Shown here: in pieces, positions 1-47,149 of the stretch
How the letters are laid out: every line of letters begins with the position of its first letter
Numbering within the stretch: position 1 is the first letter of the stretch
Sequence record: PZ445406.1
DNA from: a phage
Length of the DNA stretch: 47,149 nt
Reading direction: 5' to 3' (one strand)
Position numbers and translations under genes: made by a program
The notes under the pieces: generated by a model
Databases searched by the model: none
The model's input: the letters and a program-made list of their open reading frames with translations, nothing else
What the model was told of the DNA's origin: nothing

Positions 1-13
1 GCCGTGATAAACT

Positions 14-35
14 AGCCCCTACATGGGGCTTTTTT
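14..35 (+). terminator. intrinsic terminator
   Basis: AGCCCC-tacat-GGGGCT hairpin plus T6. Confidence 0.6.
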
Positions 36-48
36 ATTGGAGAAAAAC

Positions 49-1314
49 ATGGTCAAGACAGACAGCTACGCCAATATCTTTCTAGGCGGCAGTGATGGCA
101 GTGAGATTTACGGAAGTTTACAGAATCAGGCGCCTACAATTCTGGCTTCGCTTTATGCGGATAATGCACTGGTGCGTCGAATTATAGACACAATCCCTGA
201 AACGGCATTGGCGGCAGGATTCCACATTGATGGTATTGATGACGAACCTGCATTCTGGTCACGCTGGGATGACCTGGAAATGACACAGAATATTAACGAT
301 GCCTGGTCATGGGCGAGATTATTCGGTGGAGCGGCAATTGTCGCTATCGTTAAGGACAATAGAGCGCTAACAAGTCCGGTAAGGGAAGGTGCCGAGCTTG
401 AAACTGTTCGCGTTTACGACCGTACTCAAGTAAAAGTGCAGACACGCGAGGAGAATCCCCGCAACGCACGTTTTGGCAAGCCTCTGACCTATCGGATCAC
501 TACTAATGAGAGCGATATGTTCTACGATGTGCACTACAGCCGAATTCACATCATTGACGGAGAGCGAGTACCTAACGTAATGCGTCGACAGAATGATGGC
601 TGGGGCCGTAGCGTTCTTTCCATTGACATCCTTGACTCAATTAAGGATTACACCAAATGCGAACAACTGGCAACTCAGTTGCTGAAGCGTAAGCAGCAAG
701 CGGTCTGGAAAGTAAAAGATTTAGCCTTGTTGTGTGATGATAGCGAAGGGGTTGGTGCTGCCAGATTGCGACTTGCCCAGGTAGATAACAATAGCGGCGT
801 TGGTCAGGCGATTGGCATTGACGCTGAATCTGAAGATTACAGCATTCTAAACTCTGATATTGGCGGGATTGATGCGTTCCTGGATAAGAAGTTTGATAGA
901 ATCGTTGCTCTGAGCGGCATTCATGAAATCATCTTGAAGAACAAGAACGTTGGCGGCGTATCATCAAGCCAGAACACAGCACTTGAGACATTCCACAAGC
1001 TGGTTGACCGCAAGCGCAACTCTGAACTTCTTCCGATTCTTGAGTTCTTAATCCCGTTCATCGTTAACGTTGACGAATGGTCAGTTGAGTTTAATCCTTT
1101 AGCTCAGGAATCAAGCAAGGACAAAGCAGAGATTCTGGAGAAGAACGTAAACAGCATTGCGGCGCTAATTGCAGCTGGCGCTATGGATACTAACGAGGCA
1201 CGTGATACACTACGAACTATCGCGCCAGAGATTAAGATTTCAGATGGCGATATTGACGCTCAACAACAAGAACCACCAGAGGAGGATGTAATTAATGAGC
1301 AAAATCCGCTATGA
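49..1314 (+). CDS. portal protein (putative)
   Basis: First gene after terL; ATG 49 with GGAG SD (track start 37 is TTG); size and position fit a siphovirus portal. Confidence 0.55.
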   Translation: MVKTDSYANIFLGGSDGSEIYGSLQNQAPTILASLYADNALVRRIIDTIPETALAAGFHIDGIDDEPAFWSRWDDLEMTQNINDAWSWARLFGGAAIVAIVKDNRALTSPVREGAELETVRVYDRTQVKVQTREENPRNARFGKPLTYRITTNESDMFYDVHYSRIHIIDGERVPNVMRRQNDGWGRSVLSIDILDSIKDYTKCEQLATQLLKRKQQAVWKVKDLALLCDDSEGVGAARLRLAQVDNNSGVGQAIGIDAESEDYSILNSDIGGIDAFLDKKFDRIVALSGIHEIILKNKNVGGVSSSQNTALETFHKLVDRKRNSELLPILEFLIPFIVNVDEWSVEFNPLAQESSKDKAEILEKNVNSIAALIAAGAMDTNEARDTLRTIAPEIKISDGDIDAQQQEPPEEDVINEQNPL

Positions 1315-2386
1315 CAGCGCAAAGGTGAAAGCCAGATTTGATGAAAACGGCTTTCTGGTTGATACCCCGATTGTTGCTCGCGTCGGGGTGCAAACATACT
1401 ACCTTCCGGACGGCACAGAACGCAGAGAATTTAGACCAGCCTCAGAGGTCTTTAAACCTGATTCTCTGGCTAGTTATCAGGGAAAGCCAATTACCTTAGG
1501 TCATGTGTTTGTTAACGCAGATAATGCTAAAGAGGTCGTTGTAGGTTCGGTATCTGGCTCGGCAATGCGTGAAGATTCAAATGTGATTGTTCCGCTAACT
1601 GTTTACGACAAGGAATCAATCGAGAAGGCCAAGAATGGCATCGCTGGTGAGTTGTCAGTAGGCTACCATACTGTTGATATTGAGTCTAAGGGCTGGGGTA
1701 GCAACGAAACCGGTGAGTATAAGCTGGATGGAGAGTATCAATCACAAGATGAGATTCCTACTGACTGGGTTAGATTTGATGCCCTGCAAACTGAAATTAA
1801 GGTAAACCACGTCGCCCTGGTATATAAAGGTCGCGCTGGTGTGGCCAAACTTAACTTTGACGCTCAACAGGAAAACCCGTATACTACTGACGTTGATATC
1901 AATAAAGAGGATAAACAGGAAATGACAGTTAAAATTAAACTCGACGGCGCGCAGGAATTCGAAGTTGCCACGGAAATCGCTTCTCACATCGAAGCACTGA
2001 ACGCAAAGGCTGACACCGCAATCGCAGAGCGTGATGCGCTGAAAGCTAAAGTAGATGCAATTCCCTCTGAAATCGAGGCAGCCGTAGCTAAAGCTAAAGC
2101 TGATGCTGACGCCCTGGCGGCACTAGTTGCTGTTGCTGCTGAAGCTGGCGTTAAGGCTGATGGTATGGATGCTAAAGGCATTAAAGTTGCTTACGTTAAA
2201 GAAGTCTCCGGCCTTGATGTTTCTGAGAAATCCGACGCATACATCGACGCAGCGTTCGACATTGCCAAAGAATCTGATAAAATGGCTGAAGTACGTAAAG
2301 CGACTACCGCTTCCGACAAATCTGACAGCGCCAATGAGCCTAAGAAATTAGACCCGCGTGCTCGTTTAGCTAAAATCAAGAAATAA
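1295..2386 (+). CDS. head scaffolding protein, possible protease-scaffold fusion
   Basis: GAGGAGG SD; Ala/Lys/Glu-rich coiled-coil C-terminus; sits between portal and capsid genes. Confidence 0.45.
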   Translation: MSKIRYDSAKVKARFDENGFLVDTPIVARVGVQTYYLPDGTERREFRPASEVFKPDSLASYQGKPITLGHVFVNADNAKEVVVGSVSGSAMREDSNVIVPLTVYDKESIEKAKNGIAGELSVGYHTVDIESKGWGSNETGEYKLDGEYQSQDEIPTDWVRFDALQTEIKVNHVALVYKGRAGVAKLNFDAQQENPYTTDVDINKEDKQEMTVKIKLDGAQEFEVATEIASHIEALNAKADTAIAERDALKAKVDAIPSEIEAAVAKAKADADALAALVAVAAEAGVKADGMDAKGIKVAYVKEVSGLDVSEKSDAYIDAAFDIAKESDKMAEVRKATTASDKSDSANEPKKLDPRARLAKIKK

Positions 2387-2398
2387 GGAGTTATAAAC

Positions 2399-2893
2399 AT
2401 GGCAATTCGTTCTGTAGCACTCGCTGGTATGATTTCTGATACCTCTCTGTATAACATCGACGGCGCTTGTGTGGTTGGCGGCGCGACTGCAATTCCAGCT
2501 GGGACCGCGGTTTCTGTTACCTCAGCCCAGCCGGTTGATGGTCACAAGATTGTTACTGCTGCTAACGTAGCGGCGGACCCGGCAACCGGCGCAGGCGCTC
2601 TCGGCGTTGTAGTTCGCTCTCATTATGATACTCCTGACGGCACCGCGCGAGTAAATGAGGCAGTGAACGTTCTCACTGCTGGCAGAATCTGGATGCGAAC
2701 CACGCTTTCTTCAGCACCCACCTTTGGAGCTTCAGTGTTGATTAACGAAGCTGGTGTCGTGGCAGCTGGTGGCGTAGCAACTGGCTGGACATTCGCAGGT
2801 GGATTTGTGACTGGTTACACTGGTACTGACCCAATTCAACCTGGCCAATCAGTTGATGGCGCGCTTGTTGAAGTCCAGGTTAAGCAGAAGTAA
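2399..2893 (+). CDS. head structural or decoration protein (putative)
   Basis: AAGGAG SD; Gly/Ala/Thr/Val-rich; immediately upstream of major capsid gene; terminator follows. Confidence 0.4.
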   Translation: MAIRSVALAGMISDTSLYNIDGACVVGGATAIPAGTAVSVTSAQPVDGHKIVTAANVAADPATGAGALGVVVRSHYDTPDGTARVNEAVNVLTAGRIWMRTTLSSAPTFGASVLINEAGVVAAGGVATGWTFAGGFVTGYTGTDPIQPGQSVDGALVEVQVKQK

Positions 2894-2911
2894 TTGAGTA
2901 AAATATAAACC

Positions 2912-2936
2912 AACCTCCTTCGGGAGGTTTTTTTTT
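2912..2936 (+). terminator. intrinsic terminator
   Basis: AACCTCC-ttcg-GGAGGTT hairpin plus T9. Confidence 0.65.
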
Positions 2937-2942
2937 ACACCA

Positions 2943-2970
2943 TTGCGTGGGCTAAAAACTCGTGTATAAT
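2943..2970 (+). promoter_or_regulatory. sigma70-like promoter for major capsid gene
   Basis: TTGCGT, 16-bp spacer, TG-extended TATAAT. Confidence 0.5.
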
Positions 2971-3008
2971 GAATCCGTAGACACCTAACTGAAAAGGAAC
3001 AATAAAGA

Positions 3009-3953
3009 ATGGCCATTAAATTTGATGCAGAACAAGCAAAAATCACCGCTCACCTCGAGCAAATGGGCGTAGAGAAGGCCGATGCCGCCGGTATCTGGAC
3101 CGTCAATCAGCTGACCGCCGCTCTGAATCGTGCTTACGAAAAAGAATATGCAGACAATTCTGTTGTTAATATCTTCCCGGTAACCAATGAAATTCCTGGT
3201 CACGCTAAGTATTTCGAATATCCAGAATTTGATGGCGTTGGTATTGCTCAGATTATCGCTGATTACTCTGACGACCTGCCGCTGGTTGATGCTTTCATGA
3301 CCGAGAAACAAGGTAAAGTGTTCCGTTTCGGTAACGCATTCCTGATTTCTACTGATGAAATTAAGGCTGGGGCTGCAACTGGTCAGTCGCTATCAACTCG
3401 CAAACAAGCACTGGCTTTCGAGGCGCACGACAACCTGCTGGATAAACTGGTTTGGTCTGGCTCCACTCCGCACGGTATCGTGAGCGTGTTCGACCAGCCG
3501 AACATCAACAACGTTGTTGCGACGCCAGACTGGAGTGAACCTCTGAACGCAATCAATGACGTCACTGCGATGATTGATGCAGTTGAGACTTCAACTCATG
3601 GTGTCCATCATGTGACTGACATTCTGCTTCCGGCATCAGCTCGCCGAGTAATGCAGCGCCTGGTTCCGAACACCACCCTGAGCTACGGTGAGTTGTTCAC
3701 TCGTAACAACCCAGGTCTGACAATTCGTTTCTTGCAGTTCCTGGATAACTACGATGGTGCTGGTGGTAAAGCTGCCCTGGCGTTTGAAAAGAACCCGTTG
3801 AACATGTCTATCGAGATTCCAGAAGCTACCAACGTACTTCCTGGTCAACCGAAAGATTTGCACTTTAAGTACCCAGTAACTTCTAAAGCGACCGGTCTGA
3901 TTGTTTATCGCCCTCTGACGATGGCAGTAATCAAAGGCATTACCTTCGCGTAA
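3009..3953 (+). CDS. major capsid protein (putative)
   Basis: Own strong sigma70-like promoter upstream and intrinsic terminator downstream; 314 aa; position in head module. Confidence 0.6.
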   Translation: MAIKFDAEQAKITAHLEQMGVEKADAAGIWTVNQLTAALNRAYEKEYADNSVVNIFPVTNEIPGHAKYFEYPEFDGVGIAQIIADYSDDLPLVDAFMTEKQGKVFRFGNAFLISTDEIKAGAATGQSLSTRKQALAFEAHDNLLDKLVWSGSTPHGIVSVFDQPNINNVVATPDWSEPLNAINDVTAMIDAVETSTHGVHHVTDILLPASARRVMQRLVPNTTLSYGELFTRNNPGLTIRFLQFLDNYDGAGGKAALAFEKNPLNMSIEIPEATNVLPGQPKDLHFKYPVTSKATGLIVYRPLTMAVIKGITFA

Positions 3954-3959
3954 TAAATC

Positions 3960-3981
3960 GCCCTCTTCGGAGGGCTTTTTT
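3960..3981 (+). terminator. intrinsic terminator after capsid gene
   Basis: GCCCTC-ttcg-GAGGGC hairpin plus T6. Confidence 0.65.
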
Positions 3982-4045
3982 ACGTCTGTACCAAATGGAT
4001 TTGTTGGGTTATAATCACCAAATCAGATAAACAAAGGAGACAAAA

Positions 4046-4291
4046 ATGATTCGCTTAGAACACACTGGCGCCTGCCTAATCGTTTACAAGGGTGAGAAAT
4101 ATTTGCCTGGTGACACTTTCGAGGTTGATGCCATTTGCGACGGTCTTAAGCGTTTAATCGCAGAGGGTAAGCTCACGATTGAGGGTGACGCCAAAACAAC
4201 CAAGCAGATCGCGCAAGAAATTGTTAGCAAGAAAAAGCGCAAAGAACCGAAAACCATCTCCGAGGCTGAGGCTGGCAACGAGTACAAATAA
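4046..4291 (+). CDS. hypothetical small protein with Lys-rich C-terminus
   Basis: AAGGAG SD; bracketed by two hairpin terminators inside the structural operon. Confidence 0.5.
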   Translation: MIRLEHTGACLIVYKGEKYLPGDTFEVDAICDGLKRLIAEGKLTIEGDAKTTKQIAQEIVSKKKRKEPKTISEAEAGNEYK

Positions 4292-4297
4292 CAAACA

Positions 4298-4318
4298 GGG
4301 CGCTTCGGCGTCCTTTAT
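4298..4318 (+). terminator. weak terminator or attenuator
   Basis: GGGCGC-ttcg-GCGTCC hairpin with short interrupted T-run. Confidence 0.35.
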
Positions 4319-4332
4319 TGTATGGAGCTAAT

Positions 4333-4731
4333 ATGAATGATGCAATTTTGGCATTTATGCGATCGCTTGTACCTGCGCTCAAGGCAGTGGATGACGAATC
4401 AATTAATGTGTGGATCGATTTGGCACGTCTCTACGTATGTGAGGGTAAGTTTGGTAATGATGCAGATCGCGCTGTGGGCCTTTATGCACTACACCTGATG
4501 CTTGCTGATGGTGCATTTAAGGGTGAGAGTGAAGGGCTGGAAACATACAGTCGCAGAATGGCAAGTTACGCACTGAGCGGTGAATTCTCTATCACTTATG
4601 ATAACCAGTCGGCAATCCAGGGTGACTTATCATCTTCATCGTGGGGCCGTATGTATAAGGCACTCCTCCGCAAGAAAGGTGGAGGCTTTGGGTTGATTAC
4701 TTCCGCTCGTGGCGGTGGGTGCGGTTGCTGA
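4333..4731 (+). CDS. head-tail connector/adaptor protein (putative)
   Basis: ATG 4333 with GGAG SD (track start 4318 is TTG); synteny after capsid gene. Confidence 0.4.
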   Translation: MNDAILAFMRSLVPALKAVDDESINVWIDLARLYVCEGKFGNDADRAVGLYALHLMLADGAFKGESEGLETYSRRMASYALSGEFSITYDNQSAIQGDLSSSSWGRMYKALLRKKGGGFGLITSARGGGCGC

Positions 4732-5102
4732 TGAACTACAACGAAATCGAATCAATCACTCGCGCTGGCATTAACTTCTTTAGTGATTCTAATGGCGTTT
4801 ACGAGATGAGTACAGGCGCTGGATATGTTGAAGTCGTTAACGGTGTTGAGGTTAATATTCCAGCAAGAATATTCCAGCTAAAGGGCTTGGTGAGAGAAAT
4901 CAAGACGCGCGATATCGATGGCGATTTTATCCAGTTTGGCGATAAGCGTGGAATATTCACAGCTCAGGTGGAAATCAAGCAGGGTTATCAGATCAAAGTT
5001 GATGGCGAGACTTTTGTTGTTGTTGACCCGCGCCCCGTTAAACCAACAGGTACAGTGGTTGGTTATAGACCAATCCTTCGTAGGGTGGCTACTTATGGCT
5101 AG
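4731..5102 (+). CDS. head-tail joining protein (putative)
   Basis: ATG overlaps upstream stop (translational coupling); synteny. Confidence 0.4.
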   Translation: MNYNEIESITRAGINFFSDSNGVYEMSTGAGYVEVVNGVEVNIPARIFQLKGLVREIKTRDIDGDFIQFGDKRGIFTAQVEIKQGYQIKVDGETFVVVDPRPVKPTGTVVGYRPILRRVATYG

Positions 5103-5532
5103 AAATATTGGAAGCGTGGCTACCTTTGAGAAATCTATTGCTGACTGGATTGACAGGGCTGATAAAGGTTTCGATATTGTAGTGGCTAATACTGTCATTA
5201 AGACAGCTAACGCAATTGTAGACCTTTCCCCTGTCGACACAGGTAGGTTCAAAGCTAACTGGCAAATCACCGCAAATTCACCAGCCCAGCAATCATTGAA
5301 TGAGTACGATCAGACTGGTGGGCAGACGAAAACATATCTCGCCAGACAGGCTAGGGCAGTCGCCAACTCAAAAGCCACTAGTGTTATTTATATCACCAAC
5401 CGACTTGATTACGCAGCAGACCTTGAGTACGGGGCTTCAAATCAGGCTCCGGCTGGCGTTCTTGGTGTGGTGCAAGCAAGGTTGGGCAGGTATTTCCAGG
5501 AAGCGGTAGAGGAGGCTCGTCGTGCAATATGA
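5095..5532 (+). CDS. HK97 gp10-like neck/tail component (putative)
   Basis: ATG 5095 overlaps upstream stop; track ORF 4918 extends upstream in same frame; synteny. Confidence 0.4.
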   Translation: MARNIGSVATFEKSIADWIDRADKGFDIVVANTVIKTANAIVDLSPVDTGRFKANWQITANSPAQQSLNEYDQTGGQTKTYLARQARAVANSKATSVIYITNRLDYAADLEYGASNQAPAGVLGVVQARLGRYFQEAVEEARRAI

Positions 5533-5923
5533 ATTATCATTAGCAGCAAGGAAATTCGTCAACGATTTGTTGGTAAATGAATTTCCGGTCAGGTATCCAG
5601 TTGCGTGGGAGAATGCTGCATTCACTCCTCCGGCTGATGGCTCAATCTGGCTTAAGTACGACTACACAGAAGCTGACACGGTAACCTATGGCCTGAGCAG
5701 GAAGTGCAAATACTACTTAGGCATGGTCCAGATTTCTGTTTTCTTCAGCCCGGGCACTGGAGTTGATAAGCCTAGGCAAATCGCTAATCAATTGGCAGAA
5801 TCTATCGTTGATGGTACAATGCTTGACAGCGGGACCATTTATGAGTCTGGAGTTGTTAACCCGGTTATCAAATCCAAATCTGGGTGGTTTATCCCGGTTC
5901 GTTTTTATGTTCGTCTAGACTAA
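5522..5923 (+). CDS. tail terminator/completion protein (putative)
   Basis: GTG start with GGAGG SD 8 nt upstream; overlaps upstream stop; directly precedes major tail gene. Confidence 0.4.
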   Translation: MQYELSLAARKFVNDLLVNEFPVRYPVAWENAAFTPPADGSIWLKYDYTEADTVTYGLSRKCKYYLGMVQISVFFSPGTGVDKPRQIANQLAESIVDGTMLDSGTIYESGVVNPVIKSKSGWFIPVRFYVRLD

Positions 5924-5938
5924 CAAAAGGAAAAATAC

Positions 5939-6595
5939 ATGGCTCATTTATCAAACGGCACTCAGGTGTTCGTAGAAGGCTCTCGCGGAGCTGCAATTGA
6001 CGTAACTGCAATCTCTAACGCAGTTACCCCTGTTTTAACTGTATCTGACGCATCCGGATTGGTTGTTGGTGATTATCTGCTTTTCACCTCCTCAGCCTCC
6101 ACGCTTCTGGCTGATAAGCAAGTTCGCGTAACTGCAATCACTGGCACGTCAGTAACTGTTGAGGGTATTGATACCTCCAGCACCACCAAGTTCCCGGCTG
6201 GCTTAACTGGTGAAGTTGTTAAGATTACTTCCTGGTTCGAAGTTCCGTGCGTTCAGGACGTATCTACTGATGGCGGCGAACAGCAGTTCGTTAACTTCCA
6301 GTGTCTTTCTGATGACCGTGAACAGCAGATTCCGACTTACAAGTCTGCCGTAACAAACACCTTTACCTTTGCTCACGAGTACACTAACCCGGTTTACCCG
6401 GTTCTGCGTAACTATGATGAGTCTGGTCAGGTTGTTGCAATTCGTCTGTTCGTACCTCGCGCTCAGGAAATGCGCTTGCAGTCCGGAACCATCGCTTTCA
6501 ACGACACCCCTACCATTGGTGTTAACGAAATCGAGACGGTATCCATCGCAGTATCCATTCGTGGTCGCCTGTCATCTGTGGCAGCTGAAGTTTAA
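5939..6595 (+). CDS. major tail (tube) protein (putative)
   Basis: AAAGGA SD; 218 aa; followed by strong terminator; lies before chaperone and tape measure genes. Confidence 0.55.
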   Translation: MAHLSNGTQVFVEGSRGAAIDVTAISNAVTPVLTVSDASGLVVGDYLLFTSSASTLLADKQVRVTAITGTSVTVEGIDTSSTTKFPAGLTGEVVKITSWFEVPCVQDVSTDGGEQQFVNFQCLSDDREQQIPTYKSAVTNTFTFAHEYTNPVYPVLRNYDESGQVVAIRLFVPRAQEMRLQSGTIAFNDTPTIGVNEIETVSIAVSIRGRLSSVAAEV

Positions 6596-6601
6596 AACAC
6601 A

Positions 6602-6622
6602 AACCCTCTTCGGAGGGTTTTT
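6602..6622 (+). terminator. intrinsic terminator after major tail gene
   Basis: ACCCTC-ttcg-GAGGGT hairpin plus T6. Confidence 0.65.
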
Positions 6623-6627
6623 TATTG

Positions 6628-6671
6628 CATAGCACTTTTTGATAAAGCGTTAATTCAATCTTCCTGTATAG
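6628..6671 (+). promoter_or_regulatory. phage-type promoter module
   Basis: ATAGCAC-N4-TTGATA, 22-bp spacer, TATAGT; leader CATCTAAACGAAA follows. Confidence 0.5.
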
Positions 6672-6705
6672 TTAACTCATCTAAACGAAATGAGAGATTA
6701 AAGAA

Positions 6706-6954
6706 ATGAATAACGTTAAAAACATCATCAAACTTACTGCGGTTCTTGTTGCTTTTTATGCAGTGGTTCAGATTGTTAACCCAACTAGCGAGGCTGATGC
6801 CAGCAGCAAGGTAAATAAATATACTGTTGAATTTGCTAAGGCTGAGAGAGCATGTCAGGAGCTTGTAGGAGGAAAAGTTGACCAAATCATGAAATATGGC
6901 AAAGAGGTTTGTAAGGACTCGGCTGCTAAGATTGCAAAAGAAAACACTAAGTAA
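6706..6954 (+). CDS. small secreted protein (signal peptide, moron-like)
   Basis: N-terminal hydrophobic signal with ADA/SS cleavage-like site; own phage-type promoter after a terminator. Confidence 0.5.
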   Translation: MNNVKNIIKLTAVLVAFYAVVQIVNPTSEADASSKVNKYTVEFAKAERACQELVGGKVDQIMKYGKEVCKDSAAKIAKENTK

Positions 6955-6993
6955 TAGAATACATACTCACAAACAATAAGAGGATTAACTAAG

Positions 6994-7308
6994 ATGGCAA
7001 AGTTCAAACTTTCACTGGCGGCACTGCCAGACTTCAAGCTACCAGTAAAATTCAAACTGGCTAACGACCAGGATGTAGAGGTTATTTTTACAGTTAAGCA
7101 CAAGAAGACCTCTGAGCTTCAGGAGTTACTACAGAAAGAAGACCTGAGTACTAAAGAATTGATTATGGCAATCGCCTCTGATTGGGACTTGGAAGAGGAA
7201 TACAACGAAGATAACGTCAATGAGTTCTCCGACCTGTTCCCTGCTTCAACTGTAGCGCTAACTACCGCTTACATGCAGGCGCTTGCTGGTCAGCGAGTAA
7301 AAAACTAA
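6994..7308 (+). CDS. tail assembly chaperone (lambda G-like)
   Basis: Position between major tail and tape measure genes; slippery A AAA AAC at its 3' end. Confidence 0.6.
   Translation: MAKFKLSLAALPDFKLPVKFKLANDQDVEVIFTVKHKKTSELQELLQKEDLSTKELIMAIASDWDLEEEYNEDNVNEFSDLFPASTVALTTAYMQALAGQRVKN
7299..7305 (+). promoter_or_regulatory. -1 programmed ribosomal frameshift slippery site
   Basis: A AAA AAC in X XXY YYZ register, one codon before chaperone stop; -1 frame open to 7616. Confidence 0.6.
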
Positions 7309-7616
7309 AACGAGCGGTGTATCTTCAGTACCAGTCAGAGCCAACAGATGCCGAACTGGAAGCTATTGGGATGCGCCGCTCTGATTACGAAGGTGAAGAG
7401 CCTGAAGTTTTACACTTCGATGACAACATGATGAAGGCGTGGGACATTTATTGTTCAATGGCTACACAGTGGCGAGTCGGAGTTAACGGAGCTACAGGAC
7501 TTGATTACAACGTGCTAAATTTCCTCTTTAGAGTGTATAATGTTTCTGAAGAAGAATTGGTGCTCAGCGATTTACGCATCCTTGAAGCTAAGGCTCTTGA
7601 GATGATGAAAACCTGA
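7299..7616 (+). CDS. tail assembly chaperone frameshift extension (lambda GT-like, -1 PRF)
   Basis: -1 frame open from slippery heptamer 7299-7305 to 7616; acidic extension typical of T domain. Confidence 0.55.
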   Translation, partial: KKLKRAVYLQYQSEPTDAELEAIGMRRSDYEGEEPEVLHFDDNMMKAWDIYCSMATQWRVGVNGATGLDYNVLNFLFRVYNVSEEELVLSDLRILEAKALEMMKT

Positions 7617-7627
7617 GAAAAAAAATA

Positions 7628-7647
7628 ACCCGCTTCGGCGGGTTTTC
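7628..7647 (+). terminator. terminator or attenuator before tape measure gene
   Basis: ACCCGC-ttcg-GCGGGT hairpin plus TTTT. Confidence 0.45.
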
Positions 7648-7663
7648 TATTATGGAGGCTTAG

Positions 7664-10639
7664 ATGGCAACAAATGAATTAGCCGGAATCACGCTAGCCG
7701 TAGACGTATCGCAGGTAGATAGGGGAACGCAATCCCTACAGAAGTTCAGGCAGGCTAACCAACAGGCCGCTTCCGGGATTAGTGAATTCATAAACGCTGA
7801 GCAGGTTGCTAAAAACCAGGCGAGAGATACAGCTCGCGCACTTGCTGAGCAACAGGCATCACTGGCTAAGCTGCAAACTGCGATTGATCCAACTGCGGCA
7901 AAGTTCCGTAAGCTGCAAGAGGCGGCCGTAGGTCTTGATAAGGCGTTCGCTGCTGGCGTAGTTCCTGATGAGGAATTTTTCCGATTAGGTGAGGCTCTTG
8001 AAACGCAGAATGCAAAACTTGCGCGTTCACGCGCAGCTTTAACCGAGGAGGGGAGGGCGGCGGCTCAAGCGGCAAAGGAGAAAGCGGCAGCAAAAGCAGC
8101 AGCGGATAGATTTATCGCATCACTTGAGCGACAAGCTCAAGCTGCGACGCTGACTCGTGAGGAGTACTTAAAGCTACAGGCTGCACAGCTTGGTGTTAGT
8201 TCTCAGGCTGCGCCTATTATTGACAGAATCGCTGAGGCTTCAGAGCGAGCAAATGTTCAATTAGCAAACCAAAGCAAGGCTTTTCAGAAGTCCGGGCTAA
8301 GTGCCGGGCAATACAAGAACGCCATTAGCCAACTGCCAGCACAGATTACAGATATTGGAACATCACTTGCTGGTGGCATTCCGATTTGGCTTATTGCAAT
8401 TCAGCAGGGCGGACAAATTAAGGATGCATTCGGAGGTATTGGTAACACATTTAGATTCGCGCTGGCTGCACTAAACCATTTTAATGTTGCTGTTGGCGTT
8501 TTGGGAGGCGCACTCGTCGCTCTCGGTATTGGCGCGGCTCAGGCTGAAAGTGAATTCAGGGCATTGAACTCTGCCATTGCATTCTCAAACAACTCGACAA
8601 TCACTTCAATCTCGCAAATTAGACAGTTGGTTAGCTCTGTTTCTGACGCTACCGGCGCCACCAGAGGACTGGTAACCAGCATCGCAACAAGCCTTGTTGA
8701 GCAAGGAAACCTTACGCTAACGCAGATTGATAAGATTACTAAATCAACAGCAAGATGGGCGCAGTTGACAGGTAAGGATGCAAAGGAGATTACTGGTTAC
8801 TACAACCAGATTGCAAGCGACCCAATCCAGGGTTTAGTTGACTTGGATAAGCGCTTTAACTTCCTCACACAGGGGCAGCTGACGACAATCGAAAACCTGA
8901 GAAAGACAAAGGGGGAGGTCGAGGCCGTTACCGCCGCGATTGATATTTTCAGCAAGTCGCAGGAAGCCAACCTTAACGACATTGCAGCTCAATTAACTCC
9001 ACTTGAGTTAGCATGGAATGACTTCAAGAAGTACATCTCTGATGTCTGGGATGCAATTAGCCGTAGAACACTAGGTGCTTTAAACCTGTTTGTTGACGTA
9101 ATAGCAGGAACAATTGAGCAAATCAGGGTCTTCCTTAACCAGGGTGACGTTCTGATTGGTGAATTCGTAATCAGCGCAACTCAGGCATTGCAGAACATAC
9201 CTGGCCTTGATGGTGTTGGTGATGATGTTATCAAGGGGCAGCAGAAGATTATCGATGCCGCCAAGAAGCAAAACCTTGAGCTAGAGAAGTCCATCAGGGA
9301 GCGAGATGCCAGAATCAGAGAGGGAGAGCTTGGTTACGTTAATCGCAGAGAGAATCAGAATACCAATGAGCAATCAGGGACCGATGAGGAATTCGCAAAA
9401 AGGAAGAAGGCACTTCAGGATGAGCTTGACGCGATCAAGAAAAACAGGAAAGAGGAAAATGGGAGGGTTAATGAGCAAAGGGATTTAACAATAGGTTATG
9501 AATCTGGCGTTCTGGCACTTCAGGCTCAACTCAAGGTTCTTCAGGAAAATCGGGATATTGGCGCAGTAATAAGCAATGAGCGCAAGCAGTATCTTCAGGA
9601 GGAGGCTAAATTCAGGATCCTTGAGCAGAGGCAGCTTGATGGCTCGATTACCAAAGAGCAAGCGAGACTTATCGTTGAAAAGGACAAAGTTCTTGAGTTG
9701 GCCAAGCAGAAGGCTGAACTAGGTGATCAGATTGTTTTGCAGGAGCGCGCCAATAAGTTAGCTGAAGATAACCGCAAGAAGATTCTTCAGATTAACAATG
9801 AGGCAAATAACATTGATTTAGGCGCTGGATTGTCATCTCGAGAGCAGCAGAGAGCCAAAGAGATTCAGGCCCTCCAGTCCAATCAGGTTAATGCTGGTGG
9901 CGCACTTGATGACGTGGATTTTCAGCAACTCCTCGAAGCAAGACGCAACTTTTACGCTCAGGAGGATGCGCTACGTGAAAACTGGCTCGCTGGCGTGAAT
10001 CAATCCTTTGCCAATTGGGCTGAGAGCGCTAAGGATGCATTCTCAATTGCTGGAAGTTTAACCACAACAGTCTTTGAGGGCATTACCGACCAGATTACAA
10101 ACCTTGTAACAACTGGCGAGACAAACTTCAGGGAGTTTACTGTAAGCATCCTTAAGCAGATTGCTAAGATTGCGGCTCAGCTTCTTGTTGTCAAGGCAAT
10201 TGAGTCTAGCTTAAGTAGCTTCGGTGGCACTGGTGGCGCTATTGGTTCAATTGCCTCAGCTATAGGTTTTGCTGGTGGCGGCTACACTGGTGATGGCGGG
10301 AAGTATCAGCCAGCAGGAACCGTACACCGCGGTGAGTTTGTATTCACAAAAGAAGCAACAAGCCGAATTGGTGTTAAGAACCTTTACGCGCTAATGAAGG
10401 GATACGCAAACGGTGGCGCTGTAGGTGGTCCATCTGGTTATGCTAATGGCGGTTTGGTTTCTGGTGGGTCAGATGTTAATGTTAGTGGCATCACCGTTAA
10501 CGTTAATGGTGGCGTTGGTAGCGACCCAGAACAGGCCAAGGCATTGCAGAGTGGCGTTAAGGCTATCGTTGCGGAAGAAATTGCTCAGTCTTTCCAGCAG
10601 GGTGGAAAAGCGTATGCCTACCTGAGGGGCTTTAACTAA
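7664..10639 (+). CDS. tail tape measure protein
   Basis: 991 aa, Ala/Gln-rich coiled coils, Gly-rich C-terminus; position after chaperone. Confidence 0.8.
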
Positions 10640-10682
10640 TAGCACTAAATGGTAAAGCCAAAAGGATTTGGCTTGCTATAAT
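10639..10682 (+). promoter_or_regulatory. phage-type promoter module (drives HNH 10711)
   Basis: ATAGCAC-taaa-TGGTAA, 22-bp spacer, TATAAT; tape measure stop abuts TAGCAC. Confidence 0.5.
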
Positions 10683-10710
10683 CAACTCATTAAAACTGTG
10701 AGGTGATAAA

Positions 10711-11187
10711 ATGAACTGGAATGATATTTTCGATTATAGGGATGGTGTTCTTTATTGGAAGATAAGTCCGAGGTCAAGAACCCCAATCGGATCAGTTGCC
10801 GGACATTTATCAAAGGCTGGCTATATAACAACGTCATACATGAAGAGGGCTCTTCTTGCCCATAGGGTTGTGTGGGAAATGCATAACGGACCAATACCAG
10901 AAGGAATGCAGATAGACCACATAAATCACAACAGAAGTGATAACAGGATTTGCAATTTAAGACTTGCTACTGTTTTTGATAACAATCAAAACATGAGCAG
11001 AGGTAAGGGAAATAGAAGTGGCGTTGTTGGTGTTAGCTGGCATAAGAGCGCAAAAAAGTGGTGCGCTGAGATTCATGCGAATGGCAAAAAGAAATACCTC
11101 GGCGTGTTTGATAGTTTTGATGATGCGGTTCTCGCTAGAAAGAGCGCAGAGTTACATTTTGGTTTTCATGAAAATCACGGAGCATAA
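10711..11187 (+). CDS. HNH homing endonuclease (HNH plus AP2-like domain)
   Basis: HINHNRSDNR motif then AP2-like GVSWHKSAKKW; free-standing with own promoter between tape measure and M genes. Confidence 0.75.
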   Translation: MNWNDIFDYRDGVLYWKISPRSRTPIGSVAGHLSKAGYITTSYMKRALLAHRVVWEMHNGPIPEGMQIDHINHNRSDNRICNLRLATVFDNNQNMSRGKGNRSGVVGVSWHKSAKKWCAEIHANGKKKYLGVFDSFDDAVLARKSAELHFGFHENHGA

Positions 11188-11189
11188 AA

Positions 11190-11540
11190 ATGGCAATAGA
11201 CAGTTTTAACTGGTGCACTCAGATACAAAATGGAGGAGCCGCATTTTCCAACACGAACAATGTGCGAATCGTTAGCTTTGGTAATGGCTACGAGGCTAGA
11301 GGAACGGGAGGCTACCGCAGCAACAAGCGCAGTTACCAGATGACCTACACCAACAAGGACTGGCGGGATGTGATGGATTTCTGCTTCAACCACATCATTA
11401 CACCGTTCTTCTGGACTACTCCGCAGGGAGATACATCAATGTTCGTTATCCAGCAAGATAGCATTAGCGTTACACCACTCAGTAAGGAAGTTCAGACTGT
11501 GAATATGCAATTCGTGGAAGTCTTTAGCTCAATGCGTTAA
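11190..11540 (+). CDS. minor tail protein M (lambda gpM-like)
   Basis: 116 aa; synteny with L/K/I/J. Confidence 0.7.
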   Translation: MAIDSFNWCTQIQNGGAAFSNTNNVRIVSFGNGYEARGTGGYRSNKRSYQMTYTNKDWRDVMDFCFNHIITPFFWTTPQGDTSMFVIQQDSISVTPLSKEVQTVNMQFVEVFSSMR

Positions 11541-11544
11541 ACTA

Positions 11545-11566
11545 AGCCCCATTAGGGGCTTTTTTT
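11545..11566 (+). terminator. intrinsic terminator between M and L
   Basis: AGCCCC-atta-GGGGCT hairpin plus T7; near-identical to element at 14-35. Confidence 0.55.
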
Positions 11567-11579
11567 ATTGGAGAAATGT

Positions 11580-12335
11580 ATGTTAAGTCCAAAGTTTGAA
11601 AATCAGTTACAAAGCCTTTTTCCTGGCGAGATTGTTACTCTAATCCAGGTGGACGGGACCTCGTTTGGTTCTAACGTTTATTCGTTCCACAATGAGAACA
11701 TTTCATACACGCCAGAAGAAATCATGCTAGCCCAAATGAACGGCGAGCCACTGCCAGAAAAGACAATTACATTTCGTGGTGAAGAGTACGGCCCAAGACC
11801 ATTTGGAATCTCGGGTATCAATATGACCTCTGACGGCAAGGCCAACAAGGTTACGCTAACGGTATCAAACGTAGACCAGAGAATTAGCGCGCTTATCCGC
11901 ACCTACAATGGATTGGTTAAGGCAAAGGTTACTATCTGGATTACTACGCGCGATAACATCAATGAGGATGGAAGCATTGCTGACGGGGACTATCGCAGAT
12001 TCGTTTACTTTATTGAGCGACCGAAGCAGGTTGATTACAAGACGGCATCATTTGAGCTTAGCTCACCTATGGATATGGATGGAATTTACATCCCTGCGAG
12101 ACTTGTTCAGTCGGTTTGCTATTGGGCGTCAAGGGGTTGGTATCGTAGCGGTAATGGTTGCGACTATTCAGGCAATAGATACTTCGATAAAGACGACAAC
12201 CCGGTCAGCGATCCTTCCTTAGACTTCTGTGCTGGTACTGTTAACAGTTGCAAGATTAGATTCGGCGAGAATAACCAGCTTTCATTTGGTGGATGCGCGG
12301 CTGCAAGCCTGCAAGCCAAAGCGAATCAGAGCTAA
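11580..12335 (+). CDS. minor tail protein L (lambda gpL-like)
   Basis: ATG 11580 with GGAG SD (track start 11568 is TTG); C-terminal Cys cluster. Confidence 0.75.
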   Translation: MLSPKFENQLQSLFPGEIVTLIQVDGTSFGSNVYSFHNENISYTPEEIMLAQMNGEPLPEKTITFRGEEYGPRPFGISGINMTSDGKANKVTLTVSNVDQRISALIRTYNGLVKAKVTIWITTRDNINEDGSIADGDYRRFVYFIERPKQVDYKTASFELSSPMDMDGIYIPARLVQSVCYWASRGWYRSGNGCDYSGNRYFDKDDNPVSDPSLDFCAGTVNSCKIRFGENNQLSFGGCAAASLQAKANQS

Positions 12336-12345
12336 GGGGAAATAA

Positions 12346-13104
12346 ATGTTAACACCGAAAGTTAAACTGGAAATATTCCAGCACGCAAAAGAAGTTTACC
12401 CGCACGAATGCTGCGGGGTTGTCACACAGAAGGGGCGGGCGCAGAAATATCACAGAATCACTAACGCCAGCAAAGACCCTGAAAATGAGTTTATCCTTGA
12501 TTCAAATGAGTATGGTGAAATTGTTTTCAGTCTGGCTTATAACGAATCAATTGTTTATGTAGTTCACTCTCACACTGGTGACGGAGCGACAACAAGACCG
12601 AGCCCCGCGGATATCTGTAGCTGCAACGAGTGCGAGATTCCTTACGTTATCGTAAGCATCCCAGAGGGAGATATGCGAATTCTTGAGCCATCAACCATGC
12701 CGCTGATTGGTCGCCCCTGGGGTCTTGGTGGCTTCGATTGCTGGGAGCTGGTGATGGCATTTCACAAGAAATACGGCGTCAAACTGAATGACTACCGTGT
12801 TAATTACCCGTGGTGGGAGAAGCGGTACAATGAAAATATCTATGACGACAACTGGGTTAAGGAAGGCTTTGAGCTGTTAAAAACTTCAGATATTCCGATT
12901 GGTTCCATGATTATGATGCAAGTGCAAAGTGAGGTGACAAACCACGCCGGAATCTACATTGGCAATAACAGATTCATCCACCATCTCTATGGTAAAATGA
13001 GCTCTGTTGATATCTACTCCGATTACTGGCGAGAGCGCACAGTGCGAATCGTTCGCCATAAGGATTTACCAGAGGACGTGATTTATGACCCAGAAACTGA
13101 TTGA
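12346..13104 (+). CDS. tail assembly protein K (MPN/JAB plus NlpC/P60-like)
   Basis: HSHTG...SPADI JAB-like motif and Cys/His peptidase-like C-terminal half; synteny. Confidence 0.75.
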   Translation: MLTPKVKLEIFQHAKEVYPHECCGVVTQKGRAQKYHRITNASKDPENEFILDSNEYGEIVFSLAYNESIVYVVHSHTGDGATTRPSPADICSCNECEIPYVIVSIPEGDMRILEPSTMPLIGRPWGLGGFDCWELVMAFHKKYGVKLNDYRVNYPWWEKRYNENIYDDNWVKEGFELLKTSDIPIGSMIMMQVQSEVTNHAGIYIGNNRFIHHLYGKMSSVDIYSDYWRERTVRIVRHKDLPEDVIYDPETD

Positions 13105-13657
13105 TATTAAGTTAGGCCTATCTCTAGGCCGAAAGTTTGGCAAGATTCACCAAATGGCTGTGAGTAGCGTGCCAGAGGCAATGAGAGCACTTTGTTCTCA
13201 GATCCCAGCCTTCAAGGAGTTCATGAATAGCCATGTAGGTCAAAACACAAGGTACGCCGTGTTCGTTGATGGTAAAAATGTGAACGAGCATCGAATCTCT
13301 GATTTTAGCGCCGTTCAGGAGATACGCATCTTACCAATTCCCCAGGGTCGTAAGTCTGGCGGTTTGTTTCAGACAATTTTAGGTGCCGCTCTTATCACGG
13401 TTGGCATCTTTACTGGTCAGATTTATCTTGTTGGCGCTGGTGTGTCTTTAGCTGCTGGTGGTATTGCGCAATTACTTTCACCACAAGCAACAGGATTAAA
13501 GACTCAGGACAACAAAACAAGCAACAGAGCATCTTACGCATTTGGTTCAGCTGTGAACACGGTGGCTGCTGGTTATCCAATCTGTCTCCCGTATGGCTAT
13601 AGAACGGTTGGCGGTTCTGTGTTTAGTGCCGGCAGTTATTCCGAAGACATTGCTTAA
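13085..13657 (+). CDS. tail assembly protein I (lambda gpI-like)
   Basis: Overlaps K stop; hydrophobic Gly-rich C-terminal segment; synteny. Confidence 0.7.
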   Translation: MTQKLIDIKLGLSLGRKFGKIHQMAVSSVPEAMRALCSQIPAFKEFMNSHVGQNTRYAVFVDGKNVNEHRISDFSAVQEIRILPIPQGRKSGGLFQTILGAALITVGIFTGQIYLVGAGVSLAAGGIAQLLSPQATGLKTQDNKTSNRASYAFGSAVNTVAAGYPICLPYGYRTVGGSVFSAGSYSEDIA

Positions 13658-13664
13658 ATATCAT

Positions 13665-13687
13665 ACCCGCCTAGTGCGGGTTTTTTA
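13665..13687 (+). terminator. intrinsic terminator before J
   Basis: ACCCGC-ctagt-GCGGGT hairpin plus T6. Confidence 0.55.
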
Positions 13688-13698
13688 TTTAGTGTAGA

Positions 13699-16600
13699 AT
13701 GGCACAAATGATCAAAACAAACGTGAGGCTTTGTGATATGGCTGAAGAGATTAAGATTTATGGTGCTAAAGGCGGTAGCCAGAAGCAGCATCAACCAGTG
13801 GAGCAGGAAGATAACCTTATTTCACTTAACAAGGTTAAGGTATTGCTTGCGGTTGCTGACGGAGAGGTGGATCCAAACTTCTCAATGAAGGATTTATACC
13901 TTGCTGACGTTCCGGTGCAAAACCAGGATGGTAGCTACAACTACGAAGGTGTTCGCGCTGAGTTCCGTGCTGGCACGCAGTATCAGGACTATATCGCTGG
14001 CCTTGATGGTGCAAACTCAGAGATTCAGGCATCCAGAGAAATCACGAACGATACCCCGTATATCATCGCGGTTAACAATACTCAGCTATCAGCAATTCGA
14101 GTTAAGCTATTTTGGCCTCGACTAGTTAAGCAAGAAAGTAACGGCGACCTGAACGGTACGACATGTGAGTATGCAATTGACCTATCTGTTAATGGTGGAG
14201 TATATCAGGAATACACTCGCGGAGTTGCTAACGGTAAGACAACTACAGGTTACGACCGCAGCATTCGTGTCAACCTTCCGGCAGAGTTTGATAGCGCACT
14301 GGTTCGAATCCGTAAGATTACGCCAGACTCAACTAGTAGCACGCTGGTCAACGGAATGCAGATTACAACCTATCAGGAAGTAATCGACGCTAAATTCCGC
14401 TATCCGCTTACCGCCCTGGTTTATGTTGAGTTTGGCTCTGACTTGTTCCCTAACGGAATCCCAACAATTTCTATAAAGAAGCGCTGGAAGTTGATTCAGG
14501 TACCGACAAACTACGACCCGGAGACGAGAACTTACAGCGGGACATGGAATGGACTGTTCAAAATGGCATGGTCAAACAACCCAGCTTGGGTTCTTTATGA
14601 CTTAGTGACAAACCGCCGATATGGTCTTGACCAGCGAGAACTAGGTGTAGAGATTGATAAGTGGGGTCTTTACGAGGCTGCGCAATTCTGCGACCAGATG
14701 GTGCCGGATGGTAAGGGTGGTTTAGAGCCTCGTTATCTTTGCGATATGGTTGTACAGAACAAGGTTGAGGCCTACACGCTAATTCGTGATATCTGTTCAA
14801 TCTTCCGTGGTCTGACTTTCTATGATGGAGAAAAGATTGGCATCGTAGTTGATAAGCCTCGTAATCCATCATACATCTTCACGAATGATAACGTTGTAAA
14901 CGGATTGTTCAGCCGCACCTTTGCCAGTGATAAGAGTCTTTACACCACTGCAAACGTTCAGTTTGATGATGTTGAGAACAACTATCAGCAGGATGTTGAG
15001 CCAGTTTTTGAACTCGAGGCTACTCGAAGATTTGGCTTTAACCCTGTTGACCTCACGGCTATTGGCTGTACTCGCAGAAGTGAGGCAAACAGGCGCGGCA
15101 GGTGGCTCCTAAAAACCAACCTGAGAAGCGAAACTATCAGCTTCACTACCGGGTTGGAAGGTATGATTCCGATGGTTGGCGAGGTAATTGCGGTCAATGA
15201 CGCTGCATGGTCGAGCAACTATCAGTTAAACCTTTCTGGTCGCATTGAATCAGTTCAGGGATTGCAGGTTTTCACCCCTTTTAAAGTTGACGCAGCGCCT
15301 GGTGACAGAATTCTTCTGAACAAGCCAGACGGAAGTCCAGAGGCAAGAACTATTGCCAGCGTTTCGGAGGATGGAAGAACAATCAACCTTAACACTGCTT
15401 TTAGTTTTGTAGCTCAACCTGACACTGTTTTCGCAATCGATAAGGATAATATCGCGCTTCAACAGTATGTTGTGACCGGGATTCAAAAAGCAGACTCTGA
15501 TGGTTCGGATTCATTTCAGTATACGATTACAGCAGTAGAGTATGACCCGAACAAGTATGACGAGATTGACTACGGGGTTAACATTGTTGACCGTCCAACT
15601 TCAATTGTGGAACCTGACAGATTGTCGCCGCCCGAGAACTTAACAGTATCAAGCTACAGTAAGGTTGTTCAGGGTTTGTCGGTTGAGACGATGGTTATCG
15701 GATGGGATAAAGCGCCATACGCTAAAACATACAATGTTCAGTGGAGAAAAGAAAATGGCAACTGGATTAACGTACCCAGAACAGCAAGTACAGAGGTTGA
15801 TATTGAGGGCATTTACGCAGGAATCTATGACGTTAGGGTTCGCAGCGTATCAGATACTGAAAACGTATCTGCCTGGTCTGACATTGTAACGGTATCGCTA
15901 ACTGGCAAGATTGGTCGCCCATCTGCGCCTACGGTTATCACGGCTTCAACTGATGAGGTATTTGGAATTCGTGTTAAGTGGGGTTTCCCTGAAGGATCCG
16001 GTGACACTGCTTACACTGAACTTCAGCAGGTCGCTGATAATGGTGACGGCACTTACAATCCTGATAACGCAAGTTTGCTTACGTTACTGCCGTACCCAGC
16101 ATATGAATACTGGCACACGCCAATTCAGCCAGGAAAGGTTATCTGGTATCGCGCTAGATTGATCGACAGAATAGGTAATACCTCTGATTGGTCTGACTTT
16201 GCTAGAGGTATGAGCACTGACGATGCCAACATCATCAACGATTACATCAAAGTTGATATTGAAGGCTCAGAAGGATTCAAATATCTCGAGCAGAATGCGA
16301 TTCAAAAGAATCAGGACATTCAGAATCAAGCTGAGGCAATTATCGAGAACGCATTAGCTAATGACACTGATGTTCGTCGCATGACTAAGGAGAACGGAAA
16401 ACGTAAGGCTGAATATGTTCAGGCAGTGAATCTCATAGCTGATGAAACTCAGGCGCGTGTGGAGGCTCTCACGGCCCTTAAAGCACAGATAGATGATGAG
16501 ATTGTTGGTCAGATTACGACTATTGAAACGGCGCTGGCTACAGAGACTGAAGCTAGAGCTACGGCTGACACTCAGCTATCAGCAAGGATTGGTGATAACG

Positions 16601-17109
16601 AGGCGGCGCTAAACCAGAAGCTAGACGCTTTTGCTAACGCTGAGTCAACTGGAGTTCAGTATGGGATTAGTTTGGGCCTTAACTATAATGGTCAGACTTA
16701 TTCATCCGGCATGAGCATGGAGCTAGTTGGTACTGGTGGTAATGTTCGTAGTCAGTTCATCTTTGACGCAAACAGATTCGCTATCAGTAACGGTATTGGT
16801 TCTGGTTCCGGTCAGTGGCAGCTGCCCTTTGTTGTCGAGAACGGAAACGTAATCATCCAGAGCGCAGTAATCGGTGACGGTTCAATCAGTAACGCTAAGA
16901 TTGGTAACTTTATTCAGTCTAACAACTACGTAGCAGGAACTACAGGTTGGAGGATTGATAAGTCTGGAAACGCCGAGATTCACGGAAGGCTGTACGCCAA
17001 CAGTGGGGAGTTCGCTTTTAATGGAACAAACAACACAGTACAGATTAACGGTAACGGAATCACAGTAAACTTACCTGGAGGTGGAAGAGTTGTGGTAGGT
17101 ACGTTCTAA
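13699..17109 (+). CDS. central tail fiber / host specificity protein J
   Basis: 1136 aa; blocks such as IQVPTNYDPETRTYSGTWNG match lambda J from memory; alternative ATG at 13738 has better SD. Confidence 0.85.
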   Translation: MAQMIKTNVRLCDMAEEIKIYGAKGGSQKQHQPVEQEDNLISLNKVKVLLAVADGEVDPNFSMKDLYLADVPVQNQDGSYNYEGVRAEFRAGTQYQDYIAGLDGANSEIQASREITNDTPYIIAVNNTQLSAIRVKLFWPRLVKQESNGDLNGTTCEYAIDLSVNGGVYQEYTRGVANGKTTTGYDRSIRVNLPAEFDSALVRIRKITPDSTSSTLVNGMQITTYQEVIDAKFRYPLTALVYVEFGSDLFPNGIPTISIKKRWKLIQVPTNYDPETRTYSGTWNGLFKMAWSNNPAWVLYDLVTNRRYGLDQRELGVEIDKWGLYEAAQFCDQMVPDGKGGLEPRYLCDMVVQNKVEAYTLIRDICSIFRGLTFYDGEKIGIVVDKPRNPSYIFTNDNVVNGLFSRTFASDKSLYTTANVQFDDVENNYQQDVEPVFELEATRRFGFNPVDLTAIGCTRRSEANRRGRWLLKTNLRSETISFTTGLEGMIPMVGEVIAVNDAAWSSNYQLNLSGRIESVQGLQVFTPFKVDAAPGDRILLNKPDGSPEARTIASVSEDGRTINLNTAFSFVAQPDTVFAIDKDNIALQQYVVTGIQKADSDGSDSFQYTITAVEYDPNKYDEIDYGVNIVDRPTSIVEPDRLSPPENLTVSSYSKVVQGLSVETMVIGWDKAPYAKTYNVQWRKENGNWINVPRTASTEVDIEGIYAGIYDVRVRSVSDTENVSAWSDIVTVSLTGKIGRPSAPTVITASTDEVFGIRVKWGFPEGSGDTAYTELQQVADNGDGTYNPDNASLLTLLPYPAYEYWHTPIQPGKVIWYRARLIDRIGNTSDWSDFARGMSTDDANIINDYIKVDIEGSEGFKYLEQNAIQKNQDIQNQAEAIIENALANDTDVRRMTKENGKRKAEYVQAVNLIADETQARVEALTALKAQIDDEIVGQITTIETALATETEARATADTQLSARIGDNEAALNQKLDAFANAESTGVQYGISLGLNYNGQTYSSGMSMELVGTGGNVRSQFIFDANRFAISNGIGSGSGQWQLPFVVENGNVIIQSAVIGDGSISNAKIGNFIQSNNYVAGTTGWRIDKSGNAEIHGRLYANSGEFAFNGTNNTVQINGNGITVNLPGGGRVVVGTF

Positions 17110-17111
17110 AA

Positions 17112-17135
17112 TAAAAGCCCCGAAAGGGGCTTTGT
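17112..17135. terminator. bidirectional terminator between convergent genes
   Basis: AAAGCCCC-gaaa-GGGGCTTT with A-run upstream and T-run downstream. Confidence 0.6.
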
Positions 17136-17137
17136 CT

Positions 17138-18073
17138 TTAATACATGTCTGGAAGGTAAGGCAATGGAGTGGATATTGTTACGTCAGGTCTGTTTCCAAT
17201 CTCATATCTTACAATCCTTGATCCAGTTCCCGATCGAACATAACCATTACTCATTACGATTCCTTTGTTTCTTAACTCCTTGTAAGCTGGAATTGCCCTG
17301 GTGTTAAATCCGCATCTTAATATTGGGAAGTAGGATTCGCCAATATACTGATTGCTACCTGATAGGTTTATGAATCCAGAAACAACCAACGGCCTTGTAA
17401 CGGTTGATAAAGTGCAAACACCATTAGAGTTAAATATGTTCAATCCGGGTCCTGGTATTGGCGCAACCATCTGAAAAATAATCAAGTCCATAGTGACACT
17501 TCCAGGAGTGTCTCCAGTATCTTCAGTGTTTATGTTTGTGCATATCAGTTGATTGCTCCCGTTGTATTCAACCGAGACGCCGGAGTTATTCCACTTTCCA
17601 AATGGTATCCCATAAATTGGCAGCGTGTATGTGTTGGTGAAAGATATCCTCTGAGCAAACTTGCACACCAACAACCTGTCAGTGGTGGTTATCGAAGTAA
17701 AATCTGTGCTATTGGCAACATAAATACCCTGACCAGTAGATGCTCTTAGTACCTCAACAACAGTACCAGAAAATTGAGTTATACGGTCAGAATATCCATT
17801 CTTATAGCCAATCGATATTGTTCCGCTTGATGCTGTTGATGAGAATCCATTTATGTAGTAAACCTCAACGCCCCTATCAAGTTCGAATGAGTAGGCACCA
17901 TTATTAGGGATTAGGAACCTTGACGCTCCTTCATTACCCTGGATTGAAAAAGTTTTGCTAAATCCACCACTAGAAACGTTGAAGTTGCCAGCAAAGTTCA
18001 AGGCACGCATCCCTGCGGTTATTGTCATTGGCTTTCTTCCGTCATTGAGGTCTATATAAATACCTTGAGCCAT
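17138..18073 (-). CDS. hypothetical beta-rich Gly/Ser/Asn-rich protein (possible receptor-binding or tail-associated)
   Basis: ATG 18073 with AAGGAG SD (track start 18082 is GTG); convergent with J across a bidirectional terminator. Confidence 0.5.
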   Translation of the reverse strand: MAQGIYIDLNDGRKPMTITAGMRALNFAGNFNVSSGGFSKTFSIQGNEGASRFLIPNNGAYSFELDRGVEVYYINGFSSTASSGTISIGYKNGYSDRITQFSGTVVEVLRASTGQGIYVANSTDFTSITTTDRLLVCKFAQRISFTNTYTLPIYGIPFGKWNNSGVSVEYNGSNQLICTNINTEDTGDTPGSVTMDLIIFQMVAPIPGPGLNIFNSNGVCTLSTVTRPLVVSGFINLSGSNQYIGESYFPILRCGFNTRAIPAYKELRNKGIVMSNGYVRSGTGSRIVRYEIGNRPDVTISTPLPYLPDMY

Positions 18074-18303
18074 TAATTCCACTCCTTAGAACCATAATCA
18101 CGAACGGACCCACTGGAGCCTTTAATTCCATCGTAGCGAATATCAATTTCACCAGCCGGAACAATTACGCCGCTTTTCCATTTAGCTACGCACACTCCGT
18201 TTGAGGATGTAGCGCACCAACCATCTGGGCGAGGACCAGATGAGCAGCCTACCATCATGATTGCTGCTGCGGAGATGATTACTGATTTGATGAAGTTATT
18301 CAT
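18073..18303 (-). CDS. small lipoprotein (candidate Cor/Llp-like superinfection exclusion protein)
   Basis: ATG 18303 with AAGGA SD; signal peptide ending in lipobox MVGC; about 76 aa; own phage-type promoter. Confidence 0.5.
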
Positions 18304-18342
18304 TTTTAAGTCCTTATTAAGTTTTCTCGTTTCGATGTGGTA

Positions 18343-18386
18343 ATGATAACTCATCCCTGCGGATTGTCTTTAGCAATTCGTGCTAT
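18343..18386 (-). promoter_or_regulatory. phage-type promoter module (drives lipoprotein gene)
   Basis: Minus strand ATAGCACGAATTGCTA, 22-bp spacer, TATCAT, leader CCACATCGAAACGAG. Confidence 0.5.
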
Positions 18387-19059
18387 TTGCAATGAAAACC
18401 GCCCTTGCGAATCCTCTCGGTGTAAGACTGCGGACTACCTTCGTTTTCTTACTCTTACCGCCTAGCTTCTTGTATTGGTCTGAGAATCCGTCATTAACAG
18501 GCACGGGAATAGCATCAGGCCATTTAAACCCATTGCCAGACCAAATACATGTCTTCTTAGGATATGCGTCGCGAGGCTTTATTAGGTCGCTAAAAAACGG
18601 GTGTAAATCATCTTCCGGCAAATAGCCTCCGTATTCGTAAGGGTGGAAAGTGTTATCAGGCTTTCGCCAAAGTGATGAAAGTACGCTTATCGGGTTCTCA
18701 ATCATGTATGGCACTTGGTACTTATTAGCCAGGTTAAAGGCAACTTTACACGCTTCAGCAGCTTCAATTTGGAAATTGGGGTTAGCAAGGCGCTTGCGCT
18801 CAAAGTGTCTTGACCCGCTCACCGCTAAATCCGTACAGGGCGGGAATGCCAAAATGAAATCAGGCTTCACATTAAAATCGAAGTCAGCATCTATCCATGC
18901 GTTAACATAGGTGATGTTGTGATGCTCAACCTTTGCATTTAAGTCACCGTAGCTCCCATGGTCAGAATCATCAAAGTTGAAACAGTAGCAAGTGTGACCA
19001 GCTTCAGCCCAATCTTTCACCGCAAGACCAGAGCCATCAAATAAAGACCAGATAACCAT
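18370..19059 (-). CDS. DNA cytosine-C5 methyltransferase-like protein
   Basis: Motif I-like LFDGSG, motif IV-like FPPCT, motif VI-like ENP; GAGAGGA SD. Confidence 0.45.
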   Translation of the reverse strand: MVIWSLFDGSGLAVKDWAEAGHTCYCFNFDDSDHGSYGDLNAKVEHHNITYVNAWIDADFDFNVKPDFILAFPPCTDLAVSGSRHFERKRLANPNFQIEAAEACKVAFNLANKYQVPYMIENPISVLSSLWRKPDNTFHPYEYGGYLPEDDLHPFFSDLIKPRDAYPKKTCIWSGNGFKWPDAIPVPVNDGFSDQYKKLGGKSKKTKVVRSLTPRGFARAVFIANSTNC

Positions 19060-19442
19060 TTTACAATCCTCTCTCGTTGTTTGTGCGACTAACTATACCA
19101 GGTTTTGCGTCTGAGTTTTAGCTATTCGTGCTATTGCATACACGTAACAGATGTAACTTGATGTATACAATCTAATCCGCGGAAAATGATATACGCCAAG
19201 TTACGCATGGTTACGCTATATTTACATTAAAATATCTATATATATCAACCATTTACTCTTATTATTATTATTATATATATTACTGTGTATATCATGTAAC
19301 TACCTCTATAGAGTGTTCCGGTTGCAATTTTAATATCATGTGGATTTATACAGTGTTGCACGGTGCTATACCAATGCACCCTCAGCAATAAATGATATAC
19401 ACGATATACACACTAGTTACATTGAGCTATAGCTGATCTGAG
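19060..19442. repeat. AT-rich divergent control region A with iterons and (TTA)5 microsatellite
   Basis: No credible ORF; tandem GATATACAC x2 at 19394-19411; (TTA)5 at 19259-19273; 19-mer ATATCTATATATATCAACC at 19232-19250 shared with region B. Confidence 0.6.
19092..19134 (-). promoter_or_regulatory. phage-type promoter module (leftward from region A)
   Basis: Minus strand ATAGCACGAATAGCTA, 21-22 bp spacer, TATAGT. Confidence 0.5.
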
Positions 19443-19787
19443 GTGCCAGAAAACGTAACTAGTGGCAATGCATACATGGAATTACAAGAATTCACACGTA
19501 AACTTAATAAATTGATAGGCACAAACGATTGGATTCCAGCAAGCCACGCGGATATAGTTAACCCATCGAAAGCAAGCAACCAAATAGATACGAAAATGGG
19601 AAAGAAAATAGATAGATACTCAGCTCACACCGTAATACTACCCAGCTATGCTCCGGTTTTTATTGGTGTAACTTACGAAGTGGCTCTTAGATTATGCGAG
19701 TCATCATATGGTAAAGACTGGAAAAACAAATCAATTAGAATAGAGAAGACAACTAGAGAACATATCAAAATCATCGCGGGGGTATAA
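19443..19787 (+). CDS. hypothetical protein
   Basis: First ORF rightward of control region A; start ambiguous (GTG 19443 or ATG 19476). Confidence 0.4.
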   Translation: MPENVTSGNAYMELQEFTRKLNKLIGTNDWIPASHADIVNPSKASNQIDTKMGKKIDRYSAHTVILPSYAPVFIGVTYEVALRLCESSYGKDWKNKSIRIEKTTREHIKIIAGV

Positions 19788-19788
19788 A

Positions 19789-19983
19789 ATGACTTACTAC
19801 ATTATCAAAGAGAAAAACAACGCGTTGTTCGGAGACTGCTACTTTGGCGGCCCAGCTGGATACACCACAGATAAGAACGAGGCCGACAGATTCGAGACTA
19901 AAGAAGAGGCTAGAGATGTACTGACCGGGTACTTCACTGAAGAAGATTTGAAGTCTGTTAAAGTTGTTAAAGTGAAGGAATAG
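19789..19983 (+). CDS. hypothetical protein
   Basis: 64-aa ORF, tightly packed. Confidence 0.45.
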   Translation: MTYYIIKEKNNALFGDCYFGGPAGYTTDKNEADRFETKEEARDVLTGYFTEEDLKSVKVVKVKE

Positions 19984-19986
19984 AAT

Positions 19987-20952
19987 ATGAGCTTTAAAGT
20001 TTTTACGAGAGAGGAACTAAGCAACGAGGCTTACCACGCTGAAACTGACCACATCTCAGGCTCCTCACTTGTTGAGATTATCCAGGGTTCACCAGCCAAG
20101 TGGAAGTTCAAGCAGCGCAATGGCGATAGCAAGGCTCTTAAATTCGGCACGCTGAGTCACACTTACATCCTGGAAGGTGACATGTTTGATAAAGAATACC
20201 TTCGCGCAACCGACCTTGACGCGATTGAAGGCTTAATTACAAGCCAGACCGGATTAGCAGCAGCACTTAAAAAAGTCGGTGTGGCTGGTACGTCAGGGAA
20301 GGGCTATAGCGAGCTAGTAGAGATGATGTATCGTTCAGGTGAGGATTGGCCTGTTAAATGGCTAATTGAGCAGCAGGAGAGCGCTCAGGCGCTTTTGGAG
20401 GGTAAGCAGCTAGTTAGCGCAGCAGACTATGACAAAGTGGTGGCAATGCGTGAAGTTCTTTGCAATATCCCGGCATACAATGCAATCGTGAATAGCGACA
20501 CCGCACAGAAAGAGCTATCAATCTTCGGTGAGATTCTCGGTGTCGGAGTAAAGATTCGAATCGACCATGTTGACGTTGTTGATGGAGTGGTCCGCATTAC
20601 AGATTATAAAACCACAGCGGACGCAAGCCCTGAAGGATTCGGTAAGTCTGCATTCTCTCACGGATACCTTGCAAAAATGGCTCTTCAGCGCGATCTGCTT
20701 GTGAAGGCGTTCAACGAGAAGCGAAAGGTTGTTGTGGGTTTGCTGGCGCAGGAGAAGGTGGAGCCATACTTACCAATGCTGTATACCCTAACTGACGAGC
20801 AGCTACGAATTGGCCGACTCCAGTATCTTGAGGCGCTAGCAAATTACAAGAAGTGCAGGGAGCTAGATATCTGGCCTGGCTACTCGAATGGCATTACAGA
20901 GCAAGAATTGATGATTCCTGAGTGGGCAATTAAACAATATAGAGAGATATAA
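19987..20952 (+). CDS. PD-(D/E)XK recombination exonuclease (putative)
   Basis: RIDHVD...ITDYKT nuclease-like motifs; adjacent to Erf and SSB. Confidence 0.5.
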   Translation: MSFKVFTREELSNEAYHAETDHISGSSLVEIIQGSPAKWKFKQRNGDSKALKFGTLSHTYILEGDMFDKEYLRATDLDAIEGLITSQTGLAAALKKVGVAGTSGKGYSELVEMMYRSGEDWPVKWLIEQQESAQALLEGKQLVSAADYDKVVAMREVLCNIPAYNAIVNSDTAQKELSIFGEILGVGVKIRIDHVDVVDGVVRITDYKTTADASPEGFGKSAFSHGYLAKMALQRDLLVKAFNEKRKVVVGLLAQEKVEPYLPMLYTLTDEQLRIGRLQYLEALANYKKCRELDIWPGYSNGITEQELMIPEWAIKQYREI

Positions 20953-20953
20953 A

Positions 20954-21418
20954 ATGAACAAAGATTGCTGGCAGACTCCTTTAGAGTTATTTAAACCAAT
21001 AGATGAAAAATACAACTTCGAGGTTGACGTATGTGCCAGTCCAGAGAACGCGCTTTGTGAATACTTCTGGACCGTAGATGATGACTGCTTGCAACAGGAT
21101 TGGGGTGATGATGGCGGTTTCGTTTGGTGTAATCCACCATATAGCAATCCATTACCATTTGTTGAAAAGTGCCAGCAATACGGATATGCAGTCATGCTAT
21201 TGAATCAGGATACGTCAACAAAATGGGCTAAGATAGTCTTTGAAAAAGCATCAAAGGTTATACTTTTATCAGACAGGGTTAGATTTATAAATCCAGTAAC
21301 ACTTGAGGTTGGCAAGTCAAACCCAAAATGCCAGATGATTGTTGTTTTCGACAAGAGCAGTAATACTGGTGTTGATATACGCTGGTGCTCAATAAAAGAA
21401 ATTCATAAGCACATATAA
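20954..21418 (+). CDS. dam: DNA N6-adenine methyltransferase (phage Dam family)
   Basis: WQTP N-terminal motif and catalytic NPPY. Confidence 0.75.
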   Translation: MNKDCWQTPLELFKPIDEKYNFEVDVCASPENALCEYFWTVDDDCLQQDWGDDGGFVWCNPPYSNPLPFVEKCQQYGYAVMLLNQDTSTKWAKIVFEKASKVILLSDRVRFINPVTLEVGKSNPKCQMIVVFDKSSNTGVDIRWCSIKEIHKHI

Positions 21419-21462
21419 ATAGCACTTTTTGTTAAAACGAAATTAATGTTTTTCGTTATAGT
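21419..21462 (+). promoter_or_regulatory. phage-type promoter module
   Basis: ATAGCAC-tttt-TTGTTA, 22-bp spacer, TATAGT; overlaps dam stop. Confidence 0.5.
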
Positions 21463-21494
21463 TAAAGAACACAAGAAAACAATGGGGGTTAGTC

Positions 21495-21710
21495 ATGTTA
21501 AAATTAGAATGCATCAATTTTCCAATCACGTTTAACAGCAATGGGAATGGTGAAATCACTTTCAACACAAAAGATAATGGGGTGTGGGAAGACGATGAAG
21601 TTTCCACTATTGGCCTGGATCATTTCATTGAACAACACAACATAAAGAACCCTAAGAACTCAAGCAAAAAAGATTACTATTACTACAGTATGGGTAACGA
21701 ACGAGGTTAA
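21495..21710 (+). CDS. hypothetical protein
   Basis: Phage-type promoter upstream; GGGGG SD. Confidence 0.45.
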   Translation: MLKLECINFPITFNSNGNGEITFNTKDNGVWEDDEVSTIGLDHFIEQHNIKNPKNSSKKDYYYYSMGNERG

Positions 21711-21714
21711 AAAC

Positions 21715-21789
21715 ATGAATCTTCACCCGCTTACATATATACACATTATCGCCTGGATCGGTTTATTCATTTACTTATTCAATCTATAA
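21715..21789 (+). CDS. 24-aa hydrophobic micro-ORF (MNLHPLTYIHIIAWIGLFIYLFNL)
   Basis: GAGG SD 8 nt upstream; fills the gap before erf; absent from ORF track (under 60 aa). Confidence 0.3.
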   Translation: MNLHPLTYIHIIAWIGLFIYLFNL

Positions 21790-21800
21790 GGATTCATATA

Positions 21801-22451
21801 ATGCAAATTTCAGAATCATTCAAGTCCATTTTAAGTGCGCTTCACAGAGCTAAATCGATGTTTGCTAAAGCTGAGAGATCGCAGCAAAACTCACATCTTA
21901 AGAACAGATACGCTAAATTAGAAGATGTTTTAGCGGCAGTTGAGCCCGGGCTTGATGAGTGCGGATTAGTGATGTTCCAAAGCGTAATTGACGATGAATC
22001 AACTAACCGATTAAAGGTTGAGACAAAAATCTTCCACGCGGAATCTGGAGAGTGGGTTAGCTTCTTAATGATTGTTCCAATCAGCAAGCAAGACGCTCAA
22101 GGTTACGGATCCGCACTTACATATGCTCGACGATATGGCATTACATCGGCTTTAGGGCTTAGCCAGGCTGATGATGATGGCAATCTCGCAGCTAAAGGCG
22201 TCAAGGACTTTAAACGAGAGCTTGAGAAGTGCAATACTCTTGATGAGCTTCGTAATGTATGGAAGGAGGCTAAGCAGTCACTTGATGCAGCAGGATGGAA
22301 GGTTTTCGAACCTCACATTATAGAGCGAAAAGCTGAAATCGAAGCAAACGCAGCAACTGGATTCAACCCAGCCACACCCAAGAAAGTTGCAGAAAAAAGT
22401 AGTGATAAAGAAAAGATTGAAGTAGAATCTCAACAAATCGACACATTCTAA
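21801..22451 (+). CDS. erf: Erf-family single-strand annealing protein
   Basis: 216 aa; placed between exonuclease and SSB; family call from memory. Confidence 0.55.
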   Translation: MQISESFKSILSALHRAKSMFAKAERSQQNSHLKNRYAKLEDVLAAVEPGLDECGLVMFQSVIDDESTNRLKVETKIFHAESGEWVSFLMIVPISKQDAQGYGSALTYARRYGITSALGLSQADDDGNLAAKGVKDFKRELEKCNTLDELRNVWKEAKQSLDAAGWKVFEPHIIERKAEIEANAATGFNPATPKKVAEKSSDKEKIEVESQQIDTF

Positions 22452-22491
22452 ATTTAACGGGGCTACGTCCCCAACAATAGAGAGATAAAAA

Positions 22492-22920
22492 ATGCACGTA
22501 ATTACTGGTCAGATTCGCCGCGCTCCGTTCACTAAAGAAGGTCAAAACGCCAATGGTACATGGAAAATGTTTGCTGTTGATTTGAGTGAGAGATACAAGG
22601 ATAAAGATGGGCAGACTCAGTATAGTAACTATCGCGCAGTCTTCTTCGCGAAAGAGTCTATGCTGGATTGGTATAACGAGGCATTTCAAGAAGGTAAAGT
22701 TGTTAGCGTTAGCGCAGATACTCTTTCTGTTGATGTTCGTGATAAAGATGGTAAGACTTACGTAACAATCAACATGAACAACCCTAGACTTGAGTTTAGT
22801 CAGCGAGGTGAAAGTGGTGTTCAGCAGCAACAGCCAAGACAACAGCAGCAACAACCGCAAGCACAACAGCAGAAGCTTCAGCCGCAGCAGCAGCAATTTG
22901 ATGACTCCATTCCATTCTAA
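22492..22920 (+). CDS. ssb: single-stranded DNA-binding protein
   Basis: Gln/Pro-rich linker and acidic C-terminal tip DDSIPF resembling E. coli SSB DDDIPF. Confidence 0.7.
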   Translation: MHVITGQIRRAPFTKEGQNANGTWKMFAVDLSERYKDKDGQTQYSNYRAVFFAKESMLDWYNEAFQEGKVVSVSADTLSVDVRDKDGKTYVTINMNNPRLEFSQRGESGVQQQQPRQQQQQPQAQQQKLQPQQQQFDDSIPF

Positions 22921-22927
22921 TAAAAGA

Positions 22928-22951
22928 TAAAGCCCCTTTCGGGGCTTTTTT
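22928..22951. terminator. bidirectional terminator between ssb and tail fiber gene
   Basis: AAAGCCCC-tttc-GGGGCTTTTTT. Confidence 0.65.
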
Positions 22952-22952
22952 A

Positions 22953-25481
22953 TTAACCTATCTTAGTATAAGTCCATTGGTATGTTGCAGCGCCCTGTGC
23001 AGTTATCCCGACAGTTCTTCCGCTTACATCCATTGAAGTGAAAACGCCAGTTTTTGTAATTGTTATTGATGATGTTGTACCATCAAAAAGTACATCAGCA
23101 ATTACACTATAGTTAGCCCCGGCCCCAGTAACCCAGGTCGAAACCTTGTATAAACCTGCGTTGTTTGGCAACTCAAAAAGACCAGTTGAAACATTAGCCT
23201 GAACAGCCATAGCGCCCTTTCCGGTGTATACACCGTCAGTTTTAAGTCCTAATGATGAATACGTTTGCTTATAACCGCCAACGATCATGCCACCCATTGG
23301 TTCAGTAAACCAGTTCACATTACCCTGACTAACAACCGATATAGCAGGAGAGCCACCTTTAGCTGACTGGAACCTACCGCTCAAAACGTCAATTCTAGAT
23401 GTTGAATCCTGGGCGTAGATAGTTACAGGATACCCACCAGAACCAGTGTAAACCAAGCCGTTATCATTAATATCATCTTCAGATGAGTCAATGATTACAT
23501 GGGAAGTTCCAGACGCCTTGATGTACGAAACAACACCACCGGAACCAGCGCCTGTTGTTCTAACTTCATTCTTCCATGATGTTAGGCCTGAAATCCTGCC
23601 ATTTGAGTTATTAAACCTAATCAGGCAACAATCCTGAGAACCGTTCGTGTCAATAATGTTACCTTCGACGTCCATTCCCAGTATGTTTACGCTATGACTG
23701 TTAATAAAGTTAATTCCAGCACCACCGTAAGAACCAGATGTTGATGATATATTGCTGGCATCCATTGCGCAGTTAATCATCGTCACGCTCATCACTGAAC
23801 CAAATTCATAAGGTGAAATGCAATCTGATGCGTAACAAGTCTCAAGCAATATTGTCGTCCCAGTCGCCTTGATGAATCCCGTCCTGCAATTCCTGGCCCA
23901 AACATTCTGTAACTTAGTTTGGTATGTTCCAGTGGTATCCGTGTAACAGCCCCACGCTCCATGTACCGTGCAATCTTTGATGCATGAATTTTCCAGACCA
24001 GTTGCAGAACCAACATTAGAAACGAAGTTAAATGCTATCTTTTGATCATTCCCTGGTGCTGAGGTAGGCGTAGTGCCTGGGTTATAAAAAATGTAAAGTC
24101 CCTCAATAAACACTTGATACATTCTTATGTTTTGCGCATCACCCTGAACCAGGGCAAACAGGTTAATGTTCCCATCAACTGAGATAAATGCTTGCGCCCT
24201 GTTAATTTGGTCTGTCCCCTCCCCAATAATTCTTGTGCTGTTCCCAATCCTTACCGTCCTGTTAATAAACATAAAACCTTTTGGTATGTATACAGTTTTA
24301 CCGGTATTAACTGCCGCCTGAAGCGCAACTGAGTCAAGTGACTCATTAAGGTTTGATGCAAATGGATAAACAGCCCGTGCAGCCTCAATTGTAGAGAATT
24401 TAGATGACAGCGGAACTAAAGTGCCATTGTTTGTAGCACCAAAATCCATGACGTTAACAAAGTCACCAAGTTTACTTTCCTTGCTCCTTTCTACAGATGA
24501 GGTCAATGTCGATTTGTAATTCATCGAACTGAATCGTGATTGAGCCTCAGTCGTTGAATAAACATCAAGCAGACCCCTTACCCTTAAGGCGCTGGATCCA
24601 CCAGTAGCTCCATCTCCACCAGGAACGCTTAGAAGTTCCCTTACATAAAAATTCCTAGAACCAGTAGCTCCAGTAATGGTAATTTCCGCAACCCTAAAAA
24701 CGGCGTTTGAGGTTGTAGAAGGAGAAATTCTTACTACGTTACTTCCATTAACACCACGCGTCGCAAGAACATCAATACAAATAGTAGTGTTTGTCGCCGG
24801 GAACATTGAACTTAAGGCTGACGGAATGTTAACCATGTTTGCAATTTTGCACTGGTAGCTACCACCTGAATAAAATTGCATTGTCTGCCAGTCAAGGGAT
24901 GTAAGCAGTGGTGTTGTAGTACTTCCTATGCCGTGTTCTGCAAAGTAAGCCACTGCGGCCGTATTCCCAGCTGCATTTATTGCGTTAACGGTTCTGTTGT
25001 ATGAGTTCAGTGCATTATTGCTAGCACCAACGGCAGTTGATGCACTTTCTGCGGCAGAAATTTGACTAGCAAGTGCCTCTGCAGCTCCGGTAGTTGACTG
25101 AGTTGCTAACTGTTCAAATCGAGGCCAATCGAAGGTGTCTTGACCAATAAATTGCAGCAATCCTTCGATGGATGTCTCCTTTGACTGATAGTAACGCAGA
25201 GTCTCAGCAACATTCTGAGCTAAACCCGGAGCGGTAATCCCATCGTGCGCAAGAATCGCGTAACCAGTTCCGGCAGGAACAGTTTCAGAGTTAGGGTTAT
25301 AAACATTAATCTTAGTGTCGCTGACAATTTCCGAGATGGCGTAGATCTTTATCGGGTTAGTTTTGAAAATGATAGTAGCACCTACGCGAATCAGTGTAAG
25401 CGGTGCTTTCCATGTTGTACCAACACCAGTTACCTCTCCATTCGCGGCTAGTGACGCTGTTCCTAAGTCATAAATTGCCAT
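22953..25481 (-). CDS. tail fiber / tailspike protein
   Basis: About 840 aa, Thr/Ser/Gly/Asn-rich; probable ATG at 25481 (track start 25511 is GTG). Confidence 0.6.
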   Translation of the reverse strand: MAIYDLGTASLAANGEVTGVGTTWKAPLTLIRVGATIIFKTNPIKIYAISEIVSDTKINVYNPNSETVPAGTGYAILAHDGITAPGLAQNVAETLRYYQSKETSIEGLLQFIGQDTFDWPRFEQLATQSTTGAAEALASQISAAESASTAVGASNNALNSYNRTVNAINAAGNTAAVAYFAEHGIGSTTTPLLTSLDWQTMQFYSGGSYQCKIANMVNIPSALSSMFPATNTTICIDVLATRGVNGSNVVRISPSTTSNAVFRVAEITITGATGSRNFYVRELLSVPGGDGATGGSSALRVRGLLDVYSTTEAQSRFSSMNYKSTLTSSVERSKESKLGDFVNVMDFGATNNGTLVPLSSKFSTIEAARAVYPFASNLNESLDSVALQAAVNTGKTVYIPKGFMFINRTVRIGNSTRIIGEGTDQINRAQAFISVDGNINLFALVQGDAQNIRMYQVFIEGLYIFYNPGTTPTSAPGNDQKIAFNFVSNVGSATGLENSCIKDCTVHGAWGCYTDTTGTYQTKLQNVWARNCRTGFIKATGTTILLETCYASDCISPYEFGSVMSVTMINCAMDASNISSTSGSYGGAGINFINSHSVNILGMDVEGNIIDTNGSQDCCLIRFNNSNGRISGLTSWKNEVRTTGAGSGGVVSYIKASGTSHVIIDSSEDDINDNGLVYTGSGGYPVTIYAQDSTSRIDVLSGRFQSAKGGSPAISVVSQGNVNWFTEPMGGMIVGGYKQTYSSLGLKTDGVYTGKGAMAVQANVSTGLFELPNNAGLYKVSTWVTGAGANYSVIADVLFDGTTSSITITKTGVFTSMDVSGRTVGITAQGAATYQWTYTKIG

Positions 25482-25504
25482 TGTGTAAAGTCTCCATTTG
25501 TAAA

Positions 25505-25522
25505 ATAGCACGATTTGCTAAA
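25505..25522. promoter_or_regulatory. isolated copy of the TAGCAC/TGCTA palindrome (operator-like)
   Basis: ATAGCACGATTTGCTAAA between primase terminator and tail fiber start, with no matching -10 at the usual spacing. Confidence 0.35.
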
Positions 25523-25546
25523 GTTGATTGTAGCATCTTTAGGGCA

Positions 25547-25570
25547 TAAAAAAACCTCCCGAAGGAGGTT
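25547..25570 (-). terminator. intrinsic terminator after primase (minus strand)
   Basis: ACCTCC-cgaa-GGAGGT hairpin with A7 on plus strand (T7 on minus). Confidence 0.55.
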
Positions 25571-26492
25571 AGTCTAGTAATTCGCTTGCTTTATATATTC
25601 TCTTCCTTATGCCTGACTTGAAAAAATTATCATCATTTGGGATTACAACATCAAGATTGCGATCATCAGCAACAGCGAGTAAATCAAAAGCGTGGCGAGT
25701 ACAAGCGATGCGTAACTTGTAGTTTCTAAGCGCGTAAGCAACCATTTCCATGTTGTAACTGGAGTGGCAAACAAGCACGCAGCGGTTGCCAGTAGCAATA
25801 TTGACGCGAACACCATCAATCCAATTATCGACCAGATAAGCGTACTCATCATCCTTAAAGGAACCAATAACAGAAACAGATTGGCGAGTATAATCTTTTG
25901 CAGCATAACTAACATTTCCCTCTTCATTGATAAACATTACATTGCACATTTCTTCTGATATACCTTCACTATAAGCCATAAAGCACGGTACTGCGTGGAT
26001 TAGTTCGCCTGACTTTGCCCTGCCAACATCAAAACCGAACTCACTATAAATACCCTCGTATGTACTTAGCGGCGTTGATTCTACTCTTTCCGTCCTTTCC
26101 ATTATCTCTAGGCATCTTTCGTGGTCAATCTGAGCGCCCATCTTGTAGAGCTGGGTTCTTGATGCTTGCTTATTTGCCTTATTAACAACTTCTACAGGGA
26201 TAAGGTTTAGCCACTCACCGAGAACGTCGATACATTCACTGAATGACTGCCCTCTCATTTTTTGAACCCAGACAATTCCATCTCCCGAGCCGCACTGGTT
26301 GCAGATAATTCCACCGTCACCATCTACACTAACCTTGTTTGTCCACCTTGCCCTATCGTGACCTCCACAATAAATACATGGCTGGTGCTTCTTGGTCTGG
26401 AAGAACTTTGGGTCAGCGCCGCAGATATTGATAAGCGCCTTATCCCACAGGCCGCGCATTCTGGGTAAAACCTCTTTCTTATCGTGGTGCAT
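25569..26492 (-). CDS. DNA primase (zinc-ribbon plus Toprim-like)
   Basis: CIYCGG...CNQCGS zinc-binding motif; terminator on minus strand directly downstream. Confidence 0.55.
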   Translation of the reverse strand: MHHDKKEVLPRMRGLWDKALINICGADPKFFQTKKHQPCIYCGGHDRARWTNKVSVDGDGGIICNQCGSGDGIVWVQKMRGQSFSECIDVLGEWLNLIPVEVVNKANKQASRTQLYKMGAQIDHERCLEIMERTERVESTPLSTYEGIYSEFGFDVGRAKSGELIHAVPCFMAYSEGISEEMCNVMFINEEGNVSYAAKDYTRQSVSVIGSFKDDEYAYLVDNWIDGVRVNIATGNRCVLVCHSSYNMEMVAYALRNYKLRIACTRHAFDLLAVADDRNLDVVIPNDDNFFKSGIRKRIYKASELLD

Positions 26493-26550
26493 ATCAGTCT
26501 ATCTCTTAACAAATAAAAAAGGATGTACCGATTATGGCACATCCAATTCT

Positions 26551-27024
26551 TTACTCTTTAGCTTTTCGTGCTGCTTCGTTGGCGGCCTTGATCTTGCGCC
26601 ATGATCGACACTCTGGCTTGGTGGCTAATTCAGCCTCAGTAACAACGCGCAGCATGTGACGTTTTTTGCATCGTAGTGTAAGCGGTTTTCCGTTACCGTC
26701 GAATTGCAGGTCCGGTCGACAGAATGTAGCGCGAAAACCTTCCCCAGTTCGTTTGTAGTAGTTATGCGACAGTTGAGCGCCACGTGCAGAAATCATACCA
26801 CGCTTAAACCATTCTTCCACGGCCTGAGGAGTTACCTTTAGCTGCTTTGCGATATTCGCCTTTGTGCCGAAGAAATCAAGTAGCATCTCAAGCCGCGCAC
26901 GTAGCCCTGCCCTTACTTCATCTTTTAAAACGTAGTAGCCTGAAGGTCGTTTGCGCTTCTTTTTGTCTTCAGTGCGGACGGTTCCGTTATTCCCGTTAAT
27001 GGTTCGCTTGTCTACTGCATTCAT
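26551..27024 (-). CDS. HTH DNA-binding protein (candidate transcriptional regulator)
   Basis: Basic protein with Cro-like segment IAKQLKVTPQAVEEWFKRG; divergent from helicase promoter. Confidence 0.5.
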   Translation of the reverse strand: MNAVDKRTINGNNGTVRTEDKKKRKRPSGYYVLKDEVRAGLRARLEMLLDFFGTKANIAKQLKVTPQAVEEWFKRGMISARGAQLSHNYYKRTGEGFRATFCRPDLQFDGNGKPLTLRCKKRHMLRVVTEAELATKPECRSWRKIKAANEAARKAKE

Positions 27025-27036
27025 TTCATCACCTCA

Positions 27037-27080
27037 ATAGCATTTTTTGTTAAAAGTCATTCTGGTTTAATGGTATTATT
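27037..27080 (+). promoter_or_regulatory. phage-type promoter module (drives helicase)
   Basis: ATAGCAT-tttt-TTGTTA, 21-22 bp spacer, TATTAT. Confidence 0.45.
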
Positions 27081-27106
27081 GTAATCAATTAAACGCTACA
27101 AGACAA
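27078..27106 (-). promoter_or_regulatory. sigma70-like promoter for HTH gene 26551-27024
   Basis: Minus strand TTGTCT, 17-bp spacer, TACAAT; overlaps helicase promoter back-to-back. Confidence 0.4.
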
Positions 27107-27125
27107 TTTTTATAGGAATTTAGAT

Positions 27126-29120
27126 ATGTTACCTATCGAGAAGCTGGTTGCAAACTTTGATAAAGAAAGAATTAAACAGATTCAGAAAGATTACCAGTTT
27201 GGCGAGATAACCCCTTACGAGTTCCAGTGCGTTACATTTGATGCAATTGGGAAGGCTATTGGCAAGTATGAGGCCCCATTTATCGCAGATCTTTCTGTGT
27301 CTGCTGGTAAGACAATCATTCTTGCCATGATTGGTAAGCGCATGGAGCAATTGGGATTGCCTTACATGGTTCTATCTCGCCAGTCAGAGATAATCAGCCA
27401 GAACTCAGAGGAACTTCGTAACTTCGGCATCCGTAACAGCGTATATTGCGCCGGCCTTAACGTTAAATCAGTTTATTACCCAACCATAGTTGCTAGTGAG
27501 GGCACGGCAGCCAACGGCTTGTTTAAGGGGCTTGGTGACTACGTCCCTGCAGTTATCGCAATAGACGAATGTCACATGGTCGATCACATGGATATTGTAG
27601 AAGCTGAGGAGAACGAAGAAACATTTGAGCAAATGAGCACAAAGAAAGGAGAAATGGTATTTAAAGATGGCGTTAATACCGGATTGCTTGGCACTGGTCG
27701 TGCGCAGTACACGCTAATCATCACCGAAATGAAAAGGCGATGCCGCGAGAAGTACGGTCGCGAGCTTAGAATTTTTGGCCTAACTGGCAGCCCGTATCGA
27801 AATAACGATCACATAGTGGTTAGCAATCCAAATGTTCGTGGATTCTGGCGCAAGACAGTGATTCAGGTGCCAACTAATTACCTTGTTGATTTGGGATTTG
27901 TTGTGCCTACTGTTTATGGCGAGGTTGGCGATTTGGGTTACGATCTTAGTGAGTTTGTGCCCGATGGGAACGATGGCGTGAAGGACTTTGGCAAGAAAGA
28001 AATGGATGCAATGGAAGAGAAAATCCACCAAAGCCAATCCATGACGCAAAAGATTATGCAATTTGCTGCAAAGTTCATGGAGACTCGTAACTCGGCTCTT
28101 GTGACATGTTCTGGTAAGCGTCACTGCGAGGAAGCGGCAGCGTCGCTTCCTGATGGTGTGACATGGGCTATAGTAACTGACTCTACAGGTGAGAAAAAGC
28201 GCCGTGAGATTCTGGCTGATGCATATGAAGGTAAGTATAAATTCATATTTCAGATAGGTTGCCTCACAACCGGCGTTAACGTTCCACCATGGGATACATC
28301 AATCATTCTGCGCAAAGTTGGTAGTATCACGCTTCTTATTCAGCTTTTGGGTAGAGGAATGCGAATTCTTAAGAAGAAGCATAAGGAAATGGGAATGGTT
28401 AAGGATGATCACGTGGTGCTTGACTTTGCTGGTACTCTTGATGACATGGCAGAATTGTACTTTGACCCAATCATAGAAGAAGTTCAGGACCAGAAGTTCA
28501 AATCGTCACGAAAAAGTGGCGACAATCCAAGGGTATGTCCTGCCTGCGGCTATGAGAACTCTCCTTTTGCTCGTCGCTGCAATAACGTAATTGATGGGAA
28601 ACGTTGTGAGCATTTTTTTAAATTTCGCTTGTGCGAAGACATAGAGGACCAGCAGACAAAAGTTACTATTAAGAAAGGTTGTGGTGAGAAGAATGATATT
28701 GCCGCTAAAAACTGCAGGTGCTGTGGCGAGATGCTTATTGACCCTAACGCAAAGTTGTCTGGAAAGATGTATCGACAAGGGGATTGGTTGAGAGTTTACG
28801 GATTCAGTATTGGGTTAACTAAAAACCAAACCGGAATCGTTGCTCGATATGAAATCATGGCTCACAGCGGGGATAGGTTTGTTGCTTACGAAACTTTCTT
28901 TCCAGAGAGTGATCATCGCGTCTGCTCTGTAAAGTGGAAGGCGTTTTGCCAAACCCACATCGCCAACAAAACAGAAGCATTTCGCATCGGAAGACTTCGA
29001 AACACTAAAATGATTATGACCAATGCAAGTCAATTCCGTGAACCTATGAGAGTGACGCACAGAAAAAACCAGAAAGGTCAGGATATTATCGCAAATAAAT
29101 CTTTTACTATGGAGGATTGA
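27126..29120 (+). CDS. SF2 DNA helicase with C-terminal zinc ribbons
   Basis: Walker A-like SAGKT, DECH box, multiple CxxC pairs at C-terminus. Confidence 0.65.
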   Translation: MLPIEKLVANFDKERIKQIQKDYQFGEITPYEFQCVTFDAIGKAIGKYEAPFIADLSVSAGKTIILAMIGKRMEQLGLPYMVLSRQSEIISQNSEELRNFGIRNSVYCAGLNVKSVYYPTIVASEGTAANGLFKGLGDYVPAVIAIDECHMVDHMDIVEAEENEETFEQMSTKKGEMVFKDGVNTGLLGTGRAQYTLIITEMKRRCREKYGRELRIFGLTGSPYRNNDHIVVSNPNVRGFWRKTVIQVPTNYLVDLGFVVPTVYGEVGDLGYDLSEFVPDGNDGVKDFGKKEMDAMEEKIHQSQSMTQKIMQFAAKFMETRNSALVTCSGKRHCEEAAASLPDGVTWAIVTDSTGEKKRREILADAYEGKYKFIFQIGCLTTGVNVPPWDTSIILRKVGSITLLIQLLGRGMRILKKKHKEMGMVKDDHVVLDFAGTLDDMAELYFDPIIEEVQDQKFKSSRKSGDNPRVCPACGYENSPFARRCNNVIDGKRCEHFFKFRLCEDIEDQQTKVTIKKGCGEKNDIAAKNCRCCGEMLIDPNAKLSGKMYRQGDWLRVYGFSIGLTKNQTGIVARYEIMAHSGDRFVAYETFFPESDHRVCSVKWKAFCQTHIANKTEAFRIGRLRNTKMIMTNASQFREPMRVTHRKNQKGQDIIANKSFTMED

Positions 29121-29121
29121 T

Positions 29122-29541
29122 ATGAAAATTACAGATAAGGTTGATTACATTGAGTTTTACCCAGGCCCTGTTAATTCATGCCCTAAAGAGGATGACGAAC
29201 AAATCTTTTGCTCTGATTGGGTTAAGTATAACTATCCAGACATGGTGTTTTTCCACTGCGTGAATGAGGGTAAGAAAACAATTGGACAAGCAAGAAAAGA
29301 CCAGGCTAAGGGTTTATTGAAGGGCGTATCTGACTGCATGTTTCTGATACCTGAATCTATCCGAGGCAAATACCCTTTCGGAGCCATAGAGCTAAAGAGG
29401 GCAGGAAAAACACAGGCAAGCCCAGTCAGTGACGAACAGAAGTCCTTCCTGAAAAGCGTAAGAGAATCAGGCGGCTTCGCGGCTGTAGCCTATGGTCGCG
29501 AGGGTTTTCTGGCAGCATTCAAAGAAATGATTTCAAAATAG
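29122..29541 (+). CDS. VRR-NUC-like PD-(D/E)XK nuclease
   Basis: D...ELK signature (SDCMF...IELKRAGK); GGAGGA SD. Confidence 0.5.
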   Translation: MKITDKVDYIEFYPGPVNSCPKEDDEQIFCSDWVKYNYPDMVFFHCVNEGKKTIGQARKDQAKGLLKGVSDCMFLIPESIRGKYPFGAIELKRAGKTQASPVSDEQKSFLKSVRESGGFAAVAYGREGFLAAFKEMISK

Positions 29542-29581
29542 CACGAATTGCTAAAGGTATTTCGCAGGGATGCGATATAGT
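29538..29581 (+). promoter_or_regulatory. phage-type promoter module
   Basis: ATAGCACGAATTGCTA, 22-bp spacer, TATAGT, leader TTACCCCATCGAAACGAAA. Confidence 0.55.
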
Positions 29582-29619
29582 TACCCCATCGAAACGAAAC
29601 ACTAAAAGAGAGAAACAAA

Positions 29620-29823
29620 ATGGCCACTATCTACACCACTAAGAAATACATTTCACGTAAAACTGGTTACGAGTATAACCTGGTTCTTGATGACTCGCTC
29701 GGCATGCTTCTCGCTGACGCTGAAGATGCTGAATACTGCTTTGAAGTTAGCTCGACTTACAAAGATGATTTAGAAACTGTTAAAAACGTATTCGGCGAAA
29801 AATTTGATGAGGTGTCAGAATGA
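29620..29823 (+). CDS. hypothetical small protein, paralog A1
   Basis: C-terminus identical to next gene; own phage-type promoter. Confidence 0.55.
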   Translation: MATIYTTKKYISRKTGYEYNLVLDDSLGMLLADAEDAEYCFEVSSTYKDDLETVKNVFGEKFDEVSE

Positions 29824-29863
29824 GAGTGGTAGTTGTAAACTGGAAAACTGGAGAGGATTCAAA

Positions 29864-29907
29864 ATAGCACGAATTGCTAAACTATGACGCATGGAAGCGT
29901 GTATTAT
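29864..29907 (+). promoter_or_regulatory. phage-type promoter module (duplicated copy)
   Basis: ATAGCACGAATTGCTA, 22-bp spacer, TATTAT. Confidence 0.55.
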
Positions 29908-29940
29908 CAACTCATCGAAAAGAAACTAGGAGAGAAAAAA

Positions 29941-30134
29941 TGAATACTATCTATACTGCTAAATTCTACGAATCACGCAAAACCGGTTACCAGTATGAAT
30001 TAGTAATTACAGATGACGGTTATTTTCTTGATGATGGTGAGGGGTACTCATTCGAAGTTAGCCCAACCTACAAGGATGATTTAGAGACTGTTAAAAACGT
30101 ATTCGGCGAAAAATTTGATGAGGTGTCAGAATGA
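29941..30134 (+). CDS. hypothetical small protein, paralog A2
   Basis: ATG 29941 after phage-type promoter; last 22 aa identical to A1. Confidence 0.55.
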
Positions 30135-30289
30135 GAGTGGTAGTTGTAAACTGGAAAACTGGAGAGGATTCAGAATTCTTCTTCAATACATTCTCGCAAT
30201 ACATTGATAAGTATGTTTTCGTTATTGATGGTGAGTGTGAGGTTGTTGTTCCTATTAAGCTAATTGATGGATTGGGAGTATCAGGATAA
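30131..30289 (+). CDS. hypothetical 52-aa protein
   Basis: ATGA overlap with A2; a 15-aa truncated copy follows A1; not in ORF track. Confidence 0.4.
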   Translation: MRVVVVNWKTGEDSEFFFNTFSQYIDKYVFVIDGECEVVVPIKLIDGLGVSG

Positions 30290-30510
30290 TGGCAATTTTT
30301 ACATTTGAGAATCAATGGGAAGCATTTAAGGTAATGGCAGCGGAGGAATTATACAAGGCATATTATAAGCGTGATTTATGGGGATTGGTGCATTGCCTGG
30401 ATATGAGCTTTGAAGAAGACTACCTGAACACCGATATCGAAACATGGCGAGACAGGATGGTTGCTGATATCGAAGAGATGAAAAAAGATTGCCCGGAGGA
30501 TTTTTTATGA
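30289..30510 (+). CDS. hypothetical acidic protein
   Basis: TAATG overlap with upstream ORF. Confidence 0.45.
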   Translation: MAIFTFENQWEAFKVMAAEELYKAYYKRDLWGLVHCLDMSFEEDYLNTDIETWRDRMVADIEEMKKDCPEDFL

Positions 30511-30692
30511 TTGGCATCTGCGTAAAAACGAATGGGCAATTTACACTACTCGAGGATTACGAAATCAACTCTCATTCAGATGAGGTAACAGTGTTTAGCG
30601 ATGATGGATGCTATTGGTTCCTTAGTTATCAAGGTGATGGCTACTACGGATGCATTGATTCAAACGGAAAAGAAGTTAGTTTCTTAGTCTAA
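30507..30692 (+). CDS. hypothetical protein
   Basis: ATG 30507 with GGAGGA SD (track start 30489 is TTG). Confidence 0.45.
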   Translation: MIGICVKTNGQFTLLEDYEINSHSDEVTVFSDDGCYWFLSYQGDGYYGCIDSNGKEVSFLV

Positions 30693-30735
30693 TAGCACTT
30701 TTTGTTAAAACTAAAATCCACGGATGGATTATATT
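30692..30735 (+). promoter_or_regulatory. phage-type promoter module
   Basis: ATAGCAC-tttt-TTGTTA, 22-bp spacer, TATATT. Confidence 0.5.
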
Positions 30736-30767
30736 AAGCACATAAACAACGCAGAGGATTTTGAATA

Positions 30768-30893
30768 ATGAAAATCGTAGACAAAGAAATGTTTGAAATT
30801 GCACAGACTTATGCAAATGAAGCAGTTAAAACCGGCTCATATTTCTACTGGATGTGCGCTAAAGAATACCTGAAAATGGCTTACGGGTTATGA
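30768..30893 (+). CDS. hypothetical 41-aa protein
   Basis: After phage-type promoter; ATGA coupling to next gene; not in ORF track. Confidence 0.35.
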   Translation: MKIVDKEMFEIAQTYANEAVKTGSYFYWMCAKEYLKMAYGL

Positions 30894-31138
30894 TAATTGA
30901 AACTGGGCGCGAAGCTGTATGGGCGCATTGCGGGGAGGCTGGATTGCAAGATGACATTAAGCAGATATCCCGCTTCTTTGAAATAAAAGATATCAGCGTT
31001 GTCTTTAATGGTAAATTCTCATACATGGATGAGCGACCAAGAAAATACGTAAGAGTTAAGCCAGGTGTCAGGATTGATGTTAATGAATTCCTTAAATCTG
31101 AGGGATTCAAGTTTAAGATAACGAAGTCTAAGGATTAA
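30890..31138 (+). CDS. hypothetical protein
   Basis: 82-aa ORF. Confidence 0.45.
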   Translation: MIIETGREAVWAHCGEAGLQDDIKQISRFFEIKDISVVFNGKFSYMDERPRKYVRVKPGVRIDVNEFLKSEGFKFKITKSKD

Positions 31139-31140
31139 GT

Positions 31141-31392
31141 ATGTTGGGTTTAGATTTTCAGCCAGAGCATTATGATTTAGTGTATGGGCAAAGTGGATCG
31201 AAGTTTAGAGCGATACCTATTGCTGACTGGTTCCCTCCTGACTATGTTGATGTGAACGCAAAAACTAAAGAAGGAAAGTGGGTACAGATTTACTACTCCC
31301 CAGCATGCGGAAACCTTTGCATGACTGACCTTGATCAGAAATTAGCAATTAGTGCGGAAGTGATAGACTACTGGTTGAAAGAAGTTGAATGA
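31141..31392 (+). CDS. hypothetical protein
   Basis: AAGGA SD. Confidence 0.45.
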   Translation: MLGLDFQPEHYDLVYGQSGSKFRAIPIADWFPPDYVDVNAKTKEGKWVQIYYSPACGNLCMTDLDQKLAISAEVIDYWLKEVE

Positions 31393-31475
31393 CGAGCCTA
31401 ATACTAGTAGCATCGTTACCACTGTTTAGCTTTACTATCTTATACTTTATCGTAATGAATTAAGGAACTTTTATA

Positions 31476-32606
31476 ATGGCAACCGCAAAAATCACCAACG
31501 AACAATTGCGCGAAGAGTTAGCAAATGGCATGACCAACAAGGCAATCGCAGAGAAGTACGGAATGAACATTCGCAACGTTGAATTGCGTCGCAGTAAATT
31601 AGCTAAACAAGGCGAAGGGCATGGTCGCGATGTAAGCAACTTAATCCCTCAGGGCTATGCAGTTAAAGGCGTCTCCAGCTTAATTGGTGCTGATGGCGAG
31701 ATTAAGCAACAGTGGGTTAAATCAGATATCGACAAGGAGAAGCAAGAAGAGATGATGCTTCAGGCAATTCAGGCCCTAACTGATGAGTTGCCGCGTGAGA
31801 AAGCTAAAGCTTTAAGGGTTGGTTTATGGGAAGATACTTTAAGCCTTTACCCCGTGTTCGACCTCCACATTGGAGCAATGGCTCATCATGCTGAGTGTGG
31901 TGAGAACTATAGTACTGAAATCGCTGAGAGAGTTCTTAATGATTACTTTGATTACGCGGTTGCAAAGGCCCCCAACTCCAAGAAAGCTGTATTGCTGATT
32001 GGGGGTGACTTCCTTCACTCTGACGGAATGGAAGCGGTAACACCAACCAGTCGTCATGTTCTTGATCAAGATAGCCGTTATCACAAACTTGTTTACGTAG
32101 CAGTGCGAGCGACACGTCGAGCAATTAGCCGTATGCTTGATAAGCACGCCGAGGTTGAGGTTCAGATTATTCCAGGTAACCACGATCTCTCAGGTATGAT
32201 TTGGCTTCGTGCTGCAATGGCAGCTTTCTATATGGATGAGCCTCGAGTTAATGTTGATGCGTCCCCCGCTGCGCTTCACGTAACGCAATTTGGGAAGACG
32301 CTGCTTGGTTACTGCCATGGGCACGAACTCAAAAAGCCTGATACCCGACTATCAGCACTGGCTCGTGACCATCGCAAAGCATTTGGTGAATCAGAGTATG
32401 TTTACACCCATTCAGGCCACTATCACCATCAAACTATTACGGAAGGAAATCTGGGTATTGATGAATCACACGGCCAGCTTGGAGCGAAAGATGCGTACAG
32501 TGCTAACGGAGGTTATCGCTCTTACCGACAGGCTTCGGTGATAATTTATAGTCCTGAGTTTGGTGAGATTGGACGATTTACTTGCCGCCCGGAAATGTTT
32601 AGTTAA
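31476..32606 (+). CDS. calcineurin-like metallophosphoesterase with N-terminal HTH-like segment
   Basis: DLHIG, GGDFLHSDG and IPGNHD motifs in phosphoesterase order; HTH-like KAIAEKYGMNIRNVELRRSKL. Confidence 0.5.
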   Translation: MATAKITNEQLREELANGMTNKAIAEKYGMNIRNVELRRSKLAKQGEGHGRDVSNLIPQGYAVKGVSSLIGADGEIKQQWVKSDIDKEKQEEMMLQAIQALTDELPREKAKALRVGLWEDTLSLYPVFDLHIGAMAHHAECGENYSTEIAERVLNDYFDYAVAKAPNSKKAVLLIGGDFLHSDGMEAVTPTSRHVLDQDSRYHKLVYVAVRATRRAISRMLDKHAEVEVQIIPGNHDLSGMIWLRAAMAAFYMDEPRVNVDASPAALHVTQFGKTLLGYCHGHELKKPDTRLSALARDHRKAFGESEYVYTHSGHYHHQTITEGNLGIDESHGQLGAKDAYSANGGYRSYRQASVIIYSPEFGEIGRFTCRPEMFS

Positions 32607-32649
32607 TAGCACTTTTTGCCTAACGCATGCCGTAGAAATGCGGCATAAT
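32606..32649 (+). promoter_or_regulatory. phage-type promoter module
   Basis: ATAGCAC-tttt-TTGCCT, 22-bp spacer, CATAAT, leader TACCACATCGAAACGAAA. Confidence 0.5.
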
Positions 32650-32690
32650 TACCACATCGAAACGAAATGAACTAAACGAGGAAACACAAA

Positions 32691-32867
32691 ATGACTAAAA
32701 TGATTTATTGCACCAAAAACAACTCCAAGACGCTACCATTTACAGTTAACCAGCCGTACAATGCAGAGTACCAGGGTGATGGATATTACAAGATTTACGG
32801 CGACGATATGACGTGGATTTTAGCGCCGATTGAAGGTTCACTGGTTGAATTCATTATCGCTGACTAG
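32691..32867 (+). CDS. hypothetical 58-aa protein
   Basis: Phage-type promoter and leader upstream, terminator downstream; not in ORF track. Confidence 0.4.
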   Translation: MTKMIYCTKNNSKTLPFTVNQPYNAEYQGDGYYKIYGDDMTWILAPIEGSLVEFIIAD

Positions 32868-32893
32868 CACAGAAAAAACATAGCGTTACGAAC

Positions 32894-32919
32894 GGGGAGC
32901 CTTTTGGCTCCCTTTTTTT
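32894..32919 (+). terminator. intrinsic terminator before lysis cassette
   Basis: GGGAGCC-tttt-GGCTCCC hairpin plus T7. Confidence 0.6.
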
Positions 32920-32997
32920 GTGCTTCTTTTACGAGCAGGGCTAATGTATCATTCTTTTACTAACTTAAACATTGACAAATACATAAAGGTGGATCAC

Positions 32998-33213
32998 ATG
33001 AGGGAAGTAATTAACGCCGCTACGGCATCAACTGGCGGTGCCGCGGTAACTGGCGCAGCAACTGGTCAAATGACCATAGCAATAATCAGTCTTATCGCTC
33101 TTATCATTTTTGGTGCGTGGGGGGCTTACTGGAAGTATAAGGACAGCCAGGCGATTCGCAGAGCACTTGAGTCGGGAGATTTAAAGACAGCAATCAAGAT
33201 AAGGAGCAAATAA
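32998..33213 (+). CDS. holin (putative)
   Basis: ATG 32998 with AAGGTGG SD; one strong TM helix; directly upstream of endolysin. Confidence 0.5.
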   Translation: MREVINAATASTGGAAVTGAATGQMTIAIISLIALIIFGAWGAYWKYKDSQAIRRALESGDLKTAIKIRSK

Positions 33214-33699
33214 ATGAAGCAGAAGCTGCTAATTAGCGCGGCTACGGCTGCGGCAATATACATCGCAGCACCGCTTATTGAGCTCGTTGAGGGTGTGGAG
33301 AACGAGACTTACATAGACATTGCCGGGGTGAAAACCGTATGCGCAGGTGTCACTGGCCCTGACGTGGTTTGGGGTAAAACATACAGCAACAGTGAATGCC
33401 GGAAGCTGCTGGAGAAACACATTCAAATTCACGCAAAGCATGTTCAGAATGCAGTTACCCACCCAATTGCACCGCAGACAATGGCGGCTTTAATCAGTTT
33501 TAGCTACAACGTTGGCGGTCATGCCATGAAGAATTCAACGGCAATCCGACTAATCAATCAGGGTAAAGTGGAGCAGGGTTGCAAGGCTCTCGGGATGTGG
33601 ACAAAGGCTACCGTTAATGGCAAGAAGGTTGTCGTTAAGGGGTTAGTGAATCGCAGGAATGAGGAGATTAAGTTATGCTTAAGTGGGTTGCAGCGTTAG
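33214..33699 (+). CDS. SAR endolysin (lysozyme, P1 Lyz / phage 21 R-like)
   Basis: Ala-rich weakly hydrophobic N-terminal SAR-like helix; blocks resembling P1 Lyz from memory. Confidence 0.8.
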   Translation: MKQKLLISAATAAAIYIAAPLIELVEGVENETYIDIAGVKTVCAGVTGPDVVWGKTYSNSECRKLLEKHIQIHAKHVQNAVTHPIAPQTMAALISFSYNVGGHAMKNSTAIRLINQGKVEQGCKALGMWTKATVNGKKVVVKGLVNRRNEEIKLCLSGLQR

Positions 33700-34064
33700 T
33701 AATGTGCGTATCTTTATCTGGATGTTCAGCGACTGATGCACTGACCGGATTGATTGGCAGTAAGCCGGAAATTAGTGCGCAGGCTGGTGCAGAGAATAAC
33801 AAGGTTGGAGTTGGGTTAACGAATAAGGTTGACTCAAGTAACTCCAGCGAAGCCACTGTGAAAGACTCTAAAGTTGGCTCGCTAGATAGCTCAAGCGGGA
33901 AAAAGACTGCTGACAACTCTATTAAGGCATCTACAATCACCGCGGAAAAGATTGAGATTACCAACAACGAATCATCCGCACTTCCGTGGATTGGAACTGG
34001 AGCAATGGGGTTGCTGGTTCTGATTCTCATGGCATTAATCTTAAGACGTAAAAAAGCCTCCTAA
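33675..34064 (+). CDS. unimolecular spanin (T1 gp11-like)
   Basis: Lipobox LSGC plus C-terminal TM helix; overlaps endolysin 3' end. Confidence 0.6.
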   Translation: MLKWVAALVMCVSLSGCSATDALTGLIGSKPEISAQAGAENNKVGVGLTNKVDSSNSSEATVKDSKVGSLDSSSGKKTADNSIKASTITAEKIEITNNESSALPWIGTGAMGLLVLILMALILRRKKAS

Positions 34065-34080
34065 TGGAGGCTATATTTTT
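34051..34080. terminator. bidirectional terminator after spanin
   Basis: AGCCTCC-taat-GGAGGCT with flanking A-run and T-run. Confidence 0.55.
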
Positions 34081-34414
34081 AGCTAAATAACTCGTCGTCA
34101 GTCATTGTTCCTATATTCATCATCTCTTTTATGTACTTGCTTTGATACCCGTTAAGCGCCTCGAAGTTAAACTCAAATGGCCTCTTCAAGCTACCCTTGC
34201 TAGCAAACTCACCGCACTTACCATCAATGTATCCCATGCTAAGCATCTTCGCGCAGAACTCCTTTGAAGCGGCGCTGCAAAATTCTCTGTGAGATAATCC
34301 TGCTGCTTTGCTAAATCTCTCAGAGTCCTTGTGTTGGTAGATGAATCGCGCCAAATGCTGGCGCGTAAAGTATGAATACGACTCACAGAAGCGGTATAAA
34401 TCCAAAATGAACAT
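34079..34414 (-). CDS. hypothetical protein
   Basis: 111-aa ORF downstream of ATPase gene; bidirectional terminator at its 3' end. Confidence 0.45.
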   Translation of the reverse strand: MFILDLYRFCESYSYFTRQHLARFIYQHKDSERFSKAAGLSHREFCSAASKEFCAKMLSMGYIDGKCGEFASKGSLKRPFEFNFEALNGYQSKYIKEMMNIGTMTDDELFS

Positions 34415-34417
34415 TCA

Positions 34418-36001
34418 TCACCCCAGCAATCTCGGATTAATATAAACTTTATCACCAATCAGGCACGTATAGTTTTTCTCATCAAGCATTGGCAGTAAGT
34501 GATCTTTAATCTTCGTCATCACCCCAGCCTGAGCCTCGAACGGCTTAACCTTGCGCGCTGCCTCATACAATGAACGAACACCAACAACTCCCTTACCGTT
34601 TTTGCCTTGCTTGATCAGGATATCAATAAGCTTATTCATCTCGGCATTGTCTCCAGCGTGACCCGCAGCGTTGGCAGATGATAGATACGTCTTGCTCAGC
34701 TCCTGGAACATAATTACTGCCTCTTGCATGGTGTCTAGCTCAATCTCTCTTGACTTCTGTGGACTTCCACCGTTAGGGTTGAACCAGTTACGCACAGTGT
34801 GAAGAACCGCTGCAATCCTGATGGCCTGTTTATCGAACTTCCCCAACGCGCCGCGCAACATTGTGTGGGAATACTTACCGCCGTCAGCAAGGTGAGGTTC
34901 CATTTCCTGACGAGCGCGGTTTAGGTATTTCATTGCTGAATTACTCACTGTCAACTTTACTTCTTGCTCGTTCATTATTTCGTGAACCAATCGGAAGTAG
35001 TCAGCCTTCAACCCGCCATCAATTGGTTCATAAGTCGATTCGCCATTTTCATCAACGAATACACGCTCACCCAGGAATGACTTTTCACGAACCAAAAGGA
35101 AACGTTCAGATACACCGATACCGCGCGCACCAGCATTCATGATTGCGTTAATTGTTTCGTCTTGCGCAATTACAGAGATGCAGCCCATAGCAACGAAGCT
35201 CATGTTGTTCTCTGCGTTCGCACGGGCGATAGATACGTTACCAGCATCCCATGCTTTAAGCACAAGCTCGCTGTTCGTTTTCTTTGAGCCATCGCCATAC
35301 GTCATGCCAAGAAGTGAATTCACGCTCGTTGCTTCATCCGAGATTACTGCGAAGTTTCCCTGGCGGTTGTTTATTCGGGCCAAGCCTTCAGGCGTAGTGT
35401 CTGATACGGGGAAAACGATATCGCAAAGTTTCTCGAGCTTCTCCTCTAAATCTTCTTTTTCCTCAAATAGTGAAGCCATCTCTGACGGAGATTTTTCCTG
35501 CTTCATCTCTTTGGATAATGCAGATAGTTTGGCCATGATCTTTTTACGCTCACGCTTTCGCACTTCATTCAGTCGCTCAGTCTCGGCAATCATTGGAGCA
35601 ATTGAAAGTGAGTTAATAGCTGATTTACCAGTAGATGGTGGCTGGCTTGTTACGACGTAAAGCGACGTGGGCTGCTGAGTTCCGTGATACTCTACAGTGA
35701 ATCGACCAAGCATAGCAGCGGAAATACACCCCAGGAAGTGCATGTAAGCTGAAGATTCAGGGAACTGAACCGAACGAGCAATGTTGGCTGACAGTTTACC
35801 AACAACATCAATATCATTTCCTAGTGAGATTACAGGATACTTGTCATTGGCAGCGTCAATCTCTACTGGCGCCTTCCAGAATGATTGGGACTGTCGATAG
35901 CCATTAGCATTGATGGCGACACGCAAAGGCGGGAGGTTGTCTGCGGCAGCGATTGCCATAACCTGTTCAACAGATAGTTTATCTTCGTTGAAATCAAACA
36001 T
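34418..36001 (-). CDS. P-loop ATPase (possible replication helicase-like protein)
   Basis: Walker A-like PPSTGKS and Walker B-like VISDEA; coiled-coil insert; termini shared with 39187-39714 protein. Confidence 0.5.
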   Translation of the reverse strand: MFDFNEDKLSVEQVMAIAAADNLPPLRVAINANGYRQSQSFWKAPVEIDAANDKYPVISLGNDIDVVGKLSANIARSVQFPESSAYMHFLGCISAAMLGRFTVEYHGTQQPTSLYVVTSQPPSTGKSAINSLSIAPMIAETERLNEVRKRERKKIMAKLSALSKEMKQEKSPSEMASLFEEKEDLEEKLEKLCDIVFPVSDTTPEGLARINNRQGNFAVISDEATSVNSLLGMTYGDGSKKTNSELVLKAWDAGNVSIARANAENNMSFVAMGCISVIAQDETINAIMNAGARGIGVSERFLLVREKSFLGERVFVDENGESTYEPIDGGLKADYFRLVHEIMNEQEVKLTVSNSAMKYLNRARQEMEPHLADGGKYSHTMLRGALGKFDKQAIRIAAVLHTVRNWFNPNGGSPQKSREIELDTMQEAVIMFQELSKTYLSSANAAGHAGDNAEMNKLIDILIKQGKNGKGVVGVRSLYEAARKVKPFEAQAGVMTKIKDHLLPMLDEKNYTCLIGDKVYINPRLLG

Positions 36002-36075
36002 TACTTCTCTCCGTATTGTTTTTGAGAGGCCATTATATCAACGACCTCTTATAAAGCATTATCAATTTGTGCTAT

Positions 36076-36429
36076 TTACAGGTATTGAGCTTCAAATAAG
36101 TAAGTCTGGCAAAGAGTGTAAAAACCAACGTCCTCGCTGCGGTAAAGCTGCCAGGCATTACCATCTTCATCGTAAATGTAACCGGCAGACTGACCAAGGC
36201 CAGCATGAAGTGCCACCTGATAGCGCTTCCCTTCTTTAAAGTCTTTTTTAACACCTGATTTGTGGTTAACCCTTGTGCAGTAAAGCGTCTTAGTCTTGAT
36301 GTACTTACCGCGTTCTTCAAGGTTAATCCATTTTCCACCTTTCTTGATCTGCTCTACACCATCTTTAACGCGAGCTTTGTAGAGTACGTTTTCTTTGCTG
36401 ATGAAGTTTTTAGTCAGTGTAGTAGTCAT
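36076..36429 (-). CDS. hypothetical protein
   Basis: 117-aa ORF. Confidence 0.45.
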   Translation of the reverse strand: MTTTLTKNFISKENVLYKARVKDGVEQIKKGGKWINLEERGKYIKTKTLYCTRVNHKSGVKKDFKEGKRYQVALHAGLGQSAGYIYDEDGNAWQLYRSEDVGFYTLCQTYLFEAQYL

Positions 36430-36589
36430 TTTTTACTCTCTTCGTTGTCCACATGAATTTGTTAGGTACTGACTTGCGCACGATACGCACAACAATCTTG
36501 TCAACCTTCTGAACTAAGCCGTAAATCTTTCCATCAAGTGATGCTCTATAGGTGGCCTCTTCCATTGCGTCATTGAAGTTGTCGAACAT
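36410..36589 (-). CDS. hypothetical 59-aa protein
   Basis: Hand-translated; overlaps next gene start; not in ORF track. Confidence 0.3.
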   Translation of the reverse strand: MFDNFNDAMEEATYRASLDGKIYGLVQKVDKIVVRIVRKSVPNKFMWTTKRVKNDYYTD

Positions 36590-36592
36590 TTT

Positions 36593-36784
36593 CTATCTCT
36601 TTGTTGCGTAAGTAATGTTGCTTGCTGGAGTTGAGCATATGATATCAAGTGGTTTGCTATTGTGCTTAATTGTCTTGCTTTGTTCTCTAGCTGCCAAAAT
36701 TGAATCAATAATCCTTTGAATGATAACCTTATCTCGCTTGCTTGACAGCTTGTGGCGTCTCATTAAAGTTTTGATGTCTTGCAT
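36593..36784 (-). CDS. hypothetical basic protein
   Basis: Phage-type promoter and GGAGGGG SD upstream on minus strand. Confidence 0.5.
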   Translation of the reverse strand: MQDIKTLMRRHKLSSKRDKVIIQRIIDSILAAREQSKTIKHNSKPLDIICSTPASNITYATKR

Positions 36785-36814
36785 TTTTCGTACCCCTCCC
36801 GTTTCGATGAGATT

Positions 36815-36858
36815 AATATACAGGAAAAGCCCCTAAGGGCTTTAGCAATTCGTGCTAT
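36815..36858 (-). promoter_or_regulatory. phage-type promoter module with terminator hairpin in its spacer
   Basis: Minus strand ATAGCACGAATTGCTA, 22-bp spacer containing AGCCCTTAGGGGCT hairpin, TATATT. Confidence 0.5.
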
Positions 36859-37006
36859 TTTGTGCCTTTTCTATCGCCTTGAGCATAATTTCATGACTCT
36901 CAAGCAAGTCTTCTCGGAACCAGTCTCCGCAAGGCCAACCCTTTCCGCTGTAGGCACTTATGACCTCAAGATCAAAATAATTTATCTCAGATGGTAATAG
37001 CATCAT
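36842..37006 (-). CDS. hypothetical 54-aa protein
   Basis: Hand-translated; ATGA overlap with upstream gene; stop lies in TGCTAA half of promoter palindrome. Confidence 0.3.
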   Translation of the reverse strand: MMLLPSEINYFDLEVISAYSGKGWPCGDWFREDLLESHEIMLKAIEKAQNSTNC

Positions 37007-37242
37007 TTCACCTCGTCAAAAGTTGCAATACCAGGGATAAACATTCCAACCTTCCAGCGCGCAATGGCAATCCACCCAGAATCGTGCTTGTGAGGTCGCT
37101 CAGCGCCATTAATCAACCACTCGTTCGGGATTGTCTTGCCGTTAATGATTAGCGGCTCAGCGTCGTATACACAGCCTTTAACGAATGGCGTTAAGACTTT
37201 TTTGTCGGTGCTGGTAATAACATTGGTGCAGCGAATTTTCAT
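37003..37242 (-). CDS. hypothetical protein
   Basis: 79-aa ORF. Confidence 0.45.
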   Translation of the reverse strand: MKIRCTNVITSTDKKVLTPFVKGCVYDAEPLIINGKTIPNEWLINGAERPHKHDSGWIAIARWKVGMFIPGIATFDEVK

Positions 37243-37412
37243 TGCACCACCTCAAACTCATCAGGGTGAATAACAAGTGGCTTACCACTCCCATCAATAA
37301 TTACCACTCTACCATCGCCACACTCATTTAATACCGCGTAGACTCCACCAATCTCAATCCCGTAATAACATGGCGTGTAAATCGTATCAAACTTAACTAA
37401 CTTAATTTTCAT
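37239..37412 (-). CDS. hypothetical 57-aa protein
   Basis: GAGGA SD; ATGA overlap with next gene; not in ORF track. Confidence 0.35.
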   Translation of the reverse strand: MKIKLVKFDTIYTPCYYGIEIGGVYAVLNECGDGRVVIIDGSGKPLVIHPDEFEVVQ

Positions 37413-37422
37413 ATCTCAATCC

Positions 37423-37599
37423 TCAAAATGGTAAGCATTCAGTGCAGCCGAGGCCGTCACAACAGAAAAACTCATCCTCTGACTGGAATTGCTTGGCTAA
37501 ATCTATATCCAGTTTTCCACGAACCACAAGGTCGGTGTAATCTTCATTAAGCCCAATCAGTGCACATTCGTGGCGTAGCACGTCTTTTCTGTTCATCAT
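37423..37599 (-). CDS. hypothetical 58-aa Cys-rich protein
   Basis: GGAG SD; CCDGLGCTEC cluster; not in ORF track. Confidence 0.35.
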   Translation of the reverse strand: MMNRKDVLRHECALIGLNEDYTDLVVRGKLDIDLAKQFQSEDEFFCCDGLGCTECLPF

Positions 37600-37931
37600 T
37601 TTTTCAACTCCGCTTTCTGAACACTTGAAATCTCACCTTTGCTTAACAACCGCCCTTTACTGAACCGATGACAAATGAACTTAACGGAAAAGTAGTCACT
37701 CGGATCGAGCGCCACACGCTTTTCCATGAAGACCTTGCGGCTTGAGGCCAGAAATACTTTGCTGCCTTTCTTACCCACTCTTGATCGCAACAGCTCATAG
37801 GTTGAATCGACAAACTGATACTTAAAGCGCCAGGCTCCGTAAGCCCACAAATACATCCGGCCAGACGGAGTCATGAACCTGGTCTTTCCGTCAGTTGCGT
37901 CCTTCCAGACAACTCCGTAAACAATGCTCAT
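37596..37931 (-). CDS. hypothetical protein
   Basis: First leftward gene from control region B; phage-type promoter and AAAGGAG SD. Confidence 0.5.
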   Translation of the reverse strand: MSIVYGVVWKDATDGKTRFMTPSGRMYLWAYGAWRFKYQFVDSTYELLRSRVGKKGSKVFLASSRKVFMEKRVALDPSDYFSVKFICHRFSKGRLLSKGEISSVQKAELKK

Positions 37932-37964
37932 TTATTTCTCCTTTCCTCTCGTTTCTAGGACTGA

Positions 37965-38009
37965 ATCATAGCAACCAACCACTGATAGGTCATTAGCAAA
38001 AAGTGCTAT
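37965..38009 (-). promoter_or_regulatory. phage-type promoter module (leftward from region B)
   Basis: Minus strand ATAGCAC-tttt-TGCTAA, 22-bp spacer, TATGAT. Confidence 0.5.
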
Positions 38010-38569
38010 TCGTTAGATTTATGGATTGTTGCAGATATTGAAATTATTATCATGATTATTGCACATATAGCAATATTGCTTCAGATGCAATGATGTTTTT
38101 GATTGTTGCGGATTGAGCAATGAAGTGGTGGGGGAGTGAATGAAAGATGGATGGACTAACATACAAGTTGATTTTGACTCCCGATAACCTATCCTGTGGT
38201 ATACACGTAACCGCCGTATACTCAGTGTCGTCACAAAAGTTAGTGGACACTAACCTACGTTTTTTACGCCAATATACACTCGATATACAATATAATATCT
38301 ATATATATCAACCTTTTACTTTATTATTATTATTATTATTATATATATGTATACCGTGTATACCGGTCATGGATGGAATAGTTGATATGTTCCGCGCAGA
38401 TATTCTGACACTTGTCAGAAAGGGATGACATTGTAGGAATAAAAAGGCACATATATAGGAAATATCCTCAAAAATCTGTACACAGTGGATACGGCAGGTT
38501 TACAACCAGTGCCGGAGCGGGCTTGAGAGGCAAAATGCGTATCCATGATAAAATATACTAAAATATACA

Positions 38570-38598
38570 TTGACCGACACGTAAATAGGTGGCAATAT
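38570..38598 (+). promoter_or_regulatory. sigma70-like promoter (rightward from region B)
   Basis: TTGACC, 17-18 bp spacer, CAATAT/AATATA; leader CACTGAAACGAAG follows. Confidence 0.4.
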
Positions 38599-38638
38599 AG
38601 CAATCACTGAAACGAAGTAAACCAAACGAGGTATTAAC

Positions 38639-39187
38639 ATGCAGAAAGTAACACTAGGTGAAGTTATCCGCGAGATGGTTCGTAACGCGATGGCGTCTGA
38701 TGGTGGTGAATTCAAAGTTCCGGTTAGCCAGATATTCAAGCTGGTTCGCGGGAAAGAATACCCTGAGATGCGGTATGATGAGGATACCAGTGAGATCCTA
38801 AACCTTGCAGATAGGGCGATGCCGGAACTAAAGAACTCATACATTTATAATACGGTTTCGAGAATGACCGAGCTTCGAGATGCAAACAAGCGAGCGCGCT
38901 ATAAGTTCATCTGGATTGATGAGGATGGCGAGCAGGTAAGCCCTGGTAGCTTCGATGGTGATGGCGCCGATAAATACCTGGTAATATACATTGAGGACGG
39001 CGCGCACTGGACTGGAAGTCGCGAGAAGAAAAAGCAGGAATCGGAGAGGGAGGCAGCAACCATTGAAAGGTTTAAATCTCGATTGCTCAAGCTGTCACCT
39101 AGCGTCGCTGGGCTGGAAGGTGATGAACTTAAGGGTGCTGTTGCAATGATTAATGCTTATCAGGAAATGATTAAGGAAACCAAATAA
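38639..39187 (+). CDS. hypothetical protein (first rightward early gene)
   Basis: sigma70-like promoter and conserved leader upstream. Confidence 0.5.
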   Translation: MQKVTLGEVIREMVRNAMASDGGEFKVPVSQIFKLVRGKEYPEMRYDEDTSEILNLADRAMPELKNSYIYNTVSRMTELRDANKRARYKFIWIDEDGEQVSPGSFDGDGADKYLVIYIEDGAHWTGSREKKKQESEREAATIERFKSRLLKLSPSVAGLEGDELKGAVAMINAYQEMIKETK

Positions 39188-39714
39188 TGTTTGATTTCAA
39201 CGAAGAAAAGCTGACAGATGAGCAGGTCATGAGTATTGCGAAGCAGGATGGGATTCCCCCGCTACGGGTTGCAATCAATGCAAACGGGTATCGTCATGTT
39301 CAACACCTCTGGAGTCATCCTGATGCGTCATCAATCCACAAGGGTGAGGCTGTTGAGGTTCTGCTGACAGCGATAAGGACTGAATCTATAGCTCGCAGGG
39401 GAGTTGTTGGCTTACAGAAGTCTTATGACCTAATTAGGAAGCTAAAGAGGTTTAAAGGTGACAATGACGGGCTAATGGAGAGGATTAAGGACGAAATGAT
39501 TCCAGAGCTAGAGAAAGCGAATCTCGTTTGCCTCATTGGAGATAAGATTTATGTCCACCCGGCTATCATTGAGGAGTCCTGGCAACCCAACTTCAAAACT
39601 TACGAAGGTGATCACACTAGTAGACTACCATACCACTTGCGGTACAGTGAGGCGGAGGTGGAAGAGGCTATTGAGTTCTACCGGAAGACTAAATCACTCC
39701 TGAATGGCGAATAG
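39187..39714 (+). CDS. hypothetical protein sharing N- and C-termini with the 34418-36001 ATPase
   Basis: First ~40 aa and last ~30 aa align with the 527-aa protein; central domain absent. Confidence 0.5.
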   Translation: MFDFNEEKLTDEQVMSIAKQDGIPPLRVAINANGYRHVQHLWSHPDASSIHKGEAVEVLLTAIRTESIARRGVVGLQKSYDLIRKLKRFKGDNDGLMERIKDEMIPELEKANLVCLIGDKIYVHPAIIEESWQPNFKTYEGDHTSRLPYHLRYSEAEVEEAIEFYRKTKSLLNGE

Positions 39715-39754
39715 CACGAATTGCTAAACAATGGATCGGGTAGTCAGCTATGAT
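39711..39754 (+). promoter_or_regulatory. phage-type promoter module
   Basis: ATAGCACGAATTGCTA, 22-bp spacer, TATGAT. Confidence 0.5.
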
Positions 39755-39784
39755 TACCCTATCAACAACGAAGAGGAAATGAAG

Positions 39785-39994
39785 ATGGAAGCTGTAATTA
39801 TCGAAGATTTCGCAGGTGACAGCACGGAGGTGTCGACTTCAGTATATTACGACGGCATCGTGAGCATTGACATTGACCTGGATAACTTAGGCGATAGATA
39901 CACGCTCGCCCACTATACACCAGAGGCGGCCCGCAAATTGGCGGCGGCATTAATCCTGGCGGCGGACGAGGCGGACGAGGTGGAGAAAAAATGA
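39785..39994 (+). CDS. hypothetical acidic protein
   Basis: ATG 39785 downstream of phage-type promoter; track start 39731 lies upstream of the -10. Confidence 0.4.
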   Translation: MEAVIIEDFAGDSTEVSTSVYYDGIVSIDIDLDNLGDRYTLAHYTPEAARKLAAALILAADEADEVEKK

Positions 39995-40254
39995 AACGTT
40001 TAATGACATGCATGACCATTATTGCGGCAATTATTGCTCTTACTGGTTGCGAGAAAGCACCGGAGGTTCAGATTCAGTCAGGTGAATTCAATGTGGAGCG
40101 TCTATTCACAGTGGATGGATGTACCGCCTACCGATTCCGAGATAGCGGTAAAGCCGTCTACTACACAAATTGCCATGGCAGTACGCAGAGTGAGTACAAG
40201 TCCGGCAAGGTCACGAAACAAGAAATAGTTCAGACAAATCGCACGAATTGGTAA
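39991..40254 (+). CDS. small lipoprotein (early-expressed; candidate exclusion or envelope effector)
   Basis: Signal peptide with lipobox LTGC; ATGA overlap with upstream gene. Confidence 0.5.
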   Translation: MKRLMTCMTIIAAIIALTGCEKAPEVQIQSGEFNVERLFTVDGCTAYRFRDSGKAVYYTNCHGSTQSEYKSGKVTKQEIVQTNRTNW

Positions 40255-40281
40255 AAGGGGATTCATCCTGACTGGTATAAT
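40238..40281 (+). promoter_or_regulatory. phage-type promoter module (variant)
   Basis: ATCGCACGAATTGGTA, 22-bp spacer, TATAAT. Confidence 0.45.
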
Positions 40282-40436
40282 CCAACGCATCAACCAAATG
40301 AATGGAAGTTAAGTGACGATATACGAACATAAATTCAGTAGCAGGGGTATTGATATGCTCCTGCACTATGTAGACGAAAAATACGCAAAGCTAATGCTTA
40401 AGACGCATGGCGGCACAATAACGAGGATTAACATAA

Positions 40437-41054
40437 ATGGCTAAAATAATCATTCTTAATGGACCTGCTTCTATTGGTAAGGACACTATCGGTAACGCGC
40501 TTGTGAAAGATTACAATTGCATCCCGACAAGCTTTAAGCTTCCTATTTTTGAGATCGCAGCTTCAGTCCTTGGCACTCGGGCGTTCAGTAAGTTCATCAC
40601 GGCTTATAATGACCGAGATCAGAAAGAGATGCCTCATGATTTTCTCGGTGGGAAAACGTGTCGAGAGTTCATGATCTGGATTAGCGAGTCGGTGGTCAAG
40701 CCGCTATTTGGCAATCAGCACTTCGGTAAGCTGACGAGCGAGCGTATCCAGCTTTGTGACGAGGGATTTAGCTTTGTTTGCACTGATGGCGGTTTTCCTG
40801 ATGAGGTTATACGCCTGGTGGAAGATGGTCACTATGTTACCGTTGTGCGCCTGTTCATGGATGGCAAGACCTTCGCGGGAGATAGCCGTGATTATATCCG
40901 CATCAAGGAATCGCACTTCCCTGATTATAGGCAATATAACGAGCATGATGTACATCTGGTGAATGGTGATATTGACGGCGGCGTCATGGCAGTGGTTCGC
41001 GCCTGCGGTATCCGTCCTGCAATCGACGAGTGGGCCGACGATATTCCCTGGTAA
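40437..41054 (+). CDS. P-loop nucleotide kinase (dNMP kinase-like)
   Basis: Walker A GPASIGKDT resembling T4 gp1 P-loop; ~155-nt leader after phage-type promoter. Confidence 0.5.
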   Translation: MAKIIILNGPASIGKDTIGNALVKDYNCIPTSFKLPIFEIAASVLGTRAFSKFITAYNDRDQKEMPHDFLGGKTCREFMIWISESVVKPLFGNQHFGKLTSERIQLCDEGFSFVCTDGGFPDEVIRLVEDGHYVTVVRLFMDGKTFAGDSRDYIRIKESHFPDYRQYNEHDVHLVNGDIDGGVMAVVRACGIRPAIDEWADDIPW

Positions 41055-41098
41055 ATAGCACGAATTGCTAAACCAGCTCCGGCGGGTTCTGTTATAGT
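41055..41098 (+). promoter_or_regulatory. phage-type promoter module
   Basis: ATAGCACGAATTGCTA, 22-bp spacer, TATAGT. Confidence 0.55.
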
Positions 41099-41127
41099 TA
41101 GTTCACACCAAACGAGAGGAAAGATAA

Positions 41128-41319
41128 ATGATTACGATTAACCTATCAGAAGAAATGGCCGCTGACCTTATTGATTCACTAAGCCTGGTTAAAATTCGAT
41201 ATGGAACTTACCACATGAGCGAATCAGTAAAGGAAGTGGTAAAGCAAGTTAAGCAGCAGGTCGGAGCTACCAAAATCGAATTGCAGAACACCCCATACGA
41301 TTTTAATAAAGGTGAATAA
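41128..41319 (+). CDS. hypothetical small protein (MITINLS family, copy 1)
   Basis: Phage-type promoter and GAGAGGA SD. Confidence 0.5.
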   Translation: MITINLSEEMAADLIDSLSLVKIRYGTYHMSESVKEVVKQVKQQVGATKIELQNTPYDFNKGE

Positions 41320-41320
41320 G

Positions 41321-41548
41321 ATGATTACAATCAACCTGTCAGACAAGCAGGCGGCAGAACTCAAGTCCATGATGAACTCTTTCATGCCAACGCGCTGCGA
41401 CGGTCAGCGTAATGTGGTAGATGAGGTTAGAGACCAAATCAACAATCAGCAATTCGACGTCAGTGACTTCGAGTCATCACGTCAGTACGAGGCGCTTAGC
41501 GTTAATGCTGCATACCTGGCTAACTGGGATAAGGCAACGAAGAAATGA
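41321..41548 (+). CDS. hypothetical small protein (MITINLS family, copy 2)
   Basis: ATG 41321 with AAGGTGA SD; same N-terminus as copy 1. Confidence 0.5.
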   Translation: MITINLSDKQAAELKSMMNSFMPTRCDGQRNVVDEVRDQINNQQFDVSDFESSRQYEALSVNAAYLANWDKATKK

Positions 41549-41691
41549 TTTACATCCACACTTACTACACTGGCAAGTTCAATAGCGTTAAGCACGTTCG
41601 GGTTTATGAGGATTTTAAAGAAGCATTCAAGCAGCAGGAGGTTCTTGGTGGAGTTGTCCAGGAATGTGAAATTCTAGAAGAATACAAATAG
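41545..41691 (+). CDS. hypothetical 48-aa protein
   Basis: ATGA overlap; stop TAG is part of next promoter TAGCAC; not in ORF track. Confidence 0.35.
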   Translation: MIYIHTYYTGKFNSVKHVRVYEDFKEAFKQQEVLGGVVQECEILEEYK

Positions 41692-41731
41692 CACTAATTG
41701 TTAAAACAACATTGGGGTAATTTGATATAGT
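41688..41731 (+). promoter_or_regulatory. phage-type promoter module
   Basis: ATAGCAC-taat-TGTTAA, 22-bp spacer, TATAGT, leader TTACCCCATCGAAACGAA. Confidence 0.55.
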
Positions 41732-41761
41732 TACCCCATCGAAACGAATGAGGACAAACAG

Positions 41762-42007
41762 ATGGATAAAGACCCAATATTTGACATGATGATGAGTCAG
41801 TGTGAGGCAGTGGGTAAAGAAATGGCAATGCGGTTCCACCAATCAGAGCCCAAGCTACAGGCCAACCACTTCGACGGCTACGCAACATTCATCATTGCCC
41901 AGGCGTGCGGTATGCGTGAAGAGCCACAGGTTCACAGCATTCACTTGACCGAAGAACAGGCTAGAGAACTGGCTTACGAAATTCTAGAGCAACTTAATAA
42001 AATTTGA
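41762..42007 (+). CDS. hypothetical acidic protein
   Basis: Phage-type promoter, leader and GAGGA SD. Confidence 0.5.
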   Translation: MDKDPIFDMMMSQCEAVGKEMAMRFHQSEPKLQANHFDGYATFIIAQACGMREEPQVHSIHLTEEQARELAYEILEQLNKI

Positions 42008-42016
42008 GGTTACAAA

Positions 42017-42172
42017 ATGGCTACTTGGGTTCTTGTTATAATGATTTACAATGCTGGAGTTGAGAGCATTGAGATGGATAGTAAGCAAACCTGCATAGAG
42101 GCAGTGGAAATTATAATGGATAATAAGGTGTCATCTCAAACAAAGGCTGTTTGCATCAGGAAAAAAGAATAA
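42017..42172 (+). CDS. hypothetical 51-aa protein with hydrophobic N-terminus
   Basis: GAGGT SD; not in ORF track. Confidence 0.35.
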   Translation: MATWVLVIMIYNAGVESIEMDSKQTCIEAVEIIMDNKVSSQTKAVCIRKKE

Positions 42173-42217
42173 CAACACGCATTCTAACTAACAATAATTT
42201 AAGCAAGGTGATTCATC

Positions 42218-42349
42218 ATGAAAGTGCAAGAAAGCCCAGTGGAGTGGTGTAAGCGAATGCAGGACAAAGCCGAGACTGGTGAAGAGGCGATGGCTTATTA
42301 CGAGCTGGCGCAAATGTGGATGGAACGGGAGAAGAAGAGCGATGATTAA
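42218..42349 (+). CDS. hypothetical 43-aa protein
   Basis: AAGGTGA SD 6 nt upstream; not in ORF track. Confidence 0.35.
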   Translation: MKVQESPVEWCKRMQDKAETGEEAMAYYELAQMWMEREKKSDD

Positions 42350-42494
42350 CACTTGTATATTTTTCTATGGCCATGAATTTATTGATGACCTAATCTACTT
42401 TCATGAAAAGTATGGTGACACATTCGAGTGTGACGGCGACAAAATTGAGGTGCTAGCGGTGTTTTATAGAGGTGGCAAAAATGAGCTTCACTGA
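42342..42494 (+). CDS. hypothetical 50-aa protein
   Basis: ATG 42342 overlaps upstream stop; in frame with track ORF 42279. Confidence 0.35.
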   Translation: MINTCIFFYGHEFIDDLIYFHEKYGDTFECDGDKIEVLAVFYRGGKNELH

Positions 42495-42633
42495 ATACGT
42501 TATCGCATGTGAACGACTGGTCTTTGATATGAAGACTTTTCACTGGTTCATCATTAAGGATTTGATTAAGCCTTATAAGCAGGGTGTGACACCTGAGGCA
42601 TTTATCAAGAACTTCTATAGCACTAAAAGCTAA
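42481..42633 (+). CDS. hypothetical 50-aa protein
   Basis: GAGGTGG SD; 3' end overlaps next phage-type promoter. Confidence 0.35.
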   Translation: MSFTEYVIACERLVFDMKTFHWFIIKDLIKPYKQGVTPEAFIKNFYSTKS

Positions 42634-42660
42634 ACGCAGTCGCCAGGGATGGCATATAAT
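42617..42660 (+). promoter_or_regulatory. phage-type promoter module (variant)
   Basis: ATAGCAC-taaa-AGCTAA, 21-22 bp spacer, TATAAT, leader TACCCCATCAACACAACGAG. Confidence 0.45.
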
Positions 42661-42690
42661 TACCCCATCAACACAACGAGAGACTGAGAA

Positions 42691-42930
42691 ATGTTCGGAC
42701 TAAATGAAGCGATGTTCAATGCGGTAAAGCGCCAGGCTAAAAAGCTCAACGATAAGTATGAGTCACTAAGCAAGCTGGACCGCAAGAATGATAAGTTGGT
42801 TGCTGGTATCATAACTGAGATTTGGCAGCCTGTTTCCACAGTTATCAGTAGGGATCGATTTGTGTGGGTATCTGGTTATCTTAAGGGTCGCGTTGGTCAT
42901 GACGAGAATGGGAATAGTCTTTATGAGTGA
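42691..42930 (+). CDS. hypothetical protein
   Basis: Phage-type promoter and leader upstream. Confidence 0.5.
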   Translation: MFGLNEAMFNAVKRQAKKLNDKYESLSKLDRKNDKLVAGIITEIWQPVSTVISRDRFVWVSGYLKGRVGHDENGNSLYE

Positions 42931-42991
42931 GTTGACAATCTGGTTTATTGCTGGGCTTATTACTTGGGCTTACTTTGGGGTATTGGCATGA
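42923..42991 (+). CDS. 22-aa hydrophobic micro-ORF (MSELTIWFIAGLITWAYFGVLA)
   Basis: Start overlaps upstream stop; its stop overlaps next ATG (ATGA); single TM-like segment. Confidence 0.3.
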   Translation: MSELTIWFIAGLITWAYFGVLA

Positions 42992-43215
42992 GAACATTGA
43001 GACAGATTTTACACGGTTGTAAGAAGCATCATTATGTTTACTTTCGTGATATTAAGTGGTTCGAGGATGCTCACTTTTTAGATGGCTACAAGACAAAGTT
43101 AGTATGCAAGAAATGCATGCACGTGGAGAACAGCATGGTGGATATGATGATTTGCCGCAGCACACTAGACTACATTGCGTATGGAAAGCTCAAACATCCA
43201 CCAGTTAAACCGTAA
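42988..43215 (+). CDS. hypothetical Cys/His-rich protein
   Basis: ATG 42988 (track start 42964 is upstream alternative); CKKHH and CKKC motifs. Confidence 0.4.
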   Translation: MRTLRQILHGCKKHHYVYFRDIKWFEDAHFLDGYKTKLVCKKCMHVENSMVDMMICRSTLDYIAYGKLKHPPVKP

Positions 43216-43229
43216 TTTTTAGAAAGAGC

Positions 43230-43258
43230 TTGCATCACTGACTGGAACCATCTAAAAT
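43230..43258 (+). promoter_or_regulatory. sigma70-like promoter upstream of tRNA leader
   Basis: TTGCAT, 17-bp spacer, TAAAAT. Confidence 0.45.
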
Positions 43259-43485
43259 TAACCACGTAGACAAACGAGGCCACCAATTGGCAACGGCGCA
43301 CGGAGCGCGCTACAAGGTAAGTCCGTTGCTCATTAAGTAGCGTATGCGGCACATAAGGCCAGTGAGGATAAGGCGAAAACCTCGATAAGTCGGCCCCAAG
43401 TCGAATAGTACGAGTCGATGTAAGGTTGCAGAATACAACCGGTCGTTTCAGCCGACCCCGGAGCCGTAACCGGGACTCATTCAAA

Positions 43486-43563
43486 GCTCTGCTAGCTCAA
43501 CAGGACAGCAGCAACGACCTTCTAAGTCGTAGGTTACTGGTTCGAATCCAGTGCGGAGCGCCA
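43486..43563 (+). tRNA. tRNA-Arg (anticodon UCU)
   Basis: Hand-folded cloverleaf: 7-bp acceptor with one GU, anticodon arm ACGAC/CTTCTAA/GTCGT with U33 and A37, T-arm with GGTTCGAATCC, encoded CCA. Confidence 0.7.
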
Positions 43564-43594
43564 GATTTAACCAATAACTCTAGGGAGTTTAATT

Positions 43595-43816
43595 ATGAAA
43601 ACTGTAACAATCATCGTAAAAGATTCAGAAACCGGAACCATTCAGAAGTTTAACGCAAAACTCGACTTTGAGCATCAGTGCTTAAAGGGCGTAATCGGTG
43701 GCGTATCAGTAAATGCAAATATTTACGGCTGGCTAATGAATTCAAATAACAAAGATGAAGTCTCTTTGGCTGGTAAAAAATTCGAATTTAAAGAAGCGGC
43801 CAATGACGACGAGTAG
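43595..43816 (+). CDS. hypothetical protein
   Basis: GGGAG SD; first ORF after tRNA. Confidence 0.45.
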   Translation: MKTVTIIVKDSETGTIQKFNAKLDFEHQCLKGVIGGVSVNANIYGWLMNSNNKDEVSLAGKKFEFKEAANDDE

Positions 43817-44000
43817 ACTGTGGAACGTCAAACTTTCAATCAGATTGATGGGCCGCTCGTGCAAAAATTGCACTCAAGATTATATCGCGTCAGTTGCCGC
43901 AACCAGCGCTGAGGATGCGGTAGCGAAAGTAAAAGAGATGTCGGGTGCTGACCCTGACACTCACAAATTCCTGGTAGCTTACGTTCGTGAGCGAAAGTAA
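43803..44000 (+). CDS. hypothetical protein (start uncertain)
   Basis: In frame with track ORF 43755; ends before terminator 44044-44067. Confidence 0.3.
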   Translation: MTTSRLWNVKLSIRLMGRSCKNCTQDYIASVAATSAEDAVAKVKEMSGADPDTHKFLVAYVRERK

Positions 44001-44043
44001 AAAGTGTTATACCCTCGTTAAGTTTCGTTTCTCTCGTTGTTTT

Positions 44044-44067
44044 AGCCCTCGCTTGAGGGCTTTTTTT
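44044..44067 (+). terminator. intrinsic terminator
   Basis: AGCCCTC-gctt-GAGGGCT hairpin plus T7. Confidence 0.65.
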
Positions 44068-44077
44068 CGTCTGTATG

Positions 44078-44106
44078 TTGACAATAATATATAGGTGCAT
44101 TAGTAT
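44078..44106 (+). promoter_or_regulatory. sigma70-like promoter
   Basis: TTGACA, 17-bp spacer, TAGTAT; directly after terminator. Confidence 0.5.
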
Positions 44107-44147
44107 TAACTCATCGGGGCGACCCACTAACCAGAAGGAGATTCAAA

Positions 44148-44387
44148 ATGATTACATTAAAAGCAATTCACAAAGATGGTAGCGAGCAGGTTTTTGAAGT
44201 TAAGAACTTCGGCCACAGAGCAATGCAGAACCGGATTGATGCTGTTGATTGTGATCGCGAGCCATTCAGTATTTACCTTAATGATGACTCGGTTGTCGTT
44301 GTGTACGCAATGAATTCGGCGGGTTCAACTGTTGGCAAGTACTTTTATTTTGATTCAGCAGGAGCCCGAGAAGATTACATATCTTAA
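44148..44387 (+). CDS. hypothetical protein
   Basis: sigma70-like promoter, AAGGAG SD, terminator downstream. Confidence 0.5.
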   Translation: MITLKAIHKDGSEQVFEVKNFGHRAMQNRIDAVDCDREPFSIYLNDDSVVVVYAMNSAGSTVGKYFYFDSAGAREDYIS

Positions 44388-44392
44388 AGCAT

Positions 44393-44415
44393 AGCCCCTT
44401 AATTGGGGCTTTTTT
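44393..44415 (+). terminator. intrinsic terminator
   Basis: AGCCCC-ttaatt-GGGGCT hairpin plus T6. Confidence 0.65.
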
Positions 44416-44436
44416 ACGTCTGCAGTATGGTATAAT
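44408..44436 (+). promoter_or_regulatory. extended -10 promoter for membrane peptide gene
   Basis: TGgTATAAT directly after terminator; weak -35. Confidence 0.4.
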
Positions 44437-44460
44437 CTGACCTCAAGAAAGGAGGATTTA

Positions 44461-44553
44461 ATGCATAATATTATTGCTACAATTATCTTTGGTGCCACTT
44501 GCCTATCATTTATCCTTGGCGTGGTATGGTTACTAACTTTATTGGGGTTTTAA
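44461..44553 (+). CDS. 30-aa hydrophobic membrane peptide (MHNIIATIIFGATCLSFILGVVWLLTLLGF)
   Basis: Extended -10 promoter and AAGGAGG SD 7 nt upstream; not in ORF track. Confidence 0.4.
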   Translation: MHNIIATIIFGATCLSFILGVVWLLTLLGF

Positions 44554-44557
44554 TGAC

Positions 44558-45064
44558 ATGAGCAAAGCAGCATTAAAGATGGGTGAGGGAAATTTCAAGG
44601 CACTCTACAACAAGAAGTATGGCGATATTGCTATGGTGGCAATCAACCGTAAGTATACGCCTGAGGAGGTTTTCGATTTCGCAGTGAGATACTTCTCCTG
44701 GGCTGAGGGTGAGGCAATTAAAGCCATTGAGACGGCGGCATTCCGGGGTGTGGTTAGTGAGAGCTTAGTGCACAAGCCTAGAGTGTTCACATTAACCGGC
44801 CTGGCACTATTCATGGGTGTTAACATCAATAGATTCGCTCGTTGGCGTGCTGAGGCTGGATACTCTGACGTGATGGAATTCATTGATAACGTAATCTACG
44901 AACAGAAATATCAGCTCTGCGTTGCAGGCATTATCAACTCCACCATTGTTGGTAAAGAGCTTGGCATTGATAAGCCGCAGGAGATCACCATTAGCAACAA
45001 CTCCACAGCCAACGACGTTGATAGCATGAAGGAAGCGCTTGAGTCTGTTATTGGTAAGTTGTAG
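44558..45064 (+). CDS. terminase small subunit (putative)
   Basis: 168 aa; position upstream of terL with an HNH gene between; call by synteny only. Confidence 0.45.
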   Translation: MSKAALKMGEGNFKALYNKKYGDIAMVAINRKYTPEEVFDFAVRYFSWAEGEAIKAIETAAFRGVVSESLVHKPRVFTLTGLALFMGVNINRFARWRAEAGYSDVMEFIDNVIYEQKYQLCVAGIINSTIVGKELGIDKPQEITISNNSTANDVDSMKEALESVIGKL

Positions 45065-45104
45065 CACTTATTGTTAAAAGAAGAGCCCCAATCAGTGAGA
45101 TAAT
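45061..45104 (+). promoter_or_regulatory. phage-type promoter module (drives HNH 45133)
   Basis: TAGCAC-ttat-TGTTAA, 22-bp spacer, GATAAT; terS stop TAG is part of TAGCAC. Confidence 0.45.
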
Positions 45105-45132
45105 GGTCCCAATAAACTAACGAGGTGATGAT

Positions 45133-45609
45133 ATGGATTGGGGTGATTTTTTCTATTTAAGCAGCGAATCTCCTAGTGGTCTAAAATGGAAAGTTGACAA
45201 AGGGAGGGTAAGGGCTGGCGATAACGCTATAACGGCAATTGGTAATGGCTATTACAAGGGCAGGTTAAACCAGGTGACTGTTTATGCCCACAGGGTAGTT
45301 TATTTTCTTGCGTACGGAGTAAAGCCAGAGGTAATAGATCACATTGATGGTGATGGCCTTAATAACTCAATAGACAATCTTCGAGACGGAACAACAAGGC
45401 AGAATATGCAAAACAGAGCGTGTAAGGGCTACAGCTACAACAAAAGGGATGACGTTTATTACGCGCAGATAACAAAGAATGGGGTGACTAGACATATTGG
45501 GTCTTTCTCCACAAAGGAATCAGCCATAGCTGCATACCTAAGAGAGAAGTCTTTAGTTCATGAGTTTTATAATGAGGAAAGAGATATATGCTCATCTGGG
45601 AAGAAATGA
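45133..45609 (+). CDS. HNH homing endonuclease (HNH plus AP2-like domain)
   Basis: HIDGDGLNNSIDNLR HNH motif and AP2-like C-terminus; stop overlaps terL ATG. Confidence 0.75.
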   Translation: MDWGDFFYLSSESPSGLKWKVDKGRVRAGDNAITAIGNGYYKGRLNQVTVYAHRVVYFLAYGVKPEVIDHIDGDGLNNSIDNLRDGTTRQNMQNRACKGYSYNKRDDVYYAQITKNGVTRHIGSFSTKESAIAAYLREKSLVHEFYNEERDICSSGKK

Positions 45610-47149
45610 CAAGTCAGGAGAAGCTAGCCGTTAAGGCCATCTCAGAGCATAGTTTTGAGGGCTTTTTAAGGTGTTGGTTTTCAATAACGCAAGGAGAGCG
45701 ATACATCCCCAATTGGCATCACAAGTACTTGTGCAGAATTATCGACGAGATTATTGCCGGAGAGCGGAAAGACACCATCATTAACATAGCTCCGGGTAGC
45801 GGAAAGACAGAAATTACATCAATCCACTTCCCGGTTTACTCGATGCTAAAGCTAAAGAAGGTTCGCAACCTGAACATCTCGTTCGCCGACTCAAACGTGA
45901 AGCGAAACTCAAAGCGCGTCCGTGACTTGATATCATCAAAGGAGTTCCAGGAGCTATGGCCTTGCAAGTTCGGGACAAATAAAGATGACGAGATTCAGAT
46001 CGTTGATGACAATGGAAAGGTTAGATTCGAGTCCATATCAGCATCAAAAGGAGGTAGGATTACTGGCACGCGTGGTGGGTATATTACCGACACATACAGT
46101 GGCGCGGTAATGCTGGATGACTTCGATAAACCCGACGAGATGTTTTCATCTGTATACAGAGCCAAGAGTCACACGCTGCTTGGTAATACCATTCGTTCGC
46201 GTCGAGCAAGCTCGGTAAAGGGGAAGGCAACTCCAATTATCCAGATTCAGCAGAGACTTCACGTCAATGACTCAACATGGTTCATGCTTAGCGGCGGCAT
46301 GGGGATTGATTTTGATTTGGTTAAGATACCAGCACTGGTTACTGAAGATTACGCCGATACATTACCTGACTGGATTAAGCAGCAATTTATTGATGATGTA
46401 TTATCAAGCGAATATGTTGAGCGTGATGGGGTGAGGTATTATAGCTACTTTCCAGGAAAGGAGTCTGTGCATGACCTGGTTGCGATGTGGGATAGTGACC
46501 CGTACACGTTCCTTAGCCAGTATCAACAGGAACCCGTAGCGCTCGGCGGCAATCTGATTAACGTGGACTGGTTCCAGCGAATCAGTGATACATTCAGACC
46601 TCCAGCTAAGTACGATTACCGATTCATCACATGCGATACTGCAATGACTACAAAGAGTTATAGTGACTTCTCTGTACTTCAGCTGTGGGGCTATAAGGAT
46701 GCTAAGATTTACCTGATAGACCAGCGTAGAGGTAAGTGGGAGGCACCAGAGTTGGAGGCTGAGCTTCTGGATTTTGAGAAGAAATCAAGGGCAACCAGTC
46801 AGACGGATGGCATCCTTCGAAAGATTATCATCGAGAAGAAAGCCTCTGGCATAGGCTTGATTCAATCGGCGGGTAGAGTTATGCGAACACCGATAGAGCC
46901 ATACGTACCGGATAACGACAAGCTTACTCGCGTAATGAGCGCATTACCACAGATTAAGACTGGTAACGTCGTTCTTCCAGAGTCAGCGACATGGCTAAAT
47001 GGATTGCTTACTGAGGTTGCGGCTTTTACCGCAGACGACTCACATAAGCACGATGACCAAATTGACTGTCTAACAATGGCAGTAAACCTTGTTCTCAATA
47101 TCGCAGATGATCCTAAGTCCAGATTAATGCGCATAGCGGGAATTAAATA
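45606..47149 (+). CDS. terL: terminase large subunit (3' end runs off window; TAG completed by base 1 if circular)
   Basis: Walker A-like APGSGKT; not in ORF track because no in-window stop; ATGA overlap with HNH stop. Confidence 0.8.
   Translation, partial: MTSQEKLAVKAISEHSFEGFLRCWFSITQGERYIPNWHHKYLCRIIDEIIAGERKDTIINIAPGSGKTEITSIHFPVYSMLKLKKVRNLNISFADSNVKRNSKRVRDLISSKEFQELWPCKFGTNKDDEIQIVDDNGKVRFESISASKGGRITGTRGGYITDTYSGAVMLDDFDKPDEMFSSVYRAKSHTLLGNTIRSRRASSVKGKATPIIQIQQRLHVNDSTWFMLSGGMGIDFDLVKIPALVTEDYADTLPDWIKQQFIDDVLSSEYVERDGVRYYSYFPGKESVHDLVAMWDSDPYTFLSQYQQEPVALGGNLINVDWFQRISDTFRPPAKYDYRFITCDTAMTTKSYSDFSVLQLWGYKDAKIYLIDQRRGKWEAPELEAELLDFEKKSRATSQTDGILRKIIIEKKASGIGLIQSAGRVMRTPIEPYVPDNDKLTRVMSALPQIKTGNVVLPESATWLNGLLTEVAAFTADDSHKHDDQIDCLTMAVNLVLNIADDPKSRLMRIAGIK

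Follow-up and report, generated by a model that had tools for sequence, protein, structure and literature searches.

A marbox-like box at a fixed distance from extended -10 elements in a predicted promoter family of Escherichia phage JeanPiccard

Where does transcription start in the T1-like phages (Drexlerviridae)? These phages are among the commonest coliphages and Klebsiella phages and are present in therapy collections, and their transcription programme is essentially unknown: published annotations list ∼3 sigma-70 promoters per genome, alongside a 21-nt repeat that they leave unexplained. The question is raised by a composite element that recurs on both strands of the 47,149-nt stretch analyzed here (the window; record PZ445406.1), which is the complete genome, rotated, of Escherichia phage JeanPiccard (Bas02). 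An earlier note on this DNA described a phage-specific promoter family with an imperfect palindrome, ATAGCAC-N4-TTGCTA, followed by a spacer of 21–22 bp, a TATAGT-like hexamer and often a leader.

The family is real, apart from one detail of the motif. The box reads ATAGCAC-N3-TTGnTAAA, with N3 and not N4: the N4 form, taken literally, gave only 1 match at ≤2 mismatches, whereas TAGCAC-N3-TTGnTAA gave 26 in the window at the same tolerance, versus 5.5 ± 2.5 in shuffled sequences. A position weight matrix (PWM) trained on 75 seed sites from five Drexlerviridae genomes, with a cut-off of ≥8 bits, counted 20 boxes in the window versus 0.3 in shuffles, in line with the at least 18 copies noted before. 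Two extra copies are degenerate, one at the primase promoter and one on the plus strand within bas02_0027 (Table 1). The first box promoter begins at 6629 and the last lies at 45061–45111, which agrees with the span given originally (6628–45104); density is ∼1 per 2.4 kb. The palindrome TAGCA/TGCTA is also present as described, with 5-bp arms and a 5-bp gap.

Phage TLS contains a 21-nt direct repeat, aaATAGCACnnnTTGnTAAAA, found also in T1, Rtp and Rogue1 (PMC11447400). Its copies, DR1–DR21, are the same element: the consensus of our 86 sites is identical, the repeats run along transcription, and they lie ∼76 nt upstream of start codons (+71 to +88 in our sites). The function of the repeat was left open in that publication, as a stoperator, enhancer or UP element (PMC11447400), and no link was made to a fixed-distance -10, a missing -35, a leader or a marbox. 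The 21-nt repeat of TLS, T1 and Rtp is already known, then; what is new is the extended -10 core without a -35, the marbox match, the micF spacing and the asymmetry.

Each of the 20 boxes is oriented like the gene that follows it on the same strand, and 18 have their annotated start codon between +71 and +88 (counted from the box), roughly 75 nt downstream. The stop codon of the upstream gene falls in or against the box in 14 of these 20 copies, as the TAG of TAGCAC (4), the TAA of TTGCTAA (4) or a TAA 1–2 nt before the box (6), so the remark that upstream stops are built into the motif holds. The genes served are best read as replication genes, small accessory genes and homing endonucleases. 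The box-less relative upstream of bas02_0062 is possibly an activator-independent early promoter.

Table 1. Box promoters and associated features in the window. Elements are given in order, beginning with the box; offset, distance (nt) from the T of TAGCAC to the -10 hexamer; bits, PWM score.
Feature	Coordinates	Strand	Elements	Bits	Start codon	Context
Box promoter upstream of bas02_0014	6629..6679	+	ATAGCACTTTTTGATAAAGC; -10 TATAGT; leader TAACTCATCTAAACGAA; offset 37	24.5	+76	Comes after terminator of major tail gene
Box promoter, homing endonuclease bas02_0018	10639..10689	+	ATAGCACTAAATGGTAAAGC; TGc TATAAT	17.5	+71	Tape-measure gene stop ends 1 nt ahead of box
Box promoter, bas02_0025	18336..18386	-	ATAGCACGAATTGCTAAAGA; TATCAT; TACCACATCGAAACGAG	30.1		TAA of TTGCTAA is stop of Dcm methylase gene
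Box promoter, Dcm-like methyltransferase bas02_0026	19085..19134	-	ATAGCACGAATAGCTAAAAC; TGg TATAGT; offset 36	25.3	+74	
Degenerate copy	19515..19565	+	Decayed box ATAGGCACAAACGATTGGAT; usual distance; intact TATAGT; leader TAACCCATCGAAAGCAA (leader match)			Inside annotated bas02_0027
Box promoter, bas02_0031	21419..21469	+	ATAGCACTTTTTGTTAAAAC; TATAGT; spacer hairpin ACGAAA..TTTCGT	33.6	+75	
Orphan box	25505..25554	+	ATAGCACGATTTGCTAAAGT; weak -10 only (GGCATAAA)	29.8		Leads directly into terminator hairpin; next same-strand gene 1620 nt off
Weak variant box upstream of primase gene	26531..26573	-	CAGCACGAAAAGCTAAAGA; 20 nt; CATAAT; 1-mismatch marbox match			Overlaps 3' end and stop codon of regulator gene bas02_0036
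bas02_0036, Cro-like HTH regulator, 157 aa	26551..27024	-	Weak P22_Cro match aa 48–72; AF2 fold			
Box promoter, DNA helicase bas02_0037	27037..27086	+	ATAGCATTTTTTGTTAAAAG; TGg TATTAT; offset 36	28.8		Adjoins SD and start codon of divergent regulator gene
Canonical sigma-70-like promoter of regulator gene	27078..27106	-	TTGTCT; 17 bp; TACAAT			
Box promoter, bas02_0039 (archetype)	29538..29588	+	ATAGCACGAATTGCTAAAGG; TATAGT; TACCCCATCGAAACGAA	30.1		Box TAG is bas02_0038 stop
Box promoter, bas02_0040	29864..29914	+	ATAGCACGAATTGCTAAACT; TATTAT	28.7	+75	
Box promoter, bas02_0044	30692..30742	+	ATAGCACTTTTTGTTAAAAC; TATATT; spacer hairpin ATCCA..TGGAT	33.2	+75	
Box promoter, bas02_0048	32606..32656	+	ATAGCACTTTTTGCCTAACG; CATAAT; TACCACATCGAAACGAA	18.6	+84	
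Box promoter, putative helicase bas02_0053	36025..36075	-	ATAGCACAAATTGATAATGC; TGa TATAAT	20.5	+73	
Box promoter, bas02_0056	36808..36858	-	ATAGCACGAATTGCTAAAGC; TATATT; terminator-like spacer hairpin AGCCCCTTAGGGGCTTTT	32.7		Box TAA is bas02_0057 stop
Box promoter, bas02_0061	37958..38009	-	ATAGCACTTTTTGCTAATGA; TGc TATGAT; offset 38	27.8	+77	
Box-less family relative upstream of bas02_0062	38570..38609	+	TTGACC, then TATAGC and leader AATCACTGAAACGAAG			Identified by eye only
Box promoter upstream of bas02_0064	39711..39761	+	ATAGCACGAATTGCTAAACA; TATGAT	29.5	+73 (ATG with SD)	Box TAG is bas02_0063 stop
Box promoter, bas02_0066	40238..40288	+	ATCGCACGAATTGGTAAAAG; TGg TATAAT	18.6	+74	
Box promoter, bas02_0068	41055..41105	+	ATAGCACGAATTGCTAAACC; TGt TATAGT	32.7	+72	
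Box promoter, bas02_0071	41688..41738	+	ATAGCACTAATTGTTAAAAC; TGa TATAGT; TACCCCATCGAAACGAA	32.9		Arms GGGGTA/TACCCC either side of -10; 7-bp dyad
Box promoter, bas02_0076	42617..42667	+	ATAGCACTAAAAGCTAAACG; TATAAT; TACCCCATCAACACAAC	12.2	+73	
Box promoter, homing endonuclease bas02_0002	45061..45111	+	GTAGCACTTATTGTTAAAAG; TGa GATAAT	22.1		Box TAG is small terminase gene stop

Across the five genomes, counting from the T of TAGCAC, the distance to the start of a -10-like hexamer is 37 nt in 82 of 95 boxes (36 nt in 7, 38 nt in 6). The common offset places the hexamer 22 bp beyond TTGCTA and bears out the fixed spacer reported before. Hexamers of the five-genome boxes include TATAGT (19), TATTAT (15) and CATAAT (10), among others, with A2 conserved in 100% and T6 in 99%. 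TG is present at -15/-14 in 54 of 115 promoters (47%), versus 6.8% in background, and G-14 in 92 of 115 (80%). These are the features of an extended -10 sigma-70 promoter, TGn plus a hexamer with conserved A2 and T6. By contrast, no -35 signal was seen: the best TTGACA match at 16–18 bp averaged 2.52/6, versus 2.50 at random positions, and matches of ≥4/6 were found for 6% of promoters, versus 13.7% of random positions. Because TTGCTA is 22 bp from the -10 and the best match at 16–18 bp is at the random level, TTGCTA is ruled out as a -35 element. Downstream of the -10 comes a C-rich discriminator and then, seven nt past the hexamer, a conserved A, which is likely the transcription start site. 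A leader follows, as previously remarked; TTACCCCATCGAAACGAA gave 6 matches at ≤3 mismatches versus 0.02 expected, and a weaker consensus, tacCcCATcgAAACgA, extends across all sites. The box elements are best read as promoters with an extended -10 sigma-70 core and no -35. Part of the earlier note's interpretation stands: promoters, with TTGCTA unusable as a -35 and an upstream element at a class II activator position (centre ∼-40). The architecture is non-canonical in lacking a -35 but not unprecedented, since an extended -10 plus an activator site over the -35 position is a known class.

Might RNA polymerase itself contact the box, either through alpha-CTD at a UP-element-like site or through a displaced -35 (TTGCTA), with no extra protein? 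The box has A-rich flanks and is conserved across phages of very different reported hosts with similar polymerases, and UP elements are mentioned in the TLS paper (PMC11447400). We nonetheless regard direct contact as very improbable. By the established geometry of sigma-70 promoters and UP elements, TTGCTA at 22 bp is 5 bp, half a helical turn, past the reach of sigma region 4, and UP elements are A/T-rich tracts at -40 to -60 with no invariant G/C, whereas G, C, A, C and G are the bases at the best-conserved positions of the box.

Alternatively, the promoters might be constitutive, relying on the extended -10 and no activator, with the box a negative element: an operator or 'stoperator' of a phage repressor, or a roadblock ending early and middle transcription late in infection. 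Promoters with a TG-extended -10 can function in the absence of a -35, the phage promoters are strongly enriched in TG, a Cro-like protein is a classic shut-off factor, and stoperators were proposed by the TLS authors (PMC11447400). Moreover, in T1, GS166, YP10S2, Vc1 and Motto a reversed box sits between the -35 and -10 of the canonical major capsid promoter, which is a repressing position. Yet a fixed distance (82/95) and fixed orientation with respect to the -10, upstream of the core of the polymerase footprint, would be pointless for a pure repressor site. The full TG occurs in 47% only and many -10s are weak (CATAAT, TATCAT, TAAAGT), suggesting promoters that are poor unaided. Stoperators of mycobacteriophage L5 are asymmetric repressor sites within transcribed regions, with no fixed relation to a -10 and not at -41, unlike the box. 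On this evidence, a purely negative role seems improbable.

What kind of protein would read the box? The E. coli marbox consensus is GCAnnWWnTGnnAAA (PMC12052159). The 47 kb contain 17 exact matches to it, of which 15 coincide with the phage box; shuffled sequences gave 1.17 ± 1.24. Across 86 promoters, the marbox G, C and A are conserved at 99–100%, TG at 94–99% and AAA at 95–100%, and the sites have the asymmetric layout of the marbox (A site GCAC, 7 bp, B site YAAA). MarA-type proteins read CACN, 7 bp and AAA; the phage counterpart is CACG-AATTGCT-AAA. The marbox of mar itself, CCACGTTTTGCTAAA, shows 2 differences from the phage consensus over 15 positions. Spacing agrees as well: the gap between marbox and -10 measures 20 nt at 82 of the 95 sites, 19 nt at 7 and 21 nt at 6, and the experimentally defined class II promoters of micF (GCACTGAATGTCAAA, 20 nt, TAGAAT) and fumC have 20 and 19 nt. 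Class II sites of MarA, SoxS and Rob lie in forward orientation over the -35, centred near -41. The phage boxes are all forward relative to the -10 and the gene, and, with start sites inferred from sequence and the hexamer at -12 to -7, the 15-mer would span ∼-47 to -33, over the -35 position and centred at ∼-41. The poor or absent -35 hexamer is also characteristic of class II marbox promoters. Allowing for the alignments and motifs considered, we estimate that a marbox match with micF spacing and orientation would arise by coincidence about once in 1,000 to 2,000. The label 'phage-specific' is hence doubtful, the box being an exact host marbox consensus with the spacing and orientation of micF.

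The palindrome, in turn, is probably not the functional unit of the box, because positions conserved at 93–100% break its symmetry in the same direction everywhere. These are A at -1 (95%) and A at +15 (100%), C5 (93%) opposite T9 (97%), and G2 (99%) opposite a variable base, and their polarity relative to the -10 is the same at every site. Such fixed-direction asymmetry is expected of an asymmetric monomer rather than a symmetric dimer. A Cro/CI-type operator for a symmetric HTH dimer does not describe the box: the inner arms TAGCA/TGCTA are symmetric, but -1/+15, +5/+9 and G2 are asymmetric. A1 and T9 are strongly conserved, though the marbox consensus does not require them.

From these sequence features, we propose that the box promoters are class II activator-dependent sigma-70 promoters, with host Rob, MarA or SoxS as the most likely activator, a reading that in our judgment falls a little short of an even chance. 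Host RNA polymerase would read the extended -10 (TGnTAtaaT) in promoters without a -35 hexamer, the place of the -35 being filled by the 19–20 bp asymmetric box, centred ∼40 bp upstream of the start. The box is a consensus marbox, with GCAC as its A site and TAAA as its B site 7 bp further on, and it faces forward 20 nt from the -10 as at micF. Its proposed ligand is a MarA/SoxS/Rob-type activator, a monomer with two HTH motifs, which would touch alpha-CTD and sigma region 4 and bring in polymerase in the micF manner. Which member acts would depend on host and conditions: Rob, made constitutively and at high levels (PMC9178005), in E. coli free of stress; MarA or SoxS in cells exposed to antibiotics or oxidative stress; and RamA in Klebsiella. 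Transcripts would carry the leader (A)TCGAAACGA ahead of the Shine–Dalgarno sequence. None of these phages encodes an AraC-family protein; no MarA/SoxS/Rob homologue was found among the six-frame ORFs of five Drexlerviridae genomes, and a Pfam search of ten further proteins, either conserved and of unknown function or early, gave no DNA-binding domain. E. coli, Klebsiella, Salmonella and Yersinia all encode members of the activator family. In phages of these four genera the box is invariant while the recognition helix of the phage regulator varies, as a conserved host reader would explain.

Several observations count against a host activator. T1-like phages grow vigorously in ordinary broth, whereas Rob is described as mostly sequestered until induced, and MarA and SoxS as scarce in unstressed cells. 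Conservation of A1 and T9 goes beyond the marbox consensus. To our knowledge, soxS and marA are confined to enterics, and intact boxes are present in Pseudomonas phage Motto (18) and Vibrio phage Vc1 (15), implying that another factor reads the box there or that the extended -10 suffices. Motto is reported to form plaques on P. aeruginosa and not on tested E. coli strains (PMC10978715); Vc1 is a phage reported on V. cholerae.

The main rival is that a phage activator reads the box, most plausibly the Cro-like protein bas02_0036. This protein has a single HTH of the Cro type, with a weak P22_Cro match; its AF2 model (pLDDT 89) has Xfaso1 Cro and N15 Cro as top structural matches. Homologues occur in 830 Drexlerviridae-like phage records, and no other family-wide phage protein is recognisable as a transcription factor, which favors this rival. 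So does the position of its promoter, whose -10 overlaps that of the helicase promoter by 2 bp, face to face, an arrangement kept in JeanPiccard and six other phages and seen in TLS as P57 next to DR11. (Few promoters in these genomes are of the canonical -35/-10 sigma-70-like kind; that of the regulator gene is one.) Host polymerase would transcribe the regulator first; the regulator would then bind boxes at ∼-41, turn on all box promoters and silence its own promoter, the competitor of the helicase box promoter that it faces. Likeness to the marbox would be convergence or deliberate mimicry. Boxes intact in Motto, reported on P. aeruginosa, also fit, as does the inverted repeat of 5+5 bp, whose half-sites are spaced by one helical turn as is typical of Cro-type operators. 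However, a single Cro-type HTH normally acts as a symmetric dimer, at odds with the constant asymmetry described above; the base-contacting helix (aa 66–75) is variable, with W72 alone nearly invariant, among phages with an identical box; and an exact marbox consensus with micF spacing and orientation would require coincidence. We consider activation by a phage protein rather unlikely, though a serious contender. The 26551–27024 protein, suggested before as the reader, is still a candidate but not the favorite, since its recognition helix varies while the box does not. With a host activator in place, the Cro-like regulator, made from its own canonical promoter, would probably be a modulator, perhaps a competitor for the pseudo-palindromic box, and not the primary activator.

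Reading the repeat as a class II extended -10 activator site would account for where most transcription starts, and ∼20 promoters per genome would become annotatable by rule. More tentatively, and with appreciable doubt, we suggest that T1-like phages run almost the whole early and middle programme through class II marboxes, hijacking host MarA/SoxS/Rob (RamA) as a ready-made co-sigma factor. If host Rob, MarA or SoxS is the activator, phage expression would be wired to the multidrug efflux/porin regulon and coupled to bile, antibiotic and oxidative stress, with a bearing on phage–antibiotic combinations, infection in the bile-rich gut and host range. Replicating phage DNA would titrate activators off efflux and porin genes. 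Dilution of a fixed activator pool over thousands of boxes might also act as a copy-number timer that turns early promoters down. In T1, TLS-like and other relatives, where a reversed box forms the spacer of the major capsid promoter, the same dilution might release that promoter. The palindromic part of the box would be open to competition from the Cro-like protein. If instead the activator is a phage protein, a Cro-like protein would have converged on marbox geometry, an interesting case of mimicry.

Among known systems, the E. coli class II marbox promoters (micF, fumC, inaA and lpxC P2; MarA, SoxS and Rob) share with the phage sites the consensus, forward orientation, AAA-to--10 distance (20 nt at micF, 19 nt at fumC), lack of a usable -35, and asymmetric A and B sites one helical turn apart. 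The phage sites differ in being far nearer consensus and far denser, roughly 15-fold over chance; in being sharpened at A1 and T9, which the host consensus leaves open; in being joined to a TG-extended -10 and a conserved transcribed leader, with MarA/SoxS/Rob binding a prediction; and in occurring also in phages reported on Pseudomonas and Vibrio. The middle promoters of T4, which use a MotA box together with AsiA sigma appropriation, are likewise a phage class in which an activator box replaces the -35 and the sigma-70 -10 is kept. The MotA box is centred near -30, 11–13 bp from the -10, whereas the JeanPiccard box has a different sequence and stops short of the -10 by 18 bp (as a 20-mer) or 20 bp (as a 15-mer), and so is not of the T4 type. 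Lambda PRE and PI likewise lack a functional -35 and have an activator site straddling that region, but CII binds a direct repeat, TTGC-N6-TTGC, and serves 3 promoters in a temperate phage, versus ∼20 that would run most genes of a virulent one. Plain extended -10 (TGn) sigma-70 promoters have in common the TG at -15/-14, invariant A2 and T6, and no -35; in the phage family the full TG is present at about half of the sites, and all have the upstream box at a fixed distance.

The box ATAGCAC-N3-TTGnTAAA recurs throughout the window, which is 100% identical over 47,149 bp to MZ501080.1, the genome of JeanPiccard (Bas02 of the BASEL collection), a T1/Rtp-like virulent siphovirus of the Drexlerviridae, subfamily Braunvirinae, annotated with 83 protein genes and one tRNA (the window is a rotated copy, its positions being those of MZ501080.1 minus 2592). 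The earlier note had given the gap as N4 (ATAGCAC-N4-TTGCTA), which is off by one base; that literal pattern matches once, and the true gap is N3. TAGCAC-N3-TTGnTAA with up to two mismatches gave 26 matches, versus 5.5 in shuffled sequences. A position weight matrix scan returned 20 sites of at least 8 bits (0.3 in shuffles) spanning 6629 to 45111, so the proposed multi-copy family and its range stand; apart from the one-base gap, the composite element and its coordinates were correctly described. Two degenerate copies, one of them in the primase promoter, are additional to the 20 (see table). All 20 boxes are co-oriented with the next same-strand gene, in line with the claim that they lie in front of genes, and 18 lie 71–88 nt from the annotated start codon. 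The other two comprise an orphan before a terminator and a box whose annotated start falls inside the promoter, with a better ATG at +73.

For comparison, the scan was extended to T1 and to phages of Klebsiella (KP1801, Webervirus), Salmonella (GS166, Tlsvirus) and Yersinia (YP10S2), then to Vibrio phage Vc1 and Pseudomonas phage Motto. Each relative carries 14–21 copies, and in IMG/VR the box is clustered, several per contig, on T1-like contigs of 45–52 kb. Among 86 promoters, the 5' part of the box reads A(–2) 78%, A(–1) 95%, T 95%, A 99%, G 99%, C 100%, A 100%, C 93%; after n-W-W, the 3' part reads T 97%, T 94%, G 99%, Y, T 95%, A 98%, A 100%, A 95%, A 63%. A –10 hexamer with the sigma-70 signature (T 81%, A 100%, T 87%, a, a, T 99%) follows at the fixed distance that the note had proposed: measured from the T of TAGCAC, the offset of its first base is 37 nt in 82 of 95 boxes from five genomes, 36 nt in seven and 38 nt in six. 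The –10 is frequently extended, with TG at –15/–14 in 54 of 115 promoters (background, 6.8%) and G-14 in 92 of 115. Seven nucleotides past the hexamer, behind a C-rich discriminator, stands a conserved A (81%), the presumed start site. No –35 was detected 16–18 bp upstream of the –10, where the best TTGACA match averages 2.52 of 6, versus 2.50 at random positions. TTGCTA within the box is excluded as a –35 by its 22-bp distance from the –10, as the note had argued. A middle promoter of the T4 MotA type was also rejected, the MotA box lying nearer to the –10 by some 10 bp. Consensus-like canonical sigma-70 promoters, considered as another source of transcription, showed no excess over chance between window positions 27150 and 47149 (37 versus 38.1 expected).

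Other parts of the composite element were likewise recovered. The leader TTACCCCATCGAAACGAA has six close copies (0.02 expected) and a weaker consensus family-wide; the tRNA was the only Rfam match in the whole window, so the conserved leader belongs to no RNA family known there. Upstream stop codons are indeed built into the box, as TAG of TAGCAC in four cases and TAA of TTGCTAA in another four, and in six cases the upstream TAA lies 1–2 nt before the box.

The repeat itself is already published, as an unexplained element. A 2024 re-annotation of phage TLS described a 21-nt direct repeat, aaATAGCACnnnTTGnTAAAA, present in 21 copies oriented with transcription, about 76 nt upstream of start codons, and shared with T1, Rtp and Rogue1; only three sigma-70-like promoters were reported (PMC11447400). 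Its authors suggested stoperators, enhancer sites or UP elements and left the function open (PMC11447400). The fixed distance to the –10 rules out stoperators, and the invariant G/C positions of the box rule out an UP element. Comparison by eye with the IHF, CRP, DnaA and UP-element consensus sequences gave no fit. New relative to PMC11447400 is the link of the repeat to a fixed-distance –10, a missing –35 and a conserved leader. Our literature search turned up neither mapped start sites nor transcriptomes for any member of the Drexlerviridae, and no paper connecting these phages with the marbox, the host MarA/SoxS/Rob binding site.

In E. coli, ChIP-seq defines this site as GCAnnWWnTGnnAAA, explicitly non-palindromic, and at class II promoters it lies in forward orientation, overlapping the –35 (PMC12052159). 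The pattern has 17 exact matches in the window, versus 1.17 ± 1.24 in shuffles, and 15 of the 17 are the phage box. An older 20-mer consensus gave 15 matches with at most one mismatch (1.0 expected). MarA-type proteins contact CACN, 7 bp, AAA through two helix-turn-helix motifs (PMC8811837); the phage counterpart is CACG-AATTGCT-AAA. Between the marbox of mar itself (CCACGTTTTGCTAAA) and the phage consensus, 2 of 15 positions differ. In the MG1655 genome, micF has GCACTGAATGTCAAA, 20 nt and TAGAAT, and fumC has GCACGAAAGACCAAA, 19 nt and AATAAT; the phage distance is 20 nt in 82 of 95 sites. The class II cryo-EM complexes of Rob, SoxS and RamA were built on micF; the activator lies there at about –41.5, touches alpha-CTD and pushes sigma region 4 off the –35. 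Thus sequence, orientation and spacing of the box all coincide with a defined host promoter class. The marbox consensus specifies or allows 14 of the 16 strongly conserved box positions, the only extras being A1 and T9. The inner arms (TAGCA/TGCTA) are symmetric, yet symmetry is broken at positions conserved at 93–100%, with constant polarity relative to the –10: A occurs on both flanks, C5 stands opposite T9, and the invariant G2 faces a variable base across the dyad. Judged from the sequence, this asymmetry is what would be expected of a monomer with two different reading heads rather than of a symmetric dimer.

These data suggest that the elements are very probably class II-type, activator-dependent extended –10 promoters. 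The earlier idea of an activator site was right in kind, but 'non-canonical' and 'phage-specific' overstated the case, because the architecture matches that of a host class II marbox promoter with an extended –10. We estimate that chance would bring the marbox match and micF geometry together in roughly one of 1,000 to 2,000 cases, taking in the possible alignments and the number of motifs considered. Given this estimate, we tentatively lean towards host Rob, MarA or SoxS as the reader of the box and regard an activator encoded by the phage, the Cro-like protein bas02_0036 to which the note had pointed, as the main rival, somewhat less likely; repressor-only or polymerase-only readings take up the remainder. 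A host reader conserved in Enterobacterales would explain why the box is invariant across phages. Six-frame ORFs of five genomes held no MarA/SoxS/Rob relative better than E = 0.1 (searched with phmmer and with a small HMM of MarA, SoxS and the N-terminal domain of Rob). Among ten other conserved or early phage proteins, Pfam detected no DNA-binding domain, only VRR-NUC and DUF7174. Rob is constitutive and present at a high level, yet is described as largely sequestered until induced.

The genome layout, in turn, would suit the Cro-like protein as activator: its gene has a good canonical promoter (TTGTCT, 17 bp, TACAAT). The –10 of this promoter and that of the helicase box promoter overlap by 2 bp, face to face, an arrangement kept in six other phages and identical to the published P57/DR11 pair (sigma-70-like promoter and repeat) of TLS. 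The overlap would make a simple switch: regulator first, then box promoters on and its own promoter off. The helicase box is placed in the regulator's 5' leader. soxS and marA are not known outside the enterics. The box is nonetheless retained in Motto (18 copies) and Vc1 (15), reported on Pseudomonas and Vibrio, respectively, which weighs somewhat against a host reader, although host range does not tell host and phage factors apart; Motto reportedly forms plaques on 64% of P. aeruginosa isolates and on none of the E. coli strains tested. Against the Cro-like protein as reader stands its predicted fold, a single helix-turn-helix of the kind found in dimers that bind symmetric operators. Moreover, its recognition helix (aa 66–75) is variable, with W72 alone nearly invariant, whereas the box is identical in these phages, which is hard to reconcile with this protein reading it.

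The protein has a weak P22_Cro match, and its AlphaFold model (pLDDT 89, confident) predicts a core like those of Xfaso1 Cro and N15 Cro; a PDB sequence search with it found nothing. It occurs throughout the family (830 records). It is invariant in a basic, disordered arm at the N terminus (DKRTxNGNNGTxRGxDKKxRKRP) and in a segment at the C terminus without a structural match (GFRA..CRPD..FD.NG...RC); the helix-turn-helix is less conserved.

Despite its variable sequence, the 18-bp spacer that separates box and –10 frequently shows dyad symmetry, of two kinds. In kind A, a GC-rich hairpin lies within the spacer and the T-rich –10 is a possible U-tract (e.g. AGCCCCTTAGGGGCTTTT); in kind B, the arms surround the –10 itself (e.g. 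GGGGTA..TATAGT..TACCCC). The longest stem between a spacer and its own post-(–10) segment averages 4.70 bp, versus 3.72 ± 0.095 for permuted partners, and stems of at least 6 bp are found in 34% versus 4.7%; over seven genomes the own-partner excess has a z-score of 11.7. The arms differ in sequence among promoters, with complementarity retained, and a double compensatory change (CCGC..GCGG to CCCC..GGGG) separates the members of one orthologous pair. The excess grew more when G.T pairs were accepted on the sense strand than when A.C pairs were, and mismatches on that strand were mostly G.T. This preference points to structure in the sense-strand RNA, that is, in read-through transcripts from upstream. 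We infer that the hairpins may be terminators or 3' stabilisers inside the next promoter.

T1, GS166, YP10S2, Vc1 and Motto have a near-consensus promoter (TTGACG, 16 bp, TGcTATTAT) immediately before the major capsid gene, and its spacer and TG consist of a reversed box. A protein that binds the box would repress this late promoter. The leader that follows contains a terminator-like hairpin. At the JeanPiccard capsid locus, the reversed box is degenerate and a terminator lies upstream of the promoter.

Vc1 and Motto are 85% identical T1-like phages. Decay of the box in Vc1 relative to Motto was considered and rejected: the Vc1 copies seem a little further from consensus than their Motto orthologues, with 14 versus 4 lineage-specific deviations, but this difference is weak and lacks significance, and in three pairs paralogues had been matched with each other. 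Several –10s in Vc1 are damaged (CAAAAT, TCTGAT).

Features of the box promoters and neighboring regions (JeanPiccard positions are those of the window; L002, T1; L004, GS166; L005, YP10S2; L008, Vc1; L009, Motto)
Feature	Genome	Position	Strand
Degenerate box copy, primase promoter	JeanPiccard	26531-26573	-
Degenerate box copy	JeanPiccard	19515-19565	+
Orphan box	JeanPiccard	25505-25575	
Cro-like protein gene (bas02_0036)	JeanPiccard	26551-27024	-
Canonical promoter of Cro-like protein gene	JeanPiccard	27078-27106	-
Helicase box promoter –10 (TATTAT)	JeanPiccard	27074-27079	+
Overlapping helicase box promoter and canonical regulator promoter	JeanPiccard	27074-27106	
Covarying inverted repeat, kind B example	JeanPiccard	41688-41738	
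Covarying inverted repeat, kind A example	JeanPiccard	36808-36858	
Covarying inverted repeat	JeanPiccard	21419-21469	
Covarying inverted repeat	JeanPiccard	30692-30742	
Covarying inverted repeats	L002-L005, L008, L009		
Reversed-box capsid promoter	L002	~15060-15140	
Reversed-box capsid promoter	L004	~13700-13780	
Reversed-box capsid promoter	L005	~30930-31010	
Reversed-box capsid promoter	L008/L009	~5700-5775	
Capsid locus, degenerate reversed box	JeanPiccard	2930-2975	
Homing endonuclease gene and its box promoter, after tape-measure gene	JeanPiccard	10639-11187	
Homing endonuclease gene and its box promoter, after small terminase gene	JeanPiccard	45061-45609	
Annotated start, bas02_0064	JeanPiccard	39731	
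In-frame ATG with Shine–Dalgarno, bas02_0064	JeanPiccard	about 39785	
Annotated start, bas02_0027	JeanPiccard	19443	
In-frame ATG with Shine–Dalgarno, bas02_0027	JeanPiccard	about 19605	
Region without genes	JeanPiccard	37932-38638	
tRNA-Arg (AGA)	JeanPiccard	43486-43560	

The orphan box is high-scoring and lies between the convergent tail fibre and primase genes. It has a weak –10, runs directly into a hairpin and T-run terminator, and has no downstream same-strand gene; it may be a remnant or the source of a very short transcript. The annotated ORFs of bas02_0064 and bas02_0027 each take in a box promoter's –10 and leader, and both starts are probably placed too far upstream. Each homing endonuclease gene has its own box promoter; apart from these genes, the late structural block is almost without them. 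The annotated tRNA gene lies among small early genes. Between divergent gene blocks, 700 bp without genes contain repeated GATTGTTGC, several GTATAC-containing repeats and a (TAT)n run. This region, which may be an origin and/or hold activator-independent early promoters, also has a box-less promoter-like site (TTGACC ... TATAGC) with a leader-like AATCACTGAAACGAAG before bas02_0062.

Follow-up and report, generated by a model that had tools for sequence, protein, structure and literature searches.

A small lipoprotein of Escherichia phage JeanPiccard is a probable orthologue of Rtp45, the LptD-directed superinfection-exclusion protein of small siphophages

What does the short reading frame beside the tail-fiber region of this phage encode, and if its product shields a receptor, which receptor would that be? 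The first-pass annotation of the window (the whole stretch of DNA analyzed here, 47,149 nucleotides from record PZ445406.1) had proposed a lipoprotein gene of about 76 codons at 18073-18303, with a possible role in superinfection exclusion. We recovered this gene at exactly these coordinates: it lies on the minus strand (18303 to 18073), begins with an ATG at 18303..18301, ends with a TAA at 18075..18073 and encodes 76 aa. In the sequence, a Shine-Dalgarno element (AAGGA, 18311..18315, minus strand) precedes the ATG by 7 nt. A 2.2-kb stretch around the gene was 100% identical to MZ501080.1, the genome of Escherichia phage JeanPiccard (Bas02), which belongs to the Braunvirinae within the Drexlerviridae. 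That record is 47,149 bp long, like PZ445406.1, and is rotated by 2,592 bp. The gene is bas02_0025; both it and its neighbor bas02_0024 carry only the GenBank label "hypothetical protein."

The bas02_0025 product matched the Pfam family PF24052, "Phage lipoprotein family," over residues 1-75 (E = 2.3e-36; 124 bits, with the cut-off at 27), and it matched phrog_4281 in PHROG (E = 7.5e-31). A tblastn search found homologues in 361 phage records. Given the PF24052 match and these homologues, bas02_0025 is a real gene and not a chance open reading frame. NCBIfam contained no match for the lipoprotein, for the receptor-binding protein (RBP) encoded next to it or for the methyltransferase encoded upstream. 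A blastn search of 5,426 complete E. coli genomes with the bas02_0025 DNA gave no match, so the allele does not belong to a resident prophage.

The lipobox (MVGC) that had been read from the sequence withstood a formal check: the N terminus satisfies the PROSITE PS51257 lipoprotein rule, with the lipidation cysteine at position 20 and Lys6 in the n-region. The signal peptide comprises residues 1-19 (18247..18303, minus strand), has a 13-residue hydrophobic core with a mean Kyte-Doolittle value of 2.24, and ends in M-V-G before the predicted lipid-modified Cys20 (18246..18244, minus strand). The mature lipoprotein would start at Cys20 and consist of 57 aa, or approximately 6.0 kDa (18076..18246, minus strand). 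It has two further cysteines, Cys30 (18216..18214, minus strand) and Cys38 (18192..18190, minus strand). Under the "+2 rule" of Lol sorting, the residue after the lipidated cysteine sets the membrane destination. This residue is a serine in bas02_0025, that is, there is no Asp inner-membrane retention signal, and the mature protein should therefore reach the outer membrane.

The next gene on the same strand, bas02_0024 (17138..18073, minus strand), encodes the β-rich 311-aa protein whose adjacency had been pointed out in the first-pass annotation, and this part of the description held. Its product matched Pfam DUF6453 (E = 5.5e-119) and, over its full length, PDB chain 9RPT_C, the Oekolampad RBP on LptDE (E = 2.8e-40); it is also 79% identical to Rtp44. 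By homology, bas02_0024 is thus an RBP of the LptD-binding type. The two genes overlap in a TAATG junction, in which the TAA of the lipoprotein gene (18075..18073) shares a nucleotide with the ATG of the RBP gene (18073..18071, minus strand). The Shine-Dalgarno element of the RBP gene (AAGGAG, 18082..18087, minus strand) lies within the codons for the lipoprotein's conserved C-terminal K-E-W, at Lys-Glu.

On the opposite strand, converging on this pair, is the gene for a J-like tail tip protein (13699..17109, plus strand), which is annotated as such in GenBank and matches the Pfam families FNIII-A_GpJ, Phage_Tail_Tip and Phage-tail_3. The RBP is thought to be displayed on this tail tip protein. 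Between the stop codons of J and the RBP gene, we found a hairpin with an 8-bp stem containing five G-C pairs and T-runs on either strand (17114..17133), a bidirectional terminator common to J on the plus strand and the lipoprotein-RBP operon on the minus strand. The lipoprotein gene had been described as sitting just after the J terminator; this proved inaccurate, as the gene heads a two-gene minus-strand operon that converges on J, and about 940 bp separate the gene from the terminator.

A search of all PDB chains with bas02_0025 (E ≤ 1) returned one significant match, 9RPS chain D, "Phage lipoprotein" (E = 2.1e-42), and the alignment extended over 76 residues without a gap. This chain is Rtp45 of phage Rtp (UniProt Q333D9), which, like bas02_0025, belongs to PF24052, has 76 aa, carries the lipobox MVGC followed by SSG and has cysteines at positions 30 and 38. 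The two proteins were identical at 64 of 76 positions (84%) and, in the mature part, at 50 of 57 (88%), with Cys30 and Cys38 kept. Of the 12 substitutions, the signal peptide accounts for five and the mature protein for seven (S33Q, S34A, N35S, S44N, I47V, I53V and I55V, from JeanPiccard to Rtp), those at positions 47, 53 and 55 being conservative Ile/Val swaps.

The two loci are also alike. The rtp45 gene lies upstream of, and overlaps, an RBP gene of the LptD type, this pair converges on J, and the promoter motif upstream of rtp45 is the same as that upstream of bas02_0025. The upstream neighbors differ, in that JeanPiccard has a co-oriented gene for a Dcm-like methyltransferase, whereas Rtp has the divergent gene rtp46. 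Both phages are members of the Braunvirinae and have an RBP locus assigned to LptD, experimentally for JeanPiccard and from the locus for Rtp. LptD was assigned as the terminal receptor of Bas02 because E. coli that had become resistant spontaneously carried lptD mutations (PMC8594841), and a 2026 preprint lists Bas02 among the LptD-targeting phages and refers to the accessory protein of Rtp as an exclusion factor. In our view, bas02_0025 and Rtp45 are very probably orthologues, belonging to the superinfection-exclusion lipoproteins that small siphophages direct against LptD. The initial suggestion of a small outer-membrane lipoprotein that blocks the phage's own receptor is therefore supported in kind, by 84% identity to a protein whose complex with LptDE was solved by cryo-EM.

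That complex, of Rtp45 with SfLptDE(M), provided a mechanism for superinfection exclusion (PMC12685063). In the structure, LptDE is closed, and Rtp45 is bound near strands β5-8 at the interface of periplasm and outer membrane, between LptE and LptM, with a contact area of almost 1,000 Å2; its residues 30-35 pair as a β-sheet with LptD residues 318-323, and a long hairpin protrudes up the LptD lumen (PMC12685063). Extracellular loop 4 (EL4) of LptD is thereby displaced outward by up to 20 Å, leaving LptD in a conformation that does not allow the RBP to bind and blocking the loop movement to the open, RBP-competent state (PMC12685063). This steric displacement was set apart from the long-range allostery that Llp exerts on FhuA, an intramolecular disulfide was seen between Cys30 and Cys38, and the authors of the structure noted that AlphaFold3 mispredicts Rtp45 (PMC12685063). 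Three of the seven mature differences between bas02_0025 and Rtp45 (positions 33-35) fall within the strand that pairs with LptD 318-323. Because the contact is described as a β-sheet (PMC12685063), side-chain changes at these positions are plausibly tolerated.

From this homology, we infer that the JeanPiccard protein would bind LptD, displace its loop and exclude superinfecting phages in vivo. The precursor would be exported, lipidated on Cys20 and, with Ser at +2, sorted by the Lol pathway to the inner leaflet of the outer membrane. It would then bind the LptDE translocon from the periplasm, in the space between LptE and LptM, add a β-strand to the base of LptD strand β6 and push its long hairpin upward within the LptD lumen. 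This would raise extracellular loop 4 by up to approximately 20 Å, giving a conformation that the bas02_0024 RBP could not bind. Infected cells, and the debris left after lysis, would no longer adsorb JeanPiccard and probably other LptD-dependent siphophages as well. Transcription of the lipoprotein-RBP operon would end at the hairpin in common with J. The literature that we searched contained no efficiency-of-plating or adsorption assay on cells expressing a member of the Rtp45 family; the spot assays found there concerned lptD mutants only.

To sample the family, we used a protein homologue search, which gave only close relatives (at least 59% identity), all of them in PF24052, and took distant members from phage records. 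An alignment of nine diverse members (40-92% identity) showed Gly19, Cys20, Cys30, Cys38, Val48-Pro49, Gly51-Glu52 and Glu74-Trp75 to be invariant. Among 25 IMG/VR loci, the lipoprotein gene lay directly upstream of an RBP homologue (0-5 nt) and converged on J in 18, and the TAATG junction was present in 11. The arrangement of lipoprotein, RBP and J also occurs in Rtp, 12210I, TheodorHerzl, CEB_EC3a, SH6 and the temperate phage mEp021. More distant members have the same lipoprotein-then-RBP operon beside J, including the Oekolampad superinfection-exclusion lipoprotein (bas18_0026) and PF24052 members of Dhillonvirus and Tunavirus (such as SH6 gp50); these members are only approximately 33-35% identical to the JeanPiccard protein and are assumed to bind LptD in the manner of Rtp45 (PMC12685063). 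The Oekolampad protein, which has 35% identity to Rtp45, could not be expressed by the authors of the Rtp45 structure (PMC12685063).

In the remaining 7 of the 25 IMG/VR loci, which come from Klebsiella Webervirus and from Kuravirus podophages of approximately 77 kb, no RBP or J gene was nearby. The Webervirus gene is flanked by endonuclease and Dam methylase genes, about 10 kb from the RBP homologue, and the Kuravirus gene (for example, SU10 gp104) sits among small early open reading frames; the setting in either group is thus one of early or replication genes. With these members unlinked to an RBP gene, linkage between lipoprotein and RBP is not universal. The identities of the two proteins to their JeanPiccard counterparts were also uncorrelated, at 76% for the lipoprotein versus 41% for the RBP in CEB_EC3a-type loci and 75% versus 88% in TheodorHerzl. 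This pattern fits a lipoprotein and an RBP that bind opposite faces of LptD and recombine independently, and on that basis cross-exclusion among LptD-dependent siphophages is predicted.

The proteins named in the first-pass annotation as precedents were Cor of phi80 and N15 and Llp of T5; on this reading, bas02_0025 would belong to the Cor (T1, phi80 and N15) or Llp (T5 and BF23) family and block the TonB-dependent transporter FhuA by reverse allostery. Membership of bas02_0025 in either family is refuted at the sequence level, and we give that reading next to no probability. The resemblance that suggests it is genuine, since Cor and Llp are similarly small lipoproteins in a similar genomic neighborhood, and since bas02_0025 gave a weak match to the PHROG Cor profile (E = 0.071) and a BLASTP match to T1 Cor (E = 5e-5). 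However, the similarity to Cor went no further than signal peptide and lipobox: the PHROG match covered residues 7-30, BLASTP aligned little besides the signal peptide, and hhalign of the family profile with T1 Cor aligned 26 columns. No Pfam Cor or Llp family was matched, and T1 Cor scored 17.7 bits on the PF24052 model, below its cut-off of 27. When we searched all PDB chains with the family profile (E ≤ 10), 9RPS_D was the sole significant match, and Llp was not retrieved although the FhuA-Llp complex is deposited as 8A60. Moreover, JeanPiccard depends on LptD, not FhuA (PMC8594841), and bas02_0025 is close to a protein seen bound to LptDE, with which it shares 84% of its residues.

Cor and Llp are best described as functional analogues whose mature parts have no detectable similarity to that of bas02_0025. 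Cor shares with it the small size, the lipoprotein signal, the location in the tail-fiber region and the exclusion role, and the Cor signal peptide resembles that of the PF24052 family and is identical to that of SH6 gp50. By contrast, the mature domain of Cor is unrelated and targets FhuA, and in T1 cor is a solitary gene, whereas bas02_0025 is the leader of an RBP operon. Llp is like Rtp45 in being a small outer-membrane lipoprotein that faces the periplasm, contains an internal disulfide and is encoded next to an RBP gene, and in altering the extracellular loops of the receptor so that the RBP cannot bind. It differs from bas02_0025 in sequence and in its target, a TonB-dependent transporter, and its long-range "reverse" allostery is distinct from the physical displacement of loop 4 that Rtp45 brings about from inside the barrel.

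The close coupling of bas02_0025 to the RBP gene, through the TAATG junction and the internal Shine-Dalgarno element, is conserved in many phages and could also be expected of an assembly factor or virion component for the RBP, such as a chaperone or cap, that has no part in receptor blocking. We regard this as extremely improbable. The Sec/lipoprotein signal would direct the protein to the periplasm and outer membrane, whereas tails are assembled in the cytoplasm; Rtp45 forms a stable complex with LptDE (PMC12685063); and the Kuravirus and Webervirus homologues have no adjacent RBP gene. A different reading accepts LptDE as the target and holds that the protein was selected mainly as an LptDE inhibitor, which would block LPS export or weaken the outer membrane as an aid to takeover or lysis, with exclusion as a side effect. 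The Rtp45 hairpin does run up the LptD lumen, and the failure to express the Oekolampad homologue in E. coli could reflect toxicity (PMC12685063). Rtp45 was, however, co-expressed to excess with LptDE with no toxicity reported (PMC12685063), and the JeanPiccard genome has a complete, separate lysis cassette; we judge a primary role of this kind to be very unlikely. The cassette encodes a holin, an endolysin and a u-spanin (35590-36656 in the record, about 32998-34064 in the window) and is located about 15 kb from bas02_0025. We rejected a spanin lipoprotein (o-spanin or u-spanin) for bas02_0025 on this account, and with such a cassette elsewhere a lysis-lipoprotein reading is not needed. An Rtp45-type exclusion lipoprotein directed at LptD thus remains our preferred reading.

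The gene had also been credited with an independent phage-type promoter, and this was borne out as a motif match but not by a generic promoter scan. A 19-mer promoter/operator motif, AATAGCACGAATTGCTAAA, with the core inverted repeat TAGCA-N5-TGCTA, is located upstream of bas02_0025 (18369..18387, minus strand), in overlap with the final five codons and the stop codon of the Dcm-like methyltransferase gene. A -10-like hexamer, TATCAT (18343..18348, minus strand), follows 20 nt downstream of the motif, and a conserved leader, TACCACATCGAAACGA (18327..18342, minus strand), which is common to four other sites, follows in turn. Allowing up to three mismatches, we counted 16 copies of the motif in the JeanPiccard genome versus 0.06 expected, and the copy upstream of the lipoprotein gene was exact. 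In 15 of the 16 copies, a TATnnT was present 19-21 nt after the motif, and in 14 of 16 an annotated start codon lay on the same strand 73-84 nt from the motif start. The leader TACCnCATCGAAACGA accompanied five of the copies (0 expected), and the 22-nt pattern combining the -10 hexamer and the leader occurred at five sites in the genome, again versus 0 expected. The other copies are found ahead of genes for replication and recombination and of small non-structural genes, and the structural block contains only one copy, which precedes a homing endonuclease gene.

By comparison, a generic sigma-70 scan of 16900-19500 produced seven promoter-like sites versus 6.4 expected from shuffled sequences and was uninformative by itself. 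The site found at TATCAT had AAGACA as its -35 element and scored 9 out of 12, and the distance from TTGCTA to the -10 hexamer was 22 nt, which is not a canonical sigma-70 spacing. The approximately 85 nt upstream of the lipoprotein ATG are conserved in Rtp, 12210I and CEB_EC3a regardless of the upstream gene, and all three have kept the AATAGCACGAATTGCTAAA motif ahead of the homologous gene. In the right 19 kb of Rtp, the motif is present in nine copies, one of them upstream of rtp45. With rtp46 divergent, the lipoprotein-RBP operon of Rtp must have its own promoter. The recurrence of the motif suggests that bas02_0025 and the RBP gene are likewise transcribed from their own copy of a recurring promoter cassette. 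Wietzorrek et al., in their 2006 paper on Rtp, reportedly attributed conserved inverted repeats upstream of Rtp genes to Rtp52; the JeanPiccard homologue of this putative regulator, bas02_0036, is 96% identical. The same authors are said to have put forward an exclusion role for Rtp45 as a proposal only. As a separate observation, a 376-aa open reading frame of the window (31476-32606) was considered as a candidate sigma-70 region 4 protein, similar to one annotated in a Klebsiella relative; its sole match, a weak one, was to a metallophosphatase, and we dropped the sigma-70 assignment.

Much of this picture was already in print. For the small siphoviruses of the BASEL collection, Bas02 among them, an earlier study had described RBP loci that lie downstream of gpJ and come with cognate exclusion proteins (PMC8594841); a prediction of lipoproteins for LptD-targeting phages appeared in 2022 (PMC9586334); and the Rtp45-LptDE structure followed in 2025 (PMC12685063). 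The concept, the family and the mechanism are thus established (Maffei 2021; Dunbar 2025), and our finding adds little to them. What it offers for JeanPiccard is an upgrade of two "hypothetical proteins" in GenBank, with bas02_0024 as a predicted LptD-binding RBP and bas02_0025 as its probable cognate exclusion lipoprotein, together with a natural variant that differs from Rtp45 at three positions in the LptD-contacting strand. Since LptD is both essential and an antibiotic target, any natural ligand that binds its periplasmic face is of some interest. It is a tentative and rather doubtful idea that the Rtp45-type lipoprotein goes beyond self-exclusion tied to its own RBP and acts as a portable LptDE "plug" traded among unrelated phages. 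Were the Kuravirus and Webervirus homologues active, those phages would either pass through LptD themselves at some step of infection or exclude competing LptD-dependent siphophages. Either way, LPS export might be slowed as well by a hairpin lodged in the lumen of LptD, and the JeanPiccard protein would then be a natural periplasmic inhibitor of LptDE.

Across the JeanPiccard genome, we identified a recurring cassette with the layout AATAGCACGAATTGCTAAA, approximately 20 nt, TATnnT, leader, Shine-Dalgarno sequence and ATG. The core of AATAGCACGAATTGCTAAA is an inverted repeat, TAGCA-N5-TGCTA. The whole window contains 16 copies, against 0.06 expected, with motif starts at 10638, 18369, 19117, 21418, 25504, 29537, 29863, 30691, 36058, 36841, 37992, 39710, 40237, 41054, 41687 and 42616. 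Almost all of the genes behind these copies are non-structural, and the distance from the motif to the start codon is fixed at 73-84 nt. The cassette is a candidate genome-wide promoter/operator. The gap between TTGCTA and the -10-like hexamer is 22 nt, a non-canonical spacing that suggests dependence on a phage factor. The obvious candidate for this factor is the homologue of Rtp52, the putative regulator of phage Rtp, which is encoded on the minus strand at approximately 26551-27024 and is 96% identical to Rtp52.

The copy at 25504-25522 has no downstream gene in the same orientation. A hairpin-like sequence comes after it, and the copy lies 23-41 nt upstream of the start of the lateral tail fibre gene, which is on the opposite strand. 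Instead of serving as a promoter, this copy may function as an operator for the tail fibre gene.

At the upstream edge of the lipoprotein-RBP module, the promoter motif (18370-18387) itself encodes the end of a Dcm-like methyltransferase gene, namely its last five codons and stop (…N-S-T-N-C-stop). In megablast comparisons, similarity to phages carrying other upstream genes stopped at approximately 18388, which places the mosaic junction of the module at the edge of the motif. A second sequence with a double role, AAGGAGTGG, lies at the other end of the lipoprotein gene (18082-18087, and at equivalent junctions in the related loci L011-L034), where it encodes the C-terminal Lys-Glu-Trp that is invariant in PF24052 lipoproteins and serves as the Shine-Dalgarno sequence of the following gene. 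AAGGAGTGG is retained in Webervirus too, where the next gene is not an RBP gene; its conservation may thus reflect protein and translational constraints together.

The Klebsiella Webervirus lipoprotein homologues, from PWKp17 (L008:2134-2361) and other records, showed approximately 53% identity. Their gene is flanked by endonuclease and Dam methylase genes, and the DUF6453 RBP homologue is located approximately 10 kb away, with no shared operon. Clear PF24052 lipoproteins are also encoded by Kuravirus podophages with genomes of approximately 77 kb, namely SU10 (gp104, L007:3983-4264, E=2.6e-36), ES17, AnnaHegner (Bas87) and KBNP1711. The Kuravirus protein carries an 18-aa insertion and retains every family-invariant residue; its gene is surrounded by small early ORFs, and the vicinity lacks an LptD-type RBP gene. 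Kuravirus isolates are among the phages described in the second BASEL paper, which states that for many of its O16 O-antigen-dependent phages no receptor-inactivation strategy could be recognised. The presence of the lipoprotein suggests that Kuravirus infection includes an LptD step or, alternatively, that competing siphophages are excluded.

The FhuA-directed Cor of T1 (L010:9624-9851) and the LptD-type lipoprotein gp50 of SH6 (L009:2495-2725) have an identical signal peptide, MKKLITIIAAAFILTGC, whereas their mature domains are unrelated. This combination suggests that exclusion specificities are exchanged among Tunavirus phages by recombination inside the signal-peptide coding region.

Several records labelled with non-enterobacterial hosts (Campylobacter, Pseudomonas and Acinetobacter), including Campylobacter phage A134, Pseudomonas phage PsgS01F and Acinetobacter phage NJ01, carry the E. 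coli-type lipoprotein/RBP module at approximately 35-70% identity. These labels are probably host mis-assignments or reflect contaminant coliphages.

Follow-up and report, generated by a model that had tools for sequence, protein, structure and literature searches.

Two probably independent, already described modules in the leftward segment beside the tail-tip gene of Escherichia phage JeanPiccard

Introduction

What do the three genes that run against the structural operon next to the J-like tail-tip gene of Escherichia phage JeanPiccard encode, and do they belong together? The window analysed here, the whole stretch of 47,149 nucleotides under record PZ445406.1, is the complete genome of this phage (BASEL Bas02; Drexlerviridae), with 100% identity to MZ501080. 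The original prediction read positions 17138 to 19059 as a single accessory cassette that encodes a C5-methyltransferase-like protein, a lipoprotein, and a beta-rich protein. We instead conclude, with high confidence, that the segment consists of two independent modules that have both been described already, and that both of them read leftward toward a terminator that also serves the J gene. One is a receptor-binding/exclusion pair directed at LptD; the other is a methyltransferase gene. The findings on each module are ordinary and already known, and functional evidence for the JeanPiccard proteins comes from homologues at 60 to 84% identity or at E values of about 1e-40.

Layout of the segment

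The ORF list confirms the arrangement that had been predicted, in that three minus-strand ORFs fill positions 17138 to 19059, opposite to the structural operon. These genes converge on the gene for the J-like tail-tip protein (13699 to 17109, plus strand; 1136 amino acids), which is an ORF that GenBank names "J-like tail tip protein." Between the J gene and the receptor-binding gene lies a bidirectional, terminator-like hairpin (17114 to 17133) with an 8-bp stem, five GC pairs, and T-runs on both strands. On either strand, the hairpin has the score of an intrinsic terminator. The Dam-type N6-adenine methyltransferase that had been noted nearby is encoded at 20954 to 21418 on the plus strand (154 amino acids), as evidenced by a Pfam PF05869 match (E = 3.4e-39). 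In GenBank, this gene is called "putative N6 adenine methyltransferase."

An LptD receptor-binding protein and its exclusion lipoprotein

The beta-rich protein is the product of bas02_0024 (17138 to 18073, minus strand). The longest ORF, at 17138 to 18082, gives 314 amino acids from a GTG codon; the true start codon, an ATG at 18073, yields a protein of 311 amino acids. Pfam assigns this protein to DUF6453 with 397 bits, against a cut-off of 25. In the PDB, it matches 9RPT_C (E = 2.8e-40) over its full length, query residues 4 to 314 aligning with residues 1 to 321 of the chain, and further matches are 9RPW and 9RQI. These entries are cryo-EM structures of the receptor-binding protein of Oekolampad (Bas18) on LptDE (Dunbar et al., PNAS 2025). 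Identity of the 311-amino-acid protein to Rtp44 is 79%, and in TheodorHerzl, a phage that is likewise tied to LptD (Maffei et al.), the corresponding gene is 88% identical by tblastn. The receptor of JeanPiccard itself is known from the literature: the terminal receptor of Bas02 is LptD, Bas02-resistant E. coli mutants have lptD mutations, LptD is given in the S5 table, and there is a published AlphaFold3 model of LptD together with a Bas02 receptor-binding protein. By homology, then, the product of bas02_0024 is the LptD-specific receptor-binding protein, a predicted virion component that sets host recognition. It would sit on the tip of the J-like central fibre and grip the lipopolysaccharide translocon LptD by its extracellular loops, a step that would commit the phage to injecting its DNA. 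The J-like protein is its presumed docking partner; the distal end of J is described in the literature as the site of dedicated receptor-binding proteins.

The lipoprotein is encoded by bas02_0025 (18073 to 18303, minus strand). The longest ORF here spans 18073 to 18354 and 93 amino acids, and the true start codon is an ATG at 18303 with a Shine-Dalgarno sequence in front of it, from which the 76-amino-acid precursor that GenBank also lists is read. The precursor carries the lipobox MVGC, with a mature part of about 57 residues. Pfam PF24052 matches it with 123 bits, against a cut-off of 27, and a PDB search recovers 9RPS_D (E = 5e-42). Rtp45 is 84% identical to it over the full length, with an identical lipobox region. 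Furthermore, both cysteines of C30-x7-C38, the Cys30-Cys38 disulfide pair of Rtp45, are kept in the JeanPiccard lipoprotein. In structure 9RPS, Rtp45 is bound to LptDE(M) on the periplasmic face of LptD (Dunbar et al. 2025). Homology therefore identifies the 76-amino-acid protein as a predicted LptD-directed superinfection-exclusion lipoprotein.

The mechanism described for Rtp45 (Dunbar et al. 2025) may be carried over to JeanPiccard. After export and lipidation at Cys20, the protein would be delivered to the periplasmic side of the outer membrane, where the mature lipoprotein would bind LptD from below and push a hairpin up the lumen of the barrel. This hairpin would displace extracellular loops 4 and 5 of LptD and so block further receptor-binding proteins. 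The outcome would be superinfection exclusion as well as the shielding of progeny from cell debris.

Gene order ties the two proteins to each other. The lipoprotein gene lies directly upstream of its cognate receptor-binding gene and downstream of J, and in the sequence TAATG the stop codon of the former overlaps the ATG of the latter by one nucleotide; therefore, the two proteins are probably made together. This overlap is kept in Rtp, AugustePiccard, and 12210III, and homologues of both genes are adjacent in these three phages as well as in IME542, mEp021, and Gluttony. The closest comparison is rtp44/rtp45 of Rtp, a pair that also stands directly downstream of J and convergent with it, in the same order, with proteins of equal lengths (311 and 76 amino acids) and the same receptor, LptD. 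The proteins of Oekolampad are far more distant, as its exclusion lipoprotein is 35% identical to Rtp45 (Dunbar et al., PNAS 2025). T5, with pb5 and Llp, and T1, with Cor, share the logic: a receptor-binding protein is accompanied by a small, periplasm-facing outer-membrane lipoprotein that attaches to the same receptor from the inner side and changes the extracellular loops. However, the sequences are unrelated, and the receptor in those phages is FhuA, a TonB-dependent transporter, rather than LptD. The mechanisms differ too, in that Rtp45 passes a hairpin through the LptD lumen, whereas the FhuA systems use reverse allostery via the plug domain.

A short C5-methyltransferase

The third gene, bas02_0026 (18370 to 19059, minus strand), encodes 229 amino acids that we assign to a short, Dcm-like C5 cytosine DNA methyltransferase. 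The C5-methyltransferase-like motifs that had been seen in the sequence, including PPCT, hold up against 32 homologues. In motif I (F7-D-G9-S10-G11), residues F7, G9, S10, and G11 are invariant in all 32, as are motif IV (P73-P74-C75-T76-D77) and motif VI (E121-N122-P123). In C5-methyltransferases, motif I binds S-adenosylmethionine (SAM), the cysteine of motif IV is the catalytic nucleophile, and the glutamate of motif VI protonates N3 of cytosine. The catalytic site reads F72-P73-P74-C75-T76, and threonine takes the place of the usual glutamine throughout the family. Because this replacement is family-wide, and because deposition of 5-methylcytosine (5mC) is reported for a homologue with 60% identity, the threonine is no sign of inactivity. 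The motif VIII region has an invariant K168 (32 homologues) followed by K169-T170, with a strand at residues 170 to 175 of the model, and is without a QxRxR sequence. Only about 36 residues (174 to 209) form the target-recognition region between K168-W173 and a conserved R210-S-L-T-P-R-G block; between motifs VIII and IX/X, this protein lacks a target-recognition domain of substantial size.

Sequence profiles barely reach the protein. The suggested Pfam check of all three products named the receptor-binding protein and the lipoprotein clearly; for the methyltransferase, PF00145 gave 15.3 bits, below the gathering cut-off of 22, and over residues 3 to 90 only. A precomputed PF00145 match is present in just 3 of 120 listed homologues, and no NCBIfam model matches the methyltransferase, the lipoprotein, or the receptor-binding protein. 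PDB sequence searches, run with the single sequence and with a 32-sequence profile, returned no match at E values up to 10, so that only fold comparison placed the protein. A non-methyltransferase fold had been named as the outcome that would speak against the assignment; the solved folds closest to the AlphaFold2 model (pLDDT, 89) are C5-methyltransferases, DNMT3B first. The 229-amino-acid protein shares the Rossmann-type core of the catalytic domains of DNMT3A and DNMT3B. DNMT3 enzymes also have a small target-recognition domain and a residue other than glutamine after the catalytic cysteine (PCN).

Nearly all members of the family have 210 to 260 amino acids. The family comprises more than 1,200 clusters at 50% identity and is present in 1528 of 50,697 phage records (about 3%), in many lineages. 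One member is the Dcm-like protein of KarlJaspers (Bas06), which is 60% identical over the full length (236 versus 229 amino acids) and falls into the same PHROG family. Activity has been reported for its counterpart in a close relative, K42 Dcm, which deposits 5mC and triggers retron Ec86 (preprint, bioRxiv 10.1101/2023.08.16.553469). In that work, 5mC was detected by LC-MS on retron msDNA and depended on the active site, and the CCWGG site was assumed, not determined. Residues C75, E121, K168, and K169 of the JeanPiccard protein align with C82, E128, K175, and K176, which are the residues mutated in the K42 enzyme. The BASEL 2025 paper contains nothing on Dcm-like genes.

The name "Dcm-like" in GenBank describes chemistry and points to neither orthology nor a common specificity. 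E. coli Dcm is likewise a C5-cytosine methyltransferase with a PC catalytic motif, but it has 472 amino acids and acts on CCWGG, and the JeanPiccard protein is half that size. Orthology was rejected after a profile comparison with hhalign, which aligned 25 columns around motif IV at 1% probability. The 229-amino-acid enzyme most likely places methyl groups on C5 of cytosine in the DNA of both phage and host, in a SAM-dependent manner. Its specificity and its biological benefit are matters of inference; a site-frequency analysis of the genome gave no usable clue to the specificity.

Insertion architecture

Alignment with Rtp shows a clean insertion of 748 bp that Rtp does not have. This insertion contains the methyltransferase gene and lies between the control region and the receptor-binding/exclusion pair, and its edges are two copies of a 19-nucleotide, promoter-associated motif. 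Rtp carries the pair without any methyltransferase gene, which is a difference between the two loci. In 12210III, the same slot is occupied by HTH and Rha-like genes. In KarlJaspers, the Dcm-like gene is one of the early genes and is separated by about 20 kb from the receptor-binding locus, and the methyltransferase gene is located elsewhere in mEp021 and Lzu_P3 too. As the pair stands alone in Rtp and the KarlJaspers gene lies about 20 kb off, the three genes are not one unit. Comparison of these genomes indicates that the methyltransferase is a single-gene cassette and a module separate from the pair.

Alternative readings

The idea that all three genes form one accessory or moron cassette for DNA modification and anti-restriction, with the lipoprotein and the beta-rich protein as helpers, draws on their common orientation, on their position between the control region and a single terminator, and on the second, Dam-type methyltransferase nearby. 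Nevertheless, the two downstream genes have close homologues in a receptor-binding/exclusion pair with solved structures, and neither the freestanding pair of Rtp, nor the scattered methyltransferase genes of KarlJaspers, mEp021, and Lzu_P3, nor the unrelated genes in the slot of 12210III fit such a unit, which makes it very improbable. Equally hard to credit is a narrower proposal for the lipoprotein alone, namely, that it is a Cor/Llp-type FhuA blocker or a lysis accessory such as an o-spanin instead of an LptD blocker. It is a small outer-membrane protein whose gene stands beside a receptor-binding gene, as with T5 Llp and T1 Cor; however, its full-length identity to a protein solved on LptDE(M) speaks against that proposal, as does the use of LptD, not FhuA, by Bas02. 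Besides PF24052 and phrog_4281, neither of which is joined by another significant family, its sole Pfam or PHROG match is a sub-threshold one to PF08450 (SGL; E = 0.045). The JeanPiccard lipoprotein thus probably works like Cor and Llp while standing outside their families.

For the methyltransferase, the near absence of a target-recognition domain and the sub-threshold Pfam score might indicate something other than a DNA m5C methyltransferase: an enzyme that transfers another group (e.g., carboxymethyl from Cx-SAM), one with an RNA or tRNA target like Dnmt2, or an inactive DNA-binding relic. We regard this as improbable. The SAM-binding and catalytic motifs are invariant (32 homologues) in a family of more than 1,200 clusters, contrary to what a relic would suggest, and the LC-MS signal for 5mC depends on active-site residues in the 60%-identical homologue. 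A different question is what an active C5-methyltransferase is for. It may have been selected mainly to evade restriction at its modified sites (e.g., by EcoRII-like enzymes), with Ec86 as a host counter-measure that senses it. The spread of the family over so many phage lineages implies that it is strongly favoured by selection, and a role of Drexlerviridae methyltransferases against restriction has been proposed before. A defence system senses K42 Dcm, and the genome shows no avoidance of CCWGG (88 sites versus 60 expected). On the other side, Maffei et al. reported that carrying methyltransferase genes did not go together with resistance to restriction. Bas02 plated at 1e-3 to below detection on six of six restriction-modification systems (Maffei et al.), none of the six being known to be blocked by 5mC. 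Moreover, a CCWGG-specific enzyme would be largely redundant in dcm-plus E. coli, a host that has its own Dcm. Restriction evasion is a serious candidate that we lean somewhat against, and an anti-restriction role for the JeanPiccard enzyme is a conjecture.

Promoter-like units and the control region

Phage-type promoters in the control region had been predicted to drive all three genes. Promoter-like elements are indeed found, but as two separate units. Unit P1 (19092 to 19135, minus strand) lies upstream of the methyltransferase gene and consists of a motif variant, AATAGCACGAATAGCTAAA (19135 to 19117), 19 nucleotides, and the -10-like hexamer TATAGT (19097 to 19092). Unit P2 (18343 to 18387, minus strand) lies upstream of the lipoprotein/receptor-binding pair and consists of the motif AATAGCACGAATTGCTAAA (18387 to 18369), 20 nucleotides, and TATCAT (18348 to 18343); its motif also forms the 3' end of the methyltransferase gene (six codons plus the stop codon). 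The homologue of P2 in Rtp is the stretch that precedes rtp45, with its single motif, -10-like hexamer, and leader. A motif copy and a -10-like hexamer before each module point to two promoter-like units, not to run-through from the control region. We infer promoter function, and the timing of expression, from these sequence features. The TTGCTA within the motif is 22 nucleotides from the -10-like hexamer, too far for a normal -35 element, and a generic sigma-70 scan detected no excess of promoter-like sites (7 versus 7.9 expected).

The motif is repeated genome-wide and was found only through alignment with relatives. Its dyad is centred near -42 of about 17 to 19 promoter-like units, and it could be an operator for a phage-encoded, class-II-type transcription factor. 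An RNA hairpin (UAGCA...UGCUA) was considered for the 19-mer and rejected, as variant copies break the stem without compensating changes. A literature search returned no paper with ATAGCACGAATTGC, and an earlier description in the Rtp (PMC1367250) or T1 genome papers is possible.

Upstream of P1 is a divergent, AT-rich, non-coding control region (19136 to 19442) with GCGTAAC repeats and inverted repeats I3, I9, and I10. Identity to its counterparts in Rtp, 12210III, and AugustePiccard is 88 to 90%, and its core is nearly invariant. An Rfam scan of positions 16900 to 19800 gave nothing at E values up to 1. Folding of the control region as RNA was weakly better than that of shuffled sequences on both strands (z = -1.9 and -1.8), and a structured RNA is not supported.

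Two linked readings go beyond what has been described, and we offer them tentatively, as rather doubtful. One is that the methyltransferase represents a minimal C5-methyltransferase class, present in about 3% of sequenced phage genomes, whose recognition region has about 36 residues; the other is that in Braunvirinae the gene is mobile as a cassette by recombination between copies of the Drexlerviridae-wide 19-nucleotide motif. In such a minimal class, DNA would be recognized by a family-specific conserved loop (residues 139 to 166), by DNMT3-like oligomerization, or by both, and the target would be short or degenerate and different from CCWGG.

Implications

Two "hypothetical proteins" in GenBank can now be named: bas02_0024 as an LptD-binding receptor-binding protein and bas02_0025 as a superinfection-exclusion lipoprotein. 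Annotation should keep the two apart from the methyltransferase. LptD is an essential, conserved outer-membrane protein, and modules directed at it are, for this reason, of interest for phage engineering and phage steering, a case that has already been made in the literature. The short C5-methyltransferase is kept by many phages, although it is able to betray them to retron Ec86. Finally, if the reading of the 19-nucleotide motif that brackets the cassette is true, a regulatory operator would also serve as a recombination junction for the exchange of gene cassettes in T1-like phages.

Gene layout

The segment at 16900-19500 gave a 100% megablast match, within the phage collection, to MZ501080.1 (Escherichia phage JeanPiccard). 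In the BASEL collection, JeanPiccard (Drexlerviridae, Braunvirinae) is listed as Bas02. The window and the 47,149-bp genome of this phage are equal in length and permuted relative to each other, such that 16900 in the window corresponds to 19492 in the record. GenBank labels bas02_0024 and bas02_0025 hypothetical and bas02_0026 a "Dcm-like C5 cytosine methyltransferase."

An ORF scan recovered the three minus-strand genes of the original prediction: a methyltransferase ORF (18370-19059, 229 aa), a lipoprotein ORF (76 aa; ATG at 18303, preceded by AAGGA), and a large ORF (311 aa; ATG at 18073, preceded by AAGGAG), the latter two being shorter than their longest frames. The TAA of the lipoprotein gene overlaps the ATG of the large gene by one base (TAATG), an overlap kept in Rtp, AugustePiccard, and vB_EcoS-12210III. 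A hairpin rich in GC (17114-17133), with T-runs on both strands, separates the leftward unit from the convergent J-like gene. Elsewhere, bas02_0018 (positions 1-288 of the extracted JeanPiccard stretch L001; record 13303-13779) is annotated as a putative homing endonuclease gene inside the tail-gene module; the corresponding module of Rtp also includes an endonuclease gene, rtp40 of the HNH type, but not at the same place.

A predicted LptD-directed receptor-binding protein and its predicted exclusion lipoprotein

The large protein, previously described as beta-rich, is the predicted receptor-binding protein of the phage. It matches Pfam DUF6453 (397 bits) and, over its full length, PDB entry 9RPT_C (E 2.8e-40; also 9RPW and 9RQI), the receptor-binding protein of phage Oekolampad (Bas18), which cryo-EM placed on the extracellular face of LptDE in an open state (Dunbar et al., PNAS 2025). 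Rtp44, the receptor-binding protein of Rtp, is 79% identical to it, and the homologous gene of TheodorHerzl (Bas14), a phage also linked to LptD (Maffei et al., PLoS Biol 2021), encodes a product with 88% identity by tblastn. For Bas02 itself, no receptor was assignable from deletion mutants, but spontaneously resistant E. coli carried lptD mutations, and the S5 table of that study gives LptD as the terminal receptor; the same authors place the determinant of receptor specificity in small siphoviruses at a "bona fide RBP locus" downstream of gpJ (Maffei et al., PLoS Biol 2021). LptD dependence was predicted from the same ORF family in a 2025 paper, and a 2026 preprint modeled a Bas02 receptor-binding protein bound to LptD with AlphaFold3.

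From homology, the lipoprotein is the predicted cognate superinfection-exclusion factor of this receptor-binding protein. It matches Pfam PF24052 (123 bits) and PDB 9RPS_D (E 5e-42) and is 84% identical to Rtp45, the exclusion lipoprotein of Rtp. The two have identical lipobox regions, and the cysteines joined in the Cys30-Cys38 disulfide of Rtp45 are conserved in the JeanPiccard protein. Beyond PF24052 and phrog_4281, a Pfam/PHROG scan of the lipoprotein returned nothing but a subthreshold match to PF08450 (E 0.045). Structurally, Rtp45 is attached to the periplasmic side of LptDE(M) and sends a hairpin up the LptD lumen, displacing extracellular loops 4 and 5 and thereby keeping the receptor-binding protein from attaching (Dunbar et al., PNAS 2025). 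The same exclusion logic applies to T5 Llp and T1 Cor, although their sequences are unrelated to that of the JeanPiccard lipoprotein. Among phage records, 342 contain homologues of the receptor-binding gene and 361 contain homologues of the lipoprotein gene, and the two were adjacent in every case inspected.

Rtp45-type lipoprotein homologues with 40-48% identity also occur in phiEco32-like podoviruses of ~70-80 kb (NC_010324.1 [phiEco32] at 66110-66313, NC_070991.1, NC_070992.1, and others). These podoviruses are absent among the matches listed for the siphovirus receptor-binding protein. They may also use or block LptD.

A minimal C5-methyltransferase

The original prediction also called the first leftward product C5-methyltransferase-like, and this call holds: at 229 aa, the protein is a genuine, if minimal, member of the C5-methyltransferases, with predicted catalysis. 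In sequence, it is remote from canonical enzymes. Its score against Pfam PF00145 was 15.3 bits (threshold, 22) and covered only residues 3-90, E. coli Dcm aligned with it at motif IV only, and PDB sequence searches with the single sequence and with a profile returned no match. It is a member of a very large family, matching PHROG 757 at an E value of 4e-84. At E values up to 0.001, the family comprises 4,512 clusters at 90% identity and 1,247 at 50%, and homologues are present in 1,528 of 50,697 phage records, including Drexlerviridae, Klebsiella siphoviruses, rV5-like and other large myoviruses, and phages of Campylobacter, Vibrio, and Roseobacter. Because nearly all members have 210-260 aa, the length of 229 aa is the family norm rather than a truncation.

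Across 32 aligned members, F7xG9S10G11 (motif I), P73-P74-C75-T76-D77 (motif IV), and E121-N122-P123 (motif VI) are invariant, as are K168, T170, W173, L199-G-G-K202, and R210-S-L..R215-G. The AlphaFold2 model is confident (pLDDT 89.3, pTM 0.88). Only ~36 residues lie between the motif VIII strand and the C-terminal conserved block, and so the classical target-recognition domain is essentially missing. The unusual PPCT, with T replacing the usual Q after the catalytic Cys, is indeed encoded in 18370-19059 (F72-P73-P74-C75-T76), and the T is invariant throughout the family. DNMT3 enzymes also do without the Q (PCN), and thus the substitution is no argument against activity.

Biochemical insight comes from a homologue. 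Escapers of retron Ec86 were isolated for K42, a KarlJaspers-like phage, and all four carried lesions in a 711-bp Dcm-like gene or immediately before it; expression of this gene was toxic only in retron-containing cells (preprint 10.1101/2023.08.16.553469). By LC-MS, the wild-type K42 enzyme produced 5mC on retron msDNA, and a C82A/E128A/K175A/K176A mutant did not; the CCWGG target was assumed from E. coli Dcm rather than determined (10.1101/2023.08.16.553469). The Dcm-like gene of KarlJaspers (Bas06) is likewise 711 bp. The encoded protein and that of JeanPiccard share 60% identity from end to end, with C82, E128, K175, and K176 aligning with C75, E121, K168, and K169.

Restriction and site frequencies

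The second modification gene of the original prediction, a Dam-type gene at 20954, is real by Pfam. In the BASEL raw data, Bas02 plates with an efficiency of ~1e-5 against EcoKI, ~2e-3 against EcoCFT_I, 1e-5 to 1e-4 against EcoCFT_II, and 1e-6 to 1e-5 against EcoPI, and below detection against EcoRI and EcoRV. Protection against enzymes with sites that the methyltransferase would modify is compatible with these data, and the anti-restriction role suggested in the original prediction is a conjecture.

Relative to dinucleotide-preserving shuffles, GATC is strongly depleted in the whole genome (63 versus 170 ± 11 expected; z, -9.9) despite the phage's own Dam-type methyltransferase gene. Depletion is likewise seen for GGWCC and GGCC (z about -4), and CCWGG is enriched (88 versus 60; z, +4).

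Control region and a repeated promoter-associated motif

The noncoding divergent control region at 19136-19442 is 88-90% identical to its counterparts in Rtp, 12210III, and AugustePiccard. Its conservation equals that of the neighboring genes, with a nearly invariant AT-rich core. GCGTAAC-like repeats occur three times within the region, together with a (TAA)n run and inverted repeats (19153-19167 with 19190-19204; 19281-19298 with 19398-19415). The region has no Rfam match, and its predicted RNA folding is only weakly better than that of shuffled sequence. To its right, two small rightward ORFs at 19443-19983 (114 and 64 aa) both match phrog_35664, at profile positions 29-85 and 80-143; they look like the parts of a split ancestral gene or like one gene read here as two ORFs.

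The "phage-type promoters" of the original prediction probably correspond to a real repeated element, for which a promoter role is predicted from sequence. The motif AATAGCACGAATTGCTAAA occurs 13 times at up to 3 mismatches (0 expected for a longer 23-nt version), and allowing up to 5 mismatches gave 23 matches versus 2.5 expected in shuffled sequence. For 17 of the 23, TAnnnT, usually TATAGT or TATAAT, lies 19-22 nt downstream, and many copies are followed by the leader CATCGAAACGA and then a Shine-Dalgarno sequence and ATG. The promoter-like unit, in ~17-19 copies, reads AATAGCAC-N3-TTG(C/T)TAAA, ~20 nt, TAnnnT, often CATCGAAACGA, Shine-Dalgarno sequence, and ATG. On both strands together, motifs start at 6628, 10638, 18369, 19117, 21418, 27036, 29537, 29863, 30691, 32605, 36058, 36841, 37992, 39710, 40237, 41054, 41687, 42616, and 45060.

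Copies examined point in the direction of the downstream gene, and in several the upstream gene ends within the motif, its stop codon being TAG at motif positions 3-5 or TAA at 16-18. Of the minus-strand units in the leftward region, the one at 19135-19092 lies upstream of the methyltransferase gene, and the one at 18387-18343 lies upstream of the lipoprotein gene and includes the last six methyltransferase codons. A distance of 22 nt separates the motif's TTGCTA from the -10-like hexamer, too great for a -35 element. An imperfect dyad, TAGCA-N5-TGCTA, is centered near -42, and we infer that the motif is a putative transcription factor binding site. KarlJaspers has six copies, and Rtp, AugustePiccard, and 12210III carry the motif too; in IMG/VR, at least 120 contig stretches contain the exact 19-mer, and nearly all of these come from contigs of T1 size (42-53 kb). 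No paper containing the motif was found in the searchable literature, a scope that excludes the Rtp genome paper.

Two modules and a variable slot

The grouping of the three genes as one functional cassette was wrong: the leftward unit of Rtp consists of rtp45 and rtp44 only. When aligned with JeanPiccard, Rtp runs from the shared control region through a single 19-nt motif, a -10-like hexamer, and the leader directly into rtp45; JeanPiccard has two motif copies 748 bp apart with the methyltransferase gene in between. Between the control region and the exclusion/receptor-binding pair lies a site for variable cassettes, which is empty in Rtp and holds the Dcm-like gene in JeanPiccard. In vB_EcoS-12210III, whose receptor-binding protein is 96% identical, it is occupied by an HTH gene and a Rha-like gene (3980-4958 of the extracted stretch L006), and in AugustePiccard it holds a Rha-like gene, two small ORFs, and a Dcm-like gene (4736-5902 of L007). 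KarlJaspers, mEp021, and Lzu_P3 carry the Dcm-like gene far from the receptor-binding locus.

In sum, a module for LptD-based host recognition and exclusion adjoins a methyltransferase cassette that was acquired independently. The LptD module was already known, and the methyltransferase was already annotated.

Follow-up and report, generated by a model that had tools for sequence, protein, structure and literature searches.

The replication origins of SaPI elements consist of 6–12 iterons of 5–6 nt and a central AT-rich region, with at least two iterons on each side of it in opposite orientation. They are read by the C-terminal winged-helix domain (WHD) of a self-loading SF3 or MCM-like helicase-initiator, and the iteron words are element-specific. 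In the SaPI/PICI origins (SaPI1, SaPIbov1/SaPI2 and SaPI5, with the related SCCmec Cch), the primase is either separate or fused. Two separated regions that share initiator-binding repeats beside AT-rich DNA occur in Bacillus phage SPP1 (oriL/oriR) and in satellite P4 (ori/crr). SPP1 is, like T1, a pac-type siphovirus, while crr of P4 is an auxiliary site and not a second origin. With origins of the T4/T7 type, a single genome can carry several combinations of a promoter and an AT tract.

Phage T1 belongs to the seven classical T phages. Its relatives are abundant among coliphages, are considered for therapy and are notorious as contaminants of laboratories. According to recent genome papers on T1-like phages, no origin could be found, and a literature search of our own retrieved neither an origin for the T1 family nor early promoters nor transcript maps. 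Here, we describe a non-coding locus of a phage of the same family, designated region A. It is a composite control region, whose edges are ordinary promoters and leaders, whose core (approximately positions 19138–19300) is one of two paralogous modules, and whose satellite repeat copies extend to position 19501. Judging from the sequence, the most likely function of this core module, at about even odds, is that of a replication origin, of which a second copy would lie at 38.2–38.36 kb.

Genome context of region A

The window, i.e. the whole stretch of DNA that was analyzed (47,149 bp), comprises the entire genome of Escherichia phage JeanPiccard (Bas02, MZ501080.1; Drexlerviridae, Braunvirinae). 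Relative to the GenBank record it is rotated, and window numbering equals the record coordinate minus 2592. Position 1 of the record, at which the small terminase gene starts, falls at window position 44558, the junction being at 44557/44558, and the window ends are not biological ends.

Region A is bordered on one side by a leftward gene for a Dcm-like methyltransferase (start at 19059) and on the other by rightward genes, which continue to exonuclease VIII (exoVIII), a Dam-like methylase, an Erf-like recombinase and SSB. The genes directly adjoining the module are Dcm and a 63-aa ORF. An earlier note on this DNA had described an AT-rich gap between divergent operons, which is borne out by a G+C content of 33.9% in the gap and 10.9% in its core tract, compared to 44.5% for the genome. 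Two sequence elements reported in the same note were also found as described: the tandem GATATACAC repeats at 19394–19411 (19394–19402 and 19403–19411), and the (TTA)5(TA)n tract, composed of (TTA)5 at 19259–19273 followed by (TA)3 at 19274–19279. The second region considered here, region B (37932–38638), is flanked by a leftward block of small genes ending with the DUF3987 helicase gene, and by rightward small early-type genes running into the terminase genes.

The gene for the Dcm-like methyltransferase, together with its own promoter (18370–19134), is an insertion common to AugustePiccard. In most relatives, a Cor-like lipoprotein gene directly adjoins region A. Homology with the relatives lacking Dcm begins exactly at the promoter of this gene.

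Promoters flanking the conserved core

A family-wide repeat of 21 nt (DR) has been described for phages TLS, T1, Rtp and Rogue1. A pattern search of the JeanPiccard genome detected 21 copies of this repeat, against 2.3 expected. The copies share the pattern ATAGCACnnnTTGnTAAAR, in which TTGnTA is located ∼22 nt from the −10 element, and they are followed by a −10 element 18–20 nt downstream and by a common leader. The sites include 6629–6647, 19116–19134 (minus strand), 21419–21437, 29864–29882, 39711–39729 and 41055–41073. One of them belongs to the Dcm gene (Table 1), and positions 19060–19134 are, by these sequence features, an ordinary promoter and leader for this gene.

The marbox consensus of MarA, SoxS and Rob is AYnGCACnnWnnRYYAAAY, and class II marboxes are in forward orientation, overlap the −35 region and are centred between −36 and −55. 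When at most one mismatch was allowed, 15 matches to this consensus were found (0.88 expected), 13 of which are DR elements. The DR element also has the geometry of a class II marbox, since it is in forward orientation, overlaps the −35 region and precedes the −10 element by 18–20 nt. These similarities suggest that most operons of T1-like phages may use a host activator of the Rob/MarA/SoxS type, or a phage mimic. If the marbox-like repeat is real, the transcription of T1-like phages would for the most part be linked to a host stress regulator; a literature search retrieved no paper linking marboxes to T1-like phages. One orphan DR/marbox copy (25505–25523, plus strand) is located between two minus-strand genes, encoding the lateral tail fibre and the primase, and is accompanied by a terminator-like hairpin instead of a −10 element and leader.

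At the opposite edge of region A, positions 19529–19595 comprise the predicted rightward promoter and leader for the operon of the small ORF and exonuclease VIII. All Braunvirinae share its TATAGT hexamer (19553), the leader TAACCCATCGAAAGCAA and the ATG at 19596, and at the equivalent position T1, KarlJaspers and ETEP102 carry the near-consensus sequence TTGACT-N16-TATAAT/TACAAT/TATAGT. Between 19443 and 19595 the relatives contain indels that are not multiples of three (1 nt in 12210I, larger in ETEP102 and XT34), and therefore the annotated GTG start of bas02_0027 at 19443 is probably wrong. From these alignments, the true start is probably ATG 19596, giving a 63-aa product. The gap that had been described as 380 bp long (19060–19442) is thus present, but the non-coding stretch probably reaches 19595 and measures ∼536 bp. 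As both flanking operons have promoters of their own, the conserved DNA that separates these promoters (∼400 bp) must be explained in some other way.

A conventional promoter (TTGTCT-N17-TACAAT; 27078–27106, minus strand) was also identified for bas02_0036, a Cro-like HTH gene located just upstream of the primase gene. It lies back to back with the DR promoter of bas02_0037 (27126–29120), encoding the 664-aa helicase, and the gap between these two genes forms the third divergent node of the genome.

Table 1. Positions of features in region A, in module B and of the DUF3987 gene (window coordinates)
Feature	Position	Strand	Sequence and remarks
DR promoter for Dcm	19092–19134	−	DR ATAGCACGAATAGCTAAAA, 19134 to 19116; −10 TATAGT, 19097 to 19092
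Dcm leader	19091 to ATG 19059	−	
Outer repeat group (19138–19166), pair	+19138 / −19147	+ / −	palindromic pair ATACACGTAA
Outer repeat group (19138–19166), leftward copies	19156, 19166	−	TTACAT 19156, ATACAT 19166; leftward; spacing 9–10 bp
Left array	19191–19227	+	four WTACRY: ATACGC 19191, TTACGC 19201, TTACGC 19211, TTACAT 19222
AT tract	19228–19282		55 bp, 11% G+C
IHF core consensus	19243–19255		TATCAACCATTTA; consensus match, within AT tract
Predicted −35	19252–19257		TTTACT; within AT tract
Predicted −10	19276–19281		TATATT; within AT tract
Right array	19285–19299	−	two copies, toward AT tract: ATACAC 19290 to 19285, TTACAT 19299 to 19294
Tandem GATATACAC ×2 and AGTTACAT	19394–19422	+	three rightward copies: 19397, 19406, 19417
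Further repeat copies	19452–19501	+ and −	−19458, +19472, −19501
Proximal promoter	19529–19558	+	TTGGAT-N18-TATAGT; with leader TAACCCATCGAAAGCAA and conserved ATG 19596
bas02_0053	34418–36001	−	DUF3987 MCM-like helicase; C-terminal winged helix, residues 451–527
Module B	38201–38361		ATACACGTAAC pair 38201–38210; rightward copies 38264, 38274; leftward copies 38352, 38361
AT tract of module B	38291–38347		IHF consensus 38306; (TTA)7

Repeat arrays around two AT tracts

The tandem GATATACAC repeats are part of a family of at least 13 six-base repeats, WTACRY (covering ATACAC, ATACGC, TTACGC, TTACAT and similar words), spaced 9–11 bp. The additional GTATAC-type copies mentioned in the earlier note do exist, although the family to which they belong is larger than was described there. 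Region A contains 13 WTACRY hexamers per 300 bp, whereas the genome averages 1.45 and the highest value among 200 locally shuffled genomes was 9. It also tops the genome in local 7-mer repeat density (+5.8 SD). Six WTACRY hexamers were found in region B, and all four genomic copies of GATATACA lie within the two regions. In the window ranked second for repeat density, 37201–37500, no repeat of 12 nt or longer was detected, and it was discarded.

The repeats on either side of the AT tract have opposite orientation, point inward and are helically phased. The left array, with spacings of 10, 10 and 11 bp, adjoins the left edge of the tract. The right array adjoins the right edge and is unchanged in relatives. 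Farther out, the ATACACGTAAC pair recurs at a matching offset in region B (38201–38210), and the repeat group at 19394–19422 is kept in Braunvirinae. The segment 19452–19464 is the inverted partner of 19411–19423. An RNA stem formed by these two segments was considered and rejected: the substitutions in relatives are mostly uncompensated, and the conserved part of the arms is the repeat word. A scan of the whole window against Rfam returned tRNA only.

According to nearest-neighbour energies, the AT tracts of regions A and B are the two least stable stretches of the genome at lengths of 30, 50 and 100 bp. For 50 bp, the values were −46.3 kcal/mol in region A (the second least stable) and −45.6 kcal/mol in region B, both ∼5 SD from the genome mean (−67.6 kcal/mol, SD 4.3), and the next least stable window was at −53.6 kcal/mol. 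A match to the IHF core consensus, WATCAANNNNTTR, is present at the matching place in both tracts, with 10 such sites in the genome in total. The direct repetition of a block in region B, which had been noticed earlier, was verified: the 19-mer ATATCTATATATATCAACC is found at 19232 and at 38295, both on the plus strand, and these are its only two copies genome-wide (0.02 expected from shuffles). Local alignment delimited the block shared by the two regions to 19212–19304 and 38275–38364. The layout around the tract is in the same register in both, with four plus-strand and two minus-strand repeats in region A and two of each in region B.

Distribution of the module in related phages

The conservation of the locus was analyzed by alignment across related phages, a check that the earlier note had proposed, and the repeats were found to be conserved. 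In ten Braunvirinae, the repeat positions are 95% identical and 85% invariant, compared to 80% and 49%, respectively, for the rest of the non-coding core, and none of 393 circular shifts of the repeat mask equalled this difference. The positions that vary in Braunvirinae are the spacers between repeat units, and hardly any variation is seen in the AT tract. Conservation of the left half of region A extends to Rogunavirinae. One sub-block distinguishes the subfamilies, and in it the copies from A and B are alike within each subfamily. Some 45 bp to the left of the AT tract, the box CCGCGGAAAAT (19178–19188) shows little or no variation in Braunvirinae and Rogunavirinae, and CGCGCAAAAT-like boxes occur at a comparable offset in both modules of phage Sanco.

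A search for related loci based on a single protein retrieved close relatives only. The module is kept in five lineages of Drexlerviridae, with lineage-specific repeat words. T1 (Tunavirinae), KarlJaspers and GS166 (Tempevirinae) and Sanco (Webervirus) all have a non-coding region of 440–780 bp upstream of exoVIII, and its tract reaches −44 to −47 kcal/mol per 50 bp. The flanking repeat word is GTAAC/GTATA/ATTACGCC in T1, GAACAA in Tempevirinae and GTAAGAT in Webervirus (11 hexamer hits). T1 and Sanco also carry a second copy at the position of region B, in which their own word is oppositely oriented on the two sides.

JeanPiccard, T1 and KarlJaspers all grow on E. coli (K-12 in the case of JeanPiccard and KarlJaspers). 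Since the repeat words differ among phages sharing a host, this pattern points to a binding protein encoded by the phage, and not to sigma-70 or a different host factor, as the probable reader of the repeats. The region of Sanco is situated between co-oriented genes (in the order primase, terminator, gap, exoVIII), and therefore the module is not a by-product of divergent promoters.

The DUF3987 helicase as a candidate initiator

The phage encodes a primase with a Zn-ribbon, a DUF3987 protein (bas02_0053), a 664-aa helicase with a Helicase_C domain and a Cro-like HTH protein; no DNA polymerase was found among the phage genes. In the published view, DUF3987 proteins are MCM-like replicative helicases of phages, which belong to SF6 and carry a C-terminal wHTH. 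In agreement with this, an AlphaFold2 model of bas02_0053 (32 sequences, pLDDT 89.7) consists of an AAA+ core followed by a winged helix, and the Foldseek matches of this model were all MCMs. Sequence searches of the PDB with the helicase and with the HTH regulator gave nothing useful. On the basis of the model, bas02_0053 is a candidate for the initiator that reads the repeats. To our knowledge, the winged helices of MCMs are not sequence-specific in general, which counts against this assignment. The next gene begins 3 bp after the helicase gene, and modules B and A are 1.9 kb and 15 kb away, respectively.

In comparisons with the homologs from relatives, the winged helix was less conserved than the core, with identities of 57% versus 77% in Tempevirinae, 39% versus 73–74% in Webervirus and 46% versus 62% in T1, although the repeat words of T1 are similar. 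Co-variation of the WHD with the repeat class was set aside as a line of evidence: it is suggestive, but it is confounded by phylogeny and T1 fits poorly.

Possible functions of the modules

We infer binding, melting and initiation at the modules along the following lines. The winged-helix C-terminal domain of bas02_0053 would bind the repeats on both sides, and two hexamers would form around the (TTA)n(TA)n tract, the stretch of the genome that melts most readily. Host IHF bound at TATCAACCWTTTA could possibly assist helicase assembly or melting, and transcription from the embedded TTTACT-N18-TATATT promoter could possibly assist as well. The separate primase, bas02_0035, would then prime the host polymerase. 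In a wider form of this proposal, to which we give somewhat less than an even chance, Drexlerviridae including T1 would replicate from a pair of paralogous SaPI-like origins, located upstream of the recombination operon and beside pac, respectively. At each of them the DUF3987 protein would load itself, its winged helix reading the lineage-specific 6-nt repeats, and the promoter and IHF site would couple their firing to early transcription.

No match to the DnaA box (TTWTNCACA) was found in the whole genome and GATC sites are not clustered in region A or B, which excludes only an origin of the host type. GC skew was discarded as an origin marker, because it follows gene orientation and is uninformative. 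The earlier note had read iterons beside a melting tract as the classic make-up of a replication origin. The anatomy proved to be real and stronger than described, but the plasmid/lambda-type iteron picture does not apply to it, and part of the 383 bp in question is ordinary promoter and leader.

The same elements could form an early promoter/operator hub without any origin function, which is the main rival reading and second in likelihood to the origin. The AT tract would then be a strong early promoter for host RNAP, with an AT-rich, UP-like block upstream and an IHF site, and the WTACRY arrays would be operators for a phage regulator, e.g. the Cro-like HTH protein bas02_0036, switching two early rightward transcripts. 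A promoter within the tract was predicted not only in this analysis, but also independently by the annotators of ETEP102 and CEB_EC3a, and the distance between its hexamers is held at 18–19 nt by compensating (TTA)/(TA) changes, the tract being (TTA)4(TA)5 in ETEP102, (TTA)6(TA)2 in IME542 and (TTA)5(TA)3 in most phages. Both copies in Rogunavirinae have equivalent pairs (TTTAGA/CTTAGA-N17-TATATT/TATAGT), the right-hand repeats span +1 to +20 of the tract promoter, which is an operator-like position, and a conserved HTH regulator is present. Moreover, among the rightward operons of Braunvirinae, only the two headed by the modules have a proximal promoter without a DR element. However, the PWM score of the tract promoter (8.3) is ordinary, with 74 sites in the genome scoring at least 8 and many of the top-ranked ones located inside annotated genes. 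T1, KarlJaspers (Tempevirinae) and Sanco (Webervirus) have kept the low-stability tract but not the hexamers, the exoVIII operon has its own, often near-consensus, promoter 200–300 bp downstream, and a tract of 55 bp at 11% G+C far exceeds what a promoter requires. Folding of 19288–19595 revealed no structure signal for the putative leader RNA (z = −0.42), and on this value a structured leader or small RNA in the interval was rejected. The sigma-70 PWM scan, which did not separate the module promoters from the background, was likewise not retained as a criterion. Taken as sequence elements, the hexamers make it likely that the module includes a promoter. A role as promoter and origin at once, like that of the T4/T7 origins, would reconcile both lines of evidence.

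A role in packaging, with the arrays bound by the small terminase in the manner of SPP1 pacL/pacR, P1 pac or lambda cosB with its IHF site, appears very improbable. Terminase recognition sites typically combine arrays with an IHF site, the records of Rtp, FP, ESCO41, OzMSK and others have their ends at region B, and the annotated terminal repeat of T1 begins inside the equivalent of region B. Nevertheless, position 1 of T1 maps to a separate GATTGTTGC/TGCAAT sub-region (∼38020–38125) that region A does not have, ∼215 bp to the left of the AT tract, and together the T1 and Rtp ends fall ∼215–250 bp left of the tract of region B, in a different repeat block. No record experimentally starts at region A, which shares the module despite a distance of 19 kb, and for packaging of the T1 type a single pac site has been described as the starting point. 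Since the T1 end lies in a separate block absent from region A, pac is probably a neighbour of module B and not the module itself. An architectural role for a phage DNA-binding protein also appears improbable, whether in nucleoid or partition-like anchoring, in looping that pairs the modules (as for P4 ori/crr) or in capturing a host factor as a decoy or sink. The two copies have an identical layout 19 kb apart, and phased 10-bp arrays resemble centromere-like sites such as parC of R1; on the other hand, it is not evident why a virulent phage would need partition, and the genome revealed no gene of the ParR/ParB type.

The interval 38020–38125, in the left part of region B, contains highly conserved GATTGTTGC, TGCAAT and ATTGCA repeats. 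The T1 terminal repeat and the record starts of Rtp, OzMSK, ESCO41 and XT34 fall within it. From its sequence this interval is likely to be the pac region, distinct from the AT module ∼200 bp to the right.

Discussion

A family-wide origin candidate with a named candidate initiator makes the open question of the T1-family origin experimentally tractable. If the origin reading is true, the mechanism of a self-loading MCM-like helicase-initiator would extend from staphylococcal islands to virulent enterobacterial phages. The module would also be a cis element for engineers to keep or exploit when rebooting or minimising genomes.

Several described systems share part of the anatomy of the modules. 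As in lambda and plasmid iteron origins (lambda O, RepA/pi), where IHF sites are common, direct repeats lie beside an AT-rich unwinding element. However, the iterons of those origins are 17–22 bp long with a spacing of ∼22 bp, compared to units of 6–9 bp with a spacing of 9–11 bp in this phage, and they are often located inside or beside the initiator gene and accompanied by DnaA boxes, neither of which applies here. The association of a promoter, here a predicted one, with a very AT-rich tract recalls T4 oriF/oriG and the primary origin of T7. In those origins flanking iteron arrays are not needed and the promoter is upstream of the tract, whereas here the predicted promoter is inside it. SPP1 and P4 differ from the present case in their initiators, G38P and the C-terminal domain of P4 alpha, respectively, and in their repeat units. 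According to annotation notes, the primase part of P4 alpha is homologous to the T1-type primase.

The closest similarity is to the SaPI origins, with which modules A and B agree in every sequence-level criterion except one, adjacency to the helicase gene. The short iterons have their counterpart in the 13 WTACRY hexamers of region A and the six of region B, and both modules have a central AT tract with at least two inward-pointing iterons per side. The phage also encodes a primase and, as predicted by the structural model, an MCM-like helicase with a C-terminal winged helix. In contrast to the SaPI ori, which is located immediately downstream of rep, the modules are 1.9 kb and 15 kb from the helicase gene. 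Furthermore, there are two copies in a virulent phage instead of a single ori, and each has a predicted embedded promoter and an IHF consensus. By this analogy the modules, if they are origins, would belong to the helicase-initiator iteron class, and within it they would be unusual in their duplication and in their distance from the helicase gene.

Follow-up and report, generated by a model that had tools for sequence, protein, structure and literature searches.

The promoter element that recurs throughout a whole family of T1-like phages appears, judged from its sequence, to match the consensus marbox of their hosts, a likeness for which we found no prior report in the literature searched. 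We see an even chance that host activators of the MarA/SoxS/Rob type read this element, in which case the phage-encoded HTH protein would not be its reader, and the genes of the HTH protein and of the lateral tail fibre would be expressed when the marbox factor is limiting. The original prediction had assigned the element to the HTH protein itself, as the operator of an autoregulated master regulator.

Organisation of the regulator region

The window, i.e. the whole stretch of DNA analysed (PZ445406.1, 47,149 bp), is the complete genome of Escherichia phage JeanPiccard (Bas02, MZ501080.1; Drexlerviridae, Braunvirinae), circularly permuted with respect to MZ501080.1 (record coordinate = window coordinate + 2592). 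The HTH gene, bas02_0036, is labelled 'putative transcriptional regulator' in GenBank and lies between the primase gene on the minus strand and the helicase gene on the plus strand (Table 1).

Table 1 Features of the regulator, primase and tail-fibre regions, in window coordinates.
Feature	Position	Strand	Basis
157-aa basic Cro-fold HTH gene (bas02_0036; homologue of Rtp52 and TLS gp57; PHROG 2856)	26551..27024	-	
Regulator promoter, sigma70-type: TTGTCT 27106-27101, 17-nt spacer, TACAAT 27083-27078	27078..27106	-	consensus scan and equivalents in relatives
Regulator Shine-Dalgarno GAGGTG, one base from the motif	27030..27035	-	sequence reading
Marbox-like upstream element of the helicase promoter, ATAGCATTTTTTGTTAAAAG; inverted within the regulator 5' leader	27037..27056 (18-mer 27037-27054)	+	
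Helicase extended -10 TGgTATTAT, 19 nt past the 18-mer; 2-nt overlap with the regulator -10 on the opposite strand	27071..27079	+	
Helicase gene, driven by a marbox-type promoter (predicted)	27126..29120	+	
Intrinsic terminator directly 3' of the regulator gene; TLS counterpart T57	26521..26544	-	
Candidate primase promoter: degenerate motif GCAGCACGAAAAGCTAAA 26574->26557, 20 nt, CATAAT 26536->26531	26531..26574	-	
DNA primase gene	25569..26492	-	
Terminator 3' of the primase gene	25553..25570	-	
Candidate extended -10 TGcTACAAT for the lateral tail-fibre gene	25527..25535	-	sigma70-like or extended -10 counterparts in T1, GS166 and JLBYU38
Promoter-less motif copy ATAGCACGATTTGCTAAA	25505..25522	+	position and orientation kept in T1, GS166 and JLBYU38
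Lateral tail-fibre gene, downstream of the promoter-less copy	22953..25481	-	

The sigma70-like promoter TTGTCT-N17-TACAAT, from which the HTH gene had been proposed to be transcribed, is found at 27106->27078. Taken alone, its 9/12 consensus match is no better than chance (7 promoter-like sites, compared to 4.9 ± 2.5 in shuffled sequences), but a sigma70-type promoter occurs in the same place in T1 (TTGAAT-N17-TATAAT), KP1801 (TTGTCA-N16-TATAAT), and GS166 (TTGACT-N17-TATCAT). The GS166 sequence is also that of promoter P57 of phage TLS, one of only three canonical sigma70 promoters predicted in TLS. The back-to-back overlap with the helicase promoter that had been described is likewise present, as the two -10 elements share 2 nt on opposite strands, which puts the motif at 27037-27054 in the regulator leader. 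The presence of the motif in this leader thus agrees with what had been claimed, whereas the palindrome seen in it shrinks to a dyad of just 5 + 5 bp whose asymmetry is conserved.

The candidate primase promoter has its degenerate motif inside the 3' end of the regulator ORF and its CATAAT -10 in the loop of the terminator hairpin, an arrangement that is repeated in T1 (35978-35995) and TLS (DR10 and T57). Since the regulator has its own promoter and terminator and the primase gene a putative separate promoter, the regulator unit appears to be monocistronic. We regard the regulator/helicase region, where the two -10 elements overlap, as a compact and conserved genetic switch. Given this overlap and the marbox in the leader, a loaded helicase promoter should antagonise regulator expression, and occupancy of the motif should turn off the regulator promoter.

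Another copy of the motif, at 25505-25522, had been taken as an isolated operator to which no promoter is attached. This copy is a perfect match to the consensus and has no -10 at the canonical offset, but it is not free of promoter context: an extended -10 facing the lateral tail-fibre gene, TGcTACAAT (25535->25527), precedes it by 4 nt. The counterpart copies in T1 (34902), GS166 (33046), and JLBYU38 (49907) are found 5-13 nt downstream of a promoter-like element. Because it lies 4 nt past the extended -10, we infer that the copy covers the tail-fibre start site, which is an operator-type position, and its location suggests a repressing role. The operator function originally suggested for this copy may hence be correct, in the setting of the tail-fibre promoter.

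The repeated promoter motif

When up to two mismatches are allowed, the window contains the motif ATAGCACnnnTTGYTAAA 20 times. A looser version of the pattern gives 24 matches, compared to 3.6 ± 1.8 in shuffled sequences, and the dyad pattern 42, compared to 8.1 ± 3.9 expected. Altogether, 127 copies are found across seven Drexlerviridae genomes (JeanPiccard, T1, KP1801, GS166, JLBYU38, Vc1, and Motto). All but one of the 20 window copies point at a gene and are followed, 19-21 nt further on, by a -10-like hexamer; over the seven genomes, the offset to the -10 is 20 nt in 96 of the 127 copies and 19 nt in 11. The -10 is extended, with a G at -14 in 83% of the promoters, and a CA is conserved at the inferred +1; there is no -35 signal. 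The TTGCTA within the motif was considered as a -35 hexamer and discarded because it stands 22 nt from the -10. At the helicase promoter, the element is found in the same place in 79 of 79 related loci, with at most three mismatches to the consensus.

The dyad symmetry of the motif extends over just 5 + 5 bp, and both arms are perfect in only 8 of the 20 copies. C7 and T11, as well as A1 and A17, are conserved without being dyad-related, and G4 is invariant although its dyad partner, position 14, is C or T about equally. A search with an arm spacing of 6 nt gave nothing relevant, the true arm spacing being 5 nt.

Outside these genomes, a scan of IMG/VR returned mostly Drexlerviridae contigs of 45-53 kb, with singletons elsewhere at chance level. 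The phages labelled Vibrio (Vc1) and Pseudomonas (Motto) carry the same motif at 45% GC; because these host labels are doubtful, the two phages do not qualify as a test in hosts that lack Rob. A full-text literature search with the string ATAGCAC gave only noise.

The MotA/AsiA middle promoters of T4 resemble the phage promoters described here in forming a phage-wide class in which the -35 is missing and a good -10 is combined with a TGCT-containing box further upstream. An early sigma70 promoter drives the activator gene of T4, and the original prediction followed the same logic. The MotA box, (a/t)(a/t)(a/t)TGCTTtA, is centred at -30, and MotA, which uses a double-wing domain, needs AsiA. 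The phage element is centred near -41, with its TTGCT at about -40 to -36, and we reject a MotA-dependent middle promoter; no MotA- or AsiA-like protein was recognised in the Pfam and PHROG scans.

A 21-nt 'direct repeat' of phage TLS, aaATAGCACnnnTTGnTAAAA, has been noted also for T1, Rtp, and Rogue1, and its function was left open between a stoperator, an enhancer site, and a UP element (PMC11447400). Orientation and position upstream of genes agree, indicating that this repeat is the same element. Neither the marbox nor gp57 was connected with the repeat in the TLS paper; we add the fixed distance of 19-20 nt to an extended -10 and the operator-positioned copies. The stoperators of mycobacteriophage L5, to which the TLS authors' suggestion refers, are likewise asymmetric repeats oriented with transcription, and the copies in the regulator and tail-fibre leaders would act negatively as in L5. 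In contrast to L5, 107 of the 127 phage copies precede the start site and keep a constant 19-20 nt to a -10, which argues that they are parts of promoters and not intragenic roadblocks.

Match to the host marbox

The MarA consensus site is GCAHWWWWTGYYAAA (PMC6900184), and the marbox rule is CACG/CACT-N7-AAA (PMC8811837). The phage consensus, ATAGCAC[G/T][A/T][A/T]TTG[C/T]TAAA, fits the marbox AYnGCACnnWnnRYYAAAY at all specified positions except Y19, and the positions that vary within the motif (8-10 and 14) are those at which the marbox is degenerate. In the E. coli micF sequence that we retrieved, the marbox, ACAGCACTGAATGTCAAAAC, is followed by 18 nt, TAGAAT, and the 5' end of micF. The phage 18-mer followed by 20 nt, in 96 of the 127 copies, is equivalent to a 20-mer followed by 18 nt to the -10, i.e. 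the spacing of micF, in the forward orientation. This micF-like spacing places the centre of the phage site near -41, as reported for the RamA site at micF (PMC8811837). The marbox of the mar operon, read as the reverse complement (ATGCCACGTTTTGCTAAATC), is identical at 17 of 20 positions to one of the KP1801 copies.

The phage promoters thus resemble the class II marbox promoters (micF; MarA, SoxS, Rob, RamA) both in the site, a 20-bp asymmetric element with A-Y-n-GCAC, 7 nt, AAA, and TG before YY, and in its placement, forward over the -35 region with its centre near -41 and 18 nt to the -10 hexamer. They differ from host marboxes in being near-consensus and in numbering about 20 in a virulent genome of 47 kb, in being paired with an extended -10 and a conserved leader, and in being more constrained at A3 and T11, which are invariant, and at A19, which is mostly kept, none of the three being required by the degenerate consensus. 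That sequence, orientation, and spacing would all match by chance seems very unlikely (<1e-3 by our own estimate, even allowing for many known motifs). The asymmetry of the motif would also suit a monomeric reader with two HTH motifs better than a symmetric dimer.

Literature searches returned no report of T1-like phages needing marA, soxS, or rob; a search on marbox and bacteriophage gave nothing relevant by title, and a search for transcriptomes gave nothing on T1.

The 157-aa protein

The protein is basic (pI 10.3; 37 Lys and Arg, compared to 17 Asp and Glu), as had been described, and matches the PHROG 2856 profile over its full length (residues 1-157, E 5.1e-84). The Pfam match to PF14549 (P22_Cro) is weak, covering residues 48-72 only (E 7.6e-6) with 26.0 bits, below the gathering cut-off of 30.2. 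A profile built from 43 homologues matched, among solved structures, Cro proteins only. A structure prediction, which had been proposed as a check for a dimeric HTH, gives a confident AlphaFold2 model (pLDDT 89) with an all-alpha Cro fold and the HTH in its core (Foldseek target-normalised TM 0.72-0.74). For binding as a dimer to a dyad-symmetric operator, the motif offers only a partial dyad of 5 + 5 bp. The basic N-terminal arm and residues 96-129 had no structural match in Foldseek, and an NCBIfam search gave only weak HTH-level matches, to RacR and DicC. Searches for homologues gave 113 clusters, and 830 phage records contain one, essentially all from Drexlerviridae. From these profile matches and the model, we conclude that this is a real and conserved Cro-type DNA-binding protein of T1-like phages, already annotated and of known fold.

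Compared to the all-alpha Cro proteins (Xfaso1 Cro, 3bd1; P22 Cro, 1rzs; N15 Cro, 2hin/6on0; PF14549), with which it shares an HTH motif ending in W..RG, the phage protein is longer (157 aa instead of about 60-70), with a near-invariant basic arm at its N-terminus and conserved residues 96-129 extending its C-terminus. Its phage, moreover, is virulent and lacks a repressor partner, and no operator of palindromic form was identified for it. A protein of Alteromonas phage PB15 was rejected as a relative, since only the HTH is in common, and a preprint on STAND sensors proved to be about something other than this protein.

Among 112 family members, variability within the core peaks in the recognition helix, with position 66 (Pro66 here) reaching the core maximum of 3.6 bits of entropy. 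The canonical base-contact positions of helix 3, positions 66, 70, and 71, all vary; in the JeanPiccard protein they are Pro66, Glu70, and Glu71. In the same set, the N-terminal arm (residues 5-24: D5, R7, N10-T15, R17, D20, R24) and residues 96-119 are near-invariant. At least 15 variants of the recognition helix are found (e.g. TPQAVEEW, SNQTVQGW, SIQVVQQW, NLKTVWGW, and SHATLYEW), and all of them adjoin essentially one helicase-promoter motif, ATAGCA[C/T]TTTTTG[C/T]TAAA. Helix and motif do not covary.

Within the genome, this is the sole recognisable DNA-binding (HTH) protein that we found. A Pfam scan of 30 small phage proteins revealed no further DNA-binding domain, and about 50 small proteins are without assigned function. 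An AraC/XylS-type, MarA-like activator was considered for the 157-aa protein itself and rejected, as it has no AraC-family Pfam match and a single Cro-type HTH instead of two. We found no MarA/SoxS homologue in the phage (phmmer against the 496 ORFs of the window; best E 1.7; MarA query verified).

Possible readers of the motif and role of the HTH protein

If host activators are the readers, the marbox-type element, asymmetric, directional, and 18-20 bp long, would replace the missing -35 in about 19 extended -10 promoters, and a host marbox-binding activator would recruit sigma70 RNA polymerase to them. Among the monomeric activators that read marboxes at class II promoters (MarA, SoxS, and Rob, and in Klebsiella and Salmonella also RamA), Rob is the constitutively abundant candidate. 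Occupancy of the helicase promoter would exclude transcription of the HTH gene, and the lateral tail-fibre gene would be repressed likewise by the inverted marbox that immediately follows its promoter. The HTH protein would be made once the marbox factor is absent or titrated out, and its own DNA target might depend on the lineage. Under these assumptions the protein is probably a regulator or an origin-binding factor of the primase-helicase module, and not the reader of the promoter element.

We put forward a more far-reaching version of this scheme tentatively, with less than even confidence. T1-like phages would run nearly their whole early and middle programme through host MarA/SoxS/Rob sites, and the copies in the leaders would delay the tail-fibre and Cro-like genes until replicating phage DNA titrates the activator, in effect a timer based on a host factor. 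The Mar/Sox/Rob status of the cell would then set its susceptibility.

Several considerations count against reading by host activators. In unstressed cells, MarA and SoxS are present at low levels and most of the Rob is sequestered. To let some 20 promoters of a virulent phage hinge on these three proteins is not obviously a good strategy. In principle, the near-invariant arm (residues 5-24), together with residues 96-119, could supply conserved DNA contacts from the phage protein. The sigma70 promoter and the autoregulation geometry are, moreover, the wiring expected of a phage-encoded activator.

As for the job of the HTH protein itself, it is possible, though on balance we doubt it, that it binds the origin or iterons of the replication module, or represses the few canonical early promoters in a Cro-like manner, through lineage-specific repeats in two AT-rich non-coding regions. 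Such a role would be compatible with reading of the motif by host activators. It is in line with the constant position of the gene between the primase and helicase genes, and the unrelated Alteromonas phage PB15 also has a Cro-like gene directly upstream of the primase gene. An AT-rich block with (TTA)n is common to the two regions (19060-19442 and 37931-38639), which contain 9-10 TATAC words per 500 nt, about 10 times the genome-wide average. T1 has three tandem CGATTAACA repeats, and in Webervirus phages the word GTAAGAT occurs about 10 times, once as part of a perfect palindrome, GTAAGAT-GC-ATCTTAC; variable repeats of this kind would suit a variable recognition helix. Nevertheless, words of the ATATACA type recur across lineages whose helices differ, the repeats are absent at the regulator's own promoter, and the two AT-rich regions are putative origins at most. 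No iterons were found around the regulator gene itself.

The original prediction, developed into a full model that we judge unlikely, would have the 157-aa protein made first from its sigma70 promoter, bind the motif, act as a class II activator of the approximately 19 promoters lacking a -35, and repress its own promoter and that of the tail-fibre gene. A dimer on the TAGCA-N5-TGCTA dyad, or else the conserved arm, would make the contact, with ATAGCACGAATTGCTAAA as a candidate target. The protein's status as the only recognisable HTH protein of a phage that encodes no MarA/SoxS homologue fits this model, as does the joint presence of gene and motif in 7 of 7 genomes and 79 of 79 loci. The independent sigma70 promoter and terminator, with P57 of TLS among the few canonical predictions, and the overlapping -10 elements, a ready design for negative feedback, point in the same direction. 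Furthermore, a Cro-type dimer would be compatible with the 10-bp distance between half-site centres, and a phage-borne factor would escape reliance on host stress regulators. Reading of the motif by such a dimer on a palindrome is nonetheless disfavoured by the hypervariable recognition helix, which faces an invariant motif, by Pro66, Glu70, and Glu71 at the canonical contact positions, and by the conserved asymmetry, which argues against a symmetric dimer. The traits of the motif are instead those of a class II marbox, and a chance likeness of an unrelated site to the marbox is, by the estimate given above, very improbable. The model is thus weakened, yet it stays alive because the conserved arm could still add DNA contacts. 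If it were right, Drexlerviridae would have as their master switch the 157-aa protein, a class II activator of a new, Cro-fold kind.

It is very unlikely that there is no dedicated factor at all and that RNA polymerase reads the motif through a UP-element-like or non-canonical contact, or that another, unrecognised phage protein does so, the HTH protein being unrelated: a good extended -10 can work without a -35 and the roughly 50 small proteins leave room for such a factor, but known UP subsites are A/T-rich and ATAGCAC is unlike them, operator-positioned copies without a promoter would be senseless for a polymerase contact, and the detailed match to the marbox would be left unexplained. UP-element-like enhancers are nonetheless one of the possibilities named by the TLS authors (PMC11447400).

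Implications for T1-like phages

If host activators of the MarA/SoxS/Rob type do read the element, this would account for a repeat of T1-like genomes that has been noted and left unexplained. It would mean that a family of virulent phages builds its promoters from the site of a host stress regulator, and, in Escherichia, Klebsiella, and Salmonella, it would tie phage infection to the mar/sox/rob regulon of antibiotic tolerance. If, in addition, titration of the activator by replicating phage DNA sets the timing of the delayed genes, salicylate, bile, paraquat, and clinical mar mutants would directly set susceptibility to a large family of phages used in therapy.

Architecture of the motif-bearing promoters

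The promoters carrying the marbox-like motif share a transcript start and a leader, C-A(+1)-TCGAAACGA, which is conserved and lies upstream of the Shine-Dalgarno sequence, and which could act in promoter escape, in translation, or as an RNA signal. We also observe that, in many of these promoters, the loop of an inverted repeat holds the -10 hexamer. The arms vary from promoter to promoter while their complementarity is kept, as in ggggtaa-tttgatatag-ttacccc, and stems of at least 6 bp occur in 28% of 95 promoters, compared to 1.3% after shuffling. At some of these sites the repeat is the terminator of the gene that lies upstream, and terminator and promoter are thereby fused.

Table. Positions of promoter-associated features, motif copies and repeat-bearing non-coding regions.
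Feature	Genome or locus	Position	Strand
Conserved leader (7-17 nt downstream of each -10; examples)	window	29587-29598, 32655-32666, 41737-41748	
Inverted repeat with -10 in loop	window	41688-41760, 36000-36075 (-)	
Inverted repeat with -10 in loop	T1 (L002)	3535-3600, 4344-4410	
Inverted repeat with -10 in loop	GS166 (L004)	2422-2490	
Motif of putative homing-endonuclease promoters	window	10639-10656, 45061-45078	
Antisense motif copy near major capsid gene	T1 (L002)	15069-15086	-
Antisense motif copy near major capsid gene	GS166 (L004)	13718-13735	-
Antisense motif copy near major capsid gene	L005	29393-29410	-
Antisense motif copy near major capsid gene	Vc1 (L006)	5713-5730	-
Motif copy without -10	T1 (L002)	8362-8379	
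Largest non-coding regions	window	19060-19442, 37931-38639	
Repeat-bearing non-coding region	T1 (L002)	395-425	
Repeat-bearing non-coding region	KP1801 (L003)	22690-23070	
Repeat-bearing non-coding regions	loci L029-L084		

Motif copies at individual genes

Within the structural module, each of the two inserted putative homing-endonuclease genes has a motif-bearing promoter of its own in front of it; these inserts either carried in the phage-type promoter or acquired one. Four genomes share a conserved antisense copy between head genes, directly upstream of the major capsid gene, which may act as an antisense promoter or as a roadblock; with up to 3 mismatches allowed, this copy was not found in the window. 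In T1, the small terminase gene has another copy, lacking a -10, directly before its ribosome-binding site.

The same motif arrays, together with 45% GC, occur in Vibrio phage Vc1 and Pseudomonas phage Motto (hosts as recorded), and the same regulator gene is found in 20 'Campylobacter phage' records. The Vibrio, Pseudomonas, and Campylobacter host labels of these records appear doubtful.

Repeats in the non-coding regions

The two largest non-coding regions of the window have in common an AT-rich block of about 60 nt (AATATCTATATATATCAACC.TTTACT.TTATTATTATTATTAT) and contain 9-10 TATAC words per 500 nt, about 10 times the genome-wide average, with GATATACAC as the commonest longer form. They resemble regions of the origin or early-control type. 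The equivalent regions of other lineages carry repeats that differ from those of the window: T1 has three tandem copies of CGATTAACA, and those of Webervirus phages contain the word GTAAGAT about 10 times, with a perfect GTAAGAT-GC-ATCTTAC palindrome among the occurrences. These lineage-specific repeats could be what the variable HTH targets.

Follow-up and report, generated by a model that had tools for sequence, protein, structure and literature searches.

A probable stacking of two alleles of a small gene in Escherichia phage JeanPiccard

Two neighbouring genes that agree at their ends and disagree in between may have arisen by a duplication whose products slowly diverged, or by the joining of alleles that already differed, and the distinction between allele stacking and duplication bears on how expansions of gene families in viral genomes are to be read. 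This question is raised by a locus in which two promoter-plus-small-gene units of 326 bp follow each other in tandem (29532–29857 and 29858–30183). The window, meaning the whole stretch of DNA that was analysed, is 47,149 bp long and represents the complete genome of Escherichia phage JeanPiccard (Bas02, MZ501080.1; Drexlerviridae, Braunvirinae) in rotated form; a position in the record equals the window position plus 2592, and window positions are used throughout. The units stand in a series of small genes whose functions are unknown, 3′ of the helicase and VRR-NUC nuclease genes (Table 1).

Each unit contains a direct repeat, a 22-nt spacer, a -10 hexamer, a conserved leader, a ribosome-binding site (RBS) and an open reading frame (ORF), and is, judged by this layout, a self-contained putative expression cassette. 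Both units open with the same 24-mer, TTCAAAATAGCACGAATTGCTAAA, at a period of 326 bp, for which 100 shuffles gave a chance expectation of no match. Both close with an exact 86-nt block comprising the last 48 nt of the small gene and the first 42 nt of ORF52, joined by an ATGA overlap and extending through the TTCA of the joint described below. This block sits within a 145-nt repeat of 90% identity, and in self-comparison the repeat reaches beyond the promoter motif. The roughly 200 bp between head and tail are 45–70% identical between the units in 30-nt windows. The last 22 residues, TYKDDLETVKNVFGEKFDEVSE, are the same in both proteins (67 and 64 aa), and the 52-aa ORF52 is intact solely behind copy 2; behind copy 1 it is cut to 15 aa by the TAG of the next repeat. 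In all these respects a preliminary description of the locus, which had reported consecutive units with a common head and tail, identical C-termini and a truncated downstream ORF, is borne out, and the extent that it gave (29533–30190) is correct to within a few bases, the true boundaries being those stated above. The TAG stop codon of the upstream nuclease gene (29539–29541) also falls within a direct repeat, the first. Both small genes look expressible. No terminator-like site was found between the units; transcription begun at the first promoter would therefore probably continue into unit 2.

Table 1. Positions of the features of the tandem locus in the JeanPiccard window.
Feature	Position	Strand	Basis or remark
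VRR-NUC nuclease gene bas02_0038	29122..29541	+	ORF list, annotation, Pfam VRR_NUC E = 1.5e-8
Unit 1 head, 24-nt exact repeat containing the Drexlerviridae direct repeat ATAGCACGAATTGCTA (29538-29553)	29532..29555	+	Fits TLS consensus aaATAGCACnnnTTGnTAAAA
Unit 1 spacer, 'beta' type, with -10-like TATAGT at 29576-29581	29556..29582	+	22 nt after TTGCTA
RobRod40-type patch: conserved leader CATCGAAACGAAAC, RBS, allele-A core of bas02_0039	29583..29775	+	
Copy 1 gene bas02_0039, 67 aa, phrog_6031; allele-A core and copy-2-type tail	29620..29823	+	
Crossover zone ACTGTTAAAAACG	29776..29788	+	Informative-site table
Exact 86-nt repeat, first copy	29776..29861	+	
ORF52 remnant, 15 aa (MRVVVVNWKTGEDSK, then stop)	29820..29867	+	ATGA overlap with copy 1; stop is the TAG of the second direct repeat
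Novel joint TTCAAAAT	29858..29865	+	
Unit 2 head, second copy of the 24-nt repeat (direct repeat 29864-29879)	29858..29881	+	
Unit 2 spacer, -10-like TATTAT at 29902-29907, leader, AGGAG RBS	29882..29939	+	
Copy 2 gene bas02_0040, 64 aa, phrog_6031, allele-B core	29940..30134	+	
Exact 86-nt repeat, second copy	30087..30172	+	T145P1-like, 3 differences
Intact ORF52 bas02_0041, 52 aa, phrog_22569	30131..30289	+	98.7% identical to T145P1; starts by ATGA overlap with copy 2

Both genes belong to one protein family, phrog_6031, whose profile is matched over its full length by copy 1 (E = 4.8e-27) and copy 2 (E = 1.6e-33); its 106 homologues all occur in T1-like phage contexts. Neither copy has a match in Pfam, and PHROGs lists the family only under 'unknown function'. 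A confident AlphaFold model (pLDDT 87), built with 76 homologues, shows six beta strands, and the family is accordingly predicted to be a small all-beta protein. A search of the PDB with this model gave no significant structure match (best E 0.88), while BFVD returned uncharacterised small proteins only, the strongest from other T1-like phages at a TM of about 0.8. A tblastn search with copy 1 located the family in 112 phage records at 113 places, and JeanPiccard alone has two; the exact copy-1 protein is recorded in JeanPiccard alone, on one contig. Two apparent further cases were rejected: the first cassette of phage ES encodes an unrelated 62-aa protein, and the second match in phage 2725-N35, obtained with copy 2 as the query, comes from an overlap at the opposite end of the linear record.

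The origin of the pair can be approached through the nearest relatives of its two cores. At the DNA level the copy 1 core shows about 96–97% identity to its single-copy counterpart in phage RobRod40; the leader and core together (29583–29783) match that gene at 194/201 positions and copy 2 at 130/201, and the patch listed in Table 1 is 96.4% identical to it over 193 nt. The next closest sequence, that of contig L013 (also single-copy), is 93% identical to the core, while all other sequences match the patch at 80% or less, or at about 70% over its full length. The copy 2 core has a relative of its own, P0063 (98% identity in protein), the only member of the family on its metagenomic phage contig, L010 (91.6% DNA identity, 170/190 positions). 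The two cores are 65% identical to each other. By the Nei-Gojobori method, dS between them is 3.8, which is saturated, with dN = 0.33, as against a dS of 0.07 between copy 1 and RobRod40. Given the closeness of copy 1 to RobRod40 and of copy 2 to P0063 and L010, together with the saturated dS, the divergent halves must therefore represent pre-existing alleles brought together; the cores are old alleles that circulate apart from each other at this locus among related phages.

These comparisons bear directly on the reading of the preliminary description, in which the N-terminal halves diverged after duplication in a snapshot of gene birth. Such an in-lineage tandem duplication, with the head and tail held by constraint or gene conversion while the N-terminal part diverged, would account for the identical heads and 86-nt tails, and it accords with the pattern seen in the 76 homologues of the family, in which both termini of the protein are conserved and variation falls on residues ~20–40. 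Nevertheless, a recent duplication in place would leave the two copies as each other's closest relatives, and this is true of the head (24 nt) and the tail (86 nt) only, not of the full length. The core identities of 96–97% (RobRod40) and 93% (L013) for copy 1 and of 92% (L010) for copy 2 contradict it, as does the coexistence of saturated synonymous sites in the cores with 0 changes in the 42 nt of the ORF52 stump, which are equivalent to non-coding sequence. A further objection is the sharp switch of parentage at the start of the copy 1 tail, and we consider this origin highly improbable. Because dS is saturated, the dN/dS ratio of the cores, which had been suggested as a check, is uninformative; it is well below 1, and positive selection is not indicated.

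Copy 1 is itself a chimera, RobRod40-like up to ACTGTTAAAAACG and identical to copy 2 from there on. Just before the 86-nt block lie 33 nt with five differences between the two copies, at four of which copy 1 is RobRod40-like; within the block it equals copy 2, which is T145P1-like, and three sites differ from RobRod40; past the copy 1 stop codon the difference from RobRod40 is complete. With informative sites on either side, the parentage switch must therefore lie within ACTGTTAAAAACG. Copy 1 also carries private changes relative to RobRod40, such as T29752, which gives Ser45. The identity of the 86-nt blocks could equally have come from a later gene conversion. The material behind copy 1 has another source: ORF52 is absent from RobRod40, Rtp, L013, L014 and L010, and the stump cannot derive from the allele-A lineage, because the known carriers of that allele, RobRod40 and L013, are without ORF52. 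The 27-nt spacer of unit 1 adds a further component, matching that of L010 copy 2 at 26/27 positions, JulesPiccard at 25/27 and RobRod40 at 11/27. The RobRod40 and L013 spacers are of the gamma type and that of unit 1 is of the beta type; it fits neither parent, and at least one further exchange is therefore needed. The unit 2 spacer is mostly unique, its 3′ half resembling ES cassette 1. Along the region the nearest relative shifts from segment to segment, from RobRod40 at the 3′ end of the helicase gene (95%) to T145P1 in ORF52 and Rtp in ORF73 (92.8%). The whole arrangement is ordinary phage mosaicism, and a well-resolved product of recombination.

The joint between the units reads GGATTCA followed directly by AAATAGCAC. 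The parental contexts are ATGATTTCAAAATAGCAC at the end of the VRR-NUC gene and GGATTCAGAATTC in ORF52 (GGATTCAAAATTC in SU57), and the parental sites within them are TTCAAAAT at 29532–29539 and TTCAGAAT at 30169–30176, the latter being TTCAAAAT in SU57. These contexts have TTCA plus AAT in common, a microhomology of 4–8 nt that can be written TTCA(A/G)AAT, and the joint is placed on the 5′ border of the repeat, outside the interior of the motif. It is taken here as an illegitimate, microhomology-level event. The preliminary term 'promoter-mediated' duplication is thus only loosely apt, the joint being placed on a short microhomology at the margin of the repeat and not within a crossover between promoters. 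The joint sequence (GGAGAGGATTCAAAATAGCAC, GGATTCAAAATAGCAC) has no match in IMG/VR or the JGI metagenomes.

Since the tandem arrangement is known from a single assembly, an artefact assembled from a lysate with two variants of the locus has to be considered. It would fit the occurrence of the arrangement in one assembly only and of the exact copy-1 protein on one contig only, as well as the absence of the joint from the metagenomic collections just named. However, the joint GGAGAGGATTCAAAATAGCAC has just 8 nt in common with either parent context, an overlap that would be too short to mislead a k-mer assembler. The private changes of copy 1 relative to RobRod40 and the complete, distinct flanks of each unit also stand against it, which makes an artefact extremely improbable.

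Alternatively, the pair could have been produced in a single heterologous event, in which co-infecting phages with alleles A and B underwent illegitimate recombination or serial template switching at TTCAAAAT, their tails being already identical or homogenised afterwards. The RobRod40-like left arm, the T145P1-, Rtp- and L010-like right arm and the microhomology at the joint are all compatible with this, as is the gene-by-gene patchwork of the region, from which it follows that mixed infections must be common. Against it, the known allele-A genomes have no ORF52 that could have supplied the stump, and the copy 1 tail departs from RobRod40 exactly where it equals copy 2, so an extra crossover or conversion would still be required. 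We regard this shorter route as unlikely.

The reading that we consider likely is that recombination has stacked two alleles of a single small phage gene at the locus, and that the pair is not a later-diverged duplicate. From this one genome we tentatively infer the following order of events. The starting genome would have had the layout of T145P1 or SU57 (repeat, gene, ORF52, ORF73). An illegitimate exchange between TTCA(A/G)AAT in codons 13–15 of ORF52 and TTCAAAAT just 5′ of the repeat would then have produced the 326-bp tandem duplication and its 15-aa ORF52 stump. In a second step, a homologous crossover with a RobRod40-like phage, within the conserved ACTGTTAAAAACG of the first copy, would have converted everything leftward, the gene core included, to the RobRod40-type allele, and short-patch exchanges may also have swapped the 27-nt promoter spacers. 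No phage in the intermediate state, with two B-type copies, was found. Recombination genes are annotated in JeanPiccard and in relatives; JeanPiccard itself encodes a homologue of exonuclease VIII, together with an annealing protein of the Erf-like type and a single-stranded DNA-binding protein (SSB). Proteins of these types support recombination on short homologies, and those of the phage itself would catalyse such events.

JeanPiccard resembles the mosaic phage genomes and autonomous 'moron' gene cassettes recognised by Hendrix and colleagues in its small genes with promoters of their own, in the nearest relative that shifts per gene and in its joints at gene boundaries. Unlike a moron, however, the insert is a second allele of a resident gene and yields a paralogous pair, not a foreign gene. 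Bacterial and phage genomes in general also show tandem duplications that arise on microhomology and are then altered by allelic replacement. The head-to-tail repeat, the 4–8 nt common to both sides of the joint and the truncated gene fragment left behind are shared with such duplications, whereas the JeanPiccard copies are not sisters, one core having been replaced by a diverged allele. The locus therefore provides a base-resolved example in which a phage would have gained a paralogous pair by stacking circulating alleles rather than by duplication and slow divergence.

The shared head of the units belongs to a repeat class that is already on record. A 21-nt direct repeat, aaATAGCACnnnTTGnTAAAA, was described in phage TLS and has also been noted in T1, Rtp and Rogue1; it is intergenic, co-oriented with transcription and located ~76 nt 5′ of start codons, and the description leaves open whether it serves as a stoperator, an enhancer site or a UP element (PMC11447400). 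Both unit heads read AAATAGCACGAATTGCTAAA and match this consensus (PMC11447400). They resemble the repeats as described there in sequence, intergenic location, co-orientation and distance to the start codon (82 nt, from 29538 to 29620, and 76 nt, from 29864 to 29940), and belong to the GAA subclass. The section of that paper dealing with the repeats links them neither to a -10 element nor to genome rearrangement (PMC11447400). Beyond what that section describes, most of the sites in JeanPiccard and the other genomes compared have the hexamer TAnnnT exactly 22 nt downstream of the repeat, with a stem-loop over-represented in between. JeanPiccard has 18 repeat sites that fit the TLS consensus, and a co-oriented repeat lies within 130 nt upstream of 17/83 genes. 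TAnnnT follows TTGnTA at exactly 22 nt in 13 of the 18 sites, and in four others a -10-like hexamer is found at 21–23 nt. Over seven genomes the hexamer occurs at exactly +22 in 86/122 sites, against a background frequency of 0.016. The 44 nt after the repeat are more stably folded than their shuffled counterparts, with a mean z-score of -1.7 over the 122 sites, compared with -0.05 for random genomic 44-mers (p = 4e-16); the hairpins of the two units are weak (z = -1.0 and -0.4). The fixed 22-nt link to a -10 element and the stem-loop enriched in the spacer are new for the direct repeats of T1-like phages, and they open the possible role of the repeats as an unusual class of promoter to direct test.

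The -10-like hexamers of both units are of the TAnnnT type, and the shared head, which the preliminary description had taken for a promoter element, in all likelihood forms part of a promoter. TTGCTA precedes the -10 by 22 nt, which departs from canonical sigma-70 geometry. A canonical -35 element is absent at 16–18 nt, the hexamers at 17 nt being AAAGGT or AAACTA, and a consensus scan called no + strand promoter at the two units. The repeat probably supplies the upstream half of promoters of a non-canonical, perhaps activator-dependent, class. Transcription of unit 1 may start near A29588; a literature search found no transcription start-site mapping for Drexlerviridae. A conserved Cro-like regulator, bas02_0036, whose match to Pfam P22_Cro (E = 7.6e-6) is below the cutoff, can be put forward, as speculation, as a candidate partner of the repeat promoters. 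The palindrome TAGCA-N5-TGCTA in the repeat was considered as an operator or hairpin and rejected, because other repeat sites read TTGATA, TTGTTA or ATGGTA and the symmetry is thus not conserved. No RNA family of Rfam matches 29400–30400.

Repeats of this kind invite comparison with the PeSL (promoter-early stem-loop) cassettes of T4-type phages, which consist of a stop codon, promoter elements, a variable stem-loop, an RBS and a start codon and mediate modular shuffling (PMC2839356, PMC4122927). The JeanPiccard repeats have a comparable make-up, with an upstream stop codon in the motif followed by promoter elements, stem-loop, RBS and start codon, and they flank small variable ORFs and replaced cassettes. 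There are also distinctions. PeSLs have -35 and -10 boxes of the sigma-70 consensus at the usual distance, as well as promoter and terminator activities that have been measured, whereas the JeanPiccard elements are predicted from sequence; in place of the PeSL -35 box, the upstream element is a different motif of 16–21 nt, placed 22 nt from the -10. In addition, the stem-loops of both units are weak, and the motif has the joint on its border, not in its interior.

With PeSLs as precedent, the second unit could have been acquired by insertion from repeat to repeat, a donor cassette that already carried the ORF52 stump being excised and integrated by homologous recombination at a repeat of the recipient. 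Other repeat-bounded cassettes do stand at this site in L010 and ES, and both the Dcm methyltransferase gene (18388–19116) and the segment 39730–40234 are bounded by repeats and have no DNA match in relatives, the former having none detectable in the six relatives compared. Breakpoints are also enriched at repeats, 10/115 lying within 15 nt of one against 1.4 expected (p ~1e-6 under a uniform expectation). Measured against other gene junctions, however, the enrichment is weak (14/18 vs 32/63, OR 3.4, p = 0.036) and not significant in subsets (p = 0.13–0.24). No donor with a repeat-truncated ORF52 was found in IMG/VR or the JGI metagenomes, and in normal genomes the next downstream repeat, at 30692, lies outside ORF52. 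This route to the tandem pair is therefore very unlikely, and the evidence that Drexlerviridae repeats mediate PeSL-like modular shuffling is suggestive only.

A broader proposal can be made alongside the allele stack favoured here. The units of repeat, stem-loop and -10 element might be the Drexlerviridae counterpart of PeSLs, that is, portable cassettes of promoter and stop codon, read by a host RNA polymerase that needs a phage factor such as bas02_0036, and preferred recombination sites for the swapping and stacking of small accessory genes; the JeanPiccard pair would then be two alleles of a hypervariable host-interaction protein kept for different targets. We offer this proposal tentatively and regard it as rather doubtful. 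On the structural side, the repeat carries stop codons in two of its three frames, and upstream ORFs often end inside it.

The T1-like direct repeat ATAGCACnnnTTGnTA, the 21-nt element heading both tandem units of the JeanPiccard genome, occurs in 18 copies on the two strands of the window. Thirteen of these are followed by a TAnnnT hexamer at a distance of exactly 22 nt, and four further copies carry it 21-23 nt past the repeat. None of the 18 has a -35 element at normal spacing. Judged from sequence, the repeat together with its hexamer looks like the main, non-canonical class of putative promoters in T1-like phages. The plus-strand copy that starts the segment 25505-25570 lacks a -10 and is oriented against the neighbouring minus-strand tail fibre and primase genes. 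A GC-rich hairpin, AAAAAACCTCCCGAAGGAGGTT, comes after it. This copy may have degenerated, or it may serve a different role.

The 44 nt directly past each repeat were also examined for stem-loops at 122 sites across seven genomes. Folding stability relative to shuffled sequence reached z < -2 at 40% of these sites, compared with 6% of random genomic 44-mers. The enriched stem-loops vary in sequence and either occupy the spacer that separates the repeat from the -10 or cover the -10 itself, and some show compensatory changes between phages, such as TGAGGTG/CACCTCA in the single-copy relative RobRod40 versus TGAGTTG/CAACTCA in phage ES. Candidate roles include an attenuator, a 3′ end stabiliser, or something else.

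Direct repeats also flank both ends of the cassette encoding the Dcm-like cytosine methyltransferase bas02_0026, for which no DNA match was detectable in the six relatives compared. The site between the VRR-NUC nuclease gene and the phrog_6031 small gene holds unrelated small-gene cassettes in the metagenomic phage contig L010 and in ES (L006), each of which is accompanied by its own repeat. In L010, the run of A preceding the repeat (2010-2033, TTCAAATAGC) is one A shorter, which shifts the VRR-NUC frame beyond the TAG. The gene then stops at the repeat's TAA, and its product is 143 aa instead of 139 aa. Two putative homing endonuclease genes adjoin the large terminase gene and the tape-measure gene. 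Both correspond to segments for which several relatives show no match.

Coordinates of the features described (window positions unless indicated)
Feature	Position	Strand	Basis or content
Direct repeat copies	6629, 10639, 21419, 25505, 27037, 29538, 29864, 30692, 39711, 40238, 41055, 41688, 45061	+	consensus ATAGCACnnnTTGnTA
Direct repeat copies	18371, 19119, 36060, 36843, 37994	-	consensus ATAGCACnnnTTGnTA
Stem-loop examples	39727-39770, 41704-41747	+	44 nt past repeat
Stem-loop example	36016-36059	-	44 nt past repeat
bas02_0026, Dcm-like cytosine methyltransferase gene	18388-19116	-	annotation
Cassette at VRR-NUC/phrog_6031 site, L010	2020-2500 (L010)		67-aa protein and 59-aa membrane-like protein
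Cassette at VRR-NUC/phrog_6031 site, ES (L006)	1168-1440 (L006)		62-aa protein
Putative homing endonuclease gene	45133-45609 (record 576-1052)		annotation
Putative homing endonuclease gene	10711-11187 (record 13303-13779)		annotation

The annotated start of bas02_0064 (39731) may be wrong. In the segment 39711-39731 it comes only ~4 nt past the repeat at 39711, for which a good -10 is present at +22, and an ATG is located ~60 nt further downstream.
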